Part shown: one piece after another, positions 1 through 64,000 of the stretch | Layout: the number at the start of each line of letters is the position of its first letter | Numbering within the stretch: the stretch's first letter is position 1 | Origin: Escherichia coli | GTDB lineage: Bacteria; Pseudomonadota; Gammaproteobacteria; Enterobacterales; Enterobacteriaceae | Direction: 5' to 3' (one strand) | NCBI GenBank assembly: GCA_005400705.1 | Contig: GCA_005400705.1_4079.1 | Length of the DNA stretch: 64,000 bases | Notes under the pieces: model-generated | What the model saw: the letters and a program-made list of their open reading frames with translations, nothing else | Databases searched by the model: none | Told to the model about the DNA's origin: nothing | Position numbers and translations under genes: made by a program

Positions 1-1
1 T

Positions 2-307
2 ACTAAATGGATTGCATATTGGGAGGATTCACCAGTTGCAATTGAAATGACTGTGATTACAACAGTACTTGAAACTGGTTACATCAAAGCCATTATAGTT
101 GATAAGAAAGTCCGTACTCTTGATGAAATTAATCCATATCCAGCCCGAAATTCTAAAGTTTTTGGTGTGTTGGTTGATGGTAAATTTATGATAGAAAAAG
201 ATGCAAAGGAATATGTAATTAATAAACTTCAAACTACATCAGAAAAAAAGGAAGTATTGGATCAAAACTCTGTTGATGCAATCAAAAAAGCATGGGGACT
301 AAAGTAA
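2..307 (+). CDS. hypothetical protein (5' end probably outside window)
   Basis: Frame is open from window start to stop at 305-307; first in-window ATG at 47. Confidence 0.45.
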   Translation, partial: TKWIAYWEDSPVAIEMTVITTVLETGYIKAIIVDKKVRTLDEINPYPARNSKVFGVLVDGKFMIEKDAKEYVINKLQTTSEKKEVLDQNSVDAIKKAWGLK

Positions 308-308
308 T

Positions 309-731
309 ATGTTCACACTAAGTAATGCAAAATATCTTTTTCTTATTAGTATTATTGGTTGGGTTATGGCTCCAGTGCTAAATGCACTGGGGTTTTCCGA
401 TGAACATAAACTTTTAAATGTTTCAGGTTTAATTCAGGGTATTTCATGGTATACATTAATTACATTTTCAGTGTGCATCAATACATTTGCCCGTGAACAT
501 CGACGTTTGTTATATCTGAAAGTATTTGGAACTACCCGATATAGTTTTGTTTACACTTTCATTTTAGTACCGTGTATGTTATATGCATTTGTATTTGATT
601 ACTATACATATCTATGGGTATGTGGAACTATGTTTGTTATGTTGGAATACATCAGAACTGTTCAAAACTCATATGCCGATGAATTTCATGATCTAGAAGT
701 TAAACGAAAATTAACGGAGCTAAACAAATGA
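309..731 (+). CDS. hydrophobic membrane protein
   Basis: 140 aa ORF, several hydrophobic segments, tight tiling with neighbours. Confidence 0.5.
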   Translation: MFTLSNAKYLFLISIIGWVMAPVLNALGFSDEHKLLNVSGLIQGISWYTLITFSVCINTFAREHRRLLYLKVFGTTRYSFVYTFILVPCMLYAFVFDYYTYLWVCGTMFVMLEYIRTVQNSYADEFHDLEVKRKLTELNK

Positions 732-1153
732 GAGGTTATAATAAGATTTGTATTTTTGTATTTTTAGTTTGTGCATTCAATTCGTTTGGTTACTACTGTA
801 CAGAAAATAATATTTCATATGGTTTAAATCCTTTGTGGTTTACAATTTCTAATGTAGCACAAATTGGTATTGCTCTTATGTCTGCACTTATGTTCTGTCC
901 AATTGTCACTATGGATACTGATCATGAAAGGCTTGGATTTCTCCGTGATACTGGAGACGAACCTTACAGTAGATTGATTGTGTTGTATCCATTTATTGTT
1001 ATTTTAGGTACTAACATCCAACTTGGGTCATTATCTAATAGTGTTACATCAGCAGCTATTGCTATATTTGCATTCACATTTTTTATGGTACACAAATCAG
1101 TACTTAATTGGTATATCACAAAAATGGCAGAAGAAGGTACTAAAAATACTTGA
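728..1153 (+). CDS. hydrophobic membrane protein
   Basis: 141 aa ORF, start overlaps upstream stop (ATGA). Confidence 0.5.
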   Translation: MRGYNKICIFVFLVCAFNSFGYYCTENNISYGLNPLWFTISNVAQIGIALMSALMFCPIVTMDTDHERLGFLRDTGDEPYSRLIVLYPFIVILGTNIQLGSLSNSVTSAAIAIFAFTFFMVHKSVLNWYITKMAEEGTKNT

Positions 1154-1178
1154 CATAATTTAGTATGTTATATATAAT
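1150..1178 (+). promoter_or_regulatory. sigma70-type promoter TTGACA-17-TATAAT
   Basis: ttgaca at 1150-1155, tataat at 1173-1178. Confidence 0.6.
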
Positions 1179-1212
1179 TATTTTGTTAAAAACAAATTAG
1201 AGTAAGGAACTT

Positions 1213-1464
1213 ATGAACATCGATAAGGTCAAAGAACTTAGTGCTGCACTAATTAAGAATGAAGAAGTTTGTGAAGAACTTCGCAGTACTATCAAAGTTG
1301 AGTACGCACGACTCCAAGGTATGCTTCAAGAATCAGAATGGGTAGTAACTAAATCTATCGAAGCAATCTATAAGGATATCGAATCCCTTTTCAACAAGAA
1401 AAGTAAGATTGAATCTGATTCATATAACAAACGTAAAGAGTTATCTACTGCACTTGGTATCTAA
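1213..1464 (+). CDS. hypothetical protein
   Basis: 83 aa ORF, RBS aaggaac upstream, promoter upstream. Confidence 0.6.
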   Translation: MNIDKVKELSAALIKNEEVCEELRSTIKVEYARLQGMLQESEWVVTKSIEAIYKDIESLFNKKSKIESDSYNKRKELSTALGI

Positions 1465-1470
1465 AAGTAT

Positions 1471-1499
1471 TTGACATAACAAATAATATGGAGTACAAT
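1471..1499 (+). promoter_or_regulatory. sigma70-type promoter TTGACA-17-TACAAT
   Basis: ttgaca 1471-1476, tacaat 1494-1499. Confidence 0.55.
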
Positions 1500-1538
1500 G
1501 TGCTCCTAATTTAATTATCAGCTAAAAAGGAAAACATT

Positions 1539-1799
1539 ATGAAATCTATTCTCGTTGCAGTTAACCTGGTTGCTTCCCCATCTTTCAACTTCAAACAAGT
1601 TGTTGCTGATAATCTGAAGAAGATCTGTCCAAACGCTGAATTAACTTTCTGTGTGTTTGATTCAGAAAAAGTAACTAAAGTTGATCTAAACTATCTTTTG
1701 AACGAAGTAAAAAGCGTTTCTGGTGAAAGTAACTTAAAAGTTCTTCATGATATTGCTGATGATTATGATGATACACTTGTAATTTCGGAGAAATTCTAA
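1539..1799 (+). CDS. hypothetical protein
   Basis: 86 aa ORF, RBS aaaggaaa upstream. Confidence 0.6.
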   Translation: MKSILVAVNLVASPSFNFKQVVADNLKKICPNAELTFCVFDSEKVTKVDLNYLLNEVKSVSGESNLKVLHDIADDYDDTLVISEKF

Positions 1800-1804
1800 A
1801 TAAA

Positions 1805-2224
1805 ATGTTTAGATTTCTTCAGTACTTAATCATTAAGTTCTTTGGTTATCATACGATTGAAGGAAAAGCTACACTTGCACATAAAATCTTTGTAGCATTA
1901 TGTACGGGTGATTATGACGTATTGAATAAGTACTGTAAATCGCAAGCATGTATTGATATAATGGCACTTCGTATCTATGAGTGCCAGTTCAATAGATATA
2001 ATTTTTACCAGTACAGATTTGATAAAGAAGAATTTGATAGCATCAAAATGCTAAAGAATTTATGTAACAATAAAAAGAATATGCATATATCAGAATTTGT
2101 TGCTTTGTATTTTTATTTAAAAAGTTCATTGTATATGAACACGATGCAAAGATTCGATACTAGAATTAATGTATTCACCGATAAAGAATTTTATATATAC
2201 GATAAATTCTTAGATAAGGTTTAA
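1805..2224 (+). CDS. hypothetical protein
   Basis: 139 aa ORF, co-directional tiling. Confidence 0.5.
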   Translation: MFRFLQYLIIKFFGYHTIEGKATLAHKIFVALCTGDYDVLNKYCKSQACIDIMALRIYECQFNRYNFYQYRFDKEEFDSIKMLKNLCNNKKNMHISEFVALYFYLKSSLYMNTMQRFDTRINVFTDKEFYIYDKFLDKV

Positions 2225-2225
2225 T

Positions 2226-2723
2226 ATGACAACTGTTTATATTGATAAACGATTAAATTTATTGATTACCGATTCTAGAGTTACGTCAACTATACCACGA
2301 AACTTATTTGGTTTTTTTCCACTAAGACCAAAATATCAATATGGAGTTGTTAATCAAAAAACTTTATATGTACATGACCGTTTATTCAGTGCTAGTGGGG
2401 CAGTAAGTGAAATTGATAAAGTACTGGATTGGTTAATTAATAAAGTACCAGTTATACCTGACAGAAAGTTAAGTTGCCATTGTGTGCTTCTTTCTAAAGA
2501 TTATGTTATTCATATGATTTTAACTAAAGGAAAGTTTATTAAAAAACTTGAATATCTACATGAAGACTACACTTTCTTTATGGGAAGTGGTGGAGAATAC
2601 ATGGTAGATGCTGCTATTCATGAAGAACATACAACTTTATATGATAAAGTGTTTAGTACTTTCATGGATGTGCATAACCATGATTGCTTCACAGATGATA
2701 ATATTAATGTATATCGATTTTGA
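2226..2723 (+). CDS. hypothetical protein
   Basis: 165 aa ORF, co-directional tiling. Confidence 0.5.
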   Translation: MTTVYIDKRLNLLITDSRVTSTIPRNLFGFFPLRPKYQYGVVNQKTLYVHDRLFSASGAVSEIDKVLDWLINKVPVIPDRKLSCHCVLLSKDYVIHMILTKGKFIKKLEYLHEDYTFFMGSGGEYMVDAAIHEEHTTLYDKVFSTFMDVHNHDCFTDDNINVYRF

Positions 2724-2744
2724 TTTCGTCATTAGGAGATGTAA

Positions 2745-3710
2745 GTGAAAAAGCTTGATTTAAATACAATTGCCGAAGAAGTTCTGGATGAATGTTTTGC
2801 TAATGAAGAAGTCAACACACTAGAAGCCTTAGATTTCGTTGAAGATAAAGATGAAAATGAAGGTAAAGTACAAAGCAGTTTCAAATATAATATTACACTT
2901 AAGCGACCACCAAATGTTTCCAATGAAGATCTAATTCGTGATATTCAAGCTGGTATCAATGTAAAGAAAAACACTGAACTGTTAGTTCGTTACAATTATG
3001 GACTGATTATTGATGTAGCAAGTAAATGTACTTGTTATATCCCATTTGAAGATAAGATTTCATATGGTGTTGAGGGGTTCATGAGAGCACTAAAAACCTT
3101 TGATCTTAATAAGAATGTGAAGTTCATTACCTATGCTTCTTCTAGTATTTACATGACAGTTTATAACGAAAGTTCTGACGCTAACTATATGGTACACTTC
3201 CCACGTTATATGAGTGTTCATAAGATCAAAGTAAAAAGATTCTGCCAGGAATATATGCGTAAACATGGTGTTCGCCCAACTCCTGAAATAATCTCAGAGG
3301 GTACTGGGATTGAGATTCAGCATGTTAATAATTGTTTGTTATTTCAAAGCGAATACACTTCACTGGATGCACCATTAGACGGTGTTACAGATGGTACACT
3401 AGGTGACATTATTCATTCACCTGCTTCTGATTTTAACCTCAATGTTGATAGTATTCGTGCACCTTTACGTTATGCTATCAATGAACTGACTAACGAATTG
3501 AGTACTAAAGAACGTGAGATTATCCAGCGTGTTCATGGTCTAGGTGAATATGAACCTGAAACGCTTCGTGAGATTGCTGATAATGGTTTTGTTGATGATA
3601 ATGGAAAATATGTTAAATCCCGTTCATCAATACACCGAAAGTACAGTGAAGCTATGCAAAAGCTTAAGAAGCTAGTACTTGCAAAAGGGTACGAATACGA
3701 AGATTTCTAA
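2745..3710 (+). CDS. sigma-70 family RNA polymerase sigma factor-like protein
   Basis: 321 aa, GTG start with RBS aggaga; region-2-like YGVEGFMRALKTFDLNKNVKFITYASSSIY and region-4-like LSTKEREIIQRVHGLGEYEPETLREIADN...VKSRSSIHRKYSEAMQKLKKL. Confidence 0.65.
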   Translation: MKKLDLNTIAEEVLDECFANEEVNTLEALDFVEDKDENEGKVQSSFKYNITLKRPPNVSNEDLIRDIQAGINVKKNTELLVRYNYGLIIDVASKCTCYIPFEDKISYGVEGFMRALKTFDLNKNVKFITYASSSIYMTVYNESSDANYMVHFPRYMSVHKIKVKRFCQEYMRKHGVRPTPEIISEGTGIEIQHVNNCLLFQSEYTSLDAPLDGVTDGTLGDIIHSPASDFNLNVDSIRAPLRYAINELTNELSTKEREIIQRVHGLGEYEPETLREIADNGFVDDNGKYVKSRSSIHRKYSEAMQKLKKLVLAKGYEYEDF

Positions 3711-3717
3711 AGAAAAA

Positions 3718-3744
3718 GGGTTGGCTTATGCCAACCTTTTTTTA
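3718..3744 (+). terminator. intrinsic terminator
   Basis: gggttggc-ttat-gccaacc hairpin followed by T7 run. Confidence 0.7.
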
Positions 3745-4268
3745 TGGGATGAAGTAAAAGTTTGTGATATAATTATCTTGTACAATTCTGTTGGCATGAT
3801 ATTCATGTACCTGATCCACTCGAAAACGTAGAGGGCAGTTGAGCAGTCCGACAGTGCGAACAGCAAAAGAAACCCGTTAGATGTGGGCATAGTTTGAACC
3901 CCTCACGGCAATGCGGCTGTATAAAGAACCACGTTAGGATAGCTGGTGGTTCCTTGATAGACATATAAGGATAACACCTTACGAATTATCTAAGGGAGAG
4001 TTATCAAATTTTGTACAGGAAAGTTGCGTCCAGAATTTGAGTACTCACATTAAGTATTTGATTGCATAGATACTTAATGAAGATACACTATGTTTAAAAG
4101 TGTAGACCGTCATATGAAACTGAAGTAGAGAGAAACAGGATGACCCGCTTTCGCACTCGTTATGAGTAATCTTCAATGCAATAGCTCTGATACCATCAGC
4201 GTCAAATTTCCCTCCTTGTGGGGGGGAAGAAAAATCCCTTCCTCAAATCCCGTCAATATTAAAAGTCC
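3745..4268 (+). ncRNA. candidate structured non-coding RNA (unclassified)
   Basis: About 520 nt without ORF, locally GC-richer, nested helices e.g. gataac-a-cctta-cgaattatc-taagg-gaga-gttatc and gaaccac...gtggttc. Confidence 0.25.
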
Positions 4269-4297
4269 TTGACAGTTATTAATCATTCGCGTAGAAT
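4269..4297 (+). promoter_or_regulatory. sigma70-type promoter TTGACA-17-TAGAAT
   Basis: ttgaca 4269-4274, tagaat 4292-4297. Confidence 0.5.
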
Positions 4298-4361
4298 ACG
4301 TAGTATTAGAAGCGAACAGACATCTCTTCGAGATGGATGATTAACCATTAAGGAATATCAA

Positions 4362-4571
4362 ATGAATTCAGTAATCTTTTTAGTAGTCGCTTTCTCTGTT
4401 AATTCCGGTGTACAAATTACCCCAATGAACTCAATGAACCAATGTTTTTCTGTACGTGACAGTACTTATGATCAAGTAAACCACATGTCACTTATGACAG
4501 TTAGTAAAGAAAGTATGTGGTGTTACAATAGTAATACTAACACAAAGCTTATTGTAGGACAAACTCAATGA
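4362..4571 (+). CDS. hypothetical protein
   Basis: 69 aa ORF, RBS aagga upstream, hydrophobic N-terminus. Confidence 0.45.
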   Translation: MNSVIFLVVAFSVNSGVQITPMNSMNQCFSVRDSTYDQVNHMSLMTVSKESMWCYNSNTNTKLIVGQTQ

Positions 4572-4798
4572 GTTATGGTGTTCGTTTTGAGATTCGTTCT
4601 ATTGTCATCAATGCAGAGAAACAAGTATCGTTGGATGGTGATATACGTGAAATTTATCTATCATGTATCCGTGCGAAATCTGAAGCAGATGCCTTAGTAC
4701 AAATGTATAGTTTTAACTTTTCAAATGGATTCTATTTGGTACGAGTTGTTGAAGTTAAAAAAGTAATTCTTGGTTGTTGCATAGAAGGAATAATGTAA
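4568..4798 (+). CDS. hypothetical protein
   Basis: 76 aa ORF, ATGA overlap with upstream gene. Confidence 0.45.
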   Translation: MSYGVRFEIRSIVINAEKQVSLDGDIREIYLSCIRAKSEADALVQMYSFNFSNGFYLVRVVEVKKVILGCCIEGIM

Positions 4799-5587
4799 AT
4801 GAGCACTATCGATGAACTGATTCAACGGAATTCAAAATATTACCAACCATCAGAAATTGTGGATAACATTACTAAATCTGAGTTTGGACCGAACACACGC
4901 AAACTCATTCATGTAATGTCACGTGATGGCTTTAAATGTGATTGTTGTGGTGAATCAAATGTAGTATTCACTTTACACAAGCACAGTACTAAAGAACGTT
5001 ATAAATTCAGACCTTATGTACTTAAAGGGAAACGTCTTGTACGCATGACGTTAGACCATAACGTACTGGACTGTCTTCAGGGCGGTAATGATAAAGAGAA
5101 CATGACTGCACTGTGTGAAGATTGTAACGCATTACGCCAGCATAAGTTTGCTGAATACAGTGAGTTTAAACACTGGTATCATAACGCGGATCGTTCAATC
5201 GAGCCTGACGTTAACTACTGCTTCATTGAGTACATTAAGAATGCAAAAGATACATACATTCTTAAATCAATGTCACCTATTACCGTGTTTCCTGAGAACC
5301 TATTCACTACATTAAAGAATAGTTTTATTGTAGGTGATATTGATGCATTCAAGTATTTTGACAAAGGTGCAAAACATTTTGAAATTCAATGTCTTAGTAC
5401 TGCACTATGTGAACTCATTAAAATTTACATAAAAGAGTGTTTGGGTATTGACAATGTACGTGTACCAGAGTATACTTTTTCTATTGAATTCGATTGTGAA
5501 TCAATCAAAGAGTTTGGAATTCTTTTCAATAAACAAATAGAACTTGCAATTCAAAACGAAATCAAGTACTATACTACTAACATTTAA
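4799..5587 (+). CDS. HNH-family endonuclease (homing endonuclease-like)
   Basis: 262 aa; CDCCG ... TLDHNVLDCLQGGNDKENMTALCEDCNALRQHK matches the HNH CxxC/H-N/CxxC/H pattern. Confidence 0.65.
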   Translation: MSTIDELIQRNSKYYQPSEIVDNITKSEFGPNTRKLIHVMSRDGFKCDCCGESNVVFTLHKHSTKERYKFRPYVLKGKRLVRMTLDHNVLDCLQGGNDKENMTALCEDCNALRQHKFAEYSEFKHWYHNADRSIEPDVNYCFIEYIKNAKDTYILKSMSPITVFPENLFTTLKNSFIVGDIDAFKYFDKGAKHFEIQCLSTALCELIKIYIKECLGIDNVRVPEYTFSIEFDCESIKEFGILFNKQIELAIQNEIKYYTTNI

Positions 5588-5602
5588 TCAGAGGAAATTA
5601 TC

Positions 5603-5785
5603 ATGCAAATCATCATTCTTATCGTTGGTATCATGTTAGGTGTTTATGGTCACTCATGGATGAACGAGAAGTTTCCTAATACGCGTCCTGAATATTGCAG
5701 TACTAATGTATTCCAGAATGGTGAGAAACCAAAGGAAAGTATTGGTAAAAAGCTGGACAAAGTACTTGATGTAATCAACGAATAA
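5603..5785 (+). CDS. hypothetical small protein
   Basis: 60 aa ORF, hydrophobic N-terminus. Confidence 0.45.
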   Translation: MQIIILIVGIMLGVYGHSWMNEKFPNTRPEYCSTNVFQNGEKPKESIGKKLDKVLDVINE

Positions 5786-5794
5786 GGGGAAAGT

Positions 5795-5995
5795 ATGTTT
5801 AAATCAAATTCGAATGTTGGTAAGAAGGTTCAATTACTTGAGGATGTATCCACTCTGAGTGGGATTTTCCCAAGAGGTCACATCATGACTATTATTGCCG
5901 AAACATCCCGTGGTTGGGACTTGGAAGATGCTGATGGTAATCGCATCCTTGAGGCTGGCTTCTATGGTCATCGTGAATATAAAATTATCGATTAA
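5795..5995 (+). CDS. hypothetical protein
   Basis: 66 aa ORF. Confidence 0.45.
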   Translation: MFKSNSNVGKKVQLLEDVSTLSGIFPRGHIMTIIAETSRGWDLEDADGNRILEAGFYGHREYKIID

Positions 5996-6092
5996 GGATA
6001 TAAAATGATGTTAGAGGCTATCATTGGTATTGTTAGTTTTAGTCATCTGTGTTGCTTGCTTTGGGTATATGATGATTTTTGGTGATTAATAC

Positions 6093-6120
6093 TTGACAGA
6101 AGATATCAGTACTGTATAAT
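6093..6120 (+). promoter_or_regulatory. sigma70-type promoter TTGACA-16-TATAAT
   Basis: ttgaca 6093-6098, tataat 6115-6120, AGTACTG in spacer. Confidence 0.6.
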
Positions 6121-6150
6121 GTTTATATCAAACGAAATCCACTTTAACAA

Positions 6151-6444
6151 ATGATAGGAAATATTATGTCTTTTTCTAAAGAAGAACGTGACCTTATTAA
6201 AAAAGCAATTTGGTTTTATGCTAATGAAGGGAAGTGCGATGAAGAAAAAGCACGTGAACTGTGTAATATCCTTGAGAAGAAACAAGAACTGAAAGTGTTT
6301 CGTATCCGTGATTTGGATGAAGGGGATCGTATTGTCCTAGCTGAAACAAAAGAAGAAGCAGAACAAATCTTCACTGATAAAAACGAAAATCCACATTGGA
6401 TGGAAGAAGTCTGTGATGTTAAAAAAGGTACTTATATCGATTGA
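6151..6444 (+). CDS. hypothetical protein
   Basis: 97 aa ORF; alternative start at 6166. Confidence 0.5.
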   Translation: MIGNIMSFSKEERDLIKKAIWFYANEGKCDEEKARELCNILEKKQELKVFRIRDLDEGDRIVLAETKEEAEQIFTDKNENPHWMEEVCDVKKGTYID

Positions 6445-6532
6445 CAGTACTGAATAATAGCAGTATAATGTTTATATCAAAGGGAATGCAGTGAAAGGAA
6501 AGACAGCATAATCGTACTCGTCACTGCGTTCC
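6441..6532 (+). promoter_or_regulatory. promoter (TTGACA-17-TATAAT) followed by long 5' stem-loop
   Basis: ttgaca 6441-6446, tataat 6464-6469, stem gggaatgcagtga (6482-6494) pairing tcactgcgttccc (6520-6532). Confidence 0.55.
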
Positions 6533-6562
6533 CGCCCTTTTAAATTAAATGAGGAATTAACT

Positions 6563-6871
6563 ATGTTTCAAACTAACACTCAAGGTTTTGTAATCATCGA
6601 TTTGAATCAAAACAGCGGTTATTGGATGAAACCTACTGACGCATGTATGCAGTTTGATTTCTTAGGTTACAGAATTAGTGTAAGTACTGGTGCTTCTGTA
6701 CTGAGAGGTGGTTGTATCGTTGAACATCTGGTAACTGATCCAGAAGGTCGTGAGTATGAAATCGCAGGTTCAGTACAAGATGCCATTATGTTTGTATGTC
6801 AGCGTGAAATGAATGGTTCGAATTCAAATGCACTGACTCATGCTCTTTCTCAAGAAGTGGAGGTTCGTTAA
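6563..6871 (+). CDS. hypothetical protein
   Basis: 102 aa ORF, RBS gaggaa upstream. Confidence 0.55.
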   Translation: MFQTNTQGFVIIDLNQNSGYWMKPTDACMQFDFLGYRISVSTGASVLRGGCIVEHLVTDPEGREYEIAGSVQDAIMFVCQREMNGSNSNALTHALSQEVEVR

Positions 6872-7116
6872 TGAAATATATTGTAGCAGTACTAATCGCT
6901 TTTCTACTCACTGCATGTGATGCTTCTACCAAAGAACGTACAAGTGATTTTGTTCTACCTGCTGAATTAAAAGAAGCAGGGTGTAAGATTTATCGTATGC
7001 AACAAGATGGTGCTGGTGCGACTTTGTACACTGTGTACTGTCCTAATGCAAACACTTCTACGTCGCATACGAGTGGGAAAATTCGTATGAATACATCAGT
7101 GGTTCATGGAGAATAA
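6871..7116 (+). CDS. putative lipoprotein
   Basis: 81 aa; signal peptide with lipobox LTAC. Confidence 0.5.
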   Translation: MKYIVAVLIAFLLTACDASTKERTSDFVLPAELKEAGCKIYRMQQDGAGATLYTVYCPNANTSTSHTSGKIRMNTSVVHGE

Positions 7117-7118
7117 CA

Positions 7119-7487
7119 ATGAGTCTTGATACAACTCGTGCAGCAAATATCTTAGAACGTTTGAATGATGAAGAATATCTTGCTAATGCAAAATATCAGC
7201 TTGAAAAACTCATTCGAAATGTAAAATATGTTGATATCACTACACAGCTTCCACTAGATGAATATCATAAGCTAAACGAAAATATTGTATATCACCCAAA
7301 TGAAATTTGGATTGAGTGGGAATCATGGACCCATTCGGTTCTCCGTATCGAGGGCTATTGTGTGAAATATGAAAGTTCACCAGGTGATTTTACAAAAAAA
7401 CTGTCGATATTGTGCACTGACACACATGAAATAGTTGAGGTGAATTTGAATCATATGAAGGGTTGCCGTTGGGGAGATCTTAAATGA
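7119..7487 (+). CDS. hypothetical protein
   Basis: 122 aa ORF. Confidence 0.5.
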   Translation: MSLDTTRAANILERLNDEEYLANAKYQLEKLIRNVKYVDITTQLPLDEYHKLNENIVYHPNEIWIEWESWTHSVLRIEGYCVKYESSPGDFTKKLSILCTDTHEIVEVNLNHMKGCRWGDLK

Positions 7488-7759
7488 TTAAAAAACTATT
7501 GACTGTGTTTGTTGTATTCTGTACAATGTTTCTTACAGCATGTAATGATGACGGCAGGTTTAGTGCAAAAGACTTAGTTCGTCAGGATTGTACATTCACA
7601 GGCAAGTCTTTTATTAACGAGTATGAAATATGTACACAATCAGGTCGTATCTGTGGTGGTTGGGAAAAACGTCAGGAGCGATTGTATGTATATGAATGCC
7701 CTGGACATCACAACAAAGTACTAAGCACACACAAACTTGTTTATGATAAGGTTGAATAA
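7484..7759 (+). CDS. putative lipoprotein
   Basis: 91 aa; signal peptide with lipobox LTAC, Cys-rich. Confidence 0.5.
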   Translation: MIKKLLTVFVVFCTMFLTACNDDGRFSAKDLVRQDCTFTGKSFINEYEICTQSGRICGGWEKRQERLYVYECPGHHNKVLSTHKLVYDKVE

Positions 7760-7974
7760 TGACTACCAATGAAATGATGCAGGTTATTTGGGATAAAGGT
7801 TGTGATATTAAAATCACTAGTACTGATGTTCGTGTATTCAAAACTGAATATATGGAGTACTTGGATCTTGATACTTATAATAATATTGTATCAATCGAAC
7901 ACAAAGGTGCAGTACTGGAAACGATTGATGTAGTACTCAAGAAAGCTACCGACCTATTAGGAGTGGCAGTGTGA
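7759..7974 (+). CDS. hypothetical protein
   Basis: 71 aa ORF. Confidence 0.45.
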   Translation: MTTNEMMQVIWDKGCDIKITSTDVRVFKTEYMEYLDLDTYNNIVSIEHKGAVLETIDVVLKKATDLLGVAV

Positions 7975-8117
7975 ATAACAAAGAGTGGGAAGATTACCGC
8001 AAGAAGTGCCGAGAGTTTGATAAAGAACTCACAGGTGCAGTGAACGCGGTAATGTGGGTATCTGCAATTATTGCAGTACTTGGTTTGGGTGCTATTATTA
8101 TTAATAAATTATTGTAA
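7971..8117 (+). CDS. small membrane protein (GTG start)
   Basis: 48 aa ORF below the ORF-track cutoff, GTGA overlap with upstream stop, C-terminal TM segment. Confidence 0.3.
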   Translation: MNNKEWEDYRKKCREFDKELTGAVNAVMWVSAIIAVLGLGAIIINKLL

Positions 8118-8125
8118 GGACTAAT

Positions 8126-8326
8126 ATGTTTACTTTATATCTTGCAGTAGTACTAACTAATGGTGAAATCACTCGCACCGTTGGTGAAGGTGTATATAAA
8201 ACACCTGAGCAGTGTTACTCTGCAACTCATTGGCCTCGTGATGCTGGTGATGAATCTCGCACTGAATACAAATGTATGAAGGTTAAAGGTGATTTTGTAA
8301 ATCTAAAGGTTATTGAGACTAAGTAA
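8126..8326 (+). CDS. hypothetical protein
   Basis: 66 aa ORF. Confidence 0.45.
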   Translation: MFTLYLAVVLTNGEITRTVGEGVYKTPEQCYSATHWPRDAGDESRTEYKCMKVKGDFVNLKVIETK

Positions 8327-8844
8327 TGGATATTAATGAGTTGTTGAAATTAGTGTTTAATCGTGAACGCCGCGATACAAGACCAATTGAATATCAAGAT
8401 GTGATACGCATTGAAACTGATTTCTGTTATGGTAAAACAACTCATGACCTTTTGAATCTCTCTGGAAAACGCTATGCTGATGTTTGTTTTTCAGAGAGAA
8501 GTGATGGTTCAGAAATAACGAGTACTGATATTGTTTGTTACGCACGCAGTGCTGATAAATCTTATGAAATAGAACTTATATATTCCCCTAGTTCTAAAAC
8601 AAATCATCACCGCCATATTTTATATGATGTTTACACACCACCTGGTATTGCTGAATATTTTGTTATTGATTATAGTACTGAAGAAAATGTGTTTCAACAA
8701 AGTTTGATTCATAACTTTGAGGTGAATGATCCATTAGTACCAAAGTTGTTCAAACTACTTGACACCATAGATGTTGATTTTGAATTTGTTATGTGCATTA
8801 GAACTTCTTTATTCAATGAATTCATGGAACTTTTTAATATATGA
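8326..8844 (+). CDS. hypothetical protein
   Basis: 172 aa ORF. Confidence 0.55.
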   Translation: MDINELLKLVFNRERRDTRPIEYQDVIRIETDFCYGKTTHDLLNLSGKRYADVCFSERSDGSEITSTDIVCYARSADKSYEIELIYSPSSKTNHHRHILYDVYTPPGIAEYFVIDYSTEENVFQQSLIHNFEVNDPLVPKLFKLLDTIDVDFEFVMCIRTSLFNEFMELFNI

Positions 8845-9062
8845 ATAGATACTATGTTGTGTATGAACACGTCTCTGAATTTAATAACATACGCGGGTTT
8901 TCCAGAGTAGTCACCAAGATGGATGTATTCATTCGTGCTCTTAGTGAAGTAGATGCACTGTTTAAATTGTTTGATGAAATTACAAAGTATAACACACCTA
9001 AAACACACCGCTATGTGGAAACTGTACATAGCATTATGCTAACTGAAAGTGATGAGGAATGA
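8841..9062 (+). CDS. hypothetical protein
   Basis: 73 aa ORF, ATGA overlap. Confidence 0.45.
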   Translation: MNRYYVVYEHVSEFNNIRGFSRVVTKMDVFIRALSEVDALFKLFDEITKYNTPKTHRYVETVHSIMLTESDEE

Positions 9063-9065
9063 TAA

Positions 9066-9284
9066 ATGAATTTATATCTAGTTGAAGGTTTAGTACAAGT
9101 CTATAAACCAGAAGGTGAAGGTCAACGTTTTTCACACGTAGAAGAATTTAAGTACGTTGTACAGGCTGATGGTCAGTACGATGCGGAAATTCAAGTAGAT
9201 GAATCATTCCGTAAGAAAAATGAAATTGGTAAATTTCAATACCAGAACTTACAATATAAAGTATGGCCTAGTATAAATGACTAA
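9066..9284 (+). CDS. hypothetical protein
   Basis: 72 aa ORF. Confidence 0.45.
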   Translation: MNLYLVEGLVQVYKPEGEGQRFSHVEEFKYVVQADGQYDAEIQVDESFRKKNEIGKFQYQNLQYKVWPSIND

Positions 9285-9492
9285 GATGTGGTGGTGTCAT
9301 GGTGTATATAACGTGTATGTAAATGGTAGATATAAAATGTCTAGTACCTATACAAGACGTGTTAATGCGAACAACCAAGTTGATGCTGCTTGTGAGATCA
9401 TTGAGTGGTATGCTGAGTTCAATGCACCTGACTATATGTACGAAATAGTTACAATAAATGTTGTACAAATCGATACATCTTTGATACAATAA
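9277..9492 (+). CDS. hypothetical protein
   Basis: 71 aa ORF. Confidence 0.4.
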   Translation: MTKMWWCHGVYNVYVNGRYKMSSTYTRRVNANNQVDAACEIIEWYAEFNAPDYMYEIVTINVVQIDTSLIQ

Positions 9493-9524
9493 CCACATCA
9501 AAAAAATTGCATCTGAGGATACTT

Positions 9525-10187
9525 ATGTTAGTTAATCTTAATTTCATCACTTCACCTGACTGGGCATTACGTGGAGTTTCTTTAAACTTCAAGGAAACTA
9601 TGTTTGATTACATTGGTGAGTGTACATTGGTAAATGCAACTTTTGACCCAAATCATCCGTTCTGGGCTGAAATTCATGATCCAACTGTAAACAACAATAC
9701 ATCTGTTATGACTATTGTCCAGACTAAACATGCAGGTATCCTTGCAGGTTATCGACCTGGACATGCAATTGAACACTTCACTGATTACGATGTAGTGGAT
9801 GAATACCCAATGATCCATGAAGATGGAAGTCTATACACATCTGAGGACTTCCGTGCTATCTTTAATAGTACTGATGATATTCTACCAAGTGGACGTCCAC
9901 GTCCTGAGTCTTATCTTATGCATCCATCTTATGGTGTAGCAGATACGCTTGAACAGATTATGAATAAGTACAAGAACCTAATTGAAGGTCCAGAAGAAAT
10001 TGTCCTGTGCTATCACCCAGTACTGAAGTCTGAACAACCAAAGGATGGTGGATGGCGTTGGCATAAGAATGGTGAGTATATCGGTACTAAACGAAGTAAA
10101 GAACGTTTTGAGTACTTGTATGATGAGCCAGATGTTGATGTGGTTTTGTGTTATAATTTTATTAAGGTGAAAAAGAAATGTATCTAG
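9525..10187 (+). CDS. hypothetical protein
   Basis: 220 aa from ATG 9525 (RBS gagga); ORF-track start 9507 lacks an RBS. Confidence 0.55.
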   Translation: MLVNLNFITSPDWALRGVSLNFKETMFDYIGECTLVNATFDPNHPFWAEIHDPTVNNNTSVMTIVQTKHAGILAGYRPGHAIEHFTDYDVVDEYPMIHEDGSLYTSEDFRAIFNSTDDILPSGRPRPESYLMHPSYGVADTLEQIMNKYKNLIEGPEEIVLCYHPVLKSEQPKDGGWRWHKNGEYIGTKRSKERFEYLYDEPDVDVVLCYNFIKVKKKCI

Positions 10188-10417
10188 TACTAAGTTTTGT
10201 TGTTGCACTATTGTTTATGTTTTATCCTACACTAGTAGCATTAGCCACTAAACGACCGATTGTAGATATCACTACTGTATTCTTGCTAAACGTGGCATTA
10301 GTACTGGTTTCTATTATCATTCCCGTGAGCTTTACTGTTATTGATATTGTGTCGGTATTACTCTTCGTAATCAGTTATCTTATGCTTATTGAAGAAAAAC
10401 CAGTTGACAACCATTAG
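10178..10417 (+). CDS. small membrane protein
   Basis: 79 aa, two hydrophobic helices. Confidence 0.45.
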   Translation: MYLVLSFVVALLFMFYPTLVALATKRPIVDITTVFLLNVALVLVSIIIPVSFTVIDIVSVLLFVISYLMLIEEKPVDNH

Positions 10418-10431
10418 TAGTACTGTATAAT
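10404..10431 (+). promoter_or_regulatory. sigma70-type promoter TTGACA-16-TATAAT
   Basis: ttgaca 10404-10409, tataat 10426-10431, AGTACTG in spacer. Confidence 0.55.
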
Positions 10432-10477
10432 GGTTCCTGTAGTCTGAAACTTAACACTTAAACTTGAGGTAAAAAAT

Positions 10478-10804
10478 ATGCTATCAGTACTAATTTCAAT
10501 TCCGTCTTTAATTCTGATTTGGCTTCTGGTTTACGAATGCTTTATTACTGATGATAATGATAAAAAAGAGTTCTCTGAGTTGTTTATGCTTGATTCACCG
10601 ATTGTGCGTATTTTCTATACAGTCGTTGTGGTTTCAGTAATTGTATGGGTTTTGAGTTTTATCTTCCCACTCGGTGCAGTAGTTAAAACTTTGGATTTAG
10701 TTGAGAACTTTGTTGCAATTATGTGGCTAATCAAAGCACTATTTGCAGGAAATGTTAAAATTTGGATTGATATTATCAAATTCAAGTTCACGAATAAGAT
10801 GTAA
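10478..10804 (+). CDS. small membrane protein
   Basis: 108 aa, multiple hydrophobic segments. Confidence 0.5.
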   Translation: MLSVLISIPSLILIWLLVYECFITDDNDKKEFSELFMLDSPIVRIFYTVVVVSVIVWVLSFIFPLGAVVKTLDLVENFVAIMWLIKALFAGNVKIWIDIIKFKFTNKM

Positions 10805-10831
10805 CAGTCAAAATACCTCTATAGTATTAAA

Positions 10832-10862
10832 TACTTCTGTACATATATATAGTACAGAAGTA
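10832..10862. promoter_or_regulatory. perfect palindrome (terminator or operator)
   Basis: tacttctgtac-atatatat-gtacagaagta. Confidence 0.4.
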
Positions 10863-10882
10863 TTTCTCGTTAGAGGTTTGTT

Positions 10883-11242
10883 ATGAAAAGTTATATAAAA
10901 TTAATAGCACTTGTGTGTGCATTATTTTCATGTTTTAGTTATGGTGCAGCAGCAGAAACATATTGTCGTAGTACTAAGGGAACGTGGCATGTATTGACTA
11001 ACGACCCTAGAAATGGTAAAAATATAGTTGTTGATGGCGTGATTTATCGTTTTAAAGTAGAAAGTATTATTGGTAATAAAAAAATCTCGACTTATAGAGA
11101 TGATTCTGGTACATTAGCAAACGTAATATTAATTGTAGACCCAAGAACTGGTAATGGTGATATCTATATAGTAATTTACTTGGACTCATCGGTACGCCGT
11201 GACCTAGATATAGATAAATTGAACTTACACTGTGAAATATAG
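10883..11242 (+). CDS. secreted protein (signal peptide)
   Basis: 119 aa, N-terminal signal peptide MKSYIKLIALVCALFSCFSYGAAA. Confidence 0.5.
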   Translation: MKSYIKLIALVCALFSCFSYGAAAETYCRSTKGTWHVLTNDPRNGKNIVVDGVIYRFKVESIIGNKKISTYRDDSGTLANVILIVDPRTGNGDIYIVIYLDSSVRRDLDIDKLNLHCEI

Positions 11243-11253
11243 GACTTAAAAAA

Positions 11254-11631
11254 ATGGTAAACACTATTTTACTTTTGTTGTTGAATATTCCAATTATTCT
11301 GTCTTTTTTAATTTCTATTTTTATGGCAGGATATTGTTTAGTTGCAGTAATTCATTTTATTTTAACAAACAAATATGTCCTAATTTCTAAGCTTGATTCT
11401 ATTTTTGCTTGCGATTCAATGGCTTATAACTTATGGTTAATTTGTTCTTGCATTATGGGAGTAACTTTCCTTCTGCATGTATTTGATGTCCTTGACCAAA
11501 AGTTCGTATACATCAGTACTGGATTGGCTCTTTATCCTGCTACGTGGTACTTGATTTACGTTGGTGATATATGGTATAGTACTTATAAAGAATATCAGTA
11601 CAAGAAATCACTTAACGTTGGAGGAAAATAA
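11254..11631 (+). CDS. membrane protein
   Basis: 125 aa, hydrophobic. Confidence 0.5.
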   Translation: MVNTILLLLLNIPIILSFLISIFMAGYCLVAVIHFILTNKYVLISKLDSIFACDSMAYNLWLICSCIMGVTFLLHVFDVLDQKFVYISTGLALYPATWYLIYVGDIWYSTYKEYQYKKSLNVGGK

Positions 11632-11633
11632 TC

Positions 11634-11984
11634 ATGAAAATTATTTTATTTTTTGTATGTATGTTAATGTGTGGATTGTCATATGCTGAACCATTGGAAG
11701 GTTTAGTTTGTACAGATGGTAATATTAAACATATCTATCAAGGTGATAGTGACGATCGAGATATTGTATATATTGATGGACAATCATATACGTTTGTTAA
11801 AGTGCATACAGTAGGCGACATTAGCTTCACTGAGTTTTCTAACGACACAGACCCTAACTTCTTAGCGTTTATTGAAGTAGATGTATATGAAGATAGTAAT
11901 GGTACACAATATGCTAAATTAGTTATGATGCGTCGTGGTGCTAAAGAAACTAGTTTTGGTGGCTTGTGTAAATATAAGGATTGA
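11634..11984 (+). CDS. secreted protein (signal peptide)
   Basis: 116 aa, signal peptide MKIILFFVCMLMCGLSYA; loosely resembles 10883 product. Confidence 0.5.
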   Translation: MKIILFFVCMLMCGLSYAEPLEGLVCTDGNIKHIYQGDSDDRDIVYIDGQSYTFVKVHTVGDISFTEFSNDTDPNFLAFIEVDVYEDSNGTQYAKLVMMRRGAKETSFGGLCKYKD

Positions 11985-11988
11985 TATT

Positions 11989-12180
11989 ATGTTGATTTAT
12001 CAAAGTGAAAATATTCGTGTTATGCAGCATCCCTACTTACAAATCTTTGATGTGCAGCAGTATATGGAAGGTGATGACCCAAGAACCTATGGTCGTAAGT
12101 ATGATTACTTCACTGTAAAGCAGTGTAAAAATATTAACGAAGTACGACAATTAGTTCAAGAACTTCAAAACAAAGGTTGA
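11989..12180 (+). CDS. hypothetical protein
   Basis: 63 aa from internal ATG with RBS aagga. Confidence 0.4.
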   Translation: MLIYQSENIRVMQHPYLQIFDVQQYMEGDDPRTYGRKYDYFTVKQCKNINEVRQLVQELQNKG

Positions 12181-12206
12181 CTTCGGTCAGCCTTTTTTGT
12201 TATAAT
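12175..12206 (+). terminator. fused terminator-promoter: hairpin GGTTGAC-TTCG-GTCAGCC, T-run, TATAAT
   Basis: Hairpin 12175-12192, T6 run, tataat 12201-12206; TTGACT inside stem lies 18 nt upstream of the -10. Confidence 0.65.
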
Positions 12207-12234
12207 TCTCTTAATAAATTAGAGGATTTTAATT

Positions 12235-12675
12235 ATGTATGTATATCGTTTTGAACTTAAATTTAGTTACATTGAACCTAACTTAGATCCTGCACGAACT
12301 GTAGGTCCGTTTGCACGGTATTCAACCAGATACAGTACTAAAAATGGATTTGACCGTTTGCTCATGACTACACCTTCTCAATTCCAACCTGAACCAACTG
12401 AGGATGGGATCTATTCAATCAAAAGTGGATGGGTATTTGGCTGTCAAAGTTTGAAAGATTTGTTCAGATTCTTCACTATGGACTTAGGTAAATTGCATCG
12501 TGCTGGGTTTGCTATATCTGTATATGAAGTTCCAGACCACCATGTAGACATTGGTCGTAATCAGGTTCAGTACTATTGCGGTAGTGCTAAATTAGTTCGT
12601 ATCATGTCAGTTAAGGAAGCAAAGGATGAGTTCCGACAAAGTAAAAGAGAAACAAATGAGGTAATATATGGATAA
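12235..12675 (+). CDS. hypothetical protein
   Basis: 146 aa ORF, RBS agagga. Confidence 0.55.
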   Translation: MYVYRFELKFSYIEPNLDPARTVGPFARYSTRYSTKNGFDRLLMTTPSQFQPEPTEDGIYSIKSGWVFGCQSLKDLFRFFTMDLGKLHRAGFAISVYEVPDHHVDIGRNQVQYYCGSAKLVRIMSVKEAKDEFRQSKRETNEVIYG

Positions 12676-13012
12676 AACTCAAATAGAATTAAAGAAATTT
12701 GTTTCATTCTATCTTCCTGATGACCCACGTAATTCACAAAAAGATATTGAATATTATAATATCCTATCTAAACAGTTAATGAGAAAGTTTCAACAGTGTT
12801 TAACAATATTCAATACAGATGGAAGACGTAGATACCGAATCGTTTCAATGAATGATGAAAACGCAAATTTCTTTGATTACGATGTAGTCTTTAGGGCATA
12901 TAATGATGATCGTATAAAATTAAATTATGATCAAATTATACTTGACCTGAATGTTATATGTGTTATAATTACTCACATAGCCGAACTTAATGGTTTTAAA
13001 GAATGGTATTGA
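12668..13012 (+). CDS. hypothetical protein
   Basis: 114 aa ORF. Confidence 0.5.
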   Translation: MDKTQIELKKFVSFYLPDDPRNSQKDIEYYNILSKQLMRKFQQCLTIFNTDGRRRYRIVSMNDENANFFDYDVVFRAYNDDRIKLNYDQIILDLNVICVIITHIAELNGFKEWY

Positions 13013-13026
13013 ATATAGGATAACAT

Positions 13027-13293
13027 ATGAAGCTTAAATTACAATATAATGGATTTACTTTACGTAATGATACTGAATTTATTAATCGTTCTCCTGGTGC
13101 TGAACTGTTTTTACGAGAGATGAACATTCCTTTCATCATTACTACAGTGGGCGACCGTGAAGTTCTACAATACGCAGAGCATCCGATCATTGATGTTCCT
13201 TGGTACTCTGAGCATATGTACATGGATATGGCACGTCGCTACAACTGTAAGTTCGTAGTTGAAGGTGATAAAATTACAGTCGAATTTAAATAA
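13027..13293 (+). CDS. hypothetical protein
   Basis: 88 aa ORF. Confidence 0.5.
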   Translation: MKLKLQYNGFTLRNDTEFINRSPGAELFLREMNIPFIITTVGDREVLQYAEHPIIDVPWYSEHMYMDMARRYNCKFVVEGDKITVEFK

Positions 13294-13304
13294 GGTAAAT
13301 TAAA

Positions 13305-13598
13305 ATGATCAGTACTTCAGTTAATGAAAGCATCGTCGCTGACGTAGAAATGGTTAAAGAATGTGCAGATGAAACTCTTCGTGATATGTACATTAATGAT
13401 TTAATTACTGAATACGGTAGTCGTGGTGTACACGAATTTATTCGTTTAAGTGGAGAGTTGATGAAAAATCGAATTCGTATGAAGCTTAACGTACATCCAA
13501 AAGCATGGGCATTTACATTAAAATACGCAGAAGATATTGTGAATTTGCGTCGAACTGAAGTATATGAACGTTTGCACAATGGTATGTTAGATAAATGA
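13305..13598 (+). CDS. hypothetical protein
   Basis: 97 aa ORF. Confidence 0.5.
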   Translation: MISTSVNESIVADVEMVKECADETLRDMYINDLITEYGSRGVHEFIRLSGELMKNRIRMKLNVHPKAWAFTLKYAEDIVNLRRTEVYERLHNGMLDK

Positions 13599-13650
13599 TT
13601 GTAAAATAGGAATTCTTAAATGAATTCCTTTTTGTTTATAAGGTATAGTA

Positions 13651-13872
13651 ATGAAATATATAGTACTTGTACTGATATTATTCAGTACTGTTGTAAGTGC
13701 TAAACAAAAAGAATATGTTAAATGTATAAATTATGAAGAGAAATATGTTGAAACATATAAAAAAAGTATAATTAAAAACGTTTCGATTACTAACAGAGCA
13801 ACAATCATTGTACTTAAAAATGGGTTAATTATGCTATATAAACCACACGTTAAATGTGAAATTATTAATTGA
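13651..13872 (+). CDS. secreted small protein
   Basis: 73 aa, signal peptide. Confidence 0.45.
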   Translation: MKYIVLVLILFSTVVSAKQKEYVKCINYEEKYVETYKKSIIKNVSITNRATIIVLKNGLIMLYKPHVKCEIIN

Positions 13873-13879
13873 GGAAATT

Positions 13880-14452
13880 ATGAATCGTAAAGGTCGTTTT
13901 AAAGTATCAAAAAAGAACAAAAGTTCTAGGTTTAAACCTATTGTTTTAACAGTTAAATCTAACAAAGAATTAACTGCACTTAGTAAAAAGATAATTTCAT
14001 CTAAGATTGAAGTATCATACGTAAATTCATTAAAATATATGAATGTCAAACCACTGGACCAACTCATTTCACTTATATTTGAACGTAATGATTTTGAGAT
14101 ATCAGTAGATGATTATAGAGCCTATAATGCTGGTTTCATTAATGTTACTTGTAATAAAAAACTAACTGAGTTGGAAAATTTGTCATGTATAATAAATCTA
14201 GATAAAGGTGTAGTGAAGTACCATTTTGTACATTTCACTAATATCAATAATGGAATGGGTGTACAATCCAGACCTATAGTGCCTACGTGTGATGTTACTA
14301 AATTAGCAAAGCTCAATGATGAAGAATATTTTCAAGAAAGCATTGTAACTGAGCATTTAGATGATATAATAGCTACTTACAAAGAATGCATATGGGTGTT
14401 GAATGCTATAAAACCTAAATTGTGTTTAATGAATATTGTTCGTGATTTATGA
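13880..14452 (+). CDS. hypothetical protein
   Basis: 190 aa from ATG 13880 (RBS gaggaa). Confidence 0.5.
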   Translation: MNRKGRFKVSKKNKSSRFKPIVLTVKSNKELTALSKKIISSKIEVSYVNSLKYMNVKPLDQLISLIFERNDFEISVDDYRAYNAGFINVTCNKKLTELENLSCIINLDKGVVKYHFVHFTNINNGMGVQSRPIVPTCDVTKLAKLNDEEYFQESIVTEHLDDIIATYKECIWVLNAIKPKLCLMNIVRDL

Positions 14453-14465
14453 ATGGGGAATCGTA

Positions 14466-14909
14466 ATGAGTTGGGTAAATGTTAATAGTATTGAACTTAA
14501 CGAACAAGATATTTTTGCATTTGTAAATTTAACTAATAACACAGTACTAAAAGGGCGTTTGTTCAGTGCGAGTGATGGATATAAATGGATCTCTTTGATG
14601 GATGATAGTGGTGTGATTTATAATGTAATGCAATTACCCCAATGGGTATATAGTAACACTGCCGACGATGTTCTTGCCGCAGTTATGCGTGAGTTTGAAA
14701 AACTCCCAGGTGGTGATATCAAAAACAAAGTTTTTAATGCAGAACGGAAAAATTATACAGCACAGCAGTTGGAATCCCTTGCCATTGCTGCTTATCAAGC
14801 TGCTATTAAGAAGCCAGAGTGCGTTATTCTTAAGTATGTACCAGACTTAAAACTTACGTTGGAAGACATGGATGCATTCATTTTTACATCTGAACTTGAT
14901 CAGTACTAA
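14466..14909 (+). CDS. hypothetical protein
   Basis: 147 aa from ATG 14466. Confidence 0.5.
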   Translation: MSWVNVNSIELNEQDIFAFVNLTNNTVLKGRLFSASDGYKWISLMDDSGVIYNVMQLPQWVYSNTADDVLAAVMREFEKLPGGDIKNKVFNAERKNYTAQQLESLAIAAYQAAIKKPECVILKYVPDLKLTLEDMDAFIFTSELDQY

Positions 14910-15024
14910 TTTAACTTTGGGACAACCATTCTTATTATGATATAATGTTTTATGTCATTCGATATAAATGACAACGGAACTATAAATATTATAGTAAAAT
15001 TTATCTCTTATAGGAGTTATAAAA

Positions 15025-15408
15025 ATGGTTGATAAATGGAATAAGAAAGATCCATCACATGATGTTGATATTTCTGGTCTAGACAATGCACATAAGCACA
15101 AGTATCTAGATTCACTAGGTCTTCTAAAACCGGACCAAAGTCTTGCACATGATCGTCCATCCCGTGAAAAAGCATTTAGCCTAGAATCACTAGGTCATGA
15201 GCTTAATCGTGTGTTTGAGGATCACCCAATCTATGTACGTGATATTATCGAGAAACTTAAAGTAACTCCTAAAGAGCACTTTAAAGCAACAGTACACTCT
15301 GCATTCCGTGCATTGCATGATTCTCTCAAGAAAACTCACAATCTTCGTAAAATTCATGATGAAATCGTGAATGCAATCGAAAGTGAAAAACATAAGTTCA
15401 AGAAGTAA
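15025..15408 (+). CDS. hypothetical protein
   Basis: 127 aa, RBS taggag; shares YLDSLGLL motif with 15655 product. Confidence 0.55.
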   Translation: MVDKWNKKDPSHDVDISGLDNAHKHKYLDSLGLLKPDQSLAHDRPSREKAFSLESLGHELNRVFEDHPIYVRDIIEKLKVTPKEHFKATVHSAFRALHDSLKKTHNLRKIHDEIVNAIESEKHKFKK

Positions 15409-15414
15409 TAAAAA

Positions 15415-15448
15415 GGGGTTGACTAAGGTCAGCCCTTTGTTGTATCAT
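15415..15448 (+). terminator. fused terminator-promoter (GGGTTGAC-TAAG-GTCAGCCC)
   Basis: Hairpin 15415-15436, then TTT; candidate -10 tatcat 18 nt after the stem TTGACT. Confidence 0.55.
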
Positions 15449-15477
15449 AACTTCTCAATATAACTGAGGTATCATAT

Positions 15478-15591
15478 ATGCAAGGTTTGAAATTTGTAGT
15501 TGCTGCACTCATCGCCGCAGTACTGGTTGGTGGTGTATTCTATGTAGTGGATCAAAAAGTAAATCCACCTGCACAAGAACAATCTAAGTAA
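15478..15591 (+). CDS. small membrane peptide
   Basis: 37 aa ORF between two terminator hairpins, RBS gaggt, single TM helix. Confidence 0.35.
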   Translation: MQGLKFVVAALIAAVLVGGVFYVVDQKVNPPAQEQSK

Positions 15592-15599
15592 CAAAATAA

Positions 15600-15630
15600 G
15601 GTTGACTTCGGTCAGCCTTTTCTTTATACT
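15600..15630 (+). terminator. fused terminator-promoter (GGTTGAC-TTCG-GTCAGCC)
   Basis: Hairpin 15600-15617, T-run, tatact 15625-15630 (17 nt spacer from stem TTGACT). Confidence 0.6.
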
Positions 15631-15654
15631 ATAAATATAGTCATAGAGAAAAAA

Positions 15655-16932
15655 ATGAAATCTATGGAGAGAAATCAAATGCCAAGTAATTTTACTGATA
15701 AAAATGGTGGTAACATGGCTGGTCACTCTGATAAATGGAGTGAACGCAACCGCCGTCCAAATAGTTATCAAGCAGGTCAAGGTTCACGTGGGTCACGTAA
15801 TCAAGGAACTGGTCTAGCTGGTAAAGCAAACGCAGAAGCAGGTGAAGTTAAGAGTACTGAGAACATGACTGAGCTAGAAAAGCTACGTTATGTTAATTCA
15901 TTGGGACTTCTTAATGCTACACAAAAACAACGTCTAGCTGATATGGAACGTGAAGAAAAAGAAAAATCTGCTCCTGCTAAAGAAGAACCAAAACAAGAAG
16001 CACCAAAGGCGGTTAACCCTGTCAAAGAACTGTCTGATAAGTTAGGTAAGATTTTTGCTAATAAACCACAACTTATCCAAGGTATTGTGAAAGAATTGCA
16101 ATCTGTACCTAAAGAAGAATTAAAAGTCAAAGCACAAGCTGTACTTGATGCAATGAGTGGAAATACCAGTACTGAACCAACTGAAGTATTCAGTACTATA
16201 ATGCGTGCACTTGAAGGTACGCAACAAGGTGATGTGCCTGCACAAGAGGAAGTAAGTCTTGAAAGCGTACTTAAAACATTTGATAGTATTGGTAAAGAAG
16301 ACCGTGCTAATGCTCAACAAGTTAAGAATGTACTAGCTAAGTTAGAAAACCGTCTGGAAGGTAAAGACGATAAGATTAAATTAGTATCTGATGCAGTTAA
16401 CGATGCACTTAAATCTTACGTACAAGGTGAAAAGAGTCGTTTTGTAACTGCAATGGATGCTGCATTCAATACTATGAAAAAGTATGAAGCTGATCACGGT
16501 GAGAAGGTTACACGAGATGGTTATCTGATGCGTGATGATGAAGAAGGTGCAGTAGAACAGAACGATGTTCATTCAGACGAAGAAATTGATGACATGGAAG
16601 CTGAACTGTCACAAGACCGCCAAATGACTGAAAAATCCCATAACGAACTACAGAAATTAATGCAATGGGTTGCAGATGTTGGTGAAAAAGCTGGTGCTGA
16701 TAAGAAGAGTATAAACCGAAATCTTAGTTGGATTAAAGATAAAGTTGGTAACAACGCTCGTAAACTACAAAAAGCGTGGACTGATGTAGTGAATGGTGCT
16801 GTTGACATTGATGTTGAATCCGGTGAGGCATATGATTATGCATTGACTACACTTGATGACTCTTTCCGTGATTACGAAAATGGAAATGTAACTCCTTGGG
16901 AAAAGGACATCATGAGCAAATACGGTAAATGA
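15655..16932 (+). CDS. hypothetical charged (K/E/D-rich) protein
   Basis: 425 aa, largest plus-strand ORF, predicted coiled-coil-like; N-terminal YVNSLGLL motif. Confidence 0.65.
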   Translation: MKSMERNQMPSNFTDKNGGNMAGHSDKWSERNRRPNSYQAGQGSRGSRNQGTGLAGKANAEAGEVKSTENMTELEKLRYVNSLGLLNATQKQRLADMEREEKEKSAPAKEEPKQEAPKAVNPVKELSDKLGKIFANKPQLIQGIVKELQSVPKEELKVKAQAVLDAMSGNTSTEPTEVFSTIMRALEGTQQGDVPAQEEVSLESVLKTFDSIGKEDRANAQQVKNVLAKLENRLEGKDDKIKLVSDAVNDALKSYVQGEKSRFVTAMDAAFNTMKKYEADHGEKVTRDGYLMRDDEEGAVEQNDVHSDEEIDDMEAELSQDRQMTEKSHNELQKLMQWVADVGEKAGADKKSINRNLSWIKDKVGNNARKLQKAWTDVVNGAVDIDVESGEAYDYALTTLDDSFRDYENGNVTPWEKDIMSKYGK

Positions 16933-16942
16933 TAAAACAAAA

Positions 16943-16974
16943 GGTTGACTTCGGTCAGCCTTTTTTTGTAAATA
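16943..16974 (+). terminator. fused terminator-promoter (GGTTGAC-TTCG-GTCAGCC)
   Basis: Hairpin 16943-16960, T7 run, weak -10 taaata. Confidence 0.6.
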
Positions 16975-17003
16975 CAAAAGAGGAATTAAGAAGAGGGATT
17001 ACA

Positions 17004-17255
17004 ATGAAAAAATATATTATATTTGGAATTGTATTATTTTCCAGTACTACTTATGGTGCAGATTATCATTGCTCCGTAGCAAGGCAGGATTTCAGAAATG
17101 GGGAGTTCTATACTACCTCATACACAAAAGGAATAATACACGACACCGACAGAACTATTGGATTTAATGCGTTTGACAACAAAGATTCATATACTTCAGG
17201 TATACTATCTGAGCGTAAGACGGATGTACTCGGAATAGAAAAAGAGTTTCGGTGA
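17004..17255 (+). CDS. secreted small protein
   Basis: 83 aa from ATG 17004 with RBS; signal peptide; ORF-track start 16929 lies in the terminator. Confidence 0.5.
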   Translation: MKKYIIFGIVLFSSTTYGADYHCSVARQDFRNGEFYTTSYTKGIIHDTDRTIGFNAFDNKDSYTSGILSERKTDVLGIEKEFR

Positions 17256-17259
17256 TTCC

Positions 17260-17589
17260 GTGGCAATGTGTAATGACATTGAAAGTACTAAAAAAATTTA
17301 TTATAATAATGAAATAAATTATCGTTTTCATAATTTAACCACAAATAAAAGTTTACTATTTTACAATTGTAAAGAAGTAAAACTCCCACCAGACAATAGC
17401 TGTACTCCAACTAATCAACCCCCAGCACAATGTAATACTCCCTCTGAACCTGATAAAAATAAAAAAGACAAAGATAAAGATAAAAAAGAAGACAAAAAAC
17501 CTTTAAAAGATAAAAAGAAAGATAAAAAACCTAATCCGTTTAAAAATAATAAACCAGCACAACCCGATATGACGTGTAAAATAAAATAA
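17260..17589 (+). CDS. hypothetical protein with K/D-rich low-complexity tail
   Basis: 109 aa; KDKDKDKKEDKKPLKDKKKDKK. Confidence 0.4.
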   Translation: MAMCNDIESTKKIYYNNEINYRFHNLTTNKSLLFYNCKEVKLPPDNSCTPTNQPPAQCNTPSEPDKNKKDKDKDKKEDKKPLKDKKKDKKPNPFKNNKPAQPDMTCKIK

Positions 17590-17598
17590 GGATATAAA

Positions 17599-18018
17599 AT
17601 GAAAAAGATTTTTTTAAGTATTATTTTAGTACTTTTTAGTTTTAATGTATATGCAGCAGATGCTAAACAGGTTGCTAATACAGTAAAAGATGTTATAGTA
17701 GACAATGCTCCTACCTTAGAGGAAATTGGGGTAAAAACTTGTGATATTGTAATATATAATTTAGTTAATGATGAACGAGTTATGTTGAATACGTATGAAC
17801 AAGTAGTCCCATTGGTTGAATCTGGTGCTGCTTTTAGCTTTACATATAAAGTTAAATTAACAGGAGGGGTTGAAGTTAATCTTGACATTGATACCGCTTC
17901 AGTACTAAAAGATAAACTAGGATATGTGTTCAATCGTATTCGTGAAGAAGGTCATCTTAAGTATGTTTATGAAAGTAAAATACTAAAACGTGCAATAGTT
18001 ATAGAAAACTGTAAATGA
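17599..18018 (+). CDS. secreted protein (signal peptide)
   Basis: 139 aa, signal peptide MKKIFLSIILVLFSFNVYA. Confidence 0.55.
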   Translation: MKKIFLSIILVLFSFNVYAADAKQVANTVKDVIVDNAPTLEEIGVKTCDIVIYNLVNDERVMLNTYEQVVPLVESGAAFSFTYKVKLTGGVEVNLDIDTASVLKDKLGYVFNRIREEGHLKYVYESKILKRAIVIENCK

Positions 18019-18026
18019 TAATAAAA

Positions 18027-18059
18027 GGGTTGACTTCGGTCAGCCTTTTTTGTTATGAT
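18027..18059 (+). terminator. fused terminator-promoter (GGGTTGAC-TTCG-GTCAGCC)
   Basis: Hairpin 18027-18045, T6, tatgat 18054-18059. Confidence 0.65.
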
Positions 18060-18087
18060 GTTGATATTAACTACAGAGGATAAAGTA

Positions 18088-18729
18088 ATGACTAAGCAAG
18101 AAATATTCAAAACTTTAATTGACATTTTGCGTCCATCAAAAACTCGTTGTGCGATGGAGTTTGATATTCCTTATGCTGAACGCGTAATCTTTCCACAAGT
18201 TAAAGCTGCTGGACTTACTTTGCTTGGAATGGGGATGTACTCTGTAGTAGTTGAACATAAAAACTATCCTGGGCGTGCATTTAAAGTAACCACTTCACGC
18301 TGGGATGGTTTTCGTGCTTATGCAATGTACTGCATTGAAAACGCAGGAACCAAGTTTCTTCCAGTGATCTACAGTGCAAACGAACAAGGAAACTTTGGAT
18401 GGTATGAGATGGACAAGTACTATCCTATAATTAAACAAAAAAATAATTATGATGACTTTGTTAGTACTAAAATTGGAGATTTATATTCTTATGCACATGC
18501 TGGTCAGTATGCTACTTCAGTGAATGATATGCGTGGAAATTCTGAAGAGATTGCTATTGCGACGGTCGCTGCTAACATCATGAAAGAGTTTCACGGGTGT
18601 TTTGTACCAGACATTCATTCCAGTAATGTCATGATGGATAAAGATGGCAATGTATTCATTACTGATCCTCTTTCGTGTGATGTACGTAGAGAAATACCAG
18701 TTACTGAAGAAGATCCAGTTTTTTATTGA
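18088..18729 (+). CDS. kinase-like (phosphotransferase-fold) protein
   Basis: 213 aa from ATG 18088 (RBS gagga); DIHSSNVMMDKDGNVFITDP resembles the APH/protein-kinase catalytic loop and metal-binding Asp. Confidence 0.45.
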   Translation: MTKQEIFKTLIDILRPSKTRCAMEFDIPYAERVIFPQVKAAGLTLLGMGMYSVVVEHKNYPGRAFKVTTSRWDGFRAYAMYCIENAGTKFLPVIYSANEQGNFGWYEMDKYYPIIKQKNNYDDFVSTKIGDLYSYAHAGQYATSVNDMRGNSEEIAIATVAANIMKEFHGCFVPDIHSSNVMMDKDGNVFITDPLSCDVRREIPVTEEDPVFY

Positions 18730-18791
18730 CAGAACTGATGTAATGAGGTATTCTTAATAAACCATTAAAAAGTGCGGTAAAGGATAAAATC

Positions 18792-19073
18792 ATGCGTTCA
18801 TTTGAAAACTTAATAGGTAAGAATCTTTTATCTGAAATTGATGCAGACGTTAAAGAATTATCCAAATCAAAAAGTTACATTCATTTGGATGAACTATTTG
18901 TTAAGTACGGTGAGATTGGTTTTAAGTCATTATTTGTTTTTACTATGAAAGTACATAGTTTAAAGTACTTCGATTTGAGTGCTAAAGATGGTGAACCGAA
19001 TCTATATTACATGTATTACCTTAAGAACAAAGATGAAGCTAATACATTACTCTCTGAATATATATTGGGGTAA
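18792..19073 (+). CDS. hypothetical protein
   Basis: 93 aa ORF. Confidence 0.5.
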   Translation: MRSFENLIGKNLLSEIDADVKELSKSKSYIHLDELFVKYGEIGFKSLFVFTMKVHSLKYFDLSAKDGEPNLYYMYYLKNKDEANTLLSEYILG

Positions 19074-19075
19074 AA

Positions 19076-19414
19076 ATGGAACAATATTTTGAATTAATAA
19101 ACAAAGTATCATTTTATGTAGTATCTTTGGTTTGGGTGTATTATATGTTTTGCTACATTATTGCATTCTTCCGATACACTACTTTATATGAACGTATCTA
19201 CTATGATGCCCCAATTTCATTCTTGATGTTTTGTGCATGTACGTGGGGAATATTAGAAGTACTGATATGTGGGTATAGTACTGATGAATTAAATCTGGTA
19301 TCGGTGTTGACTGGGTTTTCATTTGTTGTTATGATAGCTGCCGTTCCAGTATGGTTGTTCTTTGGACTAGTTCATCGCATTGATATATGGCGTTCTAATA
19401 TCCCTGAAAAGTAA
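19076..19414 (+). CDS. small multi-pass membrane protein (paralog family M)
   Basis: 112 aa, 3-4 hydrophobic helices, C-terminal RSNIPEK. Confidence 0.55.
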   Translation: MEQYFELINKVSFYVVSLVWVYYMFCYIIAFFRYTTLYERIYYDAPISFLMFCACTWGILEVLICGYSTDELNLVSVLTGFSFVVMIAAVPVWLFFGLVHRIDIWRSNIPEK

Positions 19415-19417
19415 GGA

Positions 19418-19765
19418 TTGGTAATGATTTATTACACTAACATGTTTGCCTATGCTGTTGCTTGCATTTACATTGTTTACTTCTTATTCGGTGGAGTACT
19501 GTGCTTCTTTAAGTACAAAACGTTGTTCAACCGAATGTACCCAAATCATCCAATTGTAGTTGTACTTTTGATTCTTTCAGTTTCTCAAATAATCGTTGAA
19601 ACTACAATGGGTATCAGTAGTGTACATTATAGTTTTGGTACTATAGTAATTATTACTATGCTTATTGCATACATTTTAGTACTTGGATATGGTATCTTTG
19701 GTAATATTGGTATGAAAATGTATCATCGAATTAAAACATTACGTGATAATCTACCGGAGCGTTGA
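19418..19765 (+). CDS. small multi-pass membrane protein (paralog family M)
   Basis: 115 aa, C-terminal RDNLPER. Confidence 0.55.
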   Translation: MVMIYYTNMFAYAVACIYIVYFLFGGVLCFFKYKTLFNRMYPNHPIVVVLLILSVSQIIVETTMGISSVHYSFGTIVIITMLIAYILVLGYGIFGNIGMKMYHRIKTLRDNLPER

Positions 19766-19766
19766 T

Positions 19767-20111
19767 ATGTATAATTTGAACCTAATCTCATATATTATAA
19801 CAACACTGTTTACATTCTATGCCTTTGTTGGTATAATCCTACTGTACTTTAAATTTTATAAAGTGTTTAACCGTTTCTATCCTTCAATGGAGAATGAGTT
19901 TTTCTTTGTGTTGTACGTATGTTACACATTCATGGCTACATGTTTCACTGTAGTCGATGGTGTCATCGGCATTAAAACTGCTGCACCAAATGGTAGTACG
20001 CTGGTTGCATTTATTCTTACCGGATTCCTTGCAACTTATATTGCCTTCATTGCAACATGGTCAGTGGTTGAATTTCTCTTGCGACTACGAAAGAATATGC
20101 CGAATCGATAG
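19767..20111 (+). CDS. small multi-pass membrane protein (paralog family M)
   Basis: 114 aa from ATG 19767, C-terminal RKNMPNR. Confidence 0.5.
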   Translation: MYNLNLISYIITTLFTFYAFVGIILLYFKFYKVFNRFYPSMENEFFFVLYVCYTFMATCFTVVDGVIGIKTAAPNGSTLVAFILTGFLATYIAFIATWSVVEFLLRLRKNMPNR

Positions 20112-20120
20112 GAGACATAT

Positions 20121-20375
20121 ATGTTTGCATTGCGTAACAAAAACACTAAAGAAATATTATGTTTAGATACCGTATGGGATTGTGCGGGATCAACTACAGT
20201 TCTTGAAGAAGGAACTGGATATTGCGTGTTTGTTGTACATGATAGGAATGAACTCGAATTATTACTTGCTGAGTTCAATGCTGGTGGTAATCCTAACAGT
20301 ACTGAATACCCTGAGATTATCAATCCAGCACCACCAGGCTCTTATGAAATTCTACAACTGTGGGAGTTGAAGTAA
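20121..20375 (+). CDS. hypothetical protein
   Basis: 84 aa ORF, RBS aggaga. Confidence 0.5.
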   Translation: MFALRNKNTKEILCLDTVWDCAGSTTVLEEGTGYCVFVVHDRNELELLLAEFNAGGNPNSTEYPEIINPAPPGSYEILQLWELK

Positions 20376-20755
20376 TGCGTCAAATGCACAAAGTAACCGA
20401 GCTAAACAAGCGTCTGGTTAAACAATCAATGTTCGAGGATAAAGAGTCTTATTATAACTTTAAACGTGCTGTAGAGGCTGCTATCCACATTCAGAAGCTT
20501 AAAGAACGTGGTTGTATTATTCTGGAAAATGGGTCGGAAGTTGTAACGGATGACTTTAGTGTAGCGTTTGATGTTTCACCTGACGGGACGCTATCAATGC
20601 CCCGCTTAGGAACTGGAAACATGACTGTTTGGGTTGGCTTCACTATGGGGAATGTACCTGGTACTGTGTACGTAGATGATGCGGAATTGAAAGACAGTTT
20701 CAAAAACTTATCTTATCTTGAACCACAATACGCACATGAAATGAATTTATTTTGA
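20375..20755 (+). CDS. hypothetical protein
   Basis: 126 aa from ATG overlapping upstream stop (TAATG). Confidence 0.5.
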   Translation: MRQMHKVTELNKRLVKQSMFEDKESYYNFKRAVEAAIHIQKLKERGCIILENGSEVVTDDFSVAFDVSPDGTLSMPRLGTGNMTVWVGFTMGNVPGTVYVDDAELKDSFKNLSYLEPQYAHEMNLF

Positions 20756-20756
20756 G

Positions 20757-20815
20757 TTGACAAACACATTCAGTACTGTATAATGCTTATCAAGGGGATG
20801 AACTTCTCATCCCTA
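20757..20815 (+). promoter_or_regulatory. promoter TTGACA-16-TATAAT plus 5' stem-loop
   Basis: ttgaca 20757-20762, tataat 20779-20784, stem gggatga-acttc-tcatccc. Confidence 0.55.
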
Positions 20816-20831
20816 CAATCGAGGAACTACC

Positions 20832-21386
20832 ATGATTACTTTTAAGAAAACTGCTAACCACATCCATGAAATCTACATTAACGGTCACAAAGCTGGCCTT
20901 CTTCGTTTACTCGCCCATCATCCTGATGTTACCGTATCTGATAATGAACCTAAAGATTGGCGTGTATTTTTCTTTGGAAAGTACAGTGATTTTCAAGTAT
21001 CAAACCTGAAGAACATTCGTTCAGTATGCACGTTAACTGAAATTAAAGAAAAGTTAGAAAAAGCATTGAAAACTAATCCAGATGGTGTTCTTCCACCTGA
21101 TAACTTTGTAGAGAAAGGTTATGCATTAGCTCATTTCAAAGATGGTACTATTCAATCTATCAGTACTGAATATGAATATCAATGGACTGAGTACTTCACT
21201 TATGGATCGCGTAATACATTGATGGCTTCACGTAGTAAATTGGAAGAAGTACTGACTCGTATGAATGAACGCGAACGTCAATTTTATGACAAACCAGAAA
21301 TGTGGAGTTCAACTTACATTGACCGTATTGACTATGTTATTATGACTCCAATCTTTGACACTGCTTACTATGATTCTTTGAAATAA
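20832..21386 (+). CDS. hypothetical protein
   Basis: 184 aa, RBS gaggaa. Confidence 0.6.
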   Translation: MITFKKTANHIHEIYINGHKAGLLRLLAHHPDVTVSDNEPKDWRVFFFGKYSDFQVSNLKNIRSVCTLTEIKEKLEKALKTNPDGVLPPDNFVEKGYALAHFKDGTIQSISTEYEYQWTEYFTYGSRNTLMASRSKLEEVLTRMNERERQFYDKPEMWSSTYIDRIDYVIMTPIFDTAYYDSLK

Positions 21387-21397
21387 GGATAACTTAT

Positions 21398-21574
21398 ATG
21401 AAACTACGTACTCGTAATCGACTGATGGATGCACTGTACCATGAACAGCTTTCACTGAATGAAGTGAAGCGACAGTTAATGTACACATATCTGTTACCCG
21501 CTCGCATTGCAAAACAACGTGCTAAAGAATTGCTGAAAGAAGCAATCGAGTACTGGGAATCTGATTCATACTAA
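21398..21574 (+). CDS. hypothetical small protein
   Basis: 58 aa ORF (below ORF-track cutoff), RBS aagga. Confidence 0.4.
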   Translation: MKLRTRNRLMDALYHEQLSLNEVKRQLMYTYLLPARIAKQRAKELLKEAIEYWESDSY

Positions 21575-21613
21575 TATTACGTGATATGTCACGTTAATTA
21601 AGTGAGGCGATAA

Positions 21614-21865
21614 ATGAAAATATTATTAGTTTTAATACTACTAATAGTTTTACCATTTACTTTAGTATCCCCTGGACTTGCATGGAATGTATTTGTGTAC
21701 TTAGTATGTACTATTGTAGTAAATGGTATCTTGTTCTTAGTTCTATTCATAAATGGAATAGGACACGGTGGAGGATGGACCAGTACTGCTGATATTGTAC
21801 ATAAAACCACTATGTCTTTATTTGTAGTGTGGAATTTATTCTGGACTTGGTTTGTGTTCTTCTAA
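21614..21865 (+). CDS. small membrane protein
   Basis: 83 aa, hydrophobic. Confidence 0.5.
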   Translation: MKILLVLILLIVLPFTLVSPGLAWNVFVYLVCTIVVNGILFLVLFINGIGHGGGWTSTADIVHKTTMSLFVVWNLFWTWFVFF

Positions 21866-21874
21866 TTAAAAAAT

Positions 21875-22246
21875 ATGAATATAGATTTGAAAGGTGCAAC
21901 CCGAACTGTTATCCTCATTGGGGAATACGCTATCAAGATTCCAACCTTTAAAAGTTGGAAGCTATTCTTAACAGGGATGATAGCTAACCTCAATGAACGT
22001 TCGTGGATGCAGTACTCCAAGCGTAGTGATACTGGTATCTGTCCTACTTTGTGGTCATCATGTACTGGACTAGTAACTGTACAGAAACGTTGTAAGCCAG
22101 TGCAACATAGGGGTTTATTTTGGGTGGAGTTGTGTGCTTTAGCATTGAATACAGAGTTAAGTACTGACTTCTTCTATTCAGATGCGAAGCCAGAAAACTT
22201 TGGGTATCTGGGTGGTAAGTTAGTTAAACTTGATTATGGAGATTAA
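21875..22246 (+). CDS. kinase-like small protein
   Basis: 123 aa; EYAIKIP (Lys motif), DAKPENFG (catalytic-loop-like), KLDYGD (DFG-like). Confidence 0.4.
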   Translation: MNIDLKGATRTVILIGEYAIKIPTFKSWKLFLTGMIANLNERSWMQYSKRSDTGICPTLWSSCTGLVTVQKRCKPVQHRGLFWVELCALALNTELSTDFFYSDAKPENFGYLGGKLVKLDYGD

Positions 22247-22247
22247 T

Positions 22248-22517
22248 ATGTACGCACTGTATAATAAAGAAAAGAAACGATTTGCTAAGGTTGAAATTTC
22301 GATTGATACATTTGATATGTTGGAGTACTGTATTGTAACTGACCTATCTGCTAACTTGTATTACGTTCATGATGACGTATCAGTACTGCAACGATTGCTT
22401 GAGAATTCCAAAAGTCAATGCCAGGACATCCATGATGGTTCATCTTATGAAACACCTGAGTGTCCCCACGGGCAACTCGATGGGTATGAGATTGTTAAGT
22501 TGGGAATTGTTGAGTAA
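22248..22517 (+). CDS. hypothetical protein
   Basis: 89 aa from ATG 22248 with RBS ggaga. Confidence 0.5.
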   Translation: MYALYNKEKKRFAKVEISIDTFDMLEYCIVTDLSANLYYVHDDVSVLQRLLENSKSQCQDIHDGSSYETPECPHGQLDGYEIVKLGIVE

Positions 22518-22523
22518 AAGGTA

Positions 22524-22552
22524 TTGACACCGTACTCATTTAACTGTATTAT
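22524..22552 (+). promoter_or_regulatory. sigma70-type promoter TTGACA-17-TATTAT
   Basis: ttgaca 22524-22529, tattat 22547-22552. Confidence 0.5.
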
Positions 22553-22582
22553 GTATGTACACCAACTAATGAGGAATCGGAA

Positions 22583-22942
22583 ATGGCATCTTTATCTGAA
22601 ATCACTGAACTGAATCCACTGGTAATTAGTACTGTTCAACGCACCAAGACGTTTTACTTCCGTCCTGCTGATGGATGGAAACGTGGAATGAATGGTGACT
22701 ATCGAGTACTGGAAGATTCGCTCATCGAGCGTATCAACTCTGAACTACAGAAGTATGAAGGTGTTAAAGTTGTCCGTTCAACTTCTCGTTATTTTGAGTA
22801 CTACATTGAGTCTTCAACTGTAAATGAAAACTCATCATTCTCGGTGGATAACACTGATATTCTTCGCAATGCAGTTGGTTTGCTATGCAACATTGCAGAA
22901 GAAATGGGATTAACTATCACCACAATGAGTGAGTTAGAATAG
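22583..22942 (+). CDS. hypothetical protein
   Basis: 119 aa, RBS gaggaa. Confidence 0.55.
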   Translation: MASLSEITELNPLVISTVQRTKTFYFRPADGWKRGMNGDYRVLEDSLIERINSELQKYEGVKVVRSTSRYFEYYIESSTVNENSSFSVDNTDILRNAVGLLCNIAEEMGLTITTMSELE

Positions 22943-22952
22943 AATAAAAAAA

Positions 22953-22984
22953 GGGTTGACTTAGGTCGGCCCTTTTGCTATTAT
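22953..22984 (+). terminator. fused terminator-promoter (GGGTTGAC-TTAG-GTCGGCCC, G-U wobbles)
   Basis: Hairpin 22953-22972, TTTT, tattat 22979-22984. Confidence 0.55.
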
Positions 22985-23012
22985 ATCTATATCGAAACGA
23001 AGGAGACAAACC

Positions 23013-23786
23013 ATGACCCGTCAAGAGAAAGCAATCCAAATCGAAAAAAACTTCAATAGCATGATGGCTGCACTGGAATGCCTTCTTGATACACAAGCTA
23101 ACTCTATCAACTCTCTGATCGTATCAGGTAAAGGTGGTGTTGGTAAAACTTATAACGTTGACCAACGGTTGCAGAAAGCTGATGATAACTTTGAAATCGA
23201 CTACAAGAAAATCAGTGGTAAAGTAACTACTTTGGGTCTGTACGAAGCACTGTATCGTTCACGTCATGCCGCATCAGTACTGTTACTTGATGACGTTGAT
23301 ATCTTCTCTGACGAGACTAATATTGATTTGCTTAAAGCTGTGTTGGATACGTCAGAGAAGCGTGTAGTTTCTTACGCGACTTCTGCTAAGTACCTGGAAC
23401 AGCAGGGTATCCCTAAGCAGTTTGAATTCCGTGGTAAAGTAATCTTTCTGACTAACAAAAACCTGTCACAGATTGCTAAAGGTAAAAGCAGCTTAGCACC
23501 ACACATCGATGCACTGATCACTCGTAGTATCTTTGTTGACCTGCAACTGTTCACCAACGAAGAAGTGATGATTCACATTGAGAACATCATGAACAAAACT
23601 AACATCCTTGAAAACAATGGTGTTAACAAAAATGGTTGTAAAGCAATCCTGAATTGGATGCTGAACAACGAAGAACGTTTGCGTAGTCCATCACTGCGTA
23701 TGCCAGTACTGATCGCTGGTTTGTATAATAAATTCCCATACGATTGGGAATCAATGGCAGAGAATATGTTCCTTGAGAAAATTTAA
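23013..23786 (+). CDS. P-loop NTPase (AAA-like ATPase)
   Basis: 257 aa; Walker A GKGGVGKT, Walker B VLLLDDVD. Confidence 0.6.
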   Translation: MTRQEKAIQIEKNFNSMMAALECLLDTQANSINSLIVSGKGGVGKTYNVDQRLQKADDNFEIDYKKISGKVTTLGLYEALYRSRHAASVLLLDDVDIFSDETNIDLLKAVLDTSEKRVVSYATSAKYLEQQGIPKQFEFRGKVIFLTNKNLSQIAKGKSSLAPHIDALITRSIFVDLQLFTNEEVMIHIENIMNKTNILENNGVNKNGCKAILNWMLNNEERLRSPSLRMPVLIAGLYNKFPYDWESMAENMFLEKI

Positions 23787-23853
23787 TTACATGTATTGAC
23801 AGTACTACACTATGGTAGTACTATAACTTAATATTCACCACCGGAGATACGAT

Positions 23854-24192
23854 ATGCTTGAGTTTTTTAATTCAGATACAATGCTTAGTATTACTTTGAT
23901 TTATCTGTTTGGTTTTTTCTTTTATCATGCACTAGTTGTAGTACTATGGTATTTTAAAAAGAAAATCGTTTTCAAACTGTATCCTGATGGAAACATTTCA
24001 CTACTTCTTTTCACTATTATCCAAGGTATGTTTGCAATTGTTGGTCTTATCGCACACTTAATTTATTGTGCTAATCCACAGTTGAACTCAATATCACAAT
24101 ATATTGTATTCCTTGGATTACTAATTTGGGTGCTGATATACTTGTTTAATCTCATCATTAATGGAAGAGCAAAAATTCGTGGGGACTTCTAA
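23854..24192 (+). CDS. small multi-pass membrane protein (family M)
   Basis: 112 aa, hydrophobic. Confidence 0.5.
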   Translation: MLEFFNSDTMLSITLIYLFGFFFYHALVVVLWYFKKKIVFKLYPDGNISLLLFTIIQGMFAIVGLIAHLIYCANPQLNSISQYIVFLGLLIWVLIYLFNLIINGRAKIRGDF

Positions 24193-24539
24193 TGTTTGAA
24201 TCTTATCTTGAGTTTTTAAAGAGTAGTTCTGTTGCACATTCAATTGCAGGGATTATTCTAACAGGTTATGTAACATTTTGGGTAGTTATGTTTCTAGGAT
24301 GGTATTTTAAACGACAATTCTATAAGCGTAATGGTGAAGATTTTATGAATTCTTTCATTAATCAATCGTTGTTTGCATCAACATTGATAGCATGTATTGT
24401 AGCAACACTCACAGGAAAGGTACTGCCAGCATTCTCCGCAGTTTACGGTACATTGGGTATGATATGTGTAGTTTTTTACTTGACCATTAAAATTTGTTGT
24501 GTTATGATTGAACTTCGAAATAAGATACCGGAGGAATGA
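24192..24539 (+). CDS. small multi-pass membrane protein (family M)
   Basis: 115 aa, C-terminal LRNKIPEE. Confidence 0.5.
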   Translation: MFESYLEFLKSSSVAHSIAGIILTGYVTFWVVMFLGWYFKRQFYKRNGEDFMNSFINQSLFASTLIACIVATLTGKVLPAFSAVYGTLGMICVVFYLTIKICCVMIELRNKIPEE

Positions 24540-24874
24540 TGGAGTACTTTATTGATTTACTGCCGTGGTATATGAAAGTTAGTACTTTGTACTATATTAT
24601 TAGTGCTGGATTCTACTTTCTGATGTGGTTCTTTAAACGACCAATTTCAGTATTCATCGCTGATAACATGCTGCAATTAAAATTACACGCATGGTTTGGT
24701 ATGGCGATGATTATGCCTATTATTCACTACTCAATGATTAGTAGAGGTTTCCGTTCTAATGGTGAACCAATTGTATTAGTATTCTATTGGGGTTCAACTA
24801 TTGCATATGTAAGTTTGTTGTTGTTCCCAGTCGTTCATAAGTTACGTGCTAAAATTCCTGATGCGAGGTACTAA
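24536..24874 (+). CDS. small multi-pass membrane protein (family M)
   Basis: 112 aa, C-terminal LRAKIPDARY. Confidence 0.5.
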   Translation: MMEYFIDLLPWYMKVSTLYYIISAGFYFLMWFFKRPISVFIADNMLQLKLHAWFGMAMIMPIIHYSMISRGFRSNGEPIVLVFYWGSTIAYVSLLLFPVVHKLRAKIPDARY

Positions 24875-25188
24875 TGGATATAGTAACATTGATTTACACG
24901 TTGTATTCATTCTATTTCATTATGTGTTGGGTTGGATTTTTATTTGTACTCAAGATGTTTGATTATGTTGAAAAACAGATAAAAGAATTTTGTATTCCTT
25001 TTATCGGTTCAACCATTATTAGTGTTTCTTGTGTGTATTTTTTGGTTTTTGATCCACCAGATAACACTGCAATGATTGACTTGATGTTACTACCAACAAC
25101 TGTTACTTTTTTATGTAGTCTGATGCCGCCGATTAGCCGTGGACTAACAGAATTTAGACGCAATCAAAAGCGTAAACGAGGGATGTAA
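24874..25188 (+). CDS. small multi-pass membrane protein (family M)
   Basis: 104 aa, basic C-terminus. Confidence 0.5.
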   Translation: MDIVTLIYTLYSFYFIMCWVGFLFVLKMFDYVEKQIKEFCIPFIGSTIISVSCVYFLVFDPPDNTAMIDLMLLPTTVTFLCSLMPPISRGLTEFRRNQKRKRGM

Positions 25189-25556
25189 TGGAAATTGCTC
25201 TTATTATCTTAACTGCTATGCTGTTTATTAGTACTGTGGTTATAATTGGTAAATTCTTTTGTGTATCATTTTTAGAAACGGTATACGATGAAATTGCTGA
25301 TGATTATGAATTACAAGCCGGATTTTTCATTACGTATTGGCTTAGTTTATTTTGTCTAGTCATTGCTTGGATTTTACATATCTTTAAATGGGGTATGGTA
25401 GACGGTGATCCTATTATGGCAATTATTGTTCTAGTGTTTGGTATCCTTGGTGGTGCAGTGCATAATCTAATGGTTATCTGGCAAACTGTTCAATATGTTT
25501 TGGTTCCCTATTTCGAAAAGATGCACAGTACAATTAAAAAACGTAAACGAGGTTAG
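25188..25556 (+). CDS. small multi-pass membrane protein (family M)
   Basis: 122 aa, basic C-terminus KKRKRG. Confidence 0.5.
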   Translation: MEIALIILTAMLFISTVVIIGKFFCVSFLETVYDEIADDYELQAGFFITYWLSLFCLVIAWILHIFKWGMVDGDPIMAIIVLVFGILGGAVHNLMVIWQTVQYVLVPYFEKMHSTIKKRKRG

Positions 25557-25557
25557 T

Positions 25558-25920
25558 ATGAACGGGATAGAATTATCTTTCGTTGGTCAATTACTAGTAA
25601 TGGCGTATACATTTATCTTCTCACTGAATGCATTCGTGTGCATTGGGAAGTACTTCCATAAGCGACCATTATCAAATATATATGATGTAATCCAAAAGAG
25701 ATATAGTCCAGCATATACTGTGTTGGGTACAGTATTCAATTTTGGTTTTATTGTATTAATAATTGGACTGTTCACATCCTCTTTGAATACAATAACCTTC
25801 GGTCTTATGATATGTTCATTGGTATTAGCCGTAATTATATGTTGTTTAGTACTACACCTTGTGATACTATTATATATAAAGATCTCTGAAATCCACCAAC
25901 GTTTGGGTATGAGGAAATAA
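25558..25920 (+). CDS. small multi-pass membrane protein (family M)
   Basis: 120 aa from ATG 25558. Confidence 0.45.
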   Translation: MNGIELSFVGQLLVMAYTFIFSLNAFVCIGKYFHKRPLSNIYDVIQKRYSPAYTVLGTVFNFGFIVLIIGLFTSSLNTITFGLMICSLVLAVIICCLVLHLVILLYIKISEIHQRLGMRK

Positions 25921-25921
25921 T

Positions 25922-26293
25922 ATGAGTTACCGTGAGATATTTTCCATTATTTCAATTATTATGTTCAGTACTGGAACACTGGTATGGTTATTATATTTCT
26001 TCTGTATTAATCCAGTGTATAATATGTTATGTAATATTAAATCAAGTGCCGGATATATCACTTTTATGGTCTTTATGGGATATTATTGTCTAAGCATTTT
26101 AGGTGTTGTTTTGGTTGTTATATTTGATGTGGGGCCAAATAGTGATGGTATGGAAATACATGAATTAATAACCATGTTTGGATGTATGATACCAACAGCA
26201 CTACTGTTTGTAGCTACTGGTAGTGGATTGATAAAATTATATAATTATTTAAAATCCATTCATAATTCCATTCATAATAAGCGTATGTCATAA
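25922..26293 (+). CDS. small multi-pass membrane protein (family M)
   Basis: 123 aa, hydrophobic. Confidence 0.5.
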   Translation: MSYREIFSIISIIMFSTGTLVWLLYFFCINPVYNMLCNIKSSAGYITFMVFMGYYCLSILGVVLVVIFDVGPNSDGMEIHELITMFGCMIPTALLFVATGSGLIKLYNYLKSIHNSIHNKRMS

Positions 26294-26335
26294 TAAAAAA
26301 TCCAGTACTATTAAGTACTGGATGTATAAGGAGTT

Positions 26336-26998
26336 ATGATGAAATCAAAATTAGGTTTGTTTTATAAAAACTATTTTGTTAAACAACGTAAATTTATAAA
26401 AAAATATTTCTCTGGTGAGAAGTCTAGTCCTATAATTTTTAAAAGACCAAGTTATAATACTTACTTAGCTTGTGCTAAACAGTCTAAGAAATTTATTACT
26501 CTTTTAAATAAAAACAAAATTAAAGCTTCTTATGTTGAAACGAGAAGAAACTCATCAATAACTCCTGGTGATTTTATTGAGTACGGATGTTTCAATATTA
26601 AGTATAATGATAATACATACTTTATGGATATTGATTGTAATACATCCAATCTTTTTAACATTGTAGTAAATCCATTAAAACAATATAATGTTTATGGTGA
26701 TTCTATTATCAAATTAATCAAAAACAAAGATGGCTTTGATTTTGAAATAAATGTTTTAGATGATAATTTTGACGAAGTACCCGTAAACCCTGAAATCTGT
26801 GATATTTTAAACAGTTTAAAAGGTAGTACCTACAATATATCATCTGATTTAATGTTTCAGTACTCATTAATCCATAAAGATATTGAAAAGTATATTGAAT
26901 GCTCCAGAATTTTGAATTTTCTCTATGATGAATTTAAAAAGAGTTCTAAAATAACTGCATACACTTTGTACAATATTCCTAAAATGGTGAATCTTTAA
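26336..26998 (+). CDS. hypothetical protein
   Basis: 220 aa, RBS aaggag; 3' end converges on the minus-strand array. Confidence 0.55.
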   Translation: MMKSKLGLFYKNYFVKQRKFIKKYFSGEKSSPIIFKRPSYNTYLACAKQSKKFITLLNKNKIKASYVETRRNSSITPGDFIEYGCFNIKYNDNTYFMDIDCNTSNLFNIVVNPLKQYNVYGDSIIKLIKNKDGFDFEINVLDDNFDEVPVNPEICDILNSLKGSTYNISSDLMFQYSLIHKDIEKYIECSRILNFLYDEFKKSSKITAYTLYNIPKMVNL

Positions 26999-27604
26999 CA
27001 AATACAGTACTGGCAACTCCACCGTCTGTAATATATTGTCCAGTACTGTAAATTTGTATACCATCGGTTAAGTAAGTTCTGTATAAAGTTGCTGTAACAT
27101 ATACGTTATTCATATTCATCTCTATTGGTAGTACACATTTGGTATAGGCCGACACATCTGTTTGTGTACCTATACCCAATTGACCTGCGTTATCGCCTGT
27201 GTTATTACCAGTTGCGTAAACACCCAATGAAGTTATAATATGATTAGAAAAATATGAATAACCCAAACTCTTGAGATTCTCTACTGTACAACGTACCATC
27301 TGACATAAGGGCAAAAACTGTTGTATCAGATGAAGCTATTTTTGTTACAGAAGGTTGTATGTTCTGTTTTGATGATGTGATAATTCTTCGAAAGGGTAGC
27401 ATTGTATCCTCCAAATGTAAATCATTATTATATTTAGGACAAAAAAATGCCAGTACAAGGCACTGGCATAAAATCTAAGCAGAAGGCATATCCTTCATCT
27501 TAATAAATGAAAATTGTGTACCAGTATTTGTGGTTCCAATTTCTTTATTTCAGGAAGAGTTGGTTTAATATTTCCGTACTTGACCATTCTTGCAAAAGGT
27601 AACA
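26979..27604 (-). pseudogene. decayed ninth copy of the RCC1-like leader-peptide family
   Basis: Intact start MLPFARMVKYGNI near 27604 hits a stop after about 35 codons; C-terminal fragment ORF 26979-27314 still has GQLGIG. Confidence 0.5.
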
Positions 27605-27678
27605 TAATTCCCTCCTTTTATTTGTTATACTATATTTAATACAAATAAGAAAGCCAGTATCAAGTACTGGCTTTTACA
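27605..27678 (-). promoter_or_regulatory. family cassette: hairpin GCCAGTA-CTTGA-TACTGGC, TATAAT-like element, AAGGAGG RBS
   Basis: Conserved block preceding each RCC1-like paralog. Confidence 0.5.
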
Positions 27679-28869
27679 TTACAATTGTCTAGGTGTATCC
27701 AGTACATATCTATTTGTACGAGGACCACCATCATCATCAGTTCCGGTTGAATATATATTTTTCATATCAGCAGTTAGGAAAGTACGATACGAACCGCGAT
27801 ATATTTTTATTTTATCATACATAGAATATGTTATTTCTGACGGCAATGGACATGCAGTAAATTTACCAATGGTAACATCAGAACCAACACCCAATGTGCC
27901 AGCATAACTACTCGCATTTAAACCAGTTGCATATACACCTGCACTCGTAACTAGTATACTAGATTGTGTTGGGTATCCAGTATGAATTGAATACAAAGTA
28001 CCGGGTGGTAAGGTTGTACTATTGTTTCCTAAAACTCCATTAACAGTGCTAGATGTAGTTTTATTTCCCCATGCTCCATTATTAGCTAATCCACCAACTA
28101 GAAACTGACGTGCTCCTGTATTTGGATTCTCCACTAAAGCACTGACTGAACCCATTGAGCATACAGTGTATTGTAACGTTTTTGTGTATGTTGTACTTGG
28201 CTGATATAAAGTATATTCATTATATAAAGTCCATGTAGTGCTGGAACTTATACCGGATGTACCACCACCAATATATAAATTATTTTGTGTATCAAAAAAC
28301 ATTGCACAGCTATTTGTTGACATTATTTGTGCAATATCAACATCTGGTGTTACAGCTTTAACAAATGAACCATCGGTTATTTGTTGAGTTTTTCCAGTAC
28401 CATCAGCGAATTGTTTAGCCCCACTCCAACCAGTACTCCATATTGTATTATTATCCATTAAGAAAGTAAACCACGTAGTACCTGCATACATCTGTTTAAT
28501 TGAAGTACTTGAACTTTGTGTGAACAAATTTTCAATATATTGGTTATAACTTAAAAATGATGTAGTACTAGTTTCTAAACCAATATGACTACCATATCCA
28601 CAATAAAAATAATTTAAGTCATTATCTTGTACTAACAAAGTTCCTTCTGACATCCAACAATCGTTAACGTTTTCTCTAATTAATGTCCATGTTCTTAATG
28701 CAGTGTTGTTTCCTCTCCCAAACTTCCCAAAACTATTATTGCCTCGTGCGTATAGTTGACCATCAGTATAAAGTACAACAACATCACTATTGATTGGTAT
28801 TATTTTCTTAATTTGAAGAGGCTCAGGTGTAATATTTCCATAATCAAACATTCTAACAAAAGGTAACAT
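27679..28869 (-). CDS. RCC1-like repeat (beta-propeller) protein with MLPFVRMFDYGN leader, paralog 1
   Basis: 396 aa from ATG with RBS aaggagg; G-x-F/L-G-x-G repeats; ORF-track extension MPVLDTG... reads through the upstream hairpin. Confidence 0.7.
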   Translation of the reverse strand: MLPFVRMFDYGNITPEPLQIKKIIPINSDVVVLYTDGQLYARGNNSFGKFGRGNNTALRTWTLIRENVNDCWMSEGTLLVQDNDLNYFYCGYGSHIGLETSTTSFLSYNQYIENLFTQSSSTSIKQMYAGTTWFTFLMDNNTIWSTGWSGAKQFADGTGKTQQITDGSFVKAVTPDVDIAQIMSTNSCAMFFDTQNNLYIGGGTSGISSSTTWTLYNEYTLYQPSTTYTKTLQYTVCSMGSVSALVENPNTGARQFLVGGLANNGAWGNKTTSSTVNGVLGNNSTTLPPGTLYSIHTGYPTQSSILVTSAGVYATGLNASSYAGTLGVGSDVTIGKFTACPLPSEITYSMYDKIKIYRGSYRTFLTADMKNIYSTGTDDDGGPRTNRYVLDTPRQL

Positions 28870-28939
28870 ATTTCCTCCTTTATTCATTATACTATATTTA
28901 ATACAAAAAGAAATGCCAGTATCAAGTACTGGCATAATA
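28870..28939 (-). promoter_or_regulatory. family cassette (hairpin, TATAAT, AAGGAGG)
   Basis: Near-identical to the other inter-paralog blocks. Confidence 0.5.
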
Positions 28940-30118
28940 TTATCGGTTAAATTTAAAATCTGTTATGTGTGTCCATGTATGATTTAATGGTGTACTCATT
29001 GGTGTAAAGCCAGCAGGGTCTGACAAAGCTGTACCACGTGCGTACATAAATTGATTGCCAGTACAATCCATTATAGCATAAGAACGTGTTGCTGTGCCAC
29101 ATTTGAACCCAACTGCACTACTTGGGGTCGGTAATACTTCAAATGTAGGTGCATTTGAACTACCACCCCCATCTTTTGTTCCAGCTATGTACAGAACTCC
29201 ATTAGTATCAATGATTAAGTTAGTCCAATATGCTTGTTCTCGACCAGCATAAAAATATGTTAAATCACCGGGTACAAATGGTAACGTTCCTTTATATATT
29301 GTGGTATTAACATTCACTGGTGCACCAGCTACACCCCATGAACTCATATAGTTTCTCCCACTTGCGTAGAATGTAGTTCCTTTACCGTAAAGTATTAATG
29401 TTGCTTGACTTGTTCGCATTGCATTATATTCAAACTCAGGATCATCAGTAGCGTCCTTAAAAATCTGTGTCCATGTTGTTATATTGCCAGTAGTTGTAAC
29501 ACCCATTTGATAATAATAATTATCACCAGTAGCATAGAATTCTTTAGGGCCAGTTTGTACAATTGCATTCCCATTAGTTAACCAAAAATCTAATGTATTA
29601 GTCTTGATCTTGGTTGGTGTGTAATTCGCCACGGTATTTCCTTTTCCGAAATAACCATTAGCGTTATTTCCATGACCCCATAAATCACCATTAGTTGTGC
29701 GTAGGAATAATGTACCAGTATTGAATCCAACTTTTTCTATAGTACTTATGTCAATACCAACAGCAGTGTACTTCGTTGTAAAATCTTGAAAAGTACTCCA
29801 ATAATTTGATGAACCATTAAACATGGTTTGTCTGCCAGTGTACTTCACTTTATTATCGTTAGTGATAAGTAATGTCCCCCACACTGACGCGAACATTAAC
29901 TTAACATTTTCCATAACAAAGTATGGCTTACCGTATGCTGACGCGGTAGTGTTTAAACCTAATAGTTGTCCATCATTACTACAACCCCATACTTCGCCGT
30001 TATCCAAAAGCATCAACATAGTAGGTTTGCCAGATGATACATCCAAAAAGAAATCTTTTGGTGTTGGTACACCAGGTGTGATATTCCCATAATCAAACAA
30101 TCTTACAAAAGGTAACAT
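28940..30118 (-). CDS. RCC1-like repeat protein with MLPFVRLFDYGN leader, paralog 2
   Basis: 392 aa; conserved leader and RBS. Confidence 0.7.
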   Translation of the reverse strand: MLPFVRLFDYGNITPGVPTPKDFFLDVSSGKPTMLMLLDNGEVWGCSNDGQLLGLNTTASAYGKPYFVMENVKLMFASVWGTLLITNDNKVKYTGRQTMFNGSSNYWSTFQDFTTKYTAVGIDISTIEKVGFNTGTLFLRTTNGDLWGHGNNANGYFGKGNTVANYTPTKIKTNTLDFWLTNGNAIVQTGPKEFYATGDNYYYQMGVTTTGNITTWTQIFKDATDDPEFEYNAMRTSQATLILYGKGTTFYASGRNYMSSWGVAGAPVNVNTTIYKGTLPFVPGDLTYFYAGREQAYWTNLIIDTNGVLYIAGTKDGGGSSNAPTFEVLPTPSSAVGFKCGTATRSYAIMDCTGNQFMYARGTALSDPAGFTPMSTPLNHTWTHITDFKFNR

Positions 30119-30189
30119 ATTTCCCTCCTTTATTCATTATACTATATTTAATACAAATAAGAATGCCAGTATCAAGTACTGGCATTATG
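30119..30189 (-). promoter_or_regulatory. family cassette (hairpin, TATAAT, AAGGAGG)
   Basis: gccagtacttgatactggc hairpin and tatagtataatgaataaaggaggg. Confidence 0.5.
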
Positions 30190-31299
30190 TTATTTTGGTA
30201 AATCAATTTTAGTAAAGACTGCAACATCTTCACTTGCTCCTGGTATTGCGTAATAAGAACCAGTACTATACACATCTCCATTTTTGGTTAATATCGATGT
30301 CAAACCATCACTAAAAAGAACATCCCTAATCTCACTAACTTCAACTGGTAATTGTAAATTGGTAGCACTATATATAGCACCAGTTTGAGAATTGTTTAAT
30401 CCCAAACCACGGTTCGCCCCAACACCCTTCTGATATGTACTAGTAATTACCATTTGTGTAGCAGTATTTAAGGCAGGTGAATTCGTCATAAACAACGGAG
30501 AACTATTAGGCAAAGTACTTACAGGAACGGCACGGAATGTAGTCGTACCTGAACTAAGAAAGTTTGGAGTTTGACCACATACGAAATATGATGTACCATT
30601 ATAGTAATTGAATGCATTACCACCAATGGCTGCATCGATTACACCAGAACTACGCAATCCCCAAGTGTTAATTTGTGTTTGGTTCCCCGTACCATGCTGT
30701 CCACTACTATTCCATCCAGAACTATATAGCTTATTATCTAATGTAAGATACATACTATCATTCGCATTGGTCATTACTTTACGAACGTTCGTAGCACATT
30801 GAGTTAATGTGTAAATTGATGAGGAACCAATACCCAAAGAACCACGATATCCATTATCTCCTGCACCATAGAGTACTGAATTAGTGCTAAGTACAAATAT
30901 TAAACCATTTGTACATACAATATTAGCAATTTCACTTACTGGTATAGCATTGGTAAACCAATTAGTCCTTTCAACTAATACAGTACTGTAAGAAGTAGTT
31001 GTAGAAGATGAGAACCAGTACGTTTGACCTGATGTCCATATCGTATTATCATTTTTAATAATAACAAGTGTACGATCACCCACGAAAAAATTAGAAACAT
31101 CTGTACTTACTAATATCCATGAAGATACCGTGTTGGTATTACCATTTCCAGATTCACCACCTTGATTTCTACCTATGTAATATAAATCATGTGAATCAGT
31201 CAATAAGAATTGACCTTGTGTAGAAGCACCAACTTTAATTATATTTTTAGGACCAGGTACAATATTTCCGTACTTAACCATTCTTGCAAAAGGTAACAT
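30190..31299 (-). CDS. RCC1-like repeat protein with MLPFARMVKYGN leader, paralog 3
   Basis: 369 aa; GSLGIG, GQHGTG motifs; only 10 nt downstream of paralog 4 (likely co-transcribed). Confidence 0.7.
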   Translation of the reverse strand: MLPFARMVKYGNIVPGPKNIIKVGASTQGQFLLTDSHDLYYIGRNQGGESGNGNTNTVSSWILVSTDVSNFFVGDRTLVIIKNDNTIWTSGQTYWFSSSTTTSYSTVLVERTNWFTNAIPVSEIANIVCTNGLIFVLSTNSVLYGAGDNGYRGSLGIGSSSIYTLTQCATNVRKVMTNANDSMYLTLDNKLYSSGWNSSGQHGTGNQTQINTWGLRSSGVIDAAIGGNAFNYYNGTSYFVCGQTPNFLSSGTTTFRAVPVSTLPNSSPLFMTNSPALNTATQMVITSTYQKGVGANRGLGLNNSQTGAIYSATNLQLPVEVSEIRDVLFSDGLTSILTKNGDVYSTGSYYAIPGASEDVAVFTKIDLPK

Positions 31300-31309
31300 A
31301 ATTCTCTCC

Positions 31310-32440
31310 TTAATTTAATAATGCCCCTGGCAAATCCACTTTGACGAATTGTGCATATGCTGAGGAATTTTGATCAAAGTTTGGTCCCAATCCATAAAAT
31401 GAGCTAATGCCGTCTTCATTTGTGTATATGATATAAACGTTCTTTACATCATTTCCGCATATAAATCGAATGTCTTTCGTTTGTGTTCCCGCTGGAACAT
31501 TACGAAGGTTCACAACGCCATTACTTGCATTGTTATCAGCCGACGCAATTGGTAATTGATTTTGACCATATTGACCACGCATATTTTTTGCATCTAAACC
31601 AAACACAGTATTTGATACCGCACCAACTTTCAAAAATGAACCAAAACTATTATTGAATGACTTTGGAAATGTACCACTATAAACACTTCTCCCATCTGAT
31701 AATACCGCTGAACTGAATTTCCCGTTATTCGATATGGCAAATTCATTGTAAGGAAGTGTACCCATTTTGGTATATACAGAATATGAATTAGTGGAAGTAT
31801 TATCAATAATCTTATTACCATTATATCCAATACCATACTGGTATCCGTCTGCATCTTGAACTATACACAAAGGACCACTTGGGGTTTGTGTCAACGAAAC
31901 AACACGTTCAACTTGTATATCACCAAATGTATTTCTTCGCCATGTTCTATCTATTATAGTACTAGTATTACCCAAAGATAATTCCACACTATATAATAGA
32001 TTGTTTTCAGTAAAAATGGCAACATAATATGCGTGGTTAATAACTTGCTTCATCCCAGCATCAATAACTTCCTGTGGAATATGATCAGTAACATCCAACC
32101 AATCAAGGTTAGATGATGCAATATCTGGAGTACTGAATTTGTCAAATCTAGTTGAGCCACAAACTAGCACTCTATCATCATTTGTCAAAGCCACTGTGCT
32201 AGTCTGCATATTAGAACTGAATGATTTAACATTACTAATGTTAGACTTGTACCAACCCTTATCAGCAGCACCCACCGTGAATCCGGTTCCCATTGATCCA
32301 CTTGTACTTGTACCATAAGCCCACATCTCACCACTATATGTTAGTGCCATACAGTGGCTTCCATTTGCTTGGAAATCCTTTATACCAGTGGGAGCAACCA
32401 CTGTATTCCCATAATCAAACATTCTAACAAAAGGTAACAT
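31310..32440 (-). CDS. RCC1-like repeat protein with MLPFVRMFDYGN leader, paralog 4
   Basis: 376 aa from ATG 32440 (RBS ggag); ORF-track start 32455 adds 5 codons without an RBS. Confidence 0.65.
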   Translation of the reverse strand: MLPFVRMFDYGNTVVAPTGIKDFQANGSHCMALTYSGEMWAYGTSTSGSMGTGFTVGAADKGWYKSNISNVKSFSSNMQTSTVALTNDDRVLVCGSTRFDKFSTPDIASSNLDWLDVTDHIPQEVIDAGMKQVINHAYYVAIFTENNLLYSVELSLGNTSTIIDRTWRRNTFGDIQVERVVSLTQTPSGPLCIVQDADGYQYGIGYNGNKIIDNTSTNSYSVYTKMGTLPYNEFAISNNGKFSSAVLSDGRSVYSGTFPKSFNNSFGSFLKVGAVSNTVFGLDAKNMRGQYGQNQLPIASADNNASNGVVNLRNVPAGTQTKDIRFICGNDVKNVYIIYTNEDGISSFYGLGPNFDQNSSAYAQFVKVDLPGALLN

Positions 32441-32515
32441 AACTAAAATCTCCATATAATAATTATAATGTATTTACAAAAAAATACCAGTACATATTTC
32501 AGTACTGGTATAATG
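32441..32515 (-). promoter_or_regulatory. family cassette variant (hairpin ACCAGTACTGAAATATGTACTGGT, TATAAT)
   Basis: Palindromic hairpin plus tataat. Confidence 0.45.
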
Positions 32516-33688
32516 TTATGGTAAAATAATAGCTTGTAACGAACTCATACCCAATGTTGGGACACTCGCCTGTGGTGCTGGTGCATTCACTTTTGGTGAT
32601 GAAACCGCATAAGTCATTCCTGTACCCAAATCTGGATCAAAAACTACAGAACAATAATCCCCATTGTATATAAGTCCATTAGTATATCCTTGTGCACTTT
32701 GAATGCATTTCGTGAACGTACCAATGTCAGTAGTGGCATTTATTAAGTTCCTCCCACGGTAGCCACAGGTGTATATGAAATTATCAACACCTATGTACAT
32801 ACTCGCAGAACCAGAAGAACTACATAGATAAGACATATAAGCACGCATGTTTTTAGGAGCAACTGACAATGTACCAGCATAGAATTTATTATTCATACTC
32901 GAAATATCACCATCACCCAAAGCACCAAAACTCCCCCAACCAGTACCATAATATCTCTTATCACTCAAGAATATAATACAGTTGTTATTACACATCTTGA
33001 CTTGATATATCAATGAAGGATCAACCCCAGGGAATGATTCAGTGTATGTTAGAACAGCCAGATCAGTACTAGCATTACATTGATGATATGTATTAGTACC
33101 AGCGGACAATATTGTACCATCAACTAATAGAATCCTCGAAGTGCCAGTACCAGCAATACAAGCAACAGCATTACCTGTATATATTTGTCTGAAAGTAAAG
33201 AAACCAACAGTCTTACTCCCCTGTCCACTCCAACCAGTATTATCAACACCACATGCCCATACTGAACCATCTTGCATGATCATCATTACACCATAGCGTT
33301 CTATCGAAATATAGACAATCTTCGTAGTATCAACTGCACTAAATCTAGAAGTTATATCAGTCCAAACCTTTACACTCACCGCCGTCGCACCGAAAGTAGG
33401 ATCTTCCCCTGCTATCATTATCCTACCATTGTTAGTCAGATACATTGTCTGACTATAACCAGTACTACAAAACTTAACACTATCAGTCTCTGGAACTTTT
33501 AACCACTCGTTGTAACGTGTTACGTTAGTGTTATTACCTAACTGATAATAGTTATTCATCCCAGATACATATAACACACCATCCTTTATTAAACTATAAG
33601 TCGCACTATAGTCACTACAGGTATAACGTGTACCCACAGGTCGCTCAACGACGTTCCCATAATCAAACATTCTAACAAAAGGTAACAT
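32516..33688 (-). CDS. RCC1-like repeat protein with MLPFVRMFDYGN leader, paralog 5
   Basis: 390 aa; GALGDG motif. Confidence 0.7.
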   Translation of the reverse strand: MLPFVRMFDYGNVVERPVGTRYTCSDYSATYSLIKDGVLYVSGMNNYYQLGNNTNVTRYNEWLKVPETDSVKFCSTGYSQTMYLTNNGRIMIAGEDPTFGATAVSVKVWTDITSRFSAVDTTKIVYISIERYGVMMIMQDGSVWACGVDNTGWSGQGSKTVGFFTFRQIYTGNAVACIAGTGTSRILLVDGTILSAGTNTYHQCNASTDLAVLTYTESFPGVDPSLIYQVKMCNNNCIIFLSDKRYYGTGWGSFGALGDGDISSMNNKFYAGTLSVAPKNMRAYMSYLCSSSGSASMYIGVDNFIYTCGYRGRNLINATTDIGTFTKCIQSAQGYTNGLIYNGDYCSVVFDPDLGTGMTYAVSSPKVNAPAPQASVPTLGMSSLQAIILP

Positions 33689-33768
33689 AATTAAATCTCC
33701 AAAATTAAAATAATTAGATAGTATTTACAAAAAATACCAGTACATATTTCAGTACTGGTATCGTAGCG
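33689..33768 (-). promoter_or_regulatory. family cassette variant
   Basis: Same hairpin type as 32441-32515. Confidence 0.45.
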
Positions 33769-34911
33769 TTAAAATGGCATCTTAACCTCTTTATATACTA
33801 ATATATCACCGGATAAACCAGGAAACGCAGAACCATTACCACATGCATATATAGTACTATCATTCCACACTGCTTGATGGTAATTGCCTATAGTACATTT
33901 ATAATTCGATAAATCAGTCACACCAGGTGTTAGTACATAATATACTGGTCCACTAGGTAAATTAAAATCAAATCTACCAAAGTAGTTCAAACCAGATGAA
34001 TAGGACTTGTCATTAGCAAATATTACAGTACCATCTTCTGTAAAAGAACTGTGAGAAATGTCTTTGAGATTGTTCACAACACCAGACGGTATTGATGTAT
34101 TCAACGTAAAGGACGTCAATGGTGCTGCACTTGGTGTGTTGTTCGCCGTGTAACCATAATATGCATAACCAGCTACATATACACTCGAATCTGAACAAAA
34201 TAAAAATGCACTCCTATAACCCAACCTAATACTCTCTATAGTCTTACTAAAAGTAACTTTAGTAAAGGTAGGAACTAAACCACTATATCCTACCCCACAT
34301 GTACCAAAATCATTCTTCCCAGTACTGTACAATTCGTTATTATTTGTAAGGTAAAATGACGCAGCAGCACCGCTATCTAAAGTACTGTAAACGTCTTTTA
34401 CATTACTCGCAATCAATTTAAATGCACTCAATACGGTAGCCGAACCATTGTTAGACAGCGTTGTTGAATCCGTGCCTTGTCCTATTGTATATAAATCTCC
34501 AGTACTAGTCAAAACAAATATACCATTAGTCGCCATAACAATTCTGTCATTCTTTAAATTAAATGAACTAAAAAGTGTACTTATATCAGTAAAGGTAGTA
34601 TAACGCCCACTCTGCCCTATACTCGATAAATTCCCACTCAAATAAACCTTATTATCATTACCAACAGCTACATAACAACCCCACCCAGCATATATCTGAT
34701 CAATGCCTTGTATCGGTATTTGTAACCATTCACTACCAGTTACCGAAGCAGTACTTCCAGTTCCAAGTTCACCAGAGTTATTAGCTCCGAATACATATAA
34801 ATTCCCACTATCCGATAAAACAACTGTATTACCAACTCCAGTTTTTATATCCTTGATACCATTCTTAGGAGCAACATTCCCATAATCAAACATTCTAACA
34901 AAAGGTAACAT
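33769..34911 (-). CDS. RCC1-like repeat protein with MLPFVRMFDYGN leader, paralog 6
   Basis: 380 aa; GELGTG motif. Confidence 0.7.
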   Translation of the reverse strand: MLPFVRMFDYGNVAPKNGIKDIKTGVGNTVVLSDSGNLYVFGANNSGELGTGSTASVTGSEWLQIPIQGIDQIYAGWGCYVAVGNDNKVYLSGNLSSIGQSGRYTTFTDISTLFSSFNLKNDRIVMATNGIFVLTSTGDLYTIGQGTDSTTLSNNGSATVLSAFKLIASNVKDVYSTLDSGAAASFYLTNNNELYSTGKNDFGTCGVGYSGLVPTFTKVTFSKTIESIRLGYRSAFLFCSDSSVYVAGYAYYGYTANNTPSAAPLTSFTLNTSIPSGVVNNLKDISHSSFTEDGTVIFANDKSYSSGLNYFGRFDFNLPSGPVYYVLTPGVTDLSNYKCTIGNYHQAVWNDSTIYACGNGSAFPGLSGDILVYKEVKMPF

Positions 34912-34983
34912 ATTTCCCTCCTTTATTCATTATACTATATTTAATCAAAAAGAAAAGCCAGTACTTGAGTACTGGCATAGTTT
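34912..34983 (-). promoter_or_regulatory. family cassette (hairpin, TATAAT, AAGGAGG)
   Basis: gccagtactcaagtactggc hairpin, tatagtataatgaataaaggagg. Confidence 0.5.
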
Positions 34984-36111
34984 TCAAAAAGGTAAATCAA
35001 TTTGCTTAGTAATAATAGTATCTAACGGTATTGAACACAATGAGAAATTCTTTCCACCCGTATTTTCAGGATTATATCCATTCATCCATACATTATTACC
35101 TTCGTAAAATGTATTCCAGTATAAAGCCCCACTATATCGTGTATTCGAATTGAACGATGGAAAGTTGAATTCTTGGAATGATGTAAAATATGGAATGGAA
35201 CTTGAACTACTTCCCGTAAATGGGGTATACCCAGTTGCTATTAGTTTGTTTGTATCTGCATTAATTAAAAATACAACACTAGTCGAATAGTCCAACGAAT
35301 CAGGATGATATATATTACTCATATCACCTATAGTAAAACCAACATCAAAAACTTTACTATGTGCACCACTACCAGCAAAAGTAGTTCCAGTTGCATATAT
35401 TTTATTATCAGATGTTATCATTACAAAACCAGCACCAGAAACAAAACTGCATTTTATATCATAAGATATATCATCAAACAACGGAACAAATGTGGTTGCA
35501 TCACCCGATGTTGCTTTAACTTGAAAGCTGTTATTTGAACCTGAACCATATACAGTTCCATCGTTTTTAATCTTAAACAATGTATCGCCAAGGTAACCGC
35601 CAAATATATTATCCACATTAGTGTCAAGTACAGTCCACGCTGAAACATAATTTTTATGTCCTAAACCTAATGCACCACTTCGATTCCATCCTCTTCCATA
35701 AAGTGTTCCGTCTTTCATTAATATAAATGCTGTATAACCACATAACATTTTTTTAATTTGGGTAACATCTATACCAGTGAAATACACACCCCAGTCAGTA
35801 TATCCTTGTTGGAAAGTATCAGAATTCGTGAATGCATATGTTGAACCTGAACCATATATTTTATCACCTTTAATAACAACGGAAAACAATCCTAACCATA
35901 AGTCATCAACTTCAGTTGTGATTTGTTGAACTGCTCCTAACGATACAAACTGTGTACTTAAACCCGCATTATAGTTTGAATCTTCACCGTGTGCATATAC
36001 AGTGCCATCTTGCATTAGAAACATTTCAAGAGTGTAACTAACAACACTTTTCTTTATATTATTAACTTCGATTATATTCCCATAATCAAACATTCTAACA
36101 AAAGGTAACAT
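34984..36111 (-). CDS. RCC1-like repeat protein with MLPFVRMFDYGN leader, paralog 7
   Basis: 375 aa; GALGLG motif. Confidence 0.7.
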   Translation of the reverse strand: MLPFVRMFDYGNIIEVNNIKKSVVSYTLEMFLMQDGTVYAHGEDSNYNAGLSTQFVSLGAVQQITTEVDDLWLGLFSVVIKGDKIYGSGSTYAFTNSDTFQQGYTDWGVYFTGIDVTQIKKMLCGYTAFILMKDGTLYGRGWNRSGALGLGHKNYVSAWTVLDTNVDNIFGGYLGDTLFKIKNDGTVYGSGSNNSFQVKATSGDATTFVPLFDDISYDIKCSFVSGAGFVMITSDNKIYATGTTFAGSGAHSKVFDVGFTIGDMSNIYHPDSLDYSTSVVFLINADTNKLIATGYTPFTGSSSSSIPYFTSFQEFNFPSFNSNTRYSGALYWNTFYEGNNVWMNGYNPENTGGKNFSLCSIPLDTIITKQIDLPF

Positions 36112-36183
36112 AATTCCCTCCTTTATTCATTATACTTTATTTAATACAAATAAGAATTCCTGTATCGAGTACTGGCATTCAAT
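36112..36183 (-). promoter_or_regulatory. family cassette (hairpin, TATAAT, AAGGAGG)
   Basis: gccagtactcgatacagg hairpin-like, tataatgaataaaggagg. Confidence 0.45.
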
Positions 36184-37332
36184 TTATTGTAAAAAGGACA
36201 TATCTACTTCTGTATAACTAAGAATGTTTTGACCAGCAATTCCACCCATTACTACTATTGCATACCCACAATAATATAATTTCCCAGTGTCCGTAAGTAT
36301 AAGTGAACCAGAAGGTGTTCTTACCAAATTACACGAACTATTAAAAGAAGTATACGAAGGAGTATAGGAGTACTGATCAATATTATTACCAACACCTAAT
36401 TGACCACCCCTATTCGAACCAGATGCATAAAGTACTTCATCTGCTTTGACAATATGTGATGCCATGTTACCAACACATGCATATACACCATATACCCCTG
36501 TACTCAATAATGTAGGAGTCTTGTATTGAATATCAGTACTAGTAGATGTTCCACCTGTGCCAAATTCATTACCATATTGTGCTCCGTACTGCTTCCCACA
36601 TGCGTACAAATTATTATCGGACTTAATAAAAAATGTACTCTGATAACTTACATCAAAATCTATAACATCCGAAGAAATCATCGTTACCCCAGTAATCGAA
36701 GTTTGATTACCAGTACCCAACTGGTAGTAATAGTTAAAACCACAACCCCATAAAGTATTATCTTCTCGCAAATAAATGTTACCAACAGCCTTTTTAACAG
36801 ATGTTATAGTACTGACCTTCTTGAAGGTATTAAATGAATCAATGTTAGTACCATCTCCAAAGGAGGATATGTTCGATGCGTTATTAGCACCACAACAATA
36901 TAATGTCCCATCCTTCAGTACTAAATTTACCTTCATATCATTAAAACTGCTCATATACTCAATATCAGATACACTAATACCACCTGATGTTATCCACGTA
37001 GTACAGTCCGTCCATAACGTCTTCCTATCAGTTACCCCAGTAAATGCCTCCGTGTTACCAGTGATAAACACTTTACCAGTACCCTTTTCTTCATACAATT
37101 GACAATCACTACTGTTATCTTCCAATAAAACCCTCTGTACATTCTCTGCACAAAGAATAAATTTACTCGATGCTACACCTGTTCCAGTACCCCAATTCGT
37201 CGCAGAAGATGCATACAACTTATGTGTTAGTGTATCATGCAAATACATAGAACCACTAGAATATATTTTAAAACGCCCAGAGTTGGTAGGTGCTTCATTC
37301 CCATAATCAAACATTCTAACAAAAGGTAACAT
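36184..37332 (-). CDS. RCC1-like repeat protein with MLPFVRMFDYGN leader, paralog 8
   Basis: 382 aa; GQLGVGNN motif; first gene of the minus-strand block. Confidence 0.7.
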   Translation of the reverse strand: MLPFVRMFDYGNEAPTNSGRFKIYSSGSMYLHDTLTHKLYASSATNWGTGTGVASSKFILCAENVQRVLLEDNSSDCQLYEEKGTGKVFITGNTEAFTGVTDRKTLWTDCTTWITSGGISVSDIEYMSSFNDMKVNLVLKDGTLYCCGANNASNISSFGDGTNIDSFNTFKKVSTITSVKKAVGNIYLREDNTLWGCGFNYYYQLGTGNQTSITGVTMISSDVIDFDVSYQSTFFIKSDNNLYACGKQYGAQYGNEFGTGGTSTSTDIQYKTPTLLSTGVYGVYACVGNMASHIVKADEVLYASGSNRGGQLGVGNNIDQYSYTPSYTSFNSSCNLVRTPSGSLILTDTGKLYYCGYAIVVMGGIAGQNILSYTEVDMSFLQ

Positions 37333-37375
37333 AATTCCCTCCTTTATTCATTATATCATATTTACCCCATAACCC

Positions 37376-37404
37376 TTGACATCCTTTCAGTACTGGTGTA
37401 CTAT
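37376..37404 (+). promoter_or_regulatory. candidate promoter TTGACA-17-TACTAT in divergent region
   Basis: ttgaca 37376-37381, AGTACTG in spacer. Confidence 0.4.
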
Positions 37405-37429
37405 AGAAGGAATATAAGGAGAACTACAC

Positions 37430-37657
37430 ATGACAGCTACACTTAAGTACTACATTAATACTCTAAATGAACTAGAGTACGCGAAGTTTCTCGCGGATTG
37501 TTCGTGGCTAATAGAGCTAAAAACACATAACAGTACTGGATGTAACCTTATGCTGAACAGTGCACTTGATACCCTTGTAGTGAGTATTTTACACAGCAAC
37601 ATCTGCGTGGATAGCAATAAACAATTATCAAAAATCTTAGTACTGGTAGCTATATGA
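37430..37657 (+). CDS. small protein, tandem family A
   Basis: 75 aa, RBS aaggag. Confidence 0.5.
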   Translation: MTATLKYYINTLNELEYAKFLADCSWLIELKTHNSTGCNLMLNSALDTLVVSILHSNICVDSNKQLSKILVLVAI

Positions 37658-37866
37658 ACACTATGAACATTAAACAGTACTACATCGATGCACTACCAAC
37701 AAAAGGTCTACGAGAAAGCCTACTGTATACACAAAATAATTTTATACACTACAAACGTTATCCTAAACTCCTGAACTCGTACAGGAATAATAACATAAGA
37801 AATGCTTTACAAGGGGTAGAAAGTATGCAATACTATTACATCCTTACCCTTTTAATCGAGTACTAA
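37654..37866 (+). CDS. small protein, tandem family A
   Basis: 70 aa; QYYIDALP N-terminus, C-terminal LTLLIEY. Confidence 0.5.
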   Translation: MNTMNIKQYYIDALPTKGLRESLLYTQNNFIHYKRYPKLLNSYRNNNIRNALQGVESMQYYYILTLLIEY

Positions 37867-37867
37867 T

Positions 37868-38053
37868 ATGTATAAAGAATTCTACTGTAGTAAGCTGCAC
37901 AAACAATACAGAGATTCATTTCCCAATGAACCTATGGACATGAATAGTCCCTTTTATAATTTTGACTTCAGACTGGAGACACGTTATGCAATAGAACATC
38001 AATTTCCTGAAACTAAGTACTTAGCTATCATGAACCTCATCTTTAAGTTCTAA
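37868..38053 (+). CDS. small protein, tandem family A
   Basis: 61 aa. Confidence 0.45.
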   Translation: MYKEFYCSKLHKQYRDSFPNEPMDMNSPFYNFDFRLETRYAIEHQFPETKYLAIMNLIFKF

Positions 38054-38274
38054 AAGAGTACTATATGAAAACTATGAACATTCATCAGTACTACTTAGAT
38101 ATTCTCCCTAAAGATGTGCAGAACATCCTTAAACAAGAATTCAGTACTTTAAAAAAACCTTAAAAGATCCGCACCGAATGTACTCATCCTGCACCAAATA
38201 AATGTAGTTGATAATATTCTACAAGGTGTACCAGGAACCGAGTACTTTAATATAGTAAGGCTAATTACATTACA

Positions 38275-38460
38275 ATGAATCATATAAGCTACTATTACCA
38301 AAAACTATCCGACCGAGACAAGTACAGCCACAACTCCCATGTATGGTACTACAAACGCGGTAGTATAAGGGACAAACAACATTACTTCTGTACTGCTATA
38401 AAAGAAACACTAACAACTAAGTACACGTACAGAGCAGTACTGAAACTTATTGATATGTAA
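38275..38460 (+). CDS. small protein, tandem family A
   Basis: 61 aa; C-terminal YTYRAVLKLIDM. Confidence 0.45.
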   Translation: MNHISYYYQKLSDRDKYSHNSHVWYYKRGSIRDKQHYFCTAIKETLTTKYTYRAVLKLIDM

Positions 38461-38470
38461 AGAGAATACT

Positions 38471-38656
38471 ATGAATACATTTGAGTACTATACAAATAAA
38501 CTATCTATGCCAGAAAGATCTCATCTCTATGTGTGGAGAAATGCGTATAAAAGCGGCAATAAACTTATACAAAGAAATTCCCTTACAGTGTGTACAAATT
38601 TAATTAAAGCAGAGTACCGCACATATATTGAAGTACTGAAACTAATCTCTATCTAA
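38471..38656 (+). CDS. small protein, tandem family A
   Basis: 61 aa from ATG 38471; C-terminal EVLKLISI. Confidence 0.45.
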   Translation: MNTFEYYTNKLSMPERSHLYVWRNAYKSGNKLIQRNSLTVCTNLIKAEYRTYIEVLKLISI

Positions 38657-38664
38657 GGTACTCT

Positions 38665-38844
38665 ATGCAAGAATTCTATATCTATAAACTTCAGCACAAA
38701 GATAGATACAACTATAATAAATTCCAAAGGTACTACACAGTCGGGAACAAAAGAGATAAAAAACGATACTTTCTATCATGTACAGTAGAAGCACAAAACG
38801 AAAAGTACACGTACAGAGAAGTACTGAAACTCATCTCAATCTAA
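38665..38844 (+). CDS. small protein, tandem family A
   Basis: 59 aa (below ORF-track cutoff); C-terminal YTYREVLKLISI. Confidence 0.4.
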   Translation: MQEFYIYKLQHKDRYNYNKFQRYYTVGNKRDKKRYFLSCTVEAQNEKYTYREVLKLISI

Positions 38845-38852
38845 GGAATAAT

Positions 38853-39032
38853 ATGCAAGAATACTATATAGAACACATAAGCATTAAAGACCGTTTCATG
38901 TACGACACCTTCGTGAAGTACTACAACCTGGCAACTAACAGTACTAAAAATATTAATCTCAATAGCTGCATTCATCACGCACTAACAAAAGATAATCCCT
39001 TCAGGGAAATCCTCGCACTAGCATCTGTATAA
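38853..39032 (+). CDS. small protein, tandem family A
   Basis: 59 aa from ATG 38853 with RBS aagga. Confidence 0.45.
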   Translation: MQEYYIEHISIKDRFMYDTFVKYYNLATNSTKNINLNSCIHHALTKDNPFREILALASV

Positions 39033-39042
39033 AGGAAACCAA

Positions 39043-39702
39043 ATGAAACTTAATGCACACAGCAAACAATACCTTAAGCACTTTAAGTACCTCAACAGTA
39101 TTCAAGCAGAATCTATTACATCTGCATATACGTATCACCCTAATGTACTAAAGAAACGAAATAAAAAGAAAAAATCCAGAAATGTTCTCGTATCTAAGAA
39201 CCTCAAATCGTACTTGAAGAAAAATAATATAGCTCTTGCTTTTATTAATATCTATAATACTGATTTAAAAGTATTGAGTACTAATACCAGCACAAAAGCA
39301 CTAAAGAATGCATCTATCTATATACACATGGATAATATCCCGTGCACTATAATTCTATCTTTCGGGAATGTATACTTCTTCGGGAATTGTAATAGCACCC
39401 ATGATATCAGTACTGCACAATTCCAAATCGGCGATATGTACTGCATGGGTTCAGAAAAAATACACGATAACATGCACTTCTTCCAAAAGCAACGTACTAA
39501 CGAAACTGATACAGTACTGCAATTCCTCAAAGAATTACAAAACAAAGAATTATCCGAGGAAGAAGAATTCATGTACAGTACTGTAATCGATAATCCAGAA
39601 CTCTATAAAAACGCGTACAATCTAACAAAACATGTACAGGAACTTATCAGTACTGATAAGAAATTTCATCACCTCATTACGTATATTTCAAACTATGTAT
39701 AA
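39043..39702 (+). CDS. hypothetical protein
   Basis: 219 aa, RBS aaggaaa; interrupts family A array. Confidence 0.55.
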   Translation: MKLNAHSKQYLKHFKYLNSIQAESITSAYTYHPNVLKKRNKKKKSRNVLVSKNLKSYLKKNNIALAFINIYNTDLKVLSTNTSTKALKNASIYIHMDNIPCTIILSFGNVYFFGNCNSTHDISTAQFQIGDMYCMGSEKIHDNMHFFQKQRTNETDTVLQFLKELQNKELSEEEEFMYSTVIDNPELYKNAYNLTKHVQELISTDKKFHHLITYISNYV

Positions 39703-39877
39703 AGAATACTACAAAGATAAAATCCCAATGCATCTACAACACCATATACCAAACGTTGCATTGGGTATCAAAGATCACGCAAAGATAATGTTCCAACAAT
39801 GTACTAAGTACACGCTCATATACGATGATAATCCATATATGCTGTACTACGTAGTAATGCTAACATTCAGGTACTAA
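39695..39877 (+). CDS. small protein, tandem family A
   Basis: 60 aa from ATG 39695; MYKEYYKDKIP ... LTFRY. Confidence 0.45.
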   Translation: MYKEYYKDKIPMHLQHHIPNVALGIKDHAKIMFQQCTKYTLIYDDNPYMLYYVVMLTFRY

Positions 39878-39878
39878 T

Positions 39879-40058
39879 ATGAATACTTATAAAGAATTCT
39901 ACCTCTCGTACCTTAATTCCGATATAGTAACATCCAATACATTCAGTACTAAAATTATCTATAATGAATTAATGAAAGAATGTATTAAAGGTGCTATTAA
40001 CCCTAAAGATACGTATGACTTGTACTATGCAGTACTAACCCTTGTTTTCACGAAATAA
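39879..40058 (+). CDS. small protein, tandem family A
   Basis: 59 aa (below cutoff); TAATATG overlap. Confidence 0.4.
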   Translation: MNTYKEFYLSYLNSDIVTSNTFSTKIIYNELMKECIKGAINPKDTYDLYYAVLTLVFTK

Positions 40059-40066
40059 CACATAAT

Positions 40067-40258
40067 ATGAATAACCACAAAGAATACTACATAGAGAAAC
40101 TCCCAATGTATCTCCAACACCTTGTACCAACAGAACCATTGGGTATAGAAAAAAACTACGAAAAAGACTACTTCATTCAGTGCACTAAATCCTCGATATA
40201 TATTGAAGACTATAATCGAGTACTGTATCACATCCTTTTACTAATATATAGGTACTAA
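40067..40258 (+). CDS. small protein, tandem family A
   Basis: 63 aa; C-terminal LLLIYRY. Confidence 0.5.
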   Translation: MNNHKEYYIEKLPMYLQHLVPTEPLGIEKNYEKDYFIQCTKSSIYIEDYNRVLYHILLLIYRY

Positions 40259-40259
40259 T

Positions 40260-40442
40260 ATGCACAAAGAATACTACACACAATTTCTCCCCAGCATTTT
40301 TGAACACTACGCCAGATACAAAGTCCCTATGGATAACGATTTGGCAGTACTGGGATTCAATAACTGCATAGAACGAAGTATAGAAAATAGTAGTAGTTAT
40401 GACCAGCTATATAACACTATCCTACTTATATTCAGGTACTAA
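40260..40442 (+). CDS. small protein, tandem family A
   Basis: 60 aa; C-terminal ILLIFRY. Confidence 0.5.
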   Translation: MHKEYYTQFLPSIFEHYARYKVPMDNDLAVLGFNNCIERSIENSSSYDQLYNTILLIFRY

Positions 40443-40443
40443 T

Positions 40444-40629
40444 ATGCATAAAGAATACTACACACAATTTGTTAAAGGGAACTACAAACATGCCGTACCC
40501 AGAACCCCTTTAAATTCTCATGACCCAAGTACTATATTCTTGTTTAATGACGCAATACGTACAGTACTCAATACTAAAGATGAAGATGTGCAGTACGTAT
40601 TCTTACTATTACTTATATACAGACACTAA
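40444..40629 (+). CDS. small protein, tandem family A
   Basis: 61 aa from ATG 40444; C-terminal LLLLIYRH. Confidence 0.45.
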   Translation: MHKEYYTQFVKGNYKHAVPRTPLNSHDPSTIFLFNDAIRTVLNTKDEDVQYVFLLLLIYRH

Positions 40630-40634
40630 CTAAT

Positions 40635-40844
40635 ATGAATAAAGAACATAAAGAATTCTACTCCAAATACATAAGCCCCTCAGAACAAATGTTTCTAAGG
40701 ACTACTCCACCTTTAAGTACTAATACATTTTTCGGCAGAGTATGCTACAATAATTGTATTCAAATGACTTTAAACGCAAACGAAGATGGTAACAGTACTA
40801 ACCTGTACTCAGGTATCATAGGTATACTATTCCTGTATGAATAA
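40635..40844 (+). CDS. small protein, tandem family A
   Basis: 69 aa. Confidence 0.45.
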   Translation: MNKEHKEFYSKYISPSEQMFLRTTPPLSTNTFFGRVCYNNCIQMTLNANEDGNSTNLYSGIIGILFLYE

Positions 40845-41025
40845 TTACAAAGACTTCTATTTGAATACACTACCTACTGTACTTTCTCTAAGTGCTCAAT
40901 GTAAAATCCCGCTGGATAATGCTTACGCCAGATATAGCTATTCCATAACTGTTAATCGATGTATAGAGAATCATTGCAGTACTAACCAGTACTATAACAT
41001 AATCCTACTTATATTCAGGTACTAA
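40837..41025 (+). CDS. small protein, tandem family A
   Basis: 62 aa; C-terminal ILLIFRY. Confidence 0.5.
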   Translation: MNNYKDFYLNTLPTVLSLSAQCKIPLDNAYARYSYSITVNRCIENHCSTNQYYNIILLIFRY

Positions 41026-41026
41026 T

Positions 41027-41209
41027 ATGAATAAAGAACATAAAGAATTCTATATACGAAAACTAACATTCGTCCCCGTAAGAATATATAAAGAATGCGA
41101 CCCAAGATTATACCTATGGCACTTCAATGAGTGCATAAAAGATTCTATATACCATAAGAACTATAAAGAACAATTGTGCTCAGTACTAACACTAGTACTA
41201 TCATATTAA
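41027..41209 (+). CDS. small protein, tandem family A
   Basis: 60 aa. Confidence 0.45.
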   Translation: MNKEHKEFYIRKLTFVPVRIYKECDPRLYLWHFNECIKDSIYHKNYKEQLCSVLTLVLSY

Positions 41210-41224
41210 TTAATAGAGAATACT

Positions 41225-41416
41225 ATGTATAAAAACTTCTATATAAGTAAACTAAAAGAAAATGAACAAGTATGGATTAGATCTATAATTCCACTGGCAT
41301 TTAATAGATATGCATTTAACAGATGTACCGAGATTGCTATAGACCCTTATAATATTAAAGAGAATGTACAGTATAATCAGTACTACTATATCTTAATGCT
41401 TATATATAGAAAGTAA
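41225..41416 (+). CDS. small protein, tandem family A
   Basis: 63 aa; C-terminal ILMLIYRK. Confidence 0.45.
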   Translation: MYKNFYISKLKENEQVWIRSIIPLAFNRYAFNRCTEIAIDPYNIKENVQYNQYYYILMLIYRK

Positions 41417-42054
41417 TTAAACACAAGTAGACAGGGGAAGCTCCTAGTGAACAACCTTTATGTACAGGCGAATTGTTAAAATTCAGCCTGGACAAATGCG
41501 ATCACTAGGATTCTCCCCAGGCTAAACCCCGTAATCATAGGTAGTCATAAGTAATCATATATAAACATTTATATGAGCACCGTAGAATCACAGAATGATT
41601 ATATATGATTCAGTACTGATTAGTATAGACAAGATTGCTCAAGAATGCACGGAAATGTGTGTGAATGATTCAGTACTGATATCCCACTAAGTAGGCAGAG
41701 GAAGTCTGCCGTACTTTTTAGTTTCCAAGCTCCTTTTCCATTTTTCAAATTACATCAAATGTAATCAAAAGTAATCACGCAATGATTAGTACTGAATTAT
41801 TACTTTCACCTTAATTACAATTACCCTTTTACCCTTCGGGGTAAAATTCCATTACCCCTTGAGGCTCCAGCAAAAAGTTGGTTAGTACTCCATCCTAAAT
41901 CTCGATCCTAAAAATTTTGGAGTACCTATGAAATAAAAGTTGGATCTTCGAAAGTTGAAATTTACGTTGGGACGTTTATGATTTGTGGGATATAATGATG
42001 TTTGTAGTCGGGTAGTTCTCAAGAATATCAGTACTGAATGATGAAAGAAAGCTA

Positions 42055-42082
42055 TTGACTTTATGATTCAGTACTGTATAAT
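42055..42082 (+). promoter_or_regulatory. orphan promoter TTGACT-16-TATAAT with no ORF downstream
   Basis: ttgact 42055-42060, tataat 42077-42082, followed by gttttacat as in the PeSL-type promoters. Confidence 0.5.
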
Positions 42083-42088
42083 GTTTTA

Positions 42089-42200
42089 CATAGAGAGATG
42101 AGTTGCCGCAAACAATTCATTCACTCTACTTCCTGTCGTGAGACAGTACAGAAAGATAGTTCCTCCTATGGGTGGTACATCTTTTAGAACCTCTTTTTTC
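42089..42200 (+). ncRNA. candidate small RNA
   Basis: About 110 nt from the orphan promoter to the T-run ctcttttttc at 42191-42200, no ORF. Confidence 0.25.
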
Positions 42201-42410
42201 GTAATATGAACAGTACTGATATTAACAGAATGGTGTCAGTACTGATTTTAATTTAATGCATTATGCCACCAGCACAAGCTGGTGGATTCCCTCTAACAGT
42301 ATTCAGTACTACATGATGGTCTTCATCCTCCTAGGGTAACATAGTGAGGGCTATGATGGCAGTACTGAATACTCCCTTTCAAAAGATAGATCTATGGTAT
42401 AGTACTGACG

Positions 42411-42600
42411 GATTTTGGGCGTAGTTACCCTGGATGGATTTTGGACGTAGATATGTCTAGCCCTCCAGAAGTCTGGAAGTAAAGATGGCTATCCATCTAG
42501 ACGGCTAAACGGCTAGATTTCTGGATGGCTGGATGGCTAGACGTTTGGACGGCTAAACGGCTAGATGGTTACACGTCTGGAAGTATAGACGGCTAAATCA
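42411..42600. repeat. iteron-like direct repeats
   Basis: gacggctaaacggctagat twice (42500-42518, 42548-42566); ggatggct three times; gtctggaagta twice; gattttgg(g/a)cgtag twice. Confidence 0.6.
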
Positions 42601-43337
42601 AAATTTTATTTTGTTTTTTCCAATAGTTCCCCTACCGCGTGGGGATAGTTTCCCCGCAGTATCTGGAGTTAGATTTTTCTGAATCTGGAATCATTATCTT
42701 ATAAACTGGGGGCAATGTCAACCGCCTGGACGGATATTTTTAAAAATTTTTTCAGTACTGAATTTTGGGCGTAACTATGCACCCGGTGGGCTTGAGTCTT
42801 TCTCGACTTGATGGAACTATTATACAGTACTGGAAAAATAAAGCAATACCCTGGAAGCAAAAAAGTTTTAATTAATTTGCTTGCTATCCTGGGCCGGACT
42901 ATGGTACTATATTTCAGTACTGAGAAAGTGCGTTTACCTGCTAGGGTGCGGGAGTGTATCCTTTTTTTATATCTTGAATTTTGGGCGTAATTCCGCACCC
43001 TCTGGGGTTTCCGCTTTCTCGCGTCTATGTAGTAATTATACGCTTTTTCAGGATCAAGTCAATACCTAAAAACAAAATAATTGAAAATAATTTAACGCGT
43101 TTAAACGGCCCGTAAAGCCCTGGAATGATTGGAATGGTGCAAATGTATAGCTTAGGTGTATTAATGCGTTAGAATGCGTCTGAGGCCGTTTTACGGGGTA
43201 TAGGGATGATTTGGTGGATTGATTCAGTACTGAATGATAGTACTACTATATAGAAAGATAGTTCCCCTGAATGGTTGCAGTACTGAATGATAGTTCCCCT
43301 ATATAGAAAGAAAACTATTTTAAAAGTATTTGTAGAA

Positions 43338-43402
43338 AGTACTTGCAAACTAAGTTTAACGGCGTATAATGTTTTACATCGAGAGCGGGAACACTTCCCG
43401 CT
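43338..43402 (+). promoter_or_regulatory. PeSL-like cassette (promoter AGTACTTGCAAAC..TATAAT, stem-loop GCGGGAA-CAC-TTCCCGC)
   Basis: tataat 43365-43370 within gtataatgttttacatc; hairpin 43385-43401. Confidence 0.6.
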
Positions 43403-43425
43403 ACATATTACGAGAGATTAAAACG

Positions 43426-43788
43426 ATGGCGACTCAAATCACTAAAATTATTGCTAACCTGGTTAACTTTCGCGACGAGATGAAAGATCTTCCGGCAGAA
43501 ACGGTAAAAATTCACATTTCAGCTTATCGGGAACTTATTGCAATGTTACCGCTTAAGCGTGAACAATACGCCGCGACCGTGATGCTTGATGCGATGATCC
43601 ATAAGATGATCGCCAGTGATTTAACGATGGTTTATCAGTATATGGGCGAAAATTTCGCGGTGTATAGTAAACCAGTACCAGGAATGGAAAGTACAGAAGT
43701 ATTACACGGTTTAAATTTAAAACAAGATGCATGGGATAATATGCCTCGTTTCCTGGTATGGGCTGACAGTGGCAAGATTTACGAATAA
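43426..43788 (+). CDS. hypothetical protein
   Basis: 120 aa from ATG 43426 downstream of the cassette hairpin; ORF-track start 43369 is the ATG inside tataATGtttt. Confidence 0.55.
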   Translation: MATQITKIIANLVNFRDEMKDLPAETVKIHISAYRELIAMLPLKREQYAATVMLDAMIHKMIASDLTMVYQYMGENFAVYSKPVPGMESTEVLHGLNLKQDAWDNMPRFLVWADSGKIYE

Positions 43789-43797
43789 GTTTTAGAA

Positions 43798-43860
43798 AGT
43801 ACTTGCAAACTAAGTTTAAAAGCGTATAATGTTTTACATCAGGTGGGGAATAGTTCCCCA
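43798..43860 (+). promoter_or_regulatory. PeSL-like cassette
   Basis: agtacttgcaaactaagtttaaaagcgtataat then hairpin tggggaa-tag-ttcccca 43844-43860. Confidence 0.6.
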
Positions 43861-43881
43861 CTATATAAGAGGATTAAAAAA

Positions 43882-44121
43882 ATGGCTAAATCAAAAATGT
43901 TCTTAGGTCACAAAAACAAAACTCATTGGAATGTAAGCCTTTGGATTAATAACGATGAGTCATTGTACCGGTTGGCCCAGGACTTTATTAACGATAGCAC
44001 TAATCGCAATGATGCGGCCCGTCATATGATGTTATTTTTAGAACAGACTGGACAAGATAAAACACCGGACGGATTCAAATATAGCACTACTGCGATCCGT
44101 GCGGCGATGGTTGGAATGTAA
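43882..44121 (+). CDS. hypothetical protein
   Basis: 79 aa from ATG 43882, RBS gagga. Confidence 0.55.
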   Translation: MAKSKMFLGHKNKTHWNVSLWINNDESLYRLAQDFINDSTNRNDAARHMMLFLEQTGQDKTPDGFKYSTTAIRAAMVGM

Positions 44122-44136
44122 TAGAATATATTTAAA

Positions 44137-44170
44137 GTACTATCGCAAAAAATGATAGTACTTTATAATA
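44137..44170 (+). promoter_or_regulatory. promoter with upstream palindrome AGTACTATC...GATAGTACT
   Basis: Palindrome 44137-44163, tataat 44165-44170; same design at 55759-55794. Confidence 0.5.
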
Positions 44171-44206
44171 GTGTTTTATTCATACACAAACGATAAGGGC
44201 AACAGC

Positions 44207-44473
44207 ATGAATATTAAGTATTTTGCGACGCGTGAACAAGCTCGGATCGCCGCACGCCAGGACGGGGCAACGTTTAAAGATATGGGCGTACAATCGGAAC
44301 GTGGTAAACGTTGGGCCATTATAAAGCGTAGTACCGCCAGATCATTACAGTACTGGTTAGCGGCGTTAAAAAGTCCTGATAGTGTATCGCGTCGAGTGGT
44401 AGAAATAAAGCTCGACCGAAAGGGCAACCGCGTGACCGTGTACCGTACTAAAAAGATAGCAGTACTTGAATAA
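44207..44473 (+). CDS. hypothetical protein (paralog of 55839 product)
   Basis: 88 aa; FATREQARIAARQDGATFKDMG ... DRKGNRVTVY shared with the 55839-56234 product. Confidence 0.55.
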   Translation: MNIKYFATREQARIAARQDGATFKDMGVQSERGKRWAIIKRSTARSLQYWLAALKSPDSVSRRVVEIKLDRKGNRVTVYRTKKIAVLE

Positions 44474-44474
44474 A

Positions 44475-44538
44475 AGTACTTGCATACTATGTTTAAAGGC
44501 GTATAATGTTTTACATCGAGAGCGGGAACACTTCCCGC
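44475..44538 (+). promoter_or_regulatory. PeSL-like cassette
   Basis: aaagtacttgcatactatgtttaaaggcgtataat, hairpin gcgggaacacttcccgc 44522-44538. Confidence 0.6.
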
Positions 44539-44559
44539 CTATAACCTGGAGTAATAAAA

Positions 44560-44790
44560 ATGACTAATATGTATATGACTGAAGTTAAAACTGTAAAAGA
44601 TACTACCACGAATAAAACTACTTACTTACAGCGGATCTGTGGTGTCTGGCAACGTATCAGCAAAATAAAGTACTATAAATTGACATCACATGCTAACCGT
44701 TCGGATTCATTCAGTACTGAAATAAAAGGTAATAAAGTACACCAATACGGCACTTATTATTATTATAGCCTGGATGCGATTGCAGTATAA
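44560..44790 (+). CDS. hypothetical protein
   Basis: 76 aa, RBS ggag. Confidence 0.55.
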   Translation: MTNMYMTEVKTVKDTTTNKTTYLQRICGVWQRISKIKYYKLTSHANRSDSFSTEIKGNKVHQYGTYYYYSLDAIAV

Positions 44791-44820
44791 GCAGTTTACA
44801 AATCTTTACAATTGCCGGTA

Positions 44821-44849
44821 TTGACTTATTTTGTCAGTACTGGCATAAT
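44821..44849 (+). promoter_or_regulatory. promoter TTGACT-17-CATAAT (AGTACTGG class)
   Basis: ttgact 44821-44826, agtactggcataat. Confidence 0.45.
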
Positions 44850-45032
44850 GTATTCATTGGCAGATAAGCCGTAGCCCATAGGGTGCGGGAGTGTATCTAT
44901 AGAAAAAGTAGTTTATTACAGTTACAATTGTGCACCCGGTGGGTTAGCTGTTGTCATGGGGTATATTATACCAGTACTGGATAGTGCTGTCAATACCTTT
45001 TTACTATTCAGTACTGAAAACTATTTTTAAAA

Positions 45033-45065
45033 AGTACTTGCAAACTATGTTTAAAGGCGTATAAT
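45033..45065 (+). promoter_or_regulatory. PeSL-type promoter driving the structured element
   Basis: agtacttgcaaactatgtttaaaggcgtataat. Confidence 0.55.
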
Positions 45066-45150
45066 GTTTTACATCAGGACGGGGAACGAAATAAGTAACT
45101 TCCCGTTAAGTAGCCCAGGAGTAAGGCACACGAAAAACTCCCCTGATAAA
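45066..45150 (+). ncRNA. candidate structured small RNA, copy A (identical copy at 54907-54990)
   Basis: No ORF; closing helix atcagg...cctgat and inner hairpin acgggga...ttcccgt; about 100 nt identical in both copies. Confidence 0.35.
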
Positions 45151-45155
45151 ATAGT

Positions 45156-45183
45156 TTGACAAATGTTTTTAAAAGCGTATAAT
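45156..45183 (+). promoter_or_regulatory. sigma70-type promoter TTGACA-16-TATAAT
   Basis: ttgaca 45156-45161, tataat 45178-45183. Confidence 0.55.
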
Positions 45184-45215
45184 ACTTACATCAACTACTG
45201 AATGAGGGTTACAAA

Positions 45216-45827
45216 ATGAAAACTATCACTACTACTACTTTCGTTATGGCTTTTTCTGAATTGAACGCAGAACAACAAACGTCAGCTATCGAACTGGTTC
45301 GGGATCGGGAACGTTCAAGCGGTGATGATTTCTTTTCTGAGTCAGTGATCGAGTACTATAAAGAAACAGTACTACCAGAATATGGAATTGATGACGCTGA
45401 TTTGCAATTCAGTGGTTTTTGGTCGCAGGGTGACGGTGCATCAATCAGTACTGACCACGTTGACGCTGTGAAGTTTTTACGCAAGATTAAAGCATTAACT
45501 AAGTATCGTTCTATCCGTCACCTGCTGAATGAAGATGATTTGGCGATGAGTGTAAAGCGTTCTCACTCCCACTACTCGCATGAAAACACTGTAAGCGGGT
45601 ACATTGAATCGGGGTACACTGATTTAACCGCAAAACAAGAAACGTTAGTTAATGAGCTTGAGGAACTACTCACTGAAACTATTCGTGAATTATCCCGCAA
45701 GTTGTACCGTGATTTAGAGAATGCATATGAGGATCAATTCACTACTGAAAACATTACGGCACTGATTGAGGGTAACGAATATCAATTCAATGTTATTGAT
45801 GGCGTAGTAGAATCTATCGAATATTAA
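45216..45827 (+). CDS. hypothetical acidic protein
   Basis: 203 aa, RBS gagggt. Confidence 0.6.
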   Translation: MKTITTTTFVMAFSELNAEQQTSAIELVRDRERSSGDDFFSESVIEYYKETVLPEYGIDDADLQFSGFWSQGDGASISTDHVDAVKFLRKIKALTKYRSIRHLLNEDDLAMSVKRSHSHYSHENTVSGYIESGYTDLTAKQETLVNELEELLTETIRELSRKLYRDLENAYEDQFTTENITALIEGNEYQFNVIDGVVESIEY

Positions 45828-45883
45828 TTCAGTACTGAATCAATGGCGGGAGTGGTTCCCGCCTATAACCAGGAGTAAGCATC

Positions 45884-46117
45884 ATGATCGAACAAATTCA
45901 AACGACCACAAGCCGGAGCGGAACGAAAGTACATTACATCGCTGATACTGATAAAGGTGTACCCTATTGTGCTGTACACGTAAATACTGACGGTGACTAT
46001 TGGTTAACTGTATACGGGCGTTACTCGTTTGCTTTTAGTGCACATTGTAAGATCCTGGAAGTAGTGAAGCCTACCGGTAAGAATATCACGCCGGGAAAAT
46101 GTTTTACTAAGCACTAA
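45884..46117 (+). CDS. hypothetical protein (paralog of 47039 product)
   Basis: 77 aa; GVPYCAVHVNT.G.YW.TVYG.YSF ... PTGKNIT shared with 47039. Confidence 0.6.
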   Translation: MIEQIQTTTSRSGTKVHYIADTDKGVPYCAVHVNTDGDYWLTVYGRYSFAFSAHCKILEVVKPTGKNITPGKCFTKH

Positions 46118-46118
46118 A

Positions 46119-46185
46119 AAGTACTTGCATACTAAGTTTAAAAGCGTATAATACTTTATATCGAGGCGGGGGAATGGTTCCCGCC
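46119..46185 (+). promoter_or_regulatory. PeSL-like cassette
   Basis: aaagtacttgcatactaagtttaaaagcgtataat, hairpin ggcggggg-aatgg-ttcccgcc. Confidence 0.6.
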
Positions 46186-46203
46186 TTTACTGAGGATTAT
46201 CTA

Positions 46204-46491
46204 ATGAGCAAAGTAATTAACTATACAGTACTAAGCAAGTCATTATCTATTAGCCAGTGCACCGATGGTTTTTGGCTGTACGATGAAACGCGTGGCATGA
46301 ATTTAGCTATGCGGGAGAAAACTGCTGAGGCGGCGTATTTACAAGCCCTGGAATACTACCAGGAACGTTTAAAGGAAGTAGAAAACAATTATCAAAATTT
46401 AAAAGAGAAAGTAGATAATTTCGTTTGTCAATTCGTTGACGATGACGAGGAAGACGGGCACTACTGCAACCGTTGCGGATCTTACAATTAA
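46204..46491 (+). CDS. hypothetical protein
   Basis: 95 aa from ATG 46204; C-terminal CNRCGSYN. Confidence 0.5.
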   Translation: MSKVINYTVLSKSLSISQCTDGFWLYDETRGMNLAMREKTAEAAYLQALEYYQERLKEVENNYQNLKEKVDNFVCQFVDDDEEDGHYCNRCGSYN

Positions 46492-46554
46492 GTACTTGCA
46501 ATTAGTTTTCAGTACTGTATAATGGTTTACATCAAAGGGAGAAATGGTTCTCCC
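46491..46554 (+). promoter_or_regulatory. PeSL-like cassette
   Basis: agtacttgcaattagttttcagtactgtataat, hairpin gggaga-aatggt-tctccc. Confidence 0.6.
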
Positions 46555-46573
46555 TGGTAATGAGGAAAATAAA

Positions 46574-46795
46574 ATGGCTAATATCACTACTCTTTCCCAA
46601 CTGGAAGCACTGGTTAAATCTATGCGGGAACATGCCGACAAAATCGGCGTACAAGATCCAGCCGTTTGCTTCTGCGACGAATTGAATGATGATACCCTGG
46701 TAATAGCAGAAGTCCAGGACGTTTCTAACTATTCCTCGCGTTACACTGGCGGCGTAGCAAATAAAGGTGACTTCTGTTTATACCTTACAAAATAA
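46574..46795 (+). CDS. hypothetical protein
   Basis: 73 aa from ATG 46574, RBS gagga. Confidence 0.55.
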   Translation: MANITTLSQLEALVKSMREHADKIGVQDPAVCFCDELNDDTLVIAEVQDVSNYSSRYTGGVANKGDFCLYLTK

Positions 46796-46798
46796 CAA

Positions 46799-46836
46799 CG
46801 CGGGGAGATAATAACTCCCCGTTACTTTTTCAGTAC
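46799..46836 (+). terminator. intrinsic terminator
   Basis: cgcggggag-ataataa-ctccccg then ttacttttt. Confidence 0.6.
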
Positions 46837-46958
46837 TGAATCATTTAATAGACGGATCTCGGCACCCGGTGGGTTAGTGACTGTTTCGTCTTGATGTAGT
46901 AATTATGCCAGTACTGGATGCACTTGTCAACAATTATTTTTCAAATACTTTTTATTAA

Positions 46959-47017
46959 AATACTTGCAATTAGTTTTTAAACGCGTATAATGTTTTGCAT
47001 AGGGGGAGCGGTTCCCC
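46959..47017 (+). promoter_or_regulatory. PeSL-like cassette
   Basis: tacttgcaattagtttttaaacgcgtataat, hairpin gggga-gcggt-tcccc. Confidence 0.55.
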
Positions 47018-47038
47018 TGGTAACTAAGGAATAATAAA

Positions 47039-47275
47039 ATGCTTGAACAAATCAAATCAACGTCTTCGAATGTAACGGGAACGGTAGCACACTTTACTAG
47101 TGATGAATCGCGGGGCGTTCCCTATTGTGCTGTACATGTAAACACTGAGGGTAACTACTGGTTTACGGTTTACGGTTCATATTCATTTGGACGGCCAGGG
47201 CATCAAAAAATTCTGGATAAAGTACAGCCAACGGGTAAAAATATCACTGCTGAAATGTTTTATAAAAAATCATAA
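47039..47275 (+). CDS. hypothetical protein (paralog of 45884 product)
   Basis: 78 aa, RBS aagga. Confidence 0.6.
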   Translation: MLEQIKSTSSNVTGTVAHFTSDESRGVPYCAVHVNTEGNYWFTVYGSYSFGRPGHQKILDKVQPTGKNITAEMFYKKS

Positions 47276-47276
47276 A

Positions 47277-47339
47277 GTACTTGCAATTAGTTTTTAGTAC
47301 TGTATAATATTTTACATCGCAAGGGGGAGCGGTTCCCCC
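47277..47339 (+). promoter_or_regulatory. PeSL-like cassette
   Basis: aagtacttgcaattagtttttagtactgtataat, hairpin ggggga-gcggt-tccccc. Confidence 0.6.
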
Positions 47340-47359
47340 TGGTAACTAAGGATAATCAA

Positions 47360-47659
47360 ATGAAAATTGCAATCATCGCCCTGGCTTTATCTGTTTCCTC
47401 TTTCGCTGTTAATGCGTCATTAGATGTAAGTAGTGAAAAATTCATTCAGTGCACTGTTGCAATGACCGATGAAAGTACTGGCGAGATTGTTTTAAAGGAT
47501 TTAGAGATCCAGCCCGAAGCATTTAAAAACGGGCCGTTCCATGAAGAAGACGAAAAAGGTAGCACGACAATTTATTACGATGCAAGTACTAAACGCGGTT
47601 CGGTCACTGTTATGGATACTGAGAAAGTAACTCATACTGGCGTTATTAATTGCCGTTGA
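47360..47659 (+). CDS. secreted protein (signal peptide)
   Basis: 99 aa, signal peptide MKIAIIALALSVSSFAVNA. Confidence 0.55.
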   Translation: MKIAIIALALSVSSFAVNASLDVSSEKFIQCTVAMTDESTGEIVLKDLEIQPEAFKNGPFHEEDEKGSTTIYYDASTKRGSVTVMDTEKVTHTGVINCR

Positions 47660-47680
47660 TAGATACTACGGGGTAACATC

Positions 47681-47911
47681 ATGACTAAGCGAATTGTTTT
47701 ACTTAACGAAAGCAGTACTACACAACTACTTAACGCCGTGCATTATGATATTGAAACGAGCGTTAATCTTATCAGTACTGTAGTACTGTTGGACACTGGA
47801 AAGGTCGCCAATGATAAAGCGATTGCAGGTATACTAACGGATCTTGAGCCTGGTAGCAGTGCACCAATAACGTTAAATGGTAAAGTGTTTAATATTTTAC
47901 TCACTGATTAA
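47681..47911 (+). CDS. hypothetical protein
   Basis: 76 aa. Confidence 0.5.
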   Translation: MTKRIVLLNESSTTQLLNAVHYDIETSVNLISTVVLLDTGKVANDKAIAGILTDLEPGSSAPITLNGKVFNILLTD

Positions 47912-47917
47912 GTACAT

Positions 47918-47941
47918 AGCCCACCTGGTGGGCTTTTTTGT
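47918..47941 (+). terminator. intrinsic terminator
   Basis: agcccacc-t-ggtgggct then T6. Confidence 0.7.
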
Positions 47942-47992
47942 TTTTGTAGTATCGTAGTACTGAGATACTTTGAAAATAGTTTTAAAAAATAG

Positions 47993-48020
47993 TTGACATT
48001 ACCGCAGAAAAGCGTAGAAT
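47993..48020 (+). promoter_or_regulatory. sigma70-type promoter TTGACA-16-TAGAAT
   Basis: ttgaca 47993-47998, tagaat 48015-48020. Confidence 0.5.
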
Positions 48021-48143
48021 GTATTACATCAAGACGGGGAGCACTAAGTAGACCGCCAGTAAGTCGAACGAAAAACTGGACACGTCGAGAAAACTTTGAT
48101 ACACTAATAAACGTAAACTAAACTTTAATTGAGGATTTATAAA

Positions 48144-48626
48144 ATGGCTAATGTAAAATCATTCATCAAAGCACTGGTAGCAAATGAAACTAACGTCGCG
48201 GCAGAGATCCTGGCTGATCTGGATAACGATACCATGAAAGCGGTACGCAATAATTTTAACATCGCTTATAGTACTGCGAAAGAACTACAAGCAAATAAAG
48301 CGGCAGAAATTGAAGCGGCAAAGGCGGCCCGTGAAGCAGAACTACAAGCAACAATTGAAAGTATCCAGGCGGCAGTAGTTGGATTGGATCTGGAAGTAGT
48401 TACAGAGATGGCACAAAAAGCCCTGGCGGTTAAGTATGGGGAAGATAAGCCGGAATCTAAGCCTAAAAAATGGATTCAAAAACGTGTAGCGGTAGTACTG
48501 GACAACGGGGAAGAATATCTGATTCCGGTGCGTGGTAACTGCATTGCGGTAGTACTGGATGCGATTAACTCCAGTGGTATGACTCGCGAGGAATGGATCG
48601 AAGCTCATCGCAAAGTTGAAGCATAA
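48144..48626 (+). CDS. hypothetical protein
   Basis: 160 aa from ATG 48144 (RBS gagga); alternative start 48129. Confidence 0.55.
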   Translation: MANVKSFIKALVANETNVAAEILADLDNDTMKAVRNNFNIAYSTAKELQANKAAEIEAAKAAREAELQATIESIQAAVVGLDLEVVTEMAQKALAVKYGEDKPESKPKKWIQKRVAVVLDNGEEYLIPVRGNCIAVVLDAINSSGMTREEWIEAHRKVEA

Positions 48627-48647
48627 CAATTAAAGTACTGAATCACT

Positions 48648-48675
48648 AGCCCACCTTAAACGGTGGGCTTTTTTG
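48648..48675 (+). terminator. intrinsic terminator
   Basis: agcccacc-ttaaac-ggtgggct then T6. Confidence 0.7.
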
Positions 48676-48823
48676 TGTTTATCGTTTACCAGGCCACCAG
48701 CACCGCCTAGAAACGATTCTAACGCATTAAACTGATTATCTGATGCATTGCCCTAGCTGGTGGCGTTAAGGCTGTAAGAACGCGATTGAGAGCGTTTAAA
48801 GTATTTTGCAAAAAGTAATAAAA

Positions 48824-48888
48824 AGTACTTGCACGATTAAGAGATTAGCGTATAATGTTTTACATCGAGAGGGGGAAACGGTTCTCCT
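48824..48888 (+). promoter_or_regulatory. PeSL-like cassette
   Basis: aaagtacttgcacgattaagagattagcgtataat, hairpin ggggaa-acgg-ttctcc. Confidence 0.55.
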
Positions 48889-48911
48889 TCCAAATCAAAG
48901 GAATTAAAACA

Positions 48912-49139
48912 ATGGCTATCGTAATCACTCGCGTAACTGGTACTACTGGCAATTCTTCTACTGTTGCTGTAATTACTAATAAGAAAGGTGCGGAATTGCA
49001 TTTTGCAATGGATAAATGGGCCGTTAATGAGTTCGGTCAGTGGGCAAGTGTAGCATACATTGAAACCTATCAAGTGCCGTCGATTAGTTTAACTGATTTG
49101 GGCGTTGAGCGTATCCTTTGCCTGGATGAATTAAATTAA
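48912..49139 (+). CDS. hypothetical protein
   Basis: 75 aa from ATG 48912, RBS aaggaa. Confidence 0.55.
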   Translation: MAIVITRVTGTTGNSSTVAVITNKKGAELHFAMDKWAVNEFGQWASVAYIETYQVPSISLTDLGVERILCLDELN

Positions 49140-49140
49140 A

Positions 49141-49206
49141 AAAGTACTTGCAAAGTAAATCAGATAAAGTATAATACATTACATCAAGGGGAGAAATGGT
49201 TCTCCC
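49141..49206 (+). promoter_or_regulatory. PeSL-like cassette
   Basis: aaagtacttgcaaagtaaatcagataaagtataat, hairpin gggaga-aatggt-tctccc. Confidence 0.6.
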
Positions 49207-49225
49207 TGATAATGAGGAAACTAAT

Positions 49226-49369
49226 ATGAAAACTTGTCAATGTGGTAAAAAATCTATTACTGGTTTAAAGCGGGGCGTTGCACTTTGCCAGTACCATTAT
49301 AATTTACAAGTATGGGGTAAAGAATGGGCCGACCAGGTGGAAGCAGCAAAGAAAGCAAAAAGTAAGTAA
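49226..49369 (+). CDS. small Cys-containing protein
   Basis: 47 aa (below cutoff), RBS gagga; CQCG...C..H. Confidence 0.45.
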   Translation: MKTCQCGKKSITGLKRGVALCQYHYNLQVWGKEWADQVEAAKKAKSK

Positions 49370-49388
49370 AAATATTATCACAGTACTA

Positions 49389-49417
49389 TTGACATAGTTT
49401 GATAGTACTGGCATAAT
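49389..49417 (+). promoter_or_regulatory. promoter TTGACA-17-CATAAT (AGTACTGG class)
   Basis: ttgaca 49389-49394, gatagtactggcataat. Confidence 0.5.
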
Positions 49418-49450
49418 AGATTTTATCAAGACAACTAAGAGGAAATTAAA

Positions 49451-49795
49451 ATGGCTAATATCAACACTATCGCAAAACAAAATATCAACCTGTCTTCTGT
49501 TGAAGTTGTACATATTGCCGCTCGGCGTTGGTTCCAGGCTTCATATGGTAACACTTATTTCTCTTTAAGTGTAGACGTAGAAATTGATGGTAATTTTATT
49601 GAAGTAGTAAACGTGCCGTTCCAATATGGATACGGGGATCACTTTGACACTGTAGCAATGGAAGAATTTAGCAAGGTTATTAATATGGAAGATAAGGAGT
49701 TTACACGCGGATCGTACCTTTCACGTTTTTGCCGTGATAATAATATCACTGTTTACAGTTCGGTAACTGATGTTAAACGCAAAAAAGATCTTTAA
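49451..49795 (+). CDS. hypothetical protein (paralog of 55420 product)
   Basis: 114 aa; shared features incl. C-terminal DVKRKKD. Confidence 0.55.
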   Translation: MANINTIAKQNINLSSVEVVHIAARRWFQASYGNTYFSLSVDVEIDGNFIEVVNVPFQYGYGDHFDTVAMEEFSKVINMEDKEFTRGSYLSRFCRDNNITVYSSVTDVKRKKDL

Positions 49796-49875
49796 TTCGC
49801 TTTACTTTATGCAGATACTTTGATATAGTGTCTGCATAGGGGAAAGAAATTAAATTAACTTAAGAGGAACGTATA

Positions 49876-50145
49876 ATGAAAAATATCAGTACTTTAATCG
49901 ATGCAGGTACACATGTTCGGCGGTCAATGGTTGCAACCAGTACTACAAAACAAGTAGCGAGCGGTTATCTTGTATTTGTGCACGATGGTAAACTCCTGGA
50001 ACGTTCAATCAATTTTGATGTTAAAAACAATTGCCGTTTTATTATCTTTCGCCGTGAACAATATAAGATCGACATTCCAGCGAAGCCCATTAGCGGTGCG
50101 TACAACGTGCAATCATTGTTTGAGCGTCAACCATACACCTATTAA
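49876..50145 (+). CDS. hypothetical protein
   Basis: 89 aa, RBS agagga. Confidence 0.5.
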   Translation: MKNISTLIDAGTHVRRSMVATSTTKQVASGYLVFVHDGKLLERSINFDVKNNCRFIIFRREQYKIDIPAKPISGAYNVQSLFERQPYTY

Positions 50146-50196
50146 TCAAAACATCGTTAGCGGTTGATTTAGGCCGCTTATATTGAGGATTATACC

Positions 50197-50469
50197 ATGA
50201 ACGTTAATCAAGTACTGAATGAGATCGAAAGCATCATTAAACCGATGAAGCGTACTGATGCTATGTTAACACCGGAAGAATGCCGCCTATATGAGCGTTA
50301 TAGCGTCGAACAAGTCCAGGCAATGGCTATGGCTACCACAGCCGTTAAACCGCCTGAGAATGCGTTACAGGACGTTACAGGGGATTATATCATCAATCCA
50401 GTACTAGGGAAGATGGCTGCAATCACCGAAGATCAACAAGACTACTTAAGCCAGTACTTAAAAGGTTAA
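50197..50469 (+). CDS. hypothetical protein
   Basis: 90 aa, RBS gagga. Confidence 0.5.
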   Translation: MNVNQVLNEIESIIKPMKRTDAMLTPEECRLYERYSVEQVQAMAMATTAVKPPENALQDVTGDYIINPVLGKMAAITEDQQDYLSQYLKG

Positions 50470-50474
50470 TTAAT

Positions 50475-50684
50475 ATGCTTACTGTACAGGATAAGATCGA
50501 CATCTTAAAGGTTAATATGTATGTGATTGATGCCGTACCTGGTAAAGTATTTGCATACGATGATAGTACTGTAAGCGATTTCTACTATAGCCAGGACGTG
50601 GGGGATCTTTCTGTACAGTCGGTTATTGAAAACGTAGTTAATGCAGCGTATGAGCATTTACTTTCAAATAGTACTTGCAATTAG
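50475..50684 (+). CDS. hypothetical protein
   Basis: 69 aa. Confidence 0.45.
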   Translation: MLTVQDKIDILKVNMYVIDAVPGKVFAYDDSTVSDFYYSQDVGDLSVQSVIENVVNAAYEHLLSNSTCN

Positions 50685-50734
50685 TTTTTAAACGCGTATA
50701 ATGTTTTACATGAAGGGGAGAAATGATTCTCCCC
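50670..50734 (+). promoter_or_regulatory. PeSL-like cassette
   Basis: agtacttgcaattagtttttaaacgcgtataat, hairpin ggggagaa-atga-ttctcccc. Confidence 0.6.
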
Positions 50735-50753
50735 ACTAATTAAGGAATATGAA

Positions 50754-50900
50754 ATGAAAGCATCAAAAAAGAGTAATACCAAGAAAGCATGTTCACCTTT
50801 CGCTGGGGTATTCCCTTTACGTTTCGTTGATGAAGTGGTTTCCTACCCGCCGGGCCTTACTCCTGAGATGGTAGAAAGTTTGCGTAAATCTAAAAAATAG
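50754..50900 (+). CDS. small basic protein
   Basis: 48 aa (below cutoff), RBS aagga. Confidence 0.4.
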   Translation: MKASKKSNTKKACSPFAGVFPLRFVDEVVSYPPGLTPEMVESLRKSKK

Positions 50901-50963
50901 TACTTGCAATTAGTTTTCAGTACTGTATAATGTTTTACATGAAGGGGAGAAATGATTCTCCCC
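50899..50963 (+). promoter_or_regulatory. PeSL-like cassette
   Basis: agtacttgcaattagttttcagtactgtataat, hairpin ggggagaa-atga-ttctcccc. Confidence 0.6.
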
Positions 50964-50981
50964 AATAACAGGAGAAACAAA

Positions 50982-51134
50982 ATGAAACAATACAACGCTC
51001 GGTTTGATGTTACTATCGGTAACGGCAAAGGTCAATTCTCTTTCAGTACTCGCAAAAGTTATACAGAAAACTTCCTGCGTAATTGTGCACTGACCGCCGC
51101 TCAAATTAAACATTACTTTCAGGCTAAAAAATGA
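50982..51134 (+). CDS. small protein
   Basis: 50 aa from ATG 50982, RBS aggaga. Confidence 0.45.
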   Translation: MKQYNARFDVTIGNGKGQFSFSTRKSYTENFLRNCALTAAQIKHYFQAKK

Positions 51135-51220
51135 AATCATTAGCTTACTATAGTTCGGCCCTGGTCGGTACATTGATCGCGGCATTGTTAGTAACCTATC
51201 TATTCTTTATGGTGATTTAA
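51131..51220 (+). CDS. small hydrophobic peptide
   Basis: 29 aa, ATGA overlap, single TM helix. Confidence 0.25.
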   Translation: MKSLAYYSSALVGTLIAALLVTYLFFMVI

Positions 51221-51364
51221 ATGAATCCAACAGGTTTAAATTATAAAAGTTGTTCGGCGTTTACGAAAGCAAATAAAGCGAATGCACGTAAAGCGAAAGT
51301 ACAGGAATACATCAAGCAAGGCATGACGCGAAAGGCGGCGATTCTAAAAGCTAAAAATAAATGA
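51221..51364 (+). CDS. small basic protein
   Basis: 47 aa, start abuts upstream stop. Confidence 0.35.
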   Translation: MNPTGLNYKSCSAFTKANKANARKAKVQEYIKQGMTRKAAILKAKNK

Positions 51365-51371
51365 AAAAAGT

Positions 51372-51402
51372 GGTTGACTCCGGTCAGCCATTTTGCTATT
51401 AT
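51372..51402 (+). terminator. fused terminator-promoter (GGTTGAC-TCCG-GTCAGCC)
   Basis: Hairpin 51372-51389, TTTT, tattat 51397-51402. Confidence 0.6.
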
Positions 51403-51488
51403 ATATTCATTGAGAGATAGCTCACTAGCCCACAGGGTGCATAAGTGTATCTATTATATAAGTATTGAGTACTGAAAACTATTTTTAA

Positions 51489-51554
51489 AAAGTACTTGCA
51501 AACTATCTCAATTGGCGTATAATGTTTTACATCGCAAGGGGAAACGGTTTCCCC
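51489..51554 (+). promoter_or_regulatory. PeSL-like cassette
   Basis: aaagtacttgcaaactatctcaattggcgtataat, palindromic stem ggggaaac-g-gtttcccc. Confidence 0.6.
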
Positions 51555-51574
51555 TGGTAATAAGGAAACGAATC

Positions 51575-51916
51575 ATGACTATCTCAATTGCTCAATCTAA
51601 CTTTGAAAACGAAATCATCGCCCAGGCACTGCGTTTAAATGATGGTCGGGCCGAAATTAATTACGGTTTCAATTCAGGCGGTTGCGAAAAATATCAGTAC
51701 TTTGTAACGGCTGATGGCGGTGTCCTGGGGATCAATACAGTTATTGTAAACATTCAGAAAATTAATTTCAATGATCCAGAAGATAGCCAGTTTTACATCA
51801 CGGGCGTGAACGTGAACTATGAGGATGATTATCTAACTGATGATCACACTGGCGAGAAGTTAGAAAGTGCATACGGTGAAGATGATTATCAGTCCGGTCC
51901 AGAAGATTTTGAATAA
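51575..51916 (+). CDS. hypothetical acidic protein
   Basis: 113 aa from ATG 51575, RBS aagga. Confidence 0.55.
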   Translation: MTISIAQSNFENEIIAQALRLNDGRAEINYGFNSGGCEKYQYFVTADGGVLGINTVIVNIQKINFNDPEDSQFYITGVNVNYEDDYLTDDHTGEKLESAYGEDDYQSGPEDFE

Positions 51917-51930
51917 TATTAAAAAATAGT

Positions 51931-51990
51931 TTGACAATAGATTATAGTACTGTATAATAAGTTACATCAAGGGGAGAAATGATTCTCCCC
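51931..51990 (+). promoter_or_regulatory. PeSL-like cassette (TTGACA-16-TATAAT)
   Basis: ttgaca 51931-51936, tataat 51953-51958, hairpin ggggagaaatgattctcccc 51971-51990. Confidence 0.6.
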
Positions 51991-52010
51991 ACTAACAAAG
52001 AGAAAACAAA

Positions 52011-52223
52011 ATGGCTAATATCTGCACTGTACTGAAAAATGCAAAACAAGTTTTATTTTCTGATCATGAAAATTTCAACAAGGATATTACGGGCGTTCGG
52101 AATATCAAAGATGTAAAAAGTGTTATGGGTATCTATTGCAATATGAAACGTGTTGGTACGTTCGGCGACAAAGTACTATACCAGGCAGGGGATTATAACT
52201 TTACATTAACCATTATCAATTAA
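52011..52223 (+). CDS. hypothetical protein
   Basis: 70 aa. Confidence 0.55.
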   Translation: MANICTVLKNAKQVLFSDHENFNKDITGVRNIKDVKSVMGIYCNMKRVGTFGDKVLYQAGDYNFTLTIIN

Positions 52224-52241
52224 AATATATTACCAGTACTA

Positions 52242-52270
52242 TTAACAATGATTGATAGTACTGGCATAAT
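52242..52270 (+). promoter_or_regulatory. promoter TTAACA-17-CATAAT (AGTACTGG class)
   Basis: gatagtactggcataat. Confidence 0.45.
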
Positions 52271-52314
52271 AACTTTTATCAACAGTAGTTAACTTAACAA
52301 AAGAGAGAAACAAA

Positions 52315-52458
52315 ATGATCGCACTAGATTCATTCATCGACGCAGTACTGGCAAAAACTGGCGAGGATCTGACCGCAGAACAATACGCGATGATCGAACA
52401 ATGTCAGCAAAACGGTAAATCGGTGAAAGATACTGTTAAGATTATCCGCAAGATGTAA
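52315..52458 (+). CDS. small protein
   Basis: 47 aa (below cutoff), RBS agagag. Confidence 0.4.
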   Translation: MIALDSFIDAVLAKTGEDLTAEQYAMIEQCQQNGKSVKDTVKIIRKM

Positions 52459-52563
52459 GATTATAGCCCACTGGTTAACGCTGGTGGGCTATAATTCATT
52501 ACCCTATACAATGCCAGTACTCAACCGTTTATCTCGTTAGAATGCGTTACAGGACGTTTACCA

Positions 52564-52761
52564 ATGATTAGCATGAAATCAGTACAAAAACAAATAGAAA
52601 CATTATCAAAAATTAAACGTAAACAGTACTCGTTAGAATATACAATCAATGGTAACTATCATCTAATGAAAGAGAATAATTTTATCGTCATTGATGAATC
52701 ATTGCAAGTTATTAGTATAGTACTGAAAGCATTAATCAATGACAGAAAAAAATTAAAATAA
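52564..52761 (+). CDS. hypothetical protein
   Basis: 65 aa. Confidence 0.45.
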   Translation: MISMKSVQKQIETLSKIKRKQYSLEYTINGNYHLMKENNFIVIDESLQVISIVLKALINDRKKLK

Positions 52762-52765
52762 TCTA

Positions 52766-52794
52766 TTGACAATATCCTCCAGTACTGGCATAAT
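52766..52794 (+). promoter_or_regulatory. promoter TTGACA-17-CATAAT (AGTACTGG class)
   Basis: ttgaca 52766-52771, agtactggcataat. Confidence 0.5.
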
Positions 52795-52856
52795 ACTTAC
52801 ATCAAGACGAGAACGTCACCAACCCATAGGGTGCACAAATGTAACTATATAATATC

Positions 52857-52929
52857 GATCAATAAATGATCAAAAAAGTACTGGATCAATTTAGCATAAG
52901 GCGTATAATTCTGATCAATTCTTGATCAA
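52857..52929. repeat. cluster of five (T)GATCAA repeats (GATC sites)
   Basis: gatcaa at 52857, 52868, 52884, 52913, 52924, flanking a tataat at 52903-52908. Confidence 0.5.
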
Positions 52930-53090
52930 AGGCAATATACGCAGTTGAATTTATATAGACAGTACAAAGGCGTTACTATCCGTGGTAATGCTGGTGGATA
53001 TGTAGTATCATATGGTTTGAATAAGATAAACACTAGTAGTATTATTGTAGCATTACAGTACTATAGTATTTTTATAATGAGGTTAAAATA

Positions 53091-53348
53091 ATGGCAGTAG
53101 GATACGCGAAAGACGGGGCCGAACAAGACGAGATTCATGCAGTGATTCAGGCCGCCGTTAACCACGCTAGAAAGCAAATTAACGCACAAAGAGAATCACT
53201 GGTACATTGCCTCGACTGCGGCGATAAAATTCCTGAGAATCGACGCCAGGCCGTTATAGGGTGCATGTATTGTATTACTTGCCAGGAGGATCATGATAGT
53301 ACTTTTAAAAGAGATCCGCGTAATTGTTGGCATAGATCTATGAGATAA
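53091..53348 (+). CDS. TraR/DksA-family C4 zinc-finger protein
   Basis: 85 aa; CLDCGDKIPENRRQAVIGCMYCITCQ gives CxxC-x17-CxxC as in TraR/DksA. Confidence 0.65.
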   Translation: MAVGYAKDGAEQDEIHAVIQAAVNHARKQINAQRESLVHCLDCGDKIPENRRQAVIGCMYCITCQEDHDSTFKRDPRNCWHRSMR

Positions 53349-53354
53349 AAAGTA

Positions 53355-53383
53355 ATTGACAGTACTGAAAGATAGTGTATAAT
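53355..53383 (+). promoter_or_regulatory. sigma70-type promoter TTGACA-17-TATAAT
   Basis: ttgaca 53355-53360, tataat 53378-53383. Confidence 0.55.
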
Positions 53384-53412
53384 GTTTTATATCTTAACTG
53401 AGGATAGAAATC

Positions 53413-53769
53413 ATGGGAATACAACATATCACGCGTACTACTGACAATGGCGAGATCACTGGTTATCAAGTACAGGGCAAAGTAGCACAATTGCAGTACT
53501 GGTTTGTTAAACGTGGAATCATTGCACCGGATCTTGATTATGACCGTGTAGCGTTTATTGATTCTCTTTATGTTGATCCTGATAGTCGGGGCAATGGTGA
53601 AGGTAACGAATTAATGAATGCCTTTATCGATGCCGCCGATGATTCAGATTGTATCATCTTAGAATGCGATACGGGAGAAGATAACGCCTTTAATCTTAAA
53701 GAATGGTACGAAGGTTTCGGATTCGAGGTATTGATAGATAGTGAATATCCTATCATGATTTTATCATAG
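53413..53769 (+). CDS. hypothetical protein, possibly GNAT-like acetyltransferase
   Basis: 118 aa; IDSLYVDPDSRGNGEGNELMNAFIDAA loosely resembles GNAT motif A. Confidence 0.5.
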   Translation: MGIQHITRTTDNGEITGYQVQGKVAQLQYWFVKRGIIAPDLDYDRVAFIDSLYVDPDSRGNGEGNELMNAFIDAADDSDCIILECDTGEDNAFNLKEWYEGFGFEVLIDSEYPIMILS

Positions 53770-53830
53770 TACTTGCATTTAGTTTTCAGTACTGTTATAG
53801 TACTTGCATCAAGGGGAAACATCTTCCCCT
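53768..53830 (+). promoter_or_regulatory. PeSL-like cassette (degenerate -10)
   Basis: agtacttgcatttagttttcagtactgttatag, hairpin aggggaa-acatc-ttcccct. Confidence 0.45.
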
Positions 53831-53847
53831 ACTAAGAGGAAATAAAA

Positions 53848-54036
53848 ATGGAAAACTTATCAAGTATTTTAGTACAAGATGATTTCGGTAATCCTGGAAG
53901 TGCTATCATTGTTCGGGGTAATAAAGCAACGTTTGTTATTGCTGGTGGACCCGTACAGCGTAGCATTAAAAATAATGCTGTTACCATTAATAATGTACGC
54001 TATCGCTTAGATAAAGAATTGATTCATAAACTGTAA
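53848..54036 (+). CDS. hypothetical protein
   Basis: 62 aa, RBS agagga. Confidence 0.5.
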   Translation: MENLSSILVQDDFGNPGSAIIVRGNKATFVIAGGPVQRSIKNNAVTINNVRYRLDKELIHKL

Positions 54037-54044
54037 AAAAGTAC

Positions 54045-54104
54045 TGGACAATAGATTATAGTACTGTATAATAAGTTACATGAAGGGGAGAAATGATTCT
54101 CCCC
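54045..54104 (+). promoter_or_regulatory. PeSL-like cassette
   Basis: tggaca-16-tataat (54067-54072), hairpin ggggagaaatgattctcccc. Confidence 0.55.
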
Positions 54105-54122
54105 AGTACTGAGGAAAGAAAA

Positions 54123-54335
54123 ATGCAAGGTCAACTAATCGTTCGTAAATGGTCTGATACTAACGCTAAACCGTGGGATGTACAATACATCGGCCCCAAT
54201 GGTGAATCCAGATATCAACCAGGTGTAACGCATAGTACTGAGCAATTCGCCGCCGCTCATCGTGAACGTCTGTTACAATCAATGCAGCAAGGTTCCGGTG
54301 AAAAATTCATTCAGGATCATTGGCTGAAAGATTAA
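54123..54335 (+). CDS. hypothetical protein
   Basis: 70 aa from ATG 54123, RBS gagga. Confidence 0.55.
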   Translation: MQGQLIVRKWSDTNAKPWDVQYIGPNGESRYQPGVTHSTEQFAAAHRERLLQSMQQGSGEKFIQDHWLKD

Positions 54336-54336
54336 A

Positions 54337-54400
54337 AAGTACTTGCACAGTACTGAATAAAGTGTATAATGTTTTATATCGAGAGGGGAATAGTTCCCCT
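54337..54400 (+). promoter_or_regulatory. PeSL-like cassette
   Basis: aaagtacttgcacagtactgaataaagtgtataat, hairpin gaggggaa-tag-ttcccctc. Confidence 0.6.
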
Positions 54401-54421
54401 CCTAACAAAAAGGAAAGTATA

Positions 54422-54595
54422 ATGATCCAAGTAGAATTATCAGTACTGAAAGATCTATTTTATCGGTTAGGTACTAATGGCGAGTATCCTAAAAGTGATA
54501 CCGCAAAACTTTTTGTATCACTCGACTTATGGCAACGCGAACAATTAGTAATGTCGTGGCGTAAAGGTAAAGCAGATCGCGAGGTGAAAGCATGA
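54422..54595 (+). CDS. small protein
   Basis: 57 aa from ATG 54422, RBS aaggaaag. Confidence 0.45.
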   Translation: MIQVELSVLKDLFYRLGTNGEYPKSDTAKLFVSLDLWQREQLVMSWRKGKADREVKA

Positions 54596-54741
54596 AAGAA
54601 TTCTTATTTGAAGTAGTGTTTCAAGGTGTCGGTAATAACCAACTGATTCGATCAAGTGGTTATAATGTTAACCAGGCATGGAATAACATTAAACAAATGT
54701 ACCCTAACGCTATCACCTATCGCAACCCGAAAGAAGTTTAA
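54592..54741 (+). CDS. small protein
   Basis: 49 aa, ATGA overlap. Confidence 0.35.
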   Translation: MKEFLFEVVFQGVGNNQLIRSSGYNVNQAWNNIKQMYPNAITYRNPKEV

Positions 54742-54755
54742 AAATAATTGAAAAA

Positions 54756-54789
54756 GGGATTGACTCCGGTCAGTCCCTTTGCTATTATA
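54756..54789 (+). terminator. fused terminator-promoter (GGGATTGAC-TCCG-GTCAGTCCC)
   Basis: Hairpin 54756-54777, TTT, tattat 54784-54789. Confidence 0.6.
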
Positions 54790-54873
54790 TACGCATAGAA
54801 ACAAATCAGCCCACCGGGTGCATAAATGTATCTATTGTTTGCTGGTGGCTAGTACTGAAAACTATTTTTAAAA

Positions 54874-54906
54874 AGTACTTGCATTGTACTTAGAATCAAG
54901 TATAAT
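54874..54906 (+). promoter_or_regulatory. PeSL-type promoter driving the structured element
   Basis: aaagtacttgcattgtacttagaatcaagtataat. Confidence 0.55.
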
Positions 54907-54990
54907 GTTTTACATCAGGACGGGGAACGAAATAAGTAACTTCCCGTTAAGTAGCCCAGGAGTAAGGCACACGAAAAACTCCCCTGATAA
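54907..54990 (+). ncRNA. candidate structured small RNA, copy B
   Basis: Sequence identical to 45066-45150. Confidence 0.35.
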
Positions 54991-54996
54991 AATAGT

Positions 54997-55024
54997 TTGA
55001 CAATAGAAAGTAAACGAGTATAAT
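54997..55024 (+). promoter_or_regulatory. sigma70-type promoter TTGACA-16-TATAAT
   Basis: ttgaca 54997-55002, tataat 55019-55024. Confidence 0.55.
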
Positions 55025-55057
55025 ACTTACATCAACCACTGATAAGGAAACATTAAA

Positions 55058-55333
55058 ATGCGGATTCTACTGACAGCTAACGAAATCGAACAAGTACTGA
55101 CTACTAACCTGGAACAATGGAAACGTGATGCAGATATCCAGGCGGTTCAATGGCTTAACGATAAGTTAACGCCGGATGACTTAAGCAAGATTGTAGATCC
55201 TCAATTCTACGAAGATATCCACGACACCGCGTTAAGCGTCGAGGATGTACTTGATAAGCACTACATTGATACTGATTTACAGGTTTACGGTCGTAAAAAC
55301 TTTATCACTATCCACGACATTTACAATAATTAA
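55058..55333 (+). CDS. hypothetical acidic protein
   Basis: 91 aa, RBS aaggaaa. Confidence 0.55.
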   Translation: MRILLTANEIEQVLTTNLEQWKRDADIQAVQWLNDKLTPDDLSKIVDPQFYEDIHDTALSVEDVLDKHYIDTDLQVYGRKNFITIHDIYNN

Positions 55334-55336
55334 GTA

Positions 55337-55398
55337 TTGACAAAGTATCTTAGTACTGTATAATAGTTTACATCAAGTGAGGGGAAACGGTTCCCCTC
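55337..55398 (+). promoter_or_regulatory. PeSL-like cassette
   Basis: ttgaca-16-tataat (55359-55364), hairpin gaggggaaacggttcccctc. Confidence 0.6.
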
Positions 55399-55419
55399 CT
55401 AACAAAGAGAGAAATAAAA

Positions 55420-55743
55420 ATGGCTATGATCCTTACCCAGAAAGTAGAACTGAAAATTGTAACCTCCTTTGACATTAAAGTTAATCGCTGGACTGATCGG
55501 AACGGCAATACTTACCACTCTTGCTACGTGTCTGCATTGATTGGTGATCGTTGGGAAGACCTGGGACACGAAACTTTTACATACGGTTACGGTACGCAAG
55601 GCGAATACACGGGCTTGGAGATCATTAAAGAAACCGTTATAGGTTTCAACCCGAAAGAAAAAGTTATTCACCGCATCGAAAAAGAGATTAACAAAGAAAT
55701 AACAGTTCGCTACTACGATGTAAAACGTAAGAAAGACATGTAA
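55420..55743 (+). CDS. hypothetical protein (paralog of 49451 product)
   Basis: 107 aa, RBS agagag. Confidence 0.55.
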   Translation: MAMILTQKVELKIVTSFDIKVNRWTDRNGNTYHSCYVSALIGDRWEDLGHETFTYGYGTQGEYTGLEIIKETVIGFNPKEKVIHRIEKEINKEITVRYYDVKRKKDM

Positions 55744-55758
55744 TAGAATCCATTTAAA

Positions 55759-55794
55759 GTACTATTTGACATTACACAGATAGTACTTTATAAT
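55759..55794 (+). promoter_or_regulatory. promoter with palindrome AGTACTAT...ATAGTACT
   Basis: ttgaca 55766-55771 inside the palindrome, tataat 55789-55794. Confidence 0.5.
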
Positions 55795-55838
55795 AGACTC
55801 TAGCTTGTAGTACTAACTTAACTAATAGGATGTATACC

Positions 55839-56234
55839 ATGATTACTAAATTCTACGCTACCCGTGAAGCTGCCCGTATTGTTGCACGCGAGGAAGGAGC
55901 AGCATTTAAAGACATGGGCAAAGATGCACCGAAAGGCCAACGCTGGGCCGTACAGTTCAAAGAGATCTCTGATATTGTGAATTCACCGGAGCCAGTACTG
56001 ACAGCAGCAGAACAGAAGAAAGCTGATGAACTGTCAGCAGTTCTTAACGCTCAAGATGACTTTATCGCGGGTTCTGATATTAAAGTTTCCGTAAATTCGA
56101 ATGCATGGACTCACGCGGATCATCTGGCTAACTTGAAGCGTCCAAGTGTACTGATTCGCAACCAACGAGAGATCCGCCACGACCGCAAGGGAAACAGTGT
56201 TACTGTATTCAGTAAACGCCGCCAGGTTATCTAA
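55839..56234 (+). CDS. hypothetical protein (paralog of 44207 product)
   Basis: 131 aa from ATG 55839, RBS agga. Confidence 0.55.
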   Translation: MITKFYATREAARIVAREEGAAFKDMGKDAPKGQRWAVQFKEISDIVNSPEPVLTAAEQKKADELSAVLNAQDDFIAGSDIKVSVNSNAWTHADHLANLKRPSVLIRNQREIRHDRKGNSVTVFSKRRQVI

Positions 56235-56255
56235 TAACTTGCAGTACTAACAACA

Positions 56256-56290
56256 CGGCGGGTTCAGTTCCCGCCTTTTTTTTATAGGAT
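56256..56290 (+). terminator. intrinsic terminator
   Basis: ggcggg-ttcagtt-cccgcc then T9. Confidence 0.7.
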
Positions 56291-56298
56291 AAACTAAA

Positions 56299-56553
56299 AT
56301 GATGAAGGTACAACTATCTAAAGATAATATCTTGCGGGTACACTATAAAGCACCACAGAGAATCATCACAAAGGCCGTACAGCTTGCTAATGAGTTTATT
56401 AATGGTAGTCTATTACCCAGGAAGTTAAGCAACGGGAAACTACGTGTTATCGATGTAGACACTAACAATAGAATAGTAATTGAGAGTACTGGAAAAATTA
56501 ATCTATATGAACACCAACAATACAATAAAAAAATAAAACTAATATCACGTTGA
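56299..56553 (+). CDS. hypothetical protein
   Basis: 84 aa. Confidence 0.5.
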   Translation: MMKVQLSKDNILRVHYKAPQRIITKAVQLANEFINGSLLPRKLSNGKLRVIDVDTNNRIVIESTGKINLYEHQQYNKKIKLISR

Positions 56554-56578
56554 CAGTACTCAATTGTTTTAGTATTAT
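56550..56578 (+). promoter_or_regulatory. promoter TTGACA-17-TATTAT
   Basis: Near-identical to the 56826 promoter and leader. Confidence 0.5.
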
Positions 56579-56606
56579 GTACACATACCAACACGGGAGA
56601 AACAAA

Positions 56607-56825
56607 ATGAAATTATCTAAAATCGAAAAGAAAACTATTGATGAAGCAGTTAAGCACGGTTATACCTTTCGTAATGATTCACATTTTACCAATTTTCAAC
56701 AAGGGTATCGTACTATTAAAAAACTAATTGACAAAGGTTTATTAGTTGAAGTCAATAACGGCAATGGCATTGAGTATCAACCAACACAGGACGCATTTTA
56801 TTTTAAGAAATATAATATTATCTAA
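56607..56825 (+). CDS. hypothetical protein
   Basis: 72 aa from ATG 56607, RBS gggaga. Confidence 0.5.
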   Translation: MKLSKIEKKTIDEAVKHGYTFRNDSHFTNFQQGYRTIKKLIDKGLLVEVNNGNGIEYQPTQDAFYFKKYNII

Positions 56826-56854
56826 TTGACAGTACTCAAATGTTTTAGTACTAT
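56826..56854 (+). promoter_or_regulatory. promoter TTGACA-17-TACTAT
   Basis: Duplicate of the 56550 cassette. Confidence 0.5.
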
Positions 56855-56883
56855 ATGTACATACCAACACGGGGAAAAACAAA

Positions 56884-57126
56884 ATGATTACTTTAGAAAA
56901 ACGTATCAAAGAAACTACATCGCTGGTGGAACTGTTAACAGTACTGAAATGTAAAACAACACCATTCAGCACGCCGGACTTTATTAATATGGTTGATGTT
57001 AATGGTCGCTATCGCATCACGGTCGAACAAGGAGCGGCGAAAGTATTCAGTACTAAAAACACCAAGGAAGTGATCCACGCCGTTAATGTTAAAAAAGTAG
57101 TTGCCATTGATAGTAAAGTACTGTAA
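56884..57126 (+). CDS. hypothetical protein
   Basis: 80 aa. Confidence 0.5.
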   Translation: MITLEKRIKETTSLVELLTVLKCKTTPFSTPDFINMVDVNGRYRITVEQGAAKVFSTKNTKEVIHAVNVKKVVAIDSKVL

Positions 57127-57157
57127 TATAGTTTCATTAACTCAAGGAGAACATGCA

Positions 57158-57742
57158 ATGCGTAATTATACTAAATTCATCCGTACACTGTCAGAAATGG
57201 AAACCAACAAAGAGATCCTTTCAGCTTGTCGGTTAGCTGGCCTGGAGATCATCGGTGCTGGTTCTTCCCGTATAGTATTCGCTTTAAATGATCGGTTAGT
57301 GATTAAGGTCGCGAATTGTGATGCGGGTGTAGAACAAAATGAAACTGAATGTAAGGTATGGAATTTTTTAGACTATGACCGCCCTCAGTTGAAACAGTAC
57401 TTTGCAAAGGTGCATATGCATTTATGCGATCCTGATAATATGTTTATCGTTATGGATCGGTTGAGTACTGCAAGCAAAGGCAGTGTGAAGCACGTTAACG
57501 CGTGCAATGAATTAAAGTACAATATTAAACGTAATGCCATTGAACGCCAGCACCGCTTTGCTGATGCACTACAACACGTTGATGATACCTTATCAACACT
57601 AACTATAAGAGATATCAGAAAACAGAATATCGGCCAGGATCGCAACGGCTTGATTAAAGTACTTGATTACGGTTTAACCCGCAATATCTGGAATCAGTAC
57701 TATAAAAAGCGTGATGTAAAAGCCGTAACTATAACACGATAA
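57158..57742 (+). CDS. protein kinase-like protein
   Basis: 194 aa from ATG 57158 (RBS aaggaga); Gly-rich IGAGSSRIVF, Lys in VIKVA, RDIRKQNIG (HRD-like), VLDYGL (DFG-like). Confidence 0.5.
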   Translation: MRNYTKFIRTLSEMETNKEILSACRLAGLEIIGAGSSRIVFALNDRLVIKVANCDAGVEQNETECKVWNFLDYDRPQLKQYFAKVHMHLCDPDNMFIVMDRLSTASKGSVKHVNACNELKYNIKRNAIERQHRFADALQHVDDTLSTLTIRDIRKQNIGQDRNGLIKVLDYGLTRNIWNQYYKKRDVKAVTITR

Positions 57743-57756
57743 AAAAGATTAAAAAA

Positions 57757-57790
57757 GGGATTGACTCCGGTCAGTCCCTTTGCTATTATA
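57757..57790 (+). terminator. fused terminator-promoter (GGGATTGAC-TCCG-GTCAGTCCC)
   Basis: Hairpin 57757-57778, TTT, tattat 57785-57790. Confidence 0.6.
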
Positions 57791-57871
57791 TATGCATGAA
57801 AACAATCTAACCCACCGGGTGCATAAATGTATCTATTATATAAGTATTCAGTACTGAAAACTATTTTTAAA

Positions 57872-57937
57872 AAGTACTTGCATACTATCTCAATTCGCGT
57901 ATAATGTTTTATATCGAGAGGGGGAAATGGTTCTCCC
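57872..57937 (+). promoter_or_regulatory. PeSL-like cassette
   Basis: aaagtacttgcatactatctcaattcgcgtataat, hairpin ggggaa-atgg-ttctcc. Confidence 0.6.
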
Positions 57938-57959
57938 TGGTACATTAAGGAATAAAATC

Positions 57960-58367
57960 ATGACTACTACCAATCAAGCTCGGAACATCACCAACGATAA
58001 AAATCATGCTGCAATGGTCGCTGGATACATTGAAGCTATGCAATTCAGTACTGTATACAATGAGAACGGCGATTACCTGGAAGATTATGAATTATCAGAG
58101 CAAGCCCATCAAGCGGCAGTGATTGCATGTTCACGTTTCCTTGCTGTACATGGTGAAGATATGGAAACAGTACAAAAACACCATAATCCTGATTATACTT
58201 ATAATCATGCAGGTCATGATCTCTTTCTTACTCGCGAAGGTCACGGCACTGGCTTTTGGGATCGTGATATCGGTCACTATGACGATGTATTCACTAAGTA
58301 CTGCGAAGAAATCAACGTTTGCGATCCCTATGTAGGCGATGATAATCTAATCTATATGGGCGAATAA
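57960..58367 (+). CDS. hypothetical His-rich protein
   Basis: 135 aa from ATG 57960, RBS aaggaa. Confidence 0.55.
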   Translation: MTTTNQARNITNDKNHAAMVAGYIEAMQFSTVYNENGDYLEDYELSEQAHQAAVIACSRFLAVHGEDMETVQKHHNPDYTYNHAGHDLFLTREGHGTGFWDRDIGHYDDVFTKYCEEINVCDPYVGDDNLIYMGE

Positions 58368-58373
58368 AAGTAT

Positions 58374-58432
58374 TTGACAAAGTATATCAGTACTGTATAA
58401 TAGTTTACATCAAGGGGAGAATAGTTCTCCCC
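58374..58432 (+). promoter_or_regulatory. PeSL-like cassette
   Basis: ttgaca-16-tataat (58396-58401), hairpin ggggagaa-tag-ttctcccc. Confidence 0.6.
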
Positions 58433-58456
58433 ACACCAATAAAAGGAAACAAAATT

Positions 58457-58729
58457 ATGTCCAGCTACTCCGCTACTATGATCATTAAAGATATGAACGG
58501 TAATCCTACTTCTGCTGGTGGATCATTTGGAAATATTAACTTAGATGGGCGGTTATCCATGCAATCAGCCATTGATGCAGCGAAAGAAGTTTTTAAGAAT
58601 GAATGTACTGTAAGTAAGCTGGATTATATGGGATTCGCTATCGAGAAAACTAATCGTTTTGTGAACTACAAAAATCCACTGATGATCGATACTAACCTGA
58701 AAGCAAACGAAGTGGAATACTTATTATGA
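58457..58729 (+). CDS. hypothetical protein
   Basis: 90 aa, RBS aaaggaaa. Confidence 0.55.
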   Translation: MSSYSATMIIKDMNGNPTSAGGSFGNINLDGRLSMQSAIDAAKEVFKNECTVSKLDYMGFAIEKTNRFVNYKNPLMIDTNLKANEVEYLL

Positions 58730-58917
58730 CAGTTGAAGAAGTTAAAAAAGTACTGGCAGTACTACGCTATCATAATCATTGTAAGGTGAAGAATGATCCT
58801 GATTATGTTGATTCATCCCTGGAGGAAGACACCTTAAACGCGATAAGCCATATGCAAACATTAGCAAAGCGTATGACCGAAAAGAATAGGCCGGACTATA
58901 TCGGAAATAAAATTTAA
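58726..58917 (+). CDS. hypothetical protein
   Basis: 63 aa, ATGA overlap. Confidence 0.45.
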   Translation: MTVEEVKKVLAVLRYHNHCKVKNDPDYVDSSLEEDTLNAISHMQTLAKRMTEKNRPDYIGNKI

Positions 58918-58986
58918 AAAGTACTTGCATTGTAGTTAGATTAACGTATAATGTTTTATATCGAGAGGGGGAAATGGTTTCCCCTC
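58918..58986 (+). promoter_or_regulatory. PeSL-like cassette
   Basis: aaagtacttgcattgtagttagattaacgtataat, hairpin gagggggaaa-tgg-tttcccctc. Confidence 0.6.
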
Positions 58987-59004
58987 AAGTCCAGGAGATA
59001 CACC

Positions 59005-59268
59005 ATGAACGCTATTGAAATCACTATCAATGCACACGTATACGACAACGTAGTACTGCAAACTACTATGACCGCTAACGATACCAGTACTTTGCGGAAT
59101 ACTGTTATTAGTGCTGTATGTGCCGCTATCGGTGATGTCGCCCTGGAAAATGCAAAACACGTAAACGATGGTTTCACTATGTGCAAACGTGATAACGCAA
59201 AACATATCATCGTAGAAGGTTACGGCGGTGTAGAATATAATGTTTATATGAAAAAAGTACTTGCATAG
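59005..59268 (+). CDS. hypothetical protein
   Basis: 87 aa from ATG 59005, RBS aggaga. Confidence 0.55.
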   Translation: MNAIEITINAHVYDNVVLQTTMTANDTSTLRNTVISAVCAAIGDVALENAKHVNDGFTMCKRDNAKHIIVEGYGGVEYNVYMKKVLA

Positions 59269-59318
59269 TACTGAATAAAGCGTATAATGTTTTGCATAGG
59301 GGGAGATATCCTCCCCCA
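59265..59318 (+). promoter_or_regulatory. PeSL-like cassette
   Basis: aaagtacttgcatagtactgaataaagcgtataat, hairpin gggggag-atatc-ctccccc. Confidence 0.6.
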
Positions 59319-59335
59319 CTAAAAGGAGTATTAAA

Positions 59336-59560
59336 ATGGCTAACTTTGATGAACTGATGCGGGAAGTAGCTAACCTGGCAGAAGAGAAGAAATCATTCGA
59401 TTCTATCTATAACACCGCTCACCGTGATTCAGTACTGGCATGTAACCAGGATCAAAAAGATGAACTAATCGCCACATATCATGAAGCATGGAAGTACTAC
59501 CGACAATGGGAGAAAGAAGAAAGCGAGTCTACCATCGAAGGTATCAATAATCTAATCTAA
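59336..59560 (+). CDS. hypothetical protein
   Basis: 74 aa, RBS aaggag. Confidence 0.55.
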   Translation: MANFDELMREVANLAEEKKSFDSIYNTAHRDSVLACNQDQKDELIATYHEAWKYYRQWEKEESESTIEGINNLI

Positions 59561-59579
59561 AAGTTTTATTTCAGTACTA

Positions 59580-59608
59580 TTGACATAGCTTGATAGTACT
59601 GATATGAT
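59580..59608 (+). promoter_or_regulatory. promoter TTGACA-17-TATGAT (AGTACTG class)
   Basis: ttgaca 59580-59585. Confidence 0.45.
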
Positions 59609-59635
59609 AACTTTACTAACTAAAGGGGAAACATA

Positions 59636-59893
59636 ATGGAACAGTTCACACAATATCGGGTAAATCCAATTGCTACAGCCTACGTAGAAGACCATAAAAC
59701 GTTACCAGTACTGCAACCAGTTAAAGGCCGTATCTATCGTGGCCTTGCCTGGGATACGGCCCAGGATGGATATAAAACCGTCGCCGTGGGGATGTATTGC
59801 GGGAATGGTGAATGGTTTGATCCTAACAATCCGATTGCACTTGACAGTACTGAAAAAATGAAATGGTCCGACTACATCGAAGATATTTCATAA
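59636..59893 (+). CDS. hypothetical protein
   Basis: 85 aa, RBS aagggga. Confidence 0.55.
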   Translation: MEQFTQYRVNPIATAYVEDHKTLPVLQPVKGRIYRGLAWDTAQDGYKTVAVGMYCGNGEWFDPNNPIALDSTEKMKWSDYIEDIS

Positions 59894-59900
59894 AAACTAT

Positions 59901-59961
59901 TTGACAGTACTAACCAGTAATGTATAATGTTTTACATAGAGCGGGGGAATAGTTCTCCCGC
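59901..59961 (+). promoter_or_regulatory. PeSL-like cassette
   Basis: ttgaca-16-tataat (59923-59928), hairpin gcgggggaa-tag-ttctcccgc. Confidence 0.6.
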
Positions 59962-59983
59962 CAATAGTTTGGAGTAAAACATT

Positions 59984-60184
59984 ATGTCTATCGCTATCGC
60001 CCTGGTTGAAGTACTGAAAGAAGCTAAAGCCAACCTTATCGATGTACAGATTAAGGAATTGCAAAACGGCTTAATCGGCTGTACTTGTACCGCTGGTGGA
60101 GCGGCAGACTATCGAGAACACGAATCACTCGAATCACTGGTTCGGTATCTTACCATGATCGTTGATGATTGGAGAATCATCTAA
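59984..60184 (+). CDS. hypothetical protein
   Basis: 66 aa, RBS ggag. Confidence 0.5.
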   Translation: MSIAIALVEVLKEAKANLIDVQIKELQNGLIGCTCTAGGAADYREHESLESLVRYLTMIVDDWRII

Positions 60185-60201
60185 CAAAAAAGAATAAAAA
60201 A

Positions 60202-60234
60202 GGGATTGACTCAGGTCAGTCCCTTTGCTATTAT
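60202..60234 (+). terminator. fused terminator-promoter (GGGATTGAC-TCAG-GTCAGTCCC)
   Basis: Hairpin 60202-60223, TTT, tattat 60229-60234. Confidence 0.6.
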
Positions 60235-60347
60235 ATACGCATAGACAAAAACTAGCCCACAGGGTGCATAAGTGTATCCAAAATATATAGTTAATAACGG
60301 TGAGTAACTATCTGCTGGTGGAGTGAAAACTATTAATAAAAAAAGTA

Positions 60348-60376
60348 TTGACAAAGTATATCAGTACTGCGATAAT
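60348..60376 (+). promoter_or_regulatory. promoter TTGACA-17-GATAAT
   Basis: ttgaca 60348-60353, AGTACTG in spacer. Confidence 0.5.
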
Positions 60377-60429
60377 GTATCTCGTAGGGCGGCAATGGTG
60401 CGACGGCCCACAAAGTTAGGAGATTCAAA

Positions 60430-60762
60430 ATGACTACTTCAATCGCTATCGTTAAAGCTTTCATCCGTACTAATGTTTCCTCTGTATTCATCGACGGCCT
60501 CGACCGTAACGTAGAATACTCAATCATTATCGCACAAACGGCAAACGGTTCTCGGTACATCCTGAATGATAGTGAAGCAAATCACTACTACTTCACTAAA
60601 GCCACTGGCTTTAAACGCATCGATGCTGATGTAGTATACGCTAAGATGAATAAGCTGGTAGACAAGATTAACGCGAAAGGTACTATCGATTTACAGTACT
60701 GGACCGAAACCGATCCAGAATATGGATCACACCGCTACCTGAATCCAGGTATCAAAATGTAA
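60430..60762 (+). CDS. hypothetical protein
   Basis: 110 aa, RBS aggaga. Confidence 0.55.
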   Translation: MTTSIAIVKAFIRTNVSSVFIDGLDRNVEYSIIIAQTANGSRYILNDSEANHYYFTKATGFKRIDADVVYAKMNKLVDKINAKGTIDLQYWTETDPEYGSHRYLNPGIKM

Positions 60763-60763
60763 A

Positions 60764-60830
60764 AAGTACTTGCATAGTACTTAGATTCATGTATAATGTT
60801 TTACATAGAGAGGGGGAAATGGTTCTCCCT
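60764..60830 (+). promoter_or_regulatory. PeSL-like cassette
   Basis: aaagtacttgcatagtacttagattcatgtataat, hairpin gagaggggg-aaatgg-ttctccctc. Confidence 0.6.
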
Positions 60831-60851
60831 CCTAAATTAAGGAGTTTTATC

Positions 60852-61253
60852 ATGACCTTCTCAATCACTTCCTTCGCTGACGTTTTAGTACTGGCTCGGA
60901 CTTTTGGTAAAGATGCACTGGAGTACGCTGTAAGTAATGGCACTATCCAACCGGAACAGTGCCGCATCATTGGAAACTGCAAACGTTGGGCGGTATCCAA
61001 TACTATTGCACTGGAAAACTTCAACGATGGCAACAATGAATATTCTGTTGATGCAGTATTCGAAGCCGTAGACCTGGGCGGTATCTATAACACTAACCTG
61101 AATGATGTGCGTATCGTTCGCACTGGCTTCGGTGCTTATGATGTATCTATCCGTGAAGCTATGGACAAGGGATACATTAGCAAGGACCAGTTAGCTTACA
61201 TCATGCAGCAAACTAAGGAGCGTAACGAAGCCCGTACTATCTTAGGGTTGTAA
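60852..61253 (+). CDS. hypothetical protein
   Basis: 133 aa from ATG 60852, RBS aaggag. Confidence 0.55.
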   Translation: MTFSITSFADVLVLARTFGKDALEYAVSNGTIQPEQCRIIGNCKRWAVSNTIALENFNDGNNEYSVDAVFEAVDLGGIYNTNLNDVRIVRTGFGAYDVSIREAMDKGYISKDQLAYIMQQTKERNEARTILGL

Positions 61254-61321
61254 GCGTTACACATCACCAAACATCATAGGCCGCCTTGTAGCGGCCTTAA
61301 CTATATCAGGAGTACATACAC

Positions 61322-61531
61322 ATGATCTATACAGTATATAGCGTTCTAGGTACTATTGCAGGCGTACACGATAACGTCGATAGTGCTATGCGTACAGTAC
61401 TGCAACAGGTTCCACTAAAGCCTAAGACCATTAAGCAGATGACAGCACGACTAACCAGGGCGACGGCTGGCGTGGAAGTATGGCAGGACTATGGGGATAC
61501 ACAGATAATCGTAAGCGTAACGAAGGATTAA
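61322..61531 (+). CDS. hypothetical protein
   Basis: 69 aa, RBS aggag. Confidence 0.5.
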   Translation: MIYTVYSVLGTIAGVHDNVDSAMRTVLQQVPLKPKTIKQMTARLTRATAGVEVWQDYGDTQIIVSVTKD

Positions 61532-61564
61532 TGCGTAAAAGGATTTAGTACTGATTCAGAAAAA

Positions 61565-61640
61565 AGTCAAGGCGTTTTTAAAATTATGCGTTAAAAAAAT
61601 GCATAGGTAATCCCTTGACTTTTTTGAAATAAAAGGGATT
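61565..61640. promoter_or_regulatory. long inverted repeat at block boundary
   Basis: aaaaaagtcaagg ... ccttgactttttt flanking an internal palindrome atgcgttaaaaaaatgcat. Confidence 0.4.
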
Positions 61641-61750
61641 GGACTATGGCAAAATGCGTAGGGGGGCTAAAGTGCGGGTAACTTAGCGACTTCGATAAAA
61701 GGGTATTACGAATAAAATGTTATTGACTTTTTATATAAATCGTATAAAAT

Positions 61751-61978
61751 ATGATTGATAATAATTTTAAGGGAGTCCCTGTGCGTATTTTAACTCAAGC
61801 AGAACACCACGAAAGACTTATCAATAACATGGCTATGATAATGTATAAGTCCCATGAACGTGGTATTGCCTATAAGCGTGAATTAGTACTGGAACTATTC
61901 ATTGGAACTAACTTTCAGGAAAGGTATGTCAACGATTGGATTTGGTATTTAATTGAAGATATAACGAGTAAACTATGA
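61751..61978 (+). CDS. small protein, tandem family B
   Basis: 75 aa; GTNFQERYV core motif. Confidence 0.5.
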   Translation: MIDNNFKGVPVRILTQAEHHERLINNMAMIMYKSHERGIAYKRELVLELFIGTNFQERYVNDWIWYLIEDITSKL

Positions 61979-62169
61979 TAATTTTAACTAAAAAAGAATA
62001 TCAAGAACTGTTACGTAAAAACTACGTAAAGATTTACAATACAGACACACACGTAGAACGAATGGAGTTATACCTTTTGATTACATTGGGAACTAACTAT
62101 CAGGAAAGATGGGTGATTCAATATATGGATACATTGAAAAATAAAATATTGTCCACGAGGAAACAATGA
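61975..62169 (+). CDS. small protein, tandem family B
   Basis: 64 aa; ATGA overlap; GTNYQERWV. Confidence 0.5.
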   Translation: MIILTKKEYQELLRKNYVKIYNTDTHVERMELYLLITLGTNYQERWVIQYMDTLKNKILSTRKQ

Positions 62170-62375
62170 AAATCATAACACACAGACAAGCATTGGGTCG
62201 TATGGTGAAGTATCTTGAATTGATGGTGTCTATACCAAAGAGCTTACCAAAAACTGAAAGAGCGATACATTCAGCAGAGTATCGTCTGTTAGCAGTACTG
62301 AATACTAACTACCAAGATGAATATGTTGACGATTGGATTCTATCATTAATAGAAGATATAAAGAGTAAACTATGA
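62166..62375 (+). CDS. small protein, tandem family B
   Basis: 69 aa; ATGA overlap; NTNYQDEYV. Confidence 0.5.
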   Translation: MKIITHRQALGRMVKYLELMVSIPKSLPKTERAIHSAEYRLLAVLNTNYQDEYVDDWILSLIEDIKSKL

Positions 62376-62584
62376 TTTTTTTAACACCAGAAGAATATAA
62401 GATACGTTTTGTTTCTGTCCAGAATAAAATCTTAATTATATACAATTCAAATGCAGACCTTAACTTATCAAGGGTATTAGAAAAAGATTTACTTATGGGT
62501 GCATTTTTGGATACAGACTTTCAGGAGTATTATGTAGGGGAATACTTAATTGCACTCAAGAATTATATTAAGAGTAAACTATGA
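62372..62584 (+). CDS. small protein, tandem family B
   Basis: 70 aa; ATGA overlap; DTDFQEYYV. Confidence 0.5.
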   Translation: MIFLTPEEYKIRFVSVQNKILIIYNSNADLNLSRVLEKDLLMGAFLDTDFQEYYVGEYLIALKNYIKSKL

Positions 62585-62796
62585 ATATCATTGCAAACTC
62601 AAATCAATATACCGAACGCGTCGCTGCAAGACAACTTGAAATTCTCATAGTATACGAAGAGACTTCTGATTTAAACTTAGCCGAGGTATTGGAAAATGAT
62701 ATACTATTGGGTGCATTCCTCGGCACAGACTATCAGGAGCACTTCTTGAATGAGTATATAATTGCACTCCAGAAATACATTAAGAGCAAACTATGA
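62581..62796 (+). CDS. small protein, tandem family B
   Basis: 71 aa; ATGA overlap; GTDYQEHFL. Confidence 0.5.
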   Translation: MNIIANSNQYTERVAARQLEILIVYEETSDLNLAEVLENDILLGAFLGTDYQEHFLNEYIIALQKYIKSKL

Positions 62797-63029
62797 AACA
62801 TTTAAGTAATTCCGAGAAGAATAAAATTATCGTTGCTGCAATAAACAAATATTTTACACTTCCTCACACAGAAGGTTTATGTGTAAGAGAACACAGGATA
62901 AACACCACCGATATACGCATGATGGCTGTACTGGGGACTAACTTTCAGAAGGAGTATGTTGATGCACACATTACCGCACTGATGAACTTTATAATGGGAA
63001 AGGTAAATGAAACACTTAACACTAGATGA
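62793..63029 (+). CDS. small protein, tandem family B
   Basis: 78 aa; ATGA overlap; GTNFQKEYV. Confidence 0.5.
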   Translation: MKHLSNSEKNKIIVAAINKYFTLPHTEGLCVREHRINTTDIRMMAVLGTNFQKEYVDAHITALMNFIMGKVNETLNTR

Positions 63030-63264
63030 ATATGAAACTATAGTCCGTAAACTAACCCCTATAGCAAGGATAGTCTACGATGACCCCAGCCTTACATGGA
63101 ACCAAATGCGAGCTAAAGTTAATGAGCTATGGTTGCTGTACTTTATGGGAACGCAATATCAAGATAAGTTTTGCACAGAATATGTCGAACAATTAATGAA
63201 TGTTATACAGGATAAACTAGATGATTATTGGCTCGCAAAACATGAAGACTTTATCAGGAGTTGA
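63007..63264 (+). CDS. small protein, tandem family B
   Basis: 85 aa; GTQYQDKF. Confidence 0.5.
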   Translation: MKHLTLDEYETIVRKLTPIARIVYDDPSLTWNQMRAKVNELWLLYFMGTQYQDKFCTEYVEQLMNVIQDKLDDYWLAKHEDFIRS

Positions 63265-63493
63265 GTATCAAACTGCCCTATTCTCTTTAATCCATACCCT
63301 TAGAAAAAACAATGCCTTACATGGTGCACCTGAAGTGGATGTTATCAACGGTGAACTTTATCTGATGAAATTCATTGGAACAAACTATCAAGATCTGTTC
63401 ATTCAACGATACCTATCAGCATTAAGAAACCAAATCCAATATAAAACCATCAAGGCCAAAAAAGAATGGAATAAACAATGCGACACAGACTAA
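63242..63493 (+). CDS. small protein, tandem family B
   Basis: 83 aa from ATG 63242; GTNYQDLF. Confidence 0.45.
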   Translation: MKTLSGVEYQTALFSLIHTLRKNNALHGAPEVDVINGELYLMKFIGTNYQDLFIQRYLSALRNQIQYKTIKAKKEWNKQCDTD

Positions 63494-63729
63494 ATCACAA
63501 AATGTATTGTAAACTATTGCAGACACTGGCACAGAAACACTATGACACGGTATCTGAAATATTACCCTATGATATCATGCGTTTACTTCACTGTGAGGCC
63601 GAGATGCTTGTACTGATGACAGGCACAGATAAAAAAGCAATTGCCAAATCAATAGATATGTTCATCGAAGCACAATGTCAACACATTAGAACCGAGATAT
63701 GGAGGCGAGAGAATGATAACCCTAAATGA
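63478..63729 (+). CDS. small protein, tandem family B (divergent)
   Basis: 83 aa; overlaps upstream gene. Confidence 0.45.
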   Translation: MRHRLNHKMYCKLLQTLAQKHYDTVSEILPYDIMRLLHCEAEMLVLMTGTDKKAIAKSIDMFIEAQCQHIRTEIWRRENDNPK

Positions 63730-63928
63730 GTATCAGTATCATTGGAGGTTACAAGCTATAAGAAGGAAAGTTGTTAGTATTTCTTTAGACAAGTCTATTG
63801 CACAAGAGGACAAATGTGTTATAATAGCTGAAATGAAGTTGGGTGTTTTCGTAGGGACAAACTATCAAAACATCTACACTGACGTATTGTTAAGTGTCTT
63901 ACGTAACAAGGTGATATCAAAAGAATGA
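63713..63928 (+). CDS. small protein, tandem family B
   Basis: 71 aa; GTNYQNIYT. Confidence 0.5.
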   Translation: MITLNEYQYHWRLQAIRRKVVSISLDKSIAQEDKCVIIAEMKLGVFVGTNYQNIYTDVLLSVLRNKVISKE

Positions 63929-64000
63929 GAAAATTACAAGGCTTTGAATACATCAGGCTCCTGAAAACATGTGGCAGCAGAAGGAGAATGATATCAAGCG
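63925..64000 (+). CDS. small protein, tandem family B (3' end outside window)
   Basis: ATGA overlap start; open to window end. Confidence 0.35.
   Translation, partial: MRKLQGFEYIRLLKTCGSRRRMISS

Follow-up and report, generated by a model that had tools for sequence, protein, structure and literature searches.

T7 has exact ends and a direct terminal repeat of 160 bp, whose single copy at the junction becomes duplicated. Its first early gene is preceded by a leader that lacks ORFs and combines short repeat arrays with several strong promoters for the host polymerase, and a further promoter, served by T7's own RNA polymerase, points at the junction. In T5, a 1.66-kb repeat-rich noncoding region extends 270 bp across the repeat boundary and carries boxes for the host factor DnaA (10.1101/866236). 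Among phages closer to the present one, the ends of fEgEco12 were determined by PhageTerm and restriction digests (PMC13070987), the 20,668-bp repeat of Sharanji by PhageTerm (PMC11895373) and the repeat of G17 from read coverage (PMC6563267); the ends of Muenster and Kae01 were mapped by PhageTerm as well. Long exact terminal repeats are common among large virulent phages, T5, SPO1 and the Rak2-like jumbo phages being examples, and little is understood of the way in which their ends are recognised, cut and copied.

Here we describe an ORF-free stretch of 1.9 kb (41417–43337) in a window of 64,000 nt, the whole stretch of DNA that was analysed. Judged by its sequence, the source phage of the window is an Asteriusvirus jumbo phage of about 350 kb, similar to PBECO4, 121Q and G17. 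A similarity search found 85–97% identity to the ORF-free stretch in 42 Asteriusvirus records, and it ruled out our first guess, a T5-like phage with an iss region. The direct terminal repeat (DTR) occupies 41690–61683 (plus strand; 19,994 bp), groups small early genes into one block, and is present in the window as one collapsed copy: bases 1–20,668 of G17 recur at 350,150–370,817, at the other end of that record, and the alignment of the window runs through the left and the right DTR boundaries alike. Seven records (G17, CRJP21, ELP-22, E9.1, fEgEco12, vB_Ec-M-J and BF17) start or end exactly at window position 41690, although these coincident starts are not fully independent, because the orientation of some later records may have been adjusted to that of earlier ones. 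The mapped ends belong to relatives, and those of the present isolate are assigned through homology at about 98% identity.

Hence, we suggest that the stretch is, as a whole, probably a noncoding control hub lying astride the left DTR boundary. The physical genome end, 41689|41690, falls inside the ORF-free DNA, in agreement with the packaging-initiation role that the sequence-only reading had offered among its candidates. That reading also saw the stretch as a divide between two compositional blocks, and GC content does rise across it from 0.33 to 0.38–0.42, because the DTR boundary falls there. The DTR itself is already published, whereas the anatomy of the hub and its met-box array appear to be undescribed.

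At the left boundary we infer a terminase cut in CAGTACTGATATCCCACTA^AGT (41671–41692, plus strand), placed by the record ends and by its context in other genera. The cut lies between 41689 and 41690, 11 nt past a CAGTACTG palindrome, and the context CAGTACTG-N-CCRCTA^ is kept outside the genus: Asteriusvirus and Klebsiella phage Muenster have ...CAGTACTGATATSCCACTA|AGT in common, Kae01 and Munch have CCGCTA|, and XbC2 has CCACTA|. At the right boundary, 61683|61684 (61675–61692, minus strand), the minus strand ends ...GTCGCTA^AG, a mirror of the left cut. The boundary reads CT|TAGC, with GCTA^AG on the opposite strand, in the window and G17, in Muenster and in Kae01. The presence of GCTA^ on the opposite strand fits, as far as sequence can tell, a T7-style duplication of the repeat by staggered nicks, where the RCTA^ core is short, the right boundaries come from three lineages only and the polarity of nicking is inferred. 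GAAGTC/GACTTC near the termini, also considered as a shared boundary signal, was dropped, as its register differs between left and right and between genera.

We suggest that the replicating DNA would form concatemers in which each junction has a single copy of the repeat. The packaging nuclease would nick after RCTA on the strand entering the repeat from either side, and both 3' ends would then be extended across the repeat, giving each packaged genome a full copy by a T7-type duplication. The sequences thus offer a concrete candidate model of the cut site, with inward-facing RCTA^ at both boundaries and a CAGTACTG palindrome beside the left cut. The comparison with T7 has its limits: the repeat is 160 bp there and about 20,000 bp here, and to our knowledge an inverted RCTA^ symmetry of the cut sites is not a described feature of T7.

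Similar DNA is found beyond the genus. ORF-free DNA of 1.3–1.8 kb with collinear islands opens the records of Muenster, pEa12, Munch and XbC2, which belong to other genera or genus-level clusters. One of these islands, A, is an inverted repeat GTACTCCA-N26-TGGAGTAC (41865–41931) kept in Munch, XbC2 and pEa12.

The lack of a plausible ORF, remarked on from the letters alone, is borne out by Pfam searches, substitutions and indels. In the longest frame (99 aa, 42699–42998, minus strand) the differences among relatives are all nonsynonymous, the 29-aa ORF that follows the promoter at 42055–42082 suffers +1 and −1 indels among them, and the ORFs of 99, 62, 60, 59 and 46 aa have no Pfam match. A protein-coding gene, whether spliced, frameshifted or small, was rejected, since neither purifying selection nor a family match was found. 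The ‘hypothetical proteins’ called here in several GenBank records are probably spurious. Known RNAs are absent as well: a tRNA scan of the window returned 0 tRNAs, and an Rfam 15 scan of 40500–44500 returned 0 matches up to E = 1.

The complete promoter without a downstream gene that was first noticed at 42055–42082 (plus strand) is indeed present: it is TTGACT-16-TATAAT with CAGTACTG in the spacer and scores 11/12. This ‘orphan’ is no oddity, because it opens a series of 23 early promoters, nearly identical and of the host type, that fill the DTR; 23 of the 25 promoters of this class in the window fall within the repeat. All promoters of the hub are predicted from sequence, and sites of at least 11/12 number 3 in the region against 0.12 expected, a count reached in 0 of 300 shuffles. 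Downstream of the orphan promoter lies a putative untranslated transcript (42089–42290, plus strand), strongly structured (z = −4.9) and closed by a GC hairpin at 42263–42286, which G17 annotates as a terminator and whose loop is inverted among relatives (ACAA versus TTGT). A leftward promoter-like site, TTGACA-17-GATAAT (42693–42721, minus strand; 11/12), reads into the octamer array discussed below. The first DTR gene, matching phrog_7352, occupies 43343–43788 (plus strand) together with its promoter at 43343–43370, and its start is likely at 43426.

The palindrome in these spacers had been counted at 17 or more copies in the region. The AGTACT core occurs 17 times, whereas exact CAGTACTG is found 12 times, with 4 more copies at one mismatch. 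In the 64-kb window CAGTACTG is the commonest 8-mer, with 74 copies against 0.88 expected. The motif is thus genome-wide and not peculiar to the hub. Even so, it is nowhere else in the window as dense: 12 copies fall within the 1.9 kb here, and the maximum for other stretches is 7. In the literature, nothing relevant turned up on either CAGTACTG or AGTACT in jumbo phages, and the first ten DTR genes match, in Pfam and PHROGs, only families without known function, so that they supply no candidate binder.

We suggest that after infection the hub would serve the early region as its leader, with a rightward promoter of the host type as the first of the 23 that would drive the small early genes of the DTR. 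The dense palindromes may bind a putative dimeric protein, which would also sit in the spacers of the early promoters and probably shut them off.

On the other strand the hub carries two units in which a leftward promoter is followed by a double-hairpin leader. Unit D1 (42781–42846, minus strand) has TTGCTT-16-TATAAT with CAGTACTG in the spacer. Unit D2 (42997–43062, minus strand), the element of the hub best conserved between genera, has TTGACT-16-TATAAT (43062–43035), then CGC-GAGAAA-GCG (43023–43012) and ACCC-CAGA-GGGT (43008–42997). A partial inverted copy of the leader, D3 (42915–42969, plus strand), is convergent with D2 and ends in a terminator-like hairpin with a T-run (42943–42969). 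The D units are 88–96% identical between genera. Over 14 distinct sequences, 95.9% of cells in the leader are paired, and the first hairpin shows compensatory changes at 3 of 3 pairs; these values were reached in 0 of 500 shuffles, for hairpins that are small (3–4 bp) and a structure that was proposed after viewing the same sequences. In IMG/VR, an exact-pattern scan for the D unit gave 4 loci with the strict pattern and mostly chance matches with a degenerate one, and after nhmmer filtering only the jumbo-phage contigs were useful.

The leader resembles the nut sites of lambda and the put sites of HK022, which are small purine-loop stem-loops placed right after an early promoter. Like them it has covarying stems and a conserved loop; unlike them it is without boxA, its stems are only 3–4 bp, and no N-like protein was recognised. 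On this comparison it is a case of resemblance, not of membership. T7 offers another parallel, since its leader and the hub both contain an ORF-free tract, short repeat arrays, several strong host-polymerase promoters before the first early gene and a promoter pointing at the junction, although only in T7 is the latter used by the phage's own polymerase. We suggest that the leftward promoters of the hub would make short structured leader RNAs directed at the genome end, with possible roles in packaging or replication priming, or in regulation.

These leaders raise the question whether the hub consists mainly of clustered genes for small noncoding RNAs, its repeats and hairpins being RNA structure and not DNA sites. 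At least three strong promoters stand without genes, the RNA folds of 42089–42300 and of D2–D3 are stable (z = −4.9 and −4.4), the D leader covaries, and two abundant noncoding RNAs have been described in the terminal repeat of PA5oct (PMC7318152). Yet the Rfam scan gave no match, much of the predicted pairing is that of palindromic CAGTACTG copies with one another, and the array, the cut site and the palindromes read better as DNA sites. D3 was rejected as a stand-alone RNA, its stability being ordinary (z = −0.6). Thus, of the nest of small RNAs that had been envisaged, the gene-less promoters, the covarying leader and the structured stretch of 200 nt stand, and membership of a known RNA family does not; we consider it unlikely that RNA genes are the main content of the hub.

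The direct repeats that had been seen at 42411–42600 are real, but they are in truth a strict tandem array with a period of 8 bp (42443–42594), made of 16–19 octamers in perfect register with the consensus AGAYGKCT, similar to the met box of MetJ (AGACGTCT). Autocorrelation is 0.57–0.59 at lags 8, 16 and 24 and about 0.2 at other lags. Within the array GACGGCTAAACGGCTAGAT does occur twice (42500 and 42548), as does GTCTGGAAGTA (42471 and 42575), whereas GGATGGCT, reported three times, has only 2 exact copies. Over 8 boxes the array scores up to 48/64, whereas shuffled sequences reach no more than 33 and the rest of the window 31. The length of the array differs among relatives in steps of 8 nt.

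As in the MetJ operators of E. coli, the host of this phage group, which has MetJ, the boxes are contiguous and in register (at least two 8-bp boxes), with the same consensus and a match equal to that of authentic operators: the mean match to AGACGTCT is 5.88/8 over 16 boxes, against 6.0 in the metJ/metB and 5.2 in the metF operators. Position 6 of the box is more often G than the consensus T. Chromosomal operators have at least two boxes in the literature (PMC4239095), and 4 and 5 in the two scored here; they overlap the promoters of met genes. The array, in contrast, has 16–19 boxes in the leader of a phage terminal repeat and overlaps no recognised promoter, the nearest promoter-like site (42721–42693, minus strand) starting about 90 nt upstream. 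The candidate role as a protein-binding array is thus upheld by the 8-bp period, the agreement with met boxes and the density of CAGTACTG palindromes. We suggest that the array would be a platform of 16–19 operator-like sites, most probably bound cooperatively by host MetJ–SAM, and that such binding would titrate MetJ or sense the methionine/SAM state of the host.

Arrays of this kind recur close to ends or repeat boundaries in other phages: an E. coli podovirus and the T5-like phages of Providencia (PR1) and of Vibrio/Aeromonas (Pontus, AhSzq-1). Those of the T5-like phages are long, met-box-like arrays of 10–29 units in ORF-free DNA; that of PR1 is placed in the terminal-repeat boundary region and that of Pontus near the start of the record. 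These phages belong to families unrelated to Asteriusvirus, and, the arrays apart, similarity searches matched no part of the hub in them. We found no published interpretation of their arrays, and literature searches linking MetJ with phage terminal repeats gave nothing relevant.

The match to met boxes could also be convergent, if the array were bound by a phage protein, such as a ribbon-helix-helix protein or the small terminase subunit. Short tandem repeats are typical targets of ribbon-helix-helix proteins, of which omega and ParG are examples. MetJ and ParG have been treated as one fold class (PMC3413123). Several phages have such arrays near genome ends or repeat boundaries. XbC2 has one as well, and MetJ is absent from the order of Xanthomonas, the host listed for it. 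Every other array-bearing phage has a host, E. coli included, in a MetJ-bearing order, as judged from the distribution of MetJ among orders (PMC4239095), and a query built from the E. coli met boxes alone found matches only in phages of such orders. One common DNA-binding protein is unlikely for three unrelated phage families, authentic operators match AGACGTCT no better than the array does, and sister genera without the array package from the same cut site. It speaks against MetJ, on the other hand, that Muenster and Munch lack the array despite their MetJ-bearing hosts. On balance a phage protein as the binder seems to us rather unlikely, and we favour MetJ.

Directly after the array come an IHF-consensus match, AATCAAAATTTTA, and an AT-rich tract (42596–42625), and this neighbourhood bears on the replication origin with iterons that had been proposed from the repeats. 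According to such a view the octamers would be iterons for a phage initiator, the AT tract would unwind, and transcripts from the flanking promoters would prime or activate replication, as at the T4 and T7 origins. The array does adjoin the tract and the IHF-consensus site, promoters are directed into AT-rich DNA, and a local minimum of cumulative GC skew lies at 41–42 kb. However, the units are contiguous 8-bp boxes, not helically phased iterons of 17–22 bp, and 41417–43337 holds no DnaA box (TTATCCACA) at 8/9 or better. An initiator-like gene is not adjacent, the first DTR genes matching no functional family, and in Muenster and Munch the cut site and the D units occur without any array. The shift in skew is not diagnostic, because it coincides with a change of gene class and with the repeat boundary. 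We regard an iteron origin as very unlikely. The IHF-consensus match is the only one in the hub, and Fur boxes of at least 14/19 were absent from it. Fur-box-like palindromes were seen at the equivalent place in sister genera.

The hub thus read as a control region, its closest architectural analogue is Repeat Region 3 of T5. Both are conserved, repeat-rich noncoding regions of more than 1 kb that overrun the boundary by about 270 bp, both are conserved better than the neighbouring genes, and both carry clustered sites for host proteins, those of the hub being predicted. T5 has in addition paired DnaA boxes and the IRC/IRD inverted repeats, none of which were found in the hub, and it is without a met-box array. 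T5 is a 122-kb siphovirus, unrelated to the myovirus of about 350 kb described here, and kinship of the hub with T5 was rejected in favour of analogy, given the absence of DnaA boxes.

In T5 the region is linked with DNA transfer in two steps, and one may ask whether the repeat of about 20 kb enters the cell first, pauses at a hub bound by host protein and is released by early proteins. The architecture matches the T5 boundary region (10.1101/866236) as a large conserved noncoding repeat region at the boundary, T5-like PR1 has its met-box array in the equivalent ORF-free region, and early genes are packed in the DTR. But the paired DnaA boxes are missing, transcription of the early genes runs away from the hub, which on this model would be the last part of the repeat to enter, the first ten DTR genes checked include no A1/A2-like proteins, and there is no report of two-step transfer for the Asteriusvirus clade. 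An injection stop of this type appears improbable.

Returning to the control hub, we tentatively propose a joint reading, possible though somewhat doubtful, in which it would be a decoy or sensor platform for global repressors of the host, while the mirrored RCTA^ nick sites would set the duplication of the 20-kb repeat. Unrelated terminal-repeat phages of MetJ-bearing bacteria would, on the same reading, have independently placed super-arrays of 10–29 boxes in their leaders. The replicating arrays would soak up MetJ–SAM and thus de-repress methionine/SAM synthesis in the host; alternatively, they would let the phage read the SAM status of the host. Through the operator-like array, the methionine/SAM repressor of the host would be linked to a jumbo phage and also to several phages unrelated to it. 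Should MetJ bind the array, we would have a case of a phage that carries host-repressor sites in large number, and a possible explanation for similar repeat arrays, so far unexplained, in other phages' terminal-repeat leaders.

Smaller repeats lie on both sides of the cut. The unique-side flank, the final 273 bp before the DTR (41417–41689), is ORF-free and contains 10-bp repeats, GTAATCATAA in 2.9 copies at 41531–41559, and two ATGATTCAGTACTGA sites at 41604–41619 and 41664–41679. Related 10-bp repeats, TCAAATGTAA in 3.3 copies (41745–41777), are placed on the opposite side of the cut. At the very start of the DTR, the hairpin GGCAGAGGAAGTCTGCC with a following T-run (41694–41720, plus strand) is terminator-like and, to judge from its sequence, would block read-in from the unique genes upstream. 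The perfect 8-bp hairpin that had been noticed from the letters alone, TTTTACCC-TTCG-GGGTAAAA, is located at 41827–41846. Towards the first DTR gene, the hub contains two 44-nt direct repeats (43215–43311), 84% identical and each with CAGTACTGAATGATAGT...TATATAGAAAGA.

The hub (41417-43337, ~1.9 kb) matches 42 phage records in a similarity search at 85-97% identity, all of them from the genus Asteriusvirus, jumbo myoviruses of 310-386 kb that infect E. coli or Salmonella (PBECO4, 121Q, G17, phAPEC6 and others). The best match reaches 96.9%, and none of the 42 is identical. The hub is truly ORF-free, as the sequence-only reading had stated. Its longest ORF (99 aa, minus strand) differs among relatives by nonsynonymous changes throughout and no family match was found for it, the 29-aa ORF downstream of the promoter at 42055 carries +1/-1 indels, and the check for known RNAs gives no Rfam match up to E = 1 and no tRNA in the whole window. 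In GenBank, 5-8 ‘hypothetical proteins’ are called in this region for several relatives (OR699282.2, PP886230.1 and OR699188.1 among them) and none for others; these proteins are probably spurious products of automatic annotation.

A genome end falls inside the hub. G17, recorded as a linear sequence, carries its first 20,668 bp a second time at the opposite end, and the inner boundary of this direct terminal repeat (DTR) maps within the hub. Six records (CRJP21, ELP-22, E9.1, fEgEco12, vB_Ec-M-J and BF17) start with AGTAGGCAGAGGAAGTCTGCC, as does the reverse complement of the G17 right end; the shared start corresponds to window position 41690, and its coincidence among records is to be read knowing that some submitters may have re-oriented theirs to earlier ones. 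The other boundary is 61683|61684, thus the DTR of the window spans 41690-61683 (19,994 bp); its copies are collapsed into one, which is flanked by unique DNA on either side. The earlier proposal of a packaging-initiation region or genome ends is therefore borne out by the record starts, the ends of the window phage itself being placed at 41690 and 61683 by homology. The existence of the DTR is already published: ends were determined by PhageTerm and restriction digests in fEgEco12 (20,993 bp; PMC13070987), by PhageTerm in Sharanji (20,668 bp; PMC11895373) and from read coverage in G17 (PMC6563267). The words non-coding, intergenic, promoter and palindrome are absent from the fEgEco12 and Sharanji papers.

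At the left junction the sequence is ...TTCAGTACTGATATCCCACTA|AGTAGG in the window (cut 41689|41690), ...TTCAGTACTGATATGCCACTA|AGTCCG in Klebsiella phage Muenster (Alcyoneusvirus; DTR 20,030 bp by PhageTerm), ...CAGTACTtacccccttCCGCTA|TATC in Kae01/Munch and ...CAGTACTGaacccccttCCACTA|TATC in the Xanthomonas phage XbC2 (OP292654.1). Window/G17, Muenster and Kae01 share ...CT|TAGC... at the right boundary, with the sequence around it otherwise diverged. The complementary strand there is ...GCTA|AG, therefore RCTA precedes the boundary on both sides when read 5'-to-3' into the repeat. The two DTR boundaries show, at the level of sequence, a mirrored RCTA symmetry. Such a geometry fits what duplication of the terminal repeat by nicking and fill-in, the model for T7, would need, and we infer this route here: a nuclease would nick the incoming strand at each boundary of the single repeat copy in the concatemer, and extension of both 3' ends across the repeat would leave a full copy with flush ends for the two neighbouring genomes.

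The hub can be classed with the boundary or leader regions of terminal repeats known from, among others, T5 and T7. The first 1.3-1.8 kb of the records of Muenster, Erwinia phage pEa_SNUABM_12 (pEa12; Eneladusvirus), Salmonella phage Munch and XbC2 (Mimasvirus) are gene-free, and collinear islands are common to these starts and the window: island A (41865-41931, an inverted repeat), the octamer array (42443-42594) and island D (42963-43042). Island D is 88-96% identical between genera, although whole-genome ANI below 30% is listed for the Munch group and Eneladusviruses (PMC13070987). It contains a leftward promoter (43062-43035) followed by the hairpins CGC-GAGAAA-GCG and ACCC-CAGA-GGGT; D1 (42781-42846) is its paralogue, and D3 is a partial inverted copy, convergent with the island D unit (D2). 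In 14 distinct D-unit sequences, taken from five genera, the hairpins have 95.9% of their cells paired, and compensatory changes (CGC/GCG, GTC/GAC, CGA/TCG, CGG/CCG) affect every one of the three pairs in the first hairpin, whose purine loop is conserved. The covariation is matched by none of 500 shuffles and is lost when pairing partners are slid, for short stems and a structure proposed from the same 14 sequences that were used for the test. It speaks, with moderate weight, for a structured leader RNA or else a single-stranded hairpin, and against a protein site in duplex DNA. A D-unit profile also matches 46846-46939 in minus-strand reading, where an early-class leftward promoter with CAGTACTG in its spacer lies within the DTR amid rightward genes.

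Three promoter-like sites in the hub agree with the consensus at 11/12 positions, against 0.12 expected. The rightward promoter noticed earlier at 42055-42082 (TTGACT-16-TATAAT) is present, and it is the first of the class AAAGTACTTGCA-N17-TATAATGTTTTACAT. On the + strand of the window 23/25 promoters of this class fall within the DTR, which thus reads as an early-gene block, in agreement with RNA-seq of the relative PA5oct, a phage that depends on the host polymerase and has high early transcription of its repeat genes (PMC7318152). The RNA 3' of the 42055 promoter is predicted to be highly structured (z = -4.9), in part through pairing of CAGTACTG copies with one another. The loop (42271-42278) of the hairpin at 42263-42286 has ACAA in the window, CRJP21, E9.1, vB_Ec-M-J and BF17 and TTGT in fEgEco12 and G17, a pattern suggestive of flipping of the loop at an inverted repeat in the DNA. 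The hairpin noticed earlier is also there, at 41827. A pure small-RNA cluster would account for the promoters and hairpins, but leaves the cut site, the array and the palindromes unexplained.

The palindrome CAGTACTG (core AGTACT) is genome-wide and not region-specific. It is the commonest 8-mer of the 64-kb window (74 copies versus 0.88 expected; AGTACT, 299 versus 21.7) and occurs, for example, at 6107, 20771, 46510, 50918 and 58388. At least 17 copies had been claimed for the hub; this number fits the AGTACT core, while the exact 8-mer is found 12 times, with four further one-mismatch copies. The hub is nevertheless the densest full-8-mer cluster (12 copies per 1.9 kb versus at most 7 elsewhere), with 6.2 per kb against 0.76 in coding and 2.4 in non-coding DNA outside it. 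Copies in coding DNA lie in two reading frames. CAGTACTG adjoins the -10 hexamer in about a dozen promoters (e.g. CAGTACTGTATAAT), AGTACT flanks the -35 of early-class promoters, and in several genera one CAGTACTG copy precedes the left cut by 11 nt. The most economical reading is a dimeric protein that would occupy promoter spacers via CAGTACTG; this candidate would probably shut off early promoters and be concentrated on the hub. Our literature search for the palindrome in jumbo phages found nothing relevant.

The array at 42443-42594 is a gap-free 8-bp tandem with the consensus AGAYGKCT. Two copies each of the repeats GACGGCTAAACGGCTAGAT and GTCTGGAAGTA were confirmed, but GGATGGCT has two exact copies instead of three. 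The ‘iterons’ of the sequence-only reading are octamers that resemble met boxes. An iteron-type replication origin, which such repeats might mark, is unlikely: the units are 8 bp long, DnaA boxes and an initiator gene are missing, and the array is absent from sister genera. Met boxes, the 8-bp sites to which the MetJ repressor binds in tandem, have the consensus AGACGTCT (PMC4239095, PMC3413123). Against eight tandem met boxes the array scores 48/64, versus 33 for the best of 20 shuffled windows and 31 for the best site elsewhere in the window. Over sixteen boxes its mean is 5.88/8; of the authentic E. coli operators, scored alike, the four boxes of metJ/metB average 6.0 and the five of metF 5.2. 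Among Asteriusviruses the array measures 128, 136, 144 or 152 nt, that is, steps of eight, and it has 18 units in pEa12 and 16 in XbC2. Arrays of about 10-29 units with means of 5.2-6.5/8 also occur in unrelated phages: Vibrio phage Pontus (Demerecviridae; 468-603, near the record start, 17 units, mean 6.2/8), Aeromonas phage AhSzq-1 (108799-109030, 29 units, mean 6.1/8), E. coli podovirus PGT2 (38-117, near the record start, 10 units) and Providencia phage PR1 (9612-9691, 9-10 near-perfect boxes in a 1.2-kb ORF-free stretch across the repeat boundary).

With a query built from E. coli met boxes alone, the phages in which arrays turn up are all from Aeromonas, Pseudoalteromonas, Providencia, Salmonella (an Asteriusvirus), Vibrio and Escherichia, hosts that all fall in MetJ-possessing orders (PMC4239095). 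XbC2 is the one exception, having the array although Xanthomonas, its listed host, is of an order that lacks MetJ; a check is needed of either the host assignment or the reading as MetJ sites. We infer that host MetJ-SAM would bind the array cooperatively, and the outcome may be MetJ titration, SAM sensing or a nucleoprotein structure; a phage-encoded ribbon-helix-helix binder is possible. No relevant paper came from literature searches on MetJ and phage terminal repeats. The cut site and D units are retained in Muenster and Munch, which lack the array; it is therefore not required for cutting or packaging. At its place in sister genera, just downstream of the D units, there are Fur-box-like palindromes (15-16/19 of GATAATGATAATCATTATC; Muenster 787-840, 1079 and 1306, Munch 776-800, pEa12 1042), of which the window has none. 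The array thus has the look of a host-interaction module that can be exchanged. In its architecture a T5-like injection stop is an attractive reading, as the T5 non-coding region likewise overruns the repeat by ~270 bp (10.1101/866236). However, the DnaA boxes that define it in T5 are absent from the hub. Scoring of T5 gives no met-box-like array. Three features merit experiments: the cut sites with their mirror symmetry, the conserved promoter-hairpin unit and the met-box super-array.

Two 44-nt direct repeats, 84% identical, lie at 43215-43311 just upstream of the promoter of the first gene, each with the palindrome-plus-flank CAGTACTGAATGATAGT and TATATAGAAAGA; a related TATATAGAAAG box is also present at 41401-41413, where the last gene region upstream comes to its end. 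The window genes are on the + strand, except nine tandem paralogues (~380 aa; 369-418 aa) on the minus strand at 27679-37332, annotated as ‘DNA condensation protein’ / RCC1-like (COG5184) in G17, most of which have their own terminator 3' of the gene. They are followed at 37500-41416 by a run of ~20 small + strand ORFs of ~60 aa each; their GC skew of -0.17 to -0.22 runs opposite to that of the remaining + strand genes and thus moves the cumulative GC-skew minimum onto the hub.

Follow-up and report, generated by a model that had tools for sequence, protein, structure and literature searches.

A GC-richer direct terminal repeat with host-directed codon usage, and a probable immediate-early role, in an Asteriusvirus jumbo coliphage

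Results

The GC-richer block at positions 41,690-61,684 of the 64,000-nucleotide stretch analysed here (the window) is one collapsed copy of the approximately 20-kb direct terminal repeat (DTR) of an Asteriusvirus jumbo coliphage of the PBECO4/121Q/G17 group, with a genome of approximately 350 kb. The repeat is a long-standing selective compartment, neither a recent foreign insert nor a product of regional mutation bias. The explanation that best fits the evidence as a whole, and that we consider reasonably probable, is that the DTR of Asteriusvirus is an immediate-early region read by the host, in which selection on codons keeps the GC content up. The DTR itself has already been published; its compositional compartment appears to be new to the literature, and a term search of the fEgEco12, Sharanji and Kae01 papers returned no passage in which GC content, promoters or codon usage are related to the repeat.

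The ends of the block were identified from the end sequences of relatives. In phage fEgEco12, whose termini were determined by PhageTerm and restriction digests (PMC13070987), the two DTR copies of 20,993 bp each are identical; the opening base (AGTAGGCAGAGGAAGTCTGCC) aligns to window position 41,690 and the final base (..GGGCGGGTAACCT|TAGCGACTTCG) to approximately 61,684. The DTR of G17 (1-20,668 = 350,150-370,817) shares its end sequences with fEgEco12, and its ends map to 41,690 and 61,683; the Sharanji DTR is also 20,668 bp (PMC11895373). The window shows a single copy of 19,995 bp (plus strand), bordered by the DNA that in the virion adjoins the right-hand copy and by that adjoining the left-hand copy. 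Duplication at both ends of this phage's own DNA is predicted from its relatives.

GC content was 0.3874 in the block and 0.3429 in the remaining window, a modest contrast of about 4.5 GC points with a sharp edge at the right end. The initial annotation had described a GC-richer block at about 43.3-61.5 kb and proposed a sliding-window check for steps at 41-43 kb and 61.5 kb. The step, from 0.343 to 0.387, was confirmed: when 500-bp blocks were shuffled, none of 20,000 permutations yielded a 20-kb run of equal GC contrast. The lone change point in window GC was at 42,090 (likelihood-ratio statistic 106), and the optimum of a two-boundary fit was 42,261-61,690 (2*LLR 122.5), with support intervals of 41,411-42,411 (left) and 61,460-61,880 (right), within which both DTR ends fall. 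The initial 400-570 bp of the DTR had no GC enrichment. The boundaries had been said to coincide with an ORF-free hub and a long inverted repeat; the left edge does lie inside an ORF-free stretch, but the inverted repeat is short, a perfect 13-bp repeat (61,560-61,572 / 61,613-61,625) that ends about 60 bp before the right GC boundary. Across the 352 kb of the complete relative EC22.5-2, no 20-kb window exceeds the DTR equivalent in GC (0.388; mean 0.341, sd 0.0145). The initial annotation had not recognised the block as a direct terminal repeat.

The ORF list and comparisons place AT-richer unique DNA (27,679-41,416) upstream of the right-hand DTR copy, with eight RCC1-like paralogs of about 380 aa on the minus strand (27,679-37,332) and an array of ORFs of about 60-80 aa on the plus strand (37,430-41,416). 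Non-coding unique DNA without ORFs (41,417-41,689), the left part of the hub, comes next, and the alignment to the right end of fEgEco12 is unbroken from window position 41,228 through the DTR start. The DTR begins with an ORF-poor leader (41,690-43,340; scans and fEgEco12 comparison) that is 94-95% identical to fEgEco12 and opens with a terminal hairpin and T-run (41,691-41,710). Twelve CAGTACTG palindromes were found in the hub (41,417-43,340), 10 of them inside the DTR, and the leader also contains 8-bp periodic repeats (42,435-42,594) and one predicted promoter plus hairpin (42,055-42,130) with no ORF behind it.

Approximately 47 small protein-coding ORFs (42-203 aa; 43,426-61,531), all on the plus strand, fill the body of the DTR, as defined by ORF calls, PHROGs and Pfam. 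Family matches identified a DksA/TraR zinc finger ORF (53,091-53,348, plus strand) and a GNAT acetyltransferase ORF (53,413-53,769, plus strand); a kinase-like ORF (57,158-57,742, plus strand) matched below the Pfam threshold, and the plus-strand ORF at 47,360-47,659 lies, by alignment, where the fEgEco12 annotation has the gene for 'protein spackle'. The other ORFs fall in phage families of unknown function (PHROGs, Pfam and fEgEco12 annotation). The right end of the DTR (61,560-61,684), which contains the inverted repeat, closes with ..GGGCTAAAGTGCGGGTAACT, and unique DNA (TAGCGACTTCG) starts at 61,685; the Klebsiella phage Muenster has a similar DTR junction, ..TTAGGCT|TAGCACTTT. The AT-richer unique DNA after the left-hand copy (61,685-64,000, plus strand; GC 0.349) is collinear with fEgEco12 from g057 onward and encodes a tightly packed array of plus-strand ORFs of about 70 aa (61,751-63,928).

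The block is GC-richer because its genes use different codons, because its proteins have a different amino-acid makeup and because its intergenic DNA contains GC-rich hairpins. The shift is coding-specific and, in codon usage, host-directed. GC3 was 0.380 in DTR genes versus 0.241 elsewhere (p = 9e-16), and CAI to E. coli was 0.46 versus 0.375, values based on short genes called by a simple ORF caller and, for CAI, on weights from only 25 genes. After regression on GC3, the CAI residual of DTR genes was +0.099 (p = 1e-9), and outside the DTR GC3 and CAI showed no correlation. The initial impression of GC-richer codons, with frequent CGG, GCG, CCG and GGC, was borne out: GC1/2/3 were 0.488/0.341/0.376 in the block versus 0.442/0.310/0.271 in 1-27.6 kb, and RSCU, computed in EC22.5-2, was 0.97 vs 0.03 for CGG, 0.85 vs 0.25 for GCG, 1.13 vs 0.26 for CCG and 1.00 vs 0.28 for GGC. 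The rise in GC1 and GC2 reflects protein composition, not codon choice, DTR proteins containing somewhat more of the amino acids that GC-rich codons encode.

The RSCU changes correlated with E. coli ribosomal-protein usage (r = 0.73; G/C-ending codons alone, r = 0.72). DTR genes favour host-preferred, mostly G/C-ending codons (CTG, CGC, CCG, ATC, GGC and AGC) and avoid A-ending codons, which predominate elsewhere in the genome. Of the codons ending in G or C, the increase is restricted to those that the host prefers, while CTC, GTC, GGG and TCG are flat; CGG rises even though the E. coli ribosomal-protein reference genes seldom use it (RSCU 0.04), which is unpredicted by translation selection alone. 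Several of the avoided codons (AGA, ACA, GGA, AGT and TCA) are read by the phage's own tRNAs. The seven tRNAs of the relative read these five codons, AAY and AUG/AUA, and the cognate A/T-ending codons are depleted in DTR genes, Asn (AAY) excepted, with ATA counted as cognate if the CAT-anticodon tRNA is of the Ile2 type.

Intergenic DNA had also been described as GC-richer. This held only slightly (0.353 vs 0.338, 0.274 and 0.328), and the surplus was confined to hairpin-forming segments, which had a GC content of 0.446; the remainder of the block's intergenic DNA, only a few kb of constrained regulatory DNA, was at 0.307, compared with 0.312 for intergenic DNA elsewhere in the complete relative. 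The CpG odds ratio was 1.10-1.11 in the DTR versus 0.71-0.73 elsewhere (1.11 vs 0.73 in the window) and was up at all three codon positions; intergenic CpG was 0.78 vs 0.70.

Repeat families D1-D4, together with regex and consensus scans, revealed an array of putative expression modules (class A; 43,343-60,839, plus strand). Each consists of an AT-rich upstream stretch, AAAGTACTTGCA (-35), a 16-17 nt spacer, TATAAT, GTTTTACAT, a GC-rich hairpin of 8-9 bp, a Shine-Dalgarno sequence and ATG. The -35 elements start, all on the plus strand, at 43343, 43803, 44480, 45038, 45156, 46125, 46496, 46964, 47281, 47993, 48829, 49148, 50675, 50904, 51496, 51931, 53356, 54343, 54879, 54997, 55337, 55766, 57878, 58374, 58925, 59261, 59901 and 60770. 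By regex, near-consensus sigma-70 matches numbered 29 on the plus strand of the DTR (including the one at 42,055) and 2 on the minus strand, with 11 in the other 44 kb; the consensus scan gave 93 promoter matches versus 65.7 +/- 8.8 in shuffles, and in the complete relative 33 of 83 sigma-70 matches lie within the 6% of the genome that is DTR. A hairpin of dG <= -8 follows 24 of the 29 predicted plus-strand promoters (median -12.4 kcal/mol), and the 24 hairpins comprise 19 distinct stems, with compensating changes. Some sigma-70 consensus matches outside the DTR adjoin genes of ordinary low GC3, and not all putatively host-transcribed genes carry the codon and GC shift.

A second candidate module (class B) was recognised at 51,367-51,464 on the plus strand from repeat families D10, D12 and D17, a terminator scan and alignment, with further plus-strand copies from the same families at 54,753-54,836, 57,754-57,846 and 60,199-60,291. 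It has a terminator-like hairpin with the -35 (TTGACT) in its 5' arm, then TATTAT, then the conserved CCCACmGGGTGCATAArTGTATC; a comparison of the module with Rfam gave no family match.

The GC difference is conserved across three genera and is maintained by the current substitution spectrum. Both Kae01 and Muenster have a GC step at their annotated DTR boundaries (0.373 vs 0.340 and 0.358 vs 0.273, respectively), and their DTRs contain the promoter module and have higher CAI, as in Asteriusvirus; in Kae01 the excess is mostly in GC1 and GC2, with GC3 rising only from 0.288 to 0.318. Tetranucleotide comparison gave the block a distinct signature, the DTRs of the three genera correlating at 0.76-0.86 with one another and more weakly, at 0.37-0.64, with the genomes to which they belong. 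Equilibrium GC (GC*) was 0.365 (0.335-0.397) in the DTR versus 0.310 (0.280-0.342) outside (P = 0.007). Twenty-one of the 47 DTR ORFs have homologs of 31-70% identity inside the DTRs of the other genera, and these long-resident ORFs (GC3 0.377, CAI 0.467) are not below the remaining ORFs in either measure.

Discussion

Acquisition from elsewhere, a different mutational regime and a different selective regime had all been offered as origins of the block. A selective regime is supported because the shift is coding-specific and host-directed, recurs in two other genera, agrees with GC* and is equally present in old residents. Acquisition as one piece is not supported, because every relative carries the block at this location and its ends are those of the phage genome itself. 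The compositional step, the tetranucleotide signature, the flanking repeats and the ORF-free stretch could each suggest that one foreign island was recently inserted between the AT-rich arrays, or that the assembly is chimeric, but this is scarcely credible for a block that recurs with the same position and ends in every relative examined as well as in two further genera, whose borders have no integrase, transposase or tRNA, and whose ends are the experimentally determined termini of relatives. We also consider it very unlikely that GC-biased gene conversion, or end-specific replication or repair, raises GC across the repeat. In favour of this reading, the DTR copies would recombine every cycle, during circularisation and concatemer formation, the GC boundaries match the repeat (on the right within a few bases), the DTR has a higher GC* and substitution rates raised about 1.5-1.9 times, and the pattern is common to three genera. 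However, regional mutational bias is not supported because unstructured intergenic DNA shows no GC enrichment and has a CpG ratio like that of the remaining genome; moreover, the rise is limited to host-preferred codons among those ending in G or C, and it is missing from the first few hundred bases of the repeat.

Cassette-level exchange of genes and promoter modules with unrelated Vequintavirinae coliphages is real, to judge from sequence matches. The block, unlike its flank, matches 201 phage records, among them about 150 Vequintavirinae and related phages at 80-87% nucleotide identity. Homologs of 14 of the 47 ORFs lie together in a 19-kb region of phage A73, which also contains the promoter/hairpin module and is DTR-like in GC3 (0.398) and CAI (0.431), though compositionally ordinary within A73. 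The block is hypervariable among close relatives (megablast coverage <=50% vs 96-100% for window 1-25 kb), and breaks in homology are concentrated at the modules, which make up 18% of the sequence but contain 20 of the 38 breakpoints (p = 1.5e-6). The DTR might thus be a landing zone for small genes from higher-GC coliphages (Vequintavirinae, about 40-43%) or bacteria, its composition being that of the donors. Donor composition could contribute, part of the gene pool being common to Vequintavirinae, whose early region has the same GC3 and CAI but forms no compartment in its own genome; as the explanation of the block, however, it is unlikely. GC3 is the same for ORFs with and without an A73 homolog (0.376 and 0.366), the 21 ORFs long resident across three genera are equally GC-rich and host-adapted, and the substitution spectrum gives no faster decay towards genome GC. 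DTR GC also varies by genus (0.358, 0.373 and 0.387) rather than taking one pool value. The module is present in only about 6 Vequintavirinae records versus every jumbo phage of the clade, which suggests that module flow was mostly outward from the jumbo phages.

The block is homologous to and collinear with the DTRs of other jumbo phages of about 350 kb (fEgEco12, 20,993 bp; G17/Sharanji, 20,668; vB_Ec-M-J, 21,525; Kae01, 19,736; Muenster, 20,030), and shares their terminal sequences, length class and type of small genes; it differs in that high-identity matches to any single relative extend over only about 25-50% of its gene content. Many small, mostly uncharacterised genes are likewise clustered in the terminal redundancy of the Bacillus phage SPO1, where a host-takeover module of 24 genes lies within 13.2 kb (PMC10531801), and in that of the related Pseudomonas jumbo phage PA5oct, whose 39-kb DTR has genes highly transcribed early in dependence on host RNA polymerase (PMC7318152). 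A compositional or codon compartment was not found described for either phage.

In T5, the pre-early (first-step-transfer) region, with host-transcribed first genes, lies in the terminal repeat, which has a non-coding, repeat-rich stretch near its end. The DTR resembles it in having putatively host-transcribed first genes in a long terminal repeat and a repeat-rich non-coding end; we know of no two-step DNA entry, as in T5, in this jumbo phage group. The temporal gene classes of T4 were reportedly found by Cowe and Sharp in 1991 to differ in codon usage relative to host and phage tRNAs; unlike in T4, the codon class here occupies one sharply bounded compartment, the DTR, which gives the visible GC step. 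The modules resemble the promoter-early stem-loops (PeSLs) of T4-like phages (Arbiol et al. 2010, PMC2839356; Comeau et al. 2014, PMC4122927), as repeated near-consensus sigma-70 modules with stem-loop and Shine-Dalgarno sequence between small variable ORFs of a hyperplastic region, with indel and replacement breakpoints between relatives at the modules. In PeSLs a stem-loop with terminator function immediately precedes the promoter, an arrangement found here in the four class B modules only, whereas in 24 class A modules the stem-loop is downstream of the -10, at the predicted 5' end of the transcript. Also in contrast to PeSLs, the phages carrying these modules are not strictly T4-like, and the module is common to several genera and a few Vequintavirinae.

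The DTR is thus a probable immediate-early region of the 'host-takeover' type, its early timing being suggested by promoter consensus matches and by the distant relative PA5oct. The approximately 47 small genes would be organised into some 30 short transcription units that read inward from the left end, each with a near-consensus host sigma-70 promoter that is presumably active, usually a stable hairpin at the mRNA 5' end that may stabilise the message, and a strong ribosome-binding site. The repeated promoter/hairpin modules may double as recombination points, so that cassettes would be swapped among related phages and occasionally with unrelated coliphages. We infer that translation selection is the cause of the shift: during the first minutes of infection, when phage tRNAs and phage-directed changes are still lacking, the DTR genes would depend on unmodified host machinery for both transcription and translation, and would therefore be under selection for host-like codons. 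Such selection would hold the codon usage of the DTR nearer to that of the host, against the AT-biased mutation pressure that shapes the remaining genome.

A GC step at the direct terminal repeat

Sliding-window analysis of the GC content revealed a plateau of approximately 0.38-0.41 at about 42-61.7 kb, compared with 0.30-0.37 elsewhere in the window. A likelihood scan of the window placed a single change point at 42,090, and the best two-boundary block was 42,261-61,690, with GC contents of 0.389 within it and 0.343 beyond it. Its left edge had a support interval of 41,411-42,411 and its right edge one of 61,460-61,880, and none of 20,000 permutations of 500-bp blocks gave a 20-kb run with such a contrast. 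These results confirmed the GC-richer block reported in the initial annotation; the step is genuine, sharp, and of modest size.

Megablast searches placed the window among the Asteriusvirus jumbo coliphages of approximately 350 kb (PBECO4, 121Q, G17, phAPEC6, fEgEco12, and others). The first 25 kb (window 1-25 kb) was 96-97% identical to 31 records over 96-100% of its length, but coverage of 41.4-61.7 kb was at most 50% in any one place, making this a hypervariable region within an otherwise conserved genome. The passages on the terminal repeat in reports on this genus give a direct terminal repeat (DTR) of 20,993 bp for fEgEco12, with PhageTerm and restriction digests in agreement (PMC13070987), and of 20,668 bp for Sharanji (PMC11895373). 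The two ends of the fEgEco12 record were compared and found to hold identical repeat copies. This repeat aligned with window 41,690-61,684 in 9-10 collinear pieces of 92-98% identity, with its first base at 41,690 and its last at approximately 61,684. The G17 repeat, deposited by another laboratory in the opposite orientation, is 20,668 bp long (1-20,668 = 350,150-370,817) and has the same two end sequences, which map to window positions 41,690 and 61,683. The left end, AGTAGGCAGAGGAAGTCTGCC at 41,690, has 1 mismatch in 40 relative to G17, and the right end at 61,684, which reads ..GGGCTAAAGTGCGGGTAACT up to the junction and TAGCGACTTCG beyond it, has one indel and a few mismatches.

The DNA to the left of 41,690 was collinear with that preceding the right-hand fEgEco12 copy, and the DNA to the right of 61,684 with that following the left-hand copy. 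The window thus has a single DTR copy flanked by right-end and left-end unique DNA, as a collapsed assembly predicts. From the mapping of the end sequences and the collinearity of the flanks, the window therefore contains what would be one collapsed copy of the DTR. This copy coincides with the GC block, with only 6 bp between the statistical edge and the physical end of the DTR on the right side. Homology, collinearity, and conserved end sequences all point to membership of the block in the DTR. The right-hand junction is similar in two genera, with ..GGTAACCT followed by TAGCGACTT in Asteriusvirus (window 61,684/61,685) and ..TTAGGCT followed by TAGCACTTT in the Klebsiella phage Muenster (20,030/20,031), and may represent a conserved context for terminase cutting.

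The complete, unannotated genome of a related phage, EC22.5-2, was assembled (351,992 bp, GC 0.341). Its equivalent of the repeat, 29,754-51,028, held the 20-kb window with the highest GC content in the genome (0.388; mean of 20-kb windows 0.341, standard deviation 0.0145), and the runner-up was approximately 0.367 at 170-190 kb. This second, weaker rise spanned approximately 170,000-190,000 at 0.366-0.368.

Gene arrays also lie outside the repeat. The minus strand at 27,679-37,332 encodes eight paralogs in tandem, each of 369-418 aa, whose counterparts in relatives carry the annotation RCC1-like 'regulator of chromosome condensation'; alignment of this array to the relatives was patchy, and its make-up appears to vary among them. 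Tightly packed arrays of paralogous ORFs of 60-90 aa are found on the plus strand on both sides of the repeat, at 37,430-41,416 and 61,751-63,928. The left array has a GC skew of approximately -0.2 and GC contents at the three codon positions (GC1/2/3) of 0.355/0.269/0.361, so that GC3 is not below GC1, which is odd for plus-strand genes. Annotation of the relatives over window 1-27 kb includes endonuclease V, HNH endonucleases, and a protein kinase.

Location of the excess G+C

Genes inside and outside the repeat were compared in EC22.5-2, using ORFs from a simple ORF caller. The GC1/2/3 values were 0.487/0.343/0.380 for repeat genes and 0.445/0.332/0.241 for the rest of the genome (p = 9e-16 for GC3), which upheld the suggestion from the initial inspection that the codons of the block are richer in G and C; in the window, more than half of the coding GC gap was due to third positions. 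For intergenic DNA, the same suggestion held only for hairpin-forming segments. Intergenic GC in the repeat was 0.355, divided between segments with strong hairpins (0.446) and the remainder (0.307), and the latter value is not above that of intergenic DNA elsewhere (0.312 genome-wide in EC22.5-2). The CpG odds ratio was 1.10 in the repeat and 0.71 outside; CpG was raised at all three codon-position pairs and was nearly level in intergenic DNA (0.78 versus 0.70). This indicates that the discontinuity resides in coding sequences and RNA hairpins rather than in the regional DNA, which counts against a regional mutation or conversion bias.

Codon weights were then taken from 25 E. coli K-12 genes, comprising ribosomal-protein genes and rpoA. 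The shift in relative synonymous codon usage (RSCU) from non-repeat to repeat genes correlated with host preference (r = 0.73), and did so among G/C-ending codons alone (r = 0.72): CTG, CGC, CCG, ATC, GGC, TGC, and AGC were strongly increased in repeat genes, and CTC, GTC, GGG, and TCG did not rise. Mean codon adaptation to E. coli (CAI) was 0.46 in the repeat and 0.375 in the rest (p = 4e-10). Outside the repeat, CAI and GC3 were unrelated (r = -0.10), and repeat genes lay 0.099 above the CAI/GC3 regression for the rest of the genome (p = 1e-9). EC22.5-2 encodes seven tRNAs (Gly-UCC, Ser-UGA, Arg-UCU, Ser-ACU, Met/Ile-CAU, Asn-GUU, and Thr-UGU), and the cognate codons AGA, ACA, GGA, AGT, TCA, and ATA (the last if the CAU tRNA is of the Ile2 type) were all rarer in repeat genes. 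One codon was a misfit to the host-directed shift: CGG, which is not preferred by the host, had an RSCU of 0.97 inside the repeat and 0.03 in EC22.5-2 genes outside 29,754-51,028, and its near-absence there is not accounted for by host preference. A gene block at approximately 227,000-229,000 of EC22.5-2, possibly of highly expressed late genes, had a CAI matching that of the repeat.

Promoter and hairpin modules

The repeat starts with an ORF-poor leader of 1.65 kb, with a terminal hairpin at its first bases. Within it is a non-coding, 8-bp periodic, iteron-like run at 42,435-42,594 with the units GGATGGCT, AGACGGCT, and AAACGGCT, which may act as an origin, in packaging, or in protein binding, and the ORF-free stretch at 41,417-43,340 to which it belongs contains 12 CAGTACTG palindromes. 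From 43.4 to 61.5 kb there are approximately 47 small ORFs of 42-203 aa, all on the plus strand. Few of their products could be assigned a domain, the exceptions being a zinc finger of the DksA/TraR type, a GNAT acetyltransferase, and a kinase-like protein with a weak match.

Predicted near-consensus sigma-70 promoters were concentrated in the DTR, with 29 on its plus strand and 11 in the other 44 kb. In EC22.5-2, the repeat accounts for 6% of the genome and for 33 of the 83 promoter matches, giving a density approximately 10 times that of the rest, as judged from matches to the consensus only. A generic scan of the repeat likewise gave 93 promoter-like sites compared with 65.7 +/- 8.8 in shuffled sequences, and 28 terminator-like sites compared with 13.5 +/- 3.4; the same scan showed no excess of either in window 1-20 kb.

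In the more common arrangement (class A), AAAGTACTTGCA is followed by a spacer of 16-17 nt, TATAAT, GTTTTACAT, a hairpin, a Shine-Dalgarno sequence, and ATG. For 24 of the 29 promoters, the predicted RNA folded within its initial 42 nt into a hairpin of 8-9 bp (median -12.4 kcal/mol) that begins 6-8 nt past the presumed transcription start. Hairpins were assessed by folding each sequence and by a loop-anchored table of pair types, in which the 24 hairpins represented 19 distinct stems with GC<->AU and GC<->CG swaps that preserve pairing. RNAalifold found no consensus structure on a MAFFT alignment of 26 modules, because the variable stems put the alignment out of register. Similar hairpins at the 5' terminus are known to stabilise mRNAs in E. 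coli, as in ompA, and the hairpins of the DTR may act likewise. One promoter and hairpin has no ORF behind it (42,055-42,130; TTGACT, 16 nt, TATAAT, hairpin of -12 kcal/mol) and could give rise to a small non-coding transcript; non-coding RNAs are present in the repeat of the relative PA5oct (PMC7318152).

Four modules at 51,367-51,464, 54,753-54,836, 57,754-57,846, and 60,199-60,291 (class B) consist of a terminator-like hairpin with the -35 element in its stem, followed by the conserved motif CCCACmGGGTGCATAArTGTATC. There are about nine copies of this motif of approximately 25 nt, in both orientations: four lie immediately 3' of a terminator hairpin with an embedded promoter, and the others are at 42,776-42,803, 42,935-42,973, 44,872-44,945, 46,843-46,877, and 52,820-52,858. 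No Rfam family reached threshold anywhere in the window, including the ORF-free stretch, the modules, and this motif.

The hexamer AGTACT occurs 299 times in the window and 919 times in the 352-kb relative, where base composition alone predicts approximately 120; its density there is 2.6 per kb overall and 6.6 per kb in the repeat. It is densest at 41,417-43,340 and in the promoter modules, directly 5' of the -35 (AAAGTACTTGCA) and the -10 (CAGTACTGTATAAT), and is also found in the repeats of Muenster and of a second Klebsiella phage, fENko-Kae01 (Kae01). Its distribution suggests that it could be a protein-binding site.

Conservation of the step in other genera

The annotated repeat of Kae01 (1-19,736) has a GC content of 0.373 compared with 0.340 in the next 30 kb, with the step at the repeat boundary, a CAI of 0.447 versus 0.363, and 19 of the 22 promoter matches inside. 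In Muenster (Alcyoneusvirus), the repeat (1-20,030) differs from the DNA outside it in GC content (0.358 versus 0.273), GC3 (0.333 versus 0.220), and CAI (0.433 versus 0.338), and contains 19 promoter matches with one beyond. A comparison of tetranucleotide signatures, proposed in the initial annotation as a check, also set the block apart: correlations among the repeats of the three genera were 0.76-0.86, those of each repeat with its own genome were only 0.37-0.64, and the non-repeat parts correlated at 0.60-0.80 with each other. The module was found in every jumbo phage of approximately 350 kb of this clade in the collection searched, mostly at 5-28 places per record, in phages of Escherichia, Salmonella, Klebsiella, Erwinia, Serratia, and Yersinia, and in records with annotated terminal repeats the matches fall inside the repeats.

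The substitution spectrum was estimated from a three-genome parsimony count (the window, EC22.5-2, and CRJP21, which was used instead of TH47 because non-repeat coverage of the latter was poor). For the repeat, equilibrium GC (GC*) was 0.365 [0.335-0.397]; the corresponding value for window 1-27.5 kb was 0.310 [0.280-0.342], with P(difference <= 0) = 0.007. GC* was approximately 0.025-0.03 below current GC in the repeat and outside alike, indicating that the repeat is decaying no faster. Homologs with 31-70% identity were found within the Kae01 or Muenster repeats for 21 of the 47 ORFs, and some were matched in position, such as the kinase-like gene (approximately 15-17 kb) and a second gene, 60,852-61,253, which is approximately 19 kb into all three repeats. 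These old residents had a GC3 of 0.377 and a CAI of 0.467, compared with 0.362 and 0.447 for the other ORFs. The signal is thus uneroded despite a long stay in an AT-rich genome, which points to continuing selection.

Gene exchange and the origin of the block

The flanks of the block matched 37 records, all from the same genus, and the block matched 201. Approximately 150 of the latter are Vequintavirinae or related coliphages, in which individual genes matched at 80-87% nucleotide identity. Fourteen repeat ORFs had homologs in one 19-kb early region of A73, an unrelated 142-kb coliphage of the Vequintavirinae, which also holds a few copies of the promoter/5'-hairpin module (6,098-6,500 and 10,160-10,260). 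Only about six Vequintavirinae records had the module; many more shared single genes. Relative to four relatives, 20 of 38 unique breakpoints were in module windows, which make up 18% of the DTR (p = 1.5e-6), though alignments are prone to run into any shared repeat. Cassette exchange is therefore genuine. GC3 was the same for ORFs with and without Vequintavirinae homologs, so cassette exchange does not explain the GC excess. The early region of A73 is itself not a compositional compartment (GC3 0.398 and CAI 0.431, versus 0.362 and 0.42-0.46 in the rest of A73).

Among the origins offered for the block in the initial annotation, a different selective regime was favored by these data. Acquisition as a foreign island was rejected: all relatives examined and two other genera carry the block at this locus, genes for integrases, transposases, and tRNAs are lacking, the equilibrium GC shows no decay to that of the resident genome, and the old residents are equally GC-rich. 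A different mutational regime is made unlikely by an excess that lies in coding sequences and RNA hairpins. The spaced repeats had suggested an integron-like cassette array with attC-type repeats, but the integrase is absent, and the repeats proved to consist of sigma-70 promoters, 5' hairpins, and ribosome-binding sites, so this reading was rejected. A tRNA-flanked island was ruled out, as the window has zero tRNAs.

Discussion

The best-supported reading of the block is that it is the terminal repeat together with the immediate-early gene region of the phage. Its composition would follow from selection on genes whose immediate expression relies on the unmodified machinery of the host, with GC-rich mRNA hairpins contributing to the GC content. 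The basis for the inferred early timing is the promoters and the relative PA5oct, a phage that is dependent on host RNA polymerase and shows high early transcription of its 39-kb repeat (PMC7318152). PA5oct RNA-seq and the DksA/TraR-type, GNAT, and kinase-like domains suggest indirectly that repeat genes may be transcribed first after infection and that their products may act on host processes. In relatives, a phage-encoded RpoD-like sigma factor is annotated just before the window start, which is consistent with a transcription programme that uses the host polymerase and switches sigma factors.

The repeat as such has been described before; the passages retrieved by term search from the papers on this genus make no mention of a sharply bounded, clade-wide compositional and codon compartment. 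Its nearest counterparts are the repeats published for this genus, the host-takeover module of SPO1, which sits in its terminal redundancy (PMC10531801), the pre-early region of T5, and PeSL (promoter-early stem-loop) cassettes. Like the modules of SPO1, T5, and PA5oct, the DTR is a cluster of small genes filling the terminal redundancy, and it has many strong host-sigma promoters, counted as consensus matches. It resembles PeSL cassettes in having a near-consensus sigma-70 promoter and Shine-Dalgarno sequence right before a small ORF, repeated many times, and in its hyperplastic location with rearrangement breakpoints at the modules, which recalls the shuffling in T4-like phages (PMC4122927). 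The PeSL stem-loop lies just upstream of the promoter as a composite terminator/promoter (PMC4122927), unlike the 24 class A hairpins, which are downstream; a hairpin that overlaps or precedes the -35 is confined to the four class B modules (51,367, 54,753, 57,754, and 60,199). The DTR was rated a well-explained feature and not a new kind of element.

A broader proposal, which we consider rather unlikely, is that the repeat of the RaK2/121Q clade is both a stable 'second genome compartment' and an integrase-free platform for cassette exchange. The repeat would then differ from the AT-rich remainder in codon dialect, dinucleotide signature, and regulatory grammar, a separation maintained by selection for expression in a naive host cell. 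The conserved promoter-plus-5'-hairpin modules would serve as recombination joints through which small early genes pass between jumbo phages that infect different genera, and also to the unrelated Vequintavirinae. T5-like entry, with the repeat reaching the cell before the remaining chromosome, is a further possibility.

In these phages of approximately 350 kb, a sharp step in GC content and codon usage marks the physical genome ends. Termini are unstated in about half of the published records of these phages, and the step, together with the end sequences (AGTAGGCAGAGG.. on the left and ..GGTAACCT followed by TAGCGAC on the right), would allow records to be oriented and repeats restored. The block also defines approximately 50 candidate host-takeover genes per phage without experiments; as these are short, individually promoted, and host-tuned, they would be a natural source of new inhibitors of bacterial processes and of anti-defence factors. 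More generally, a compositional 'island' in a virus can be a resident gene class under different selection rather than foreign DNA. The two can be distinguished from sequence alone, by comparing coding with non-coding DNA, host-preferred with non-preferred G/C-ending codons, and old with new residents, and by the substitution spectrum.
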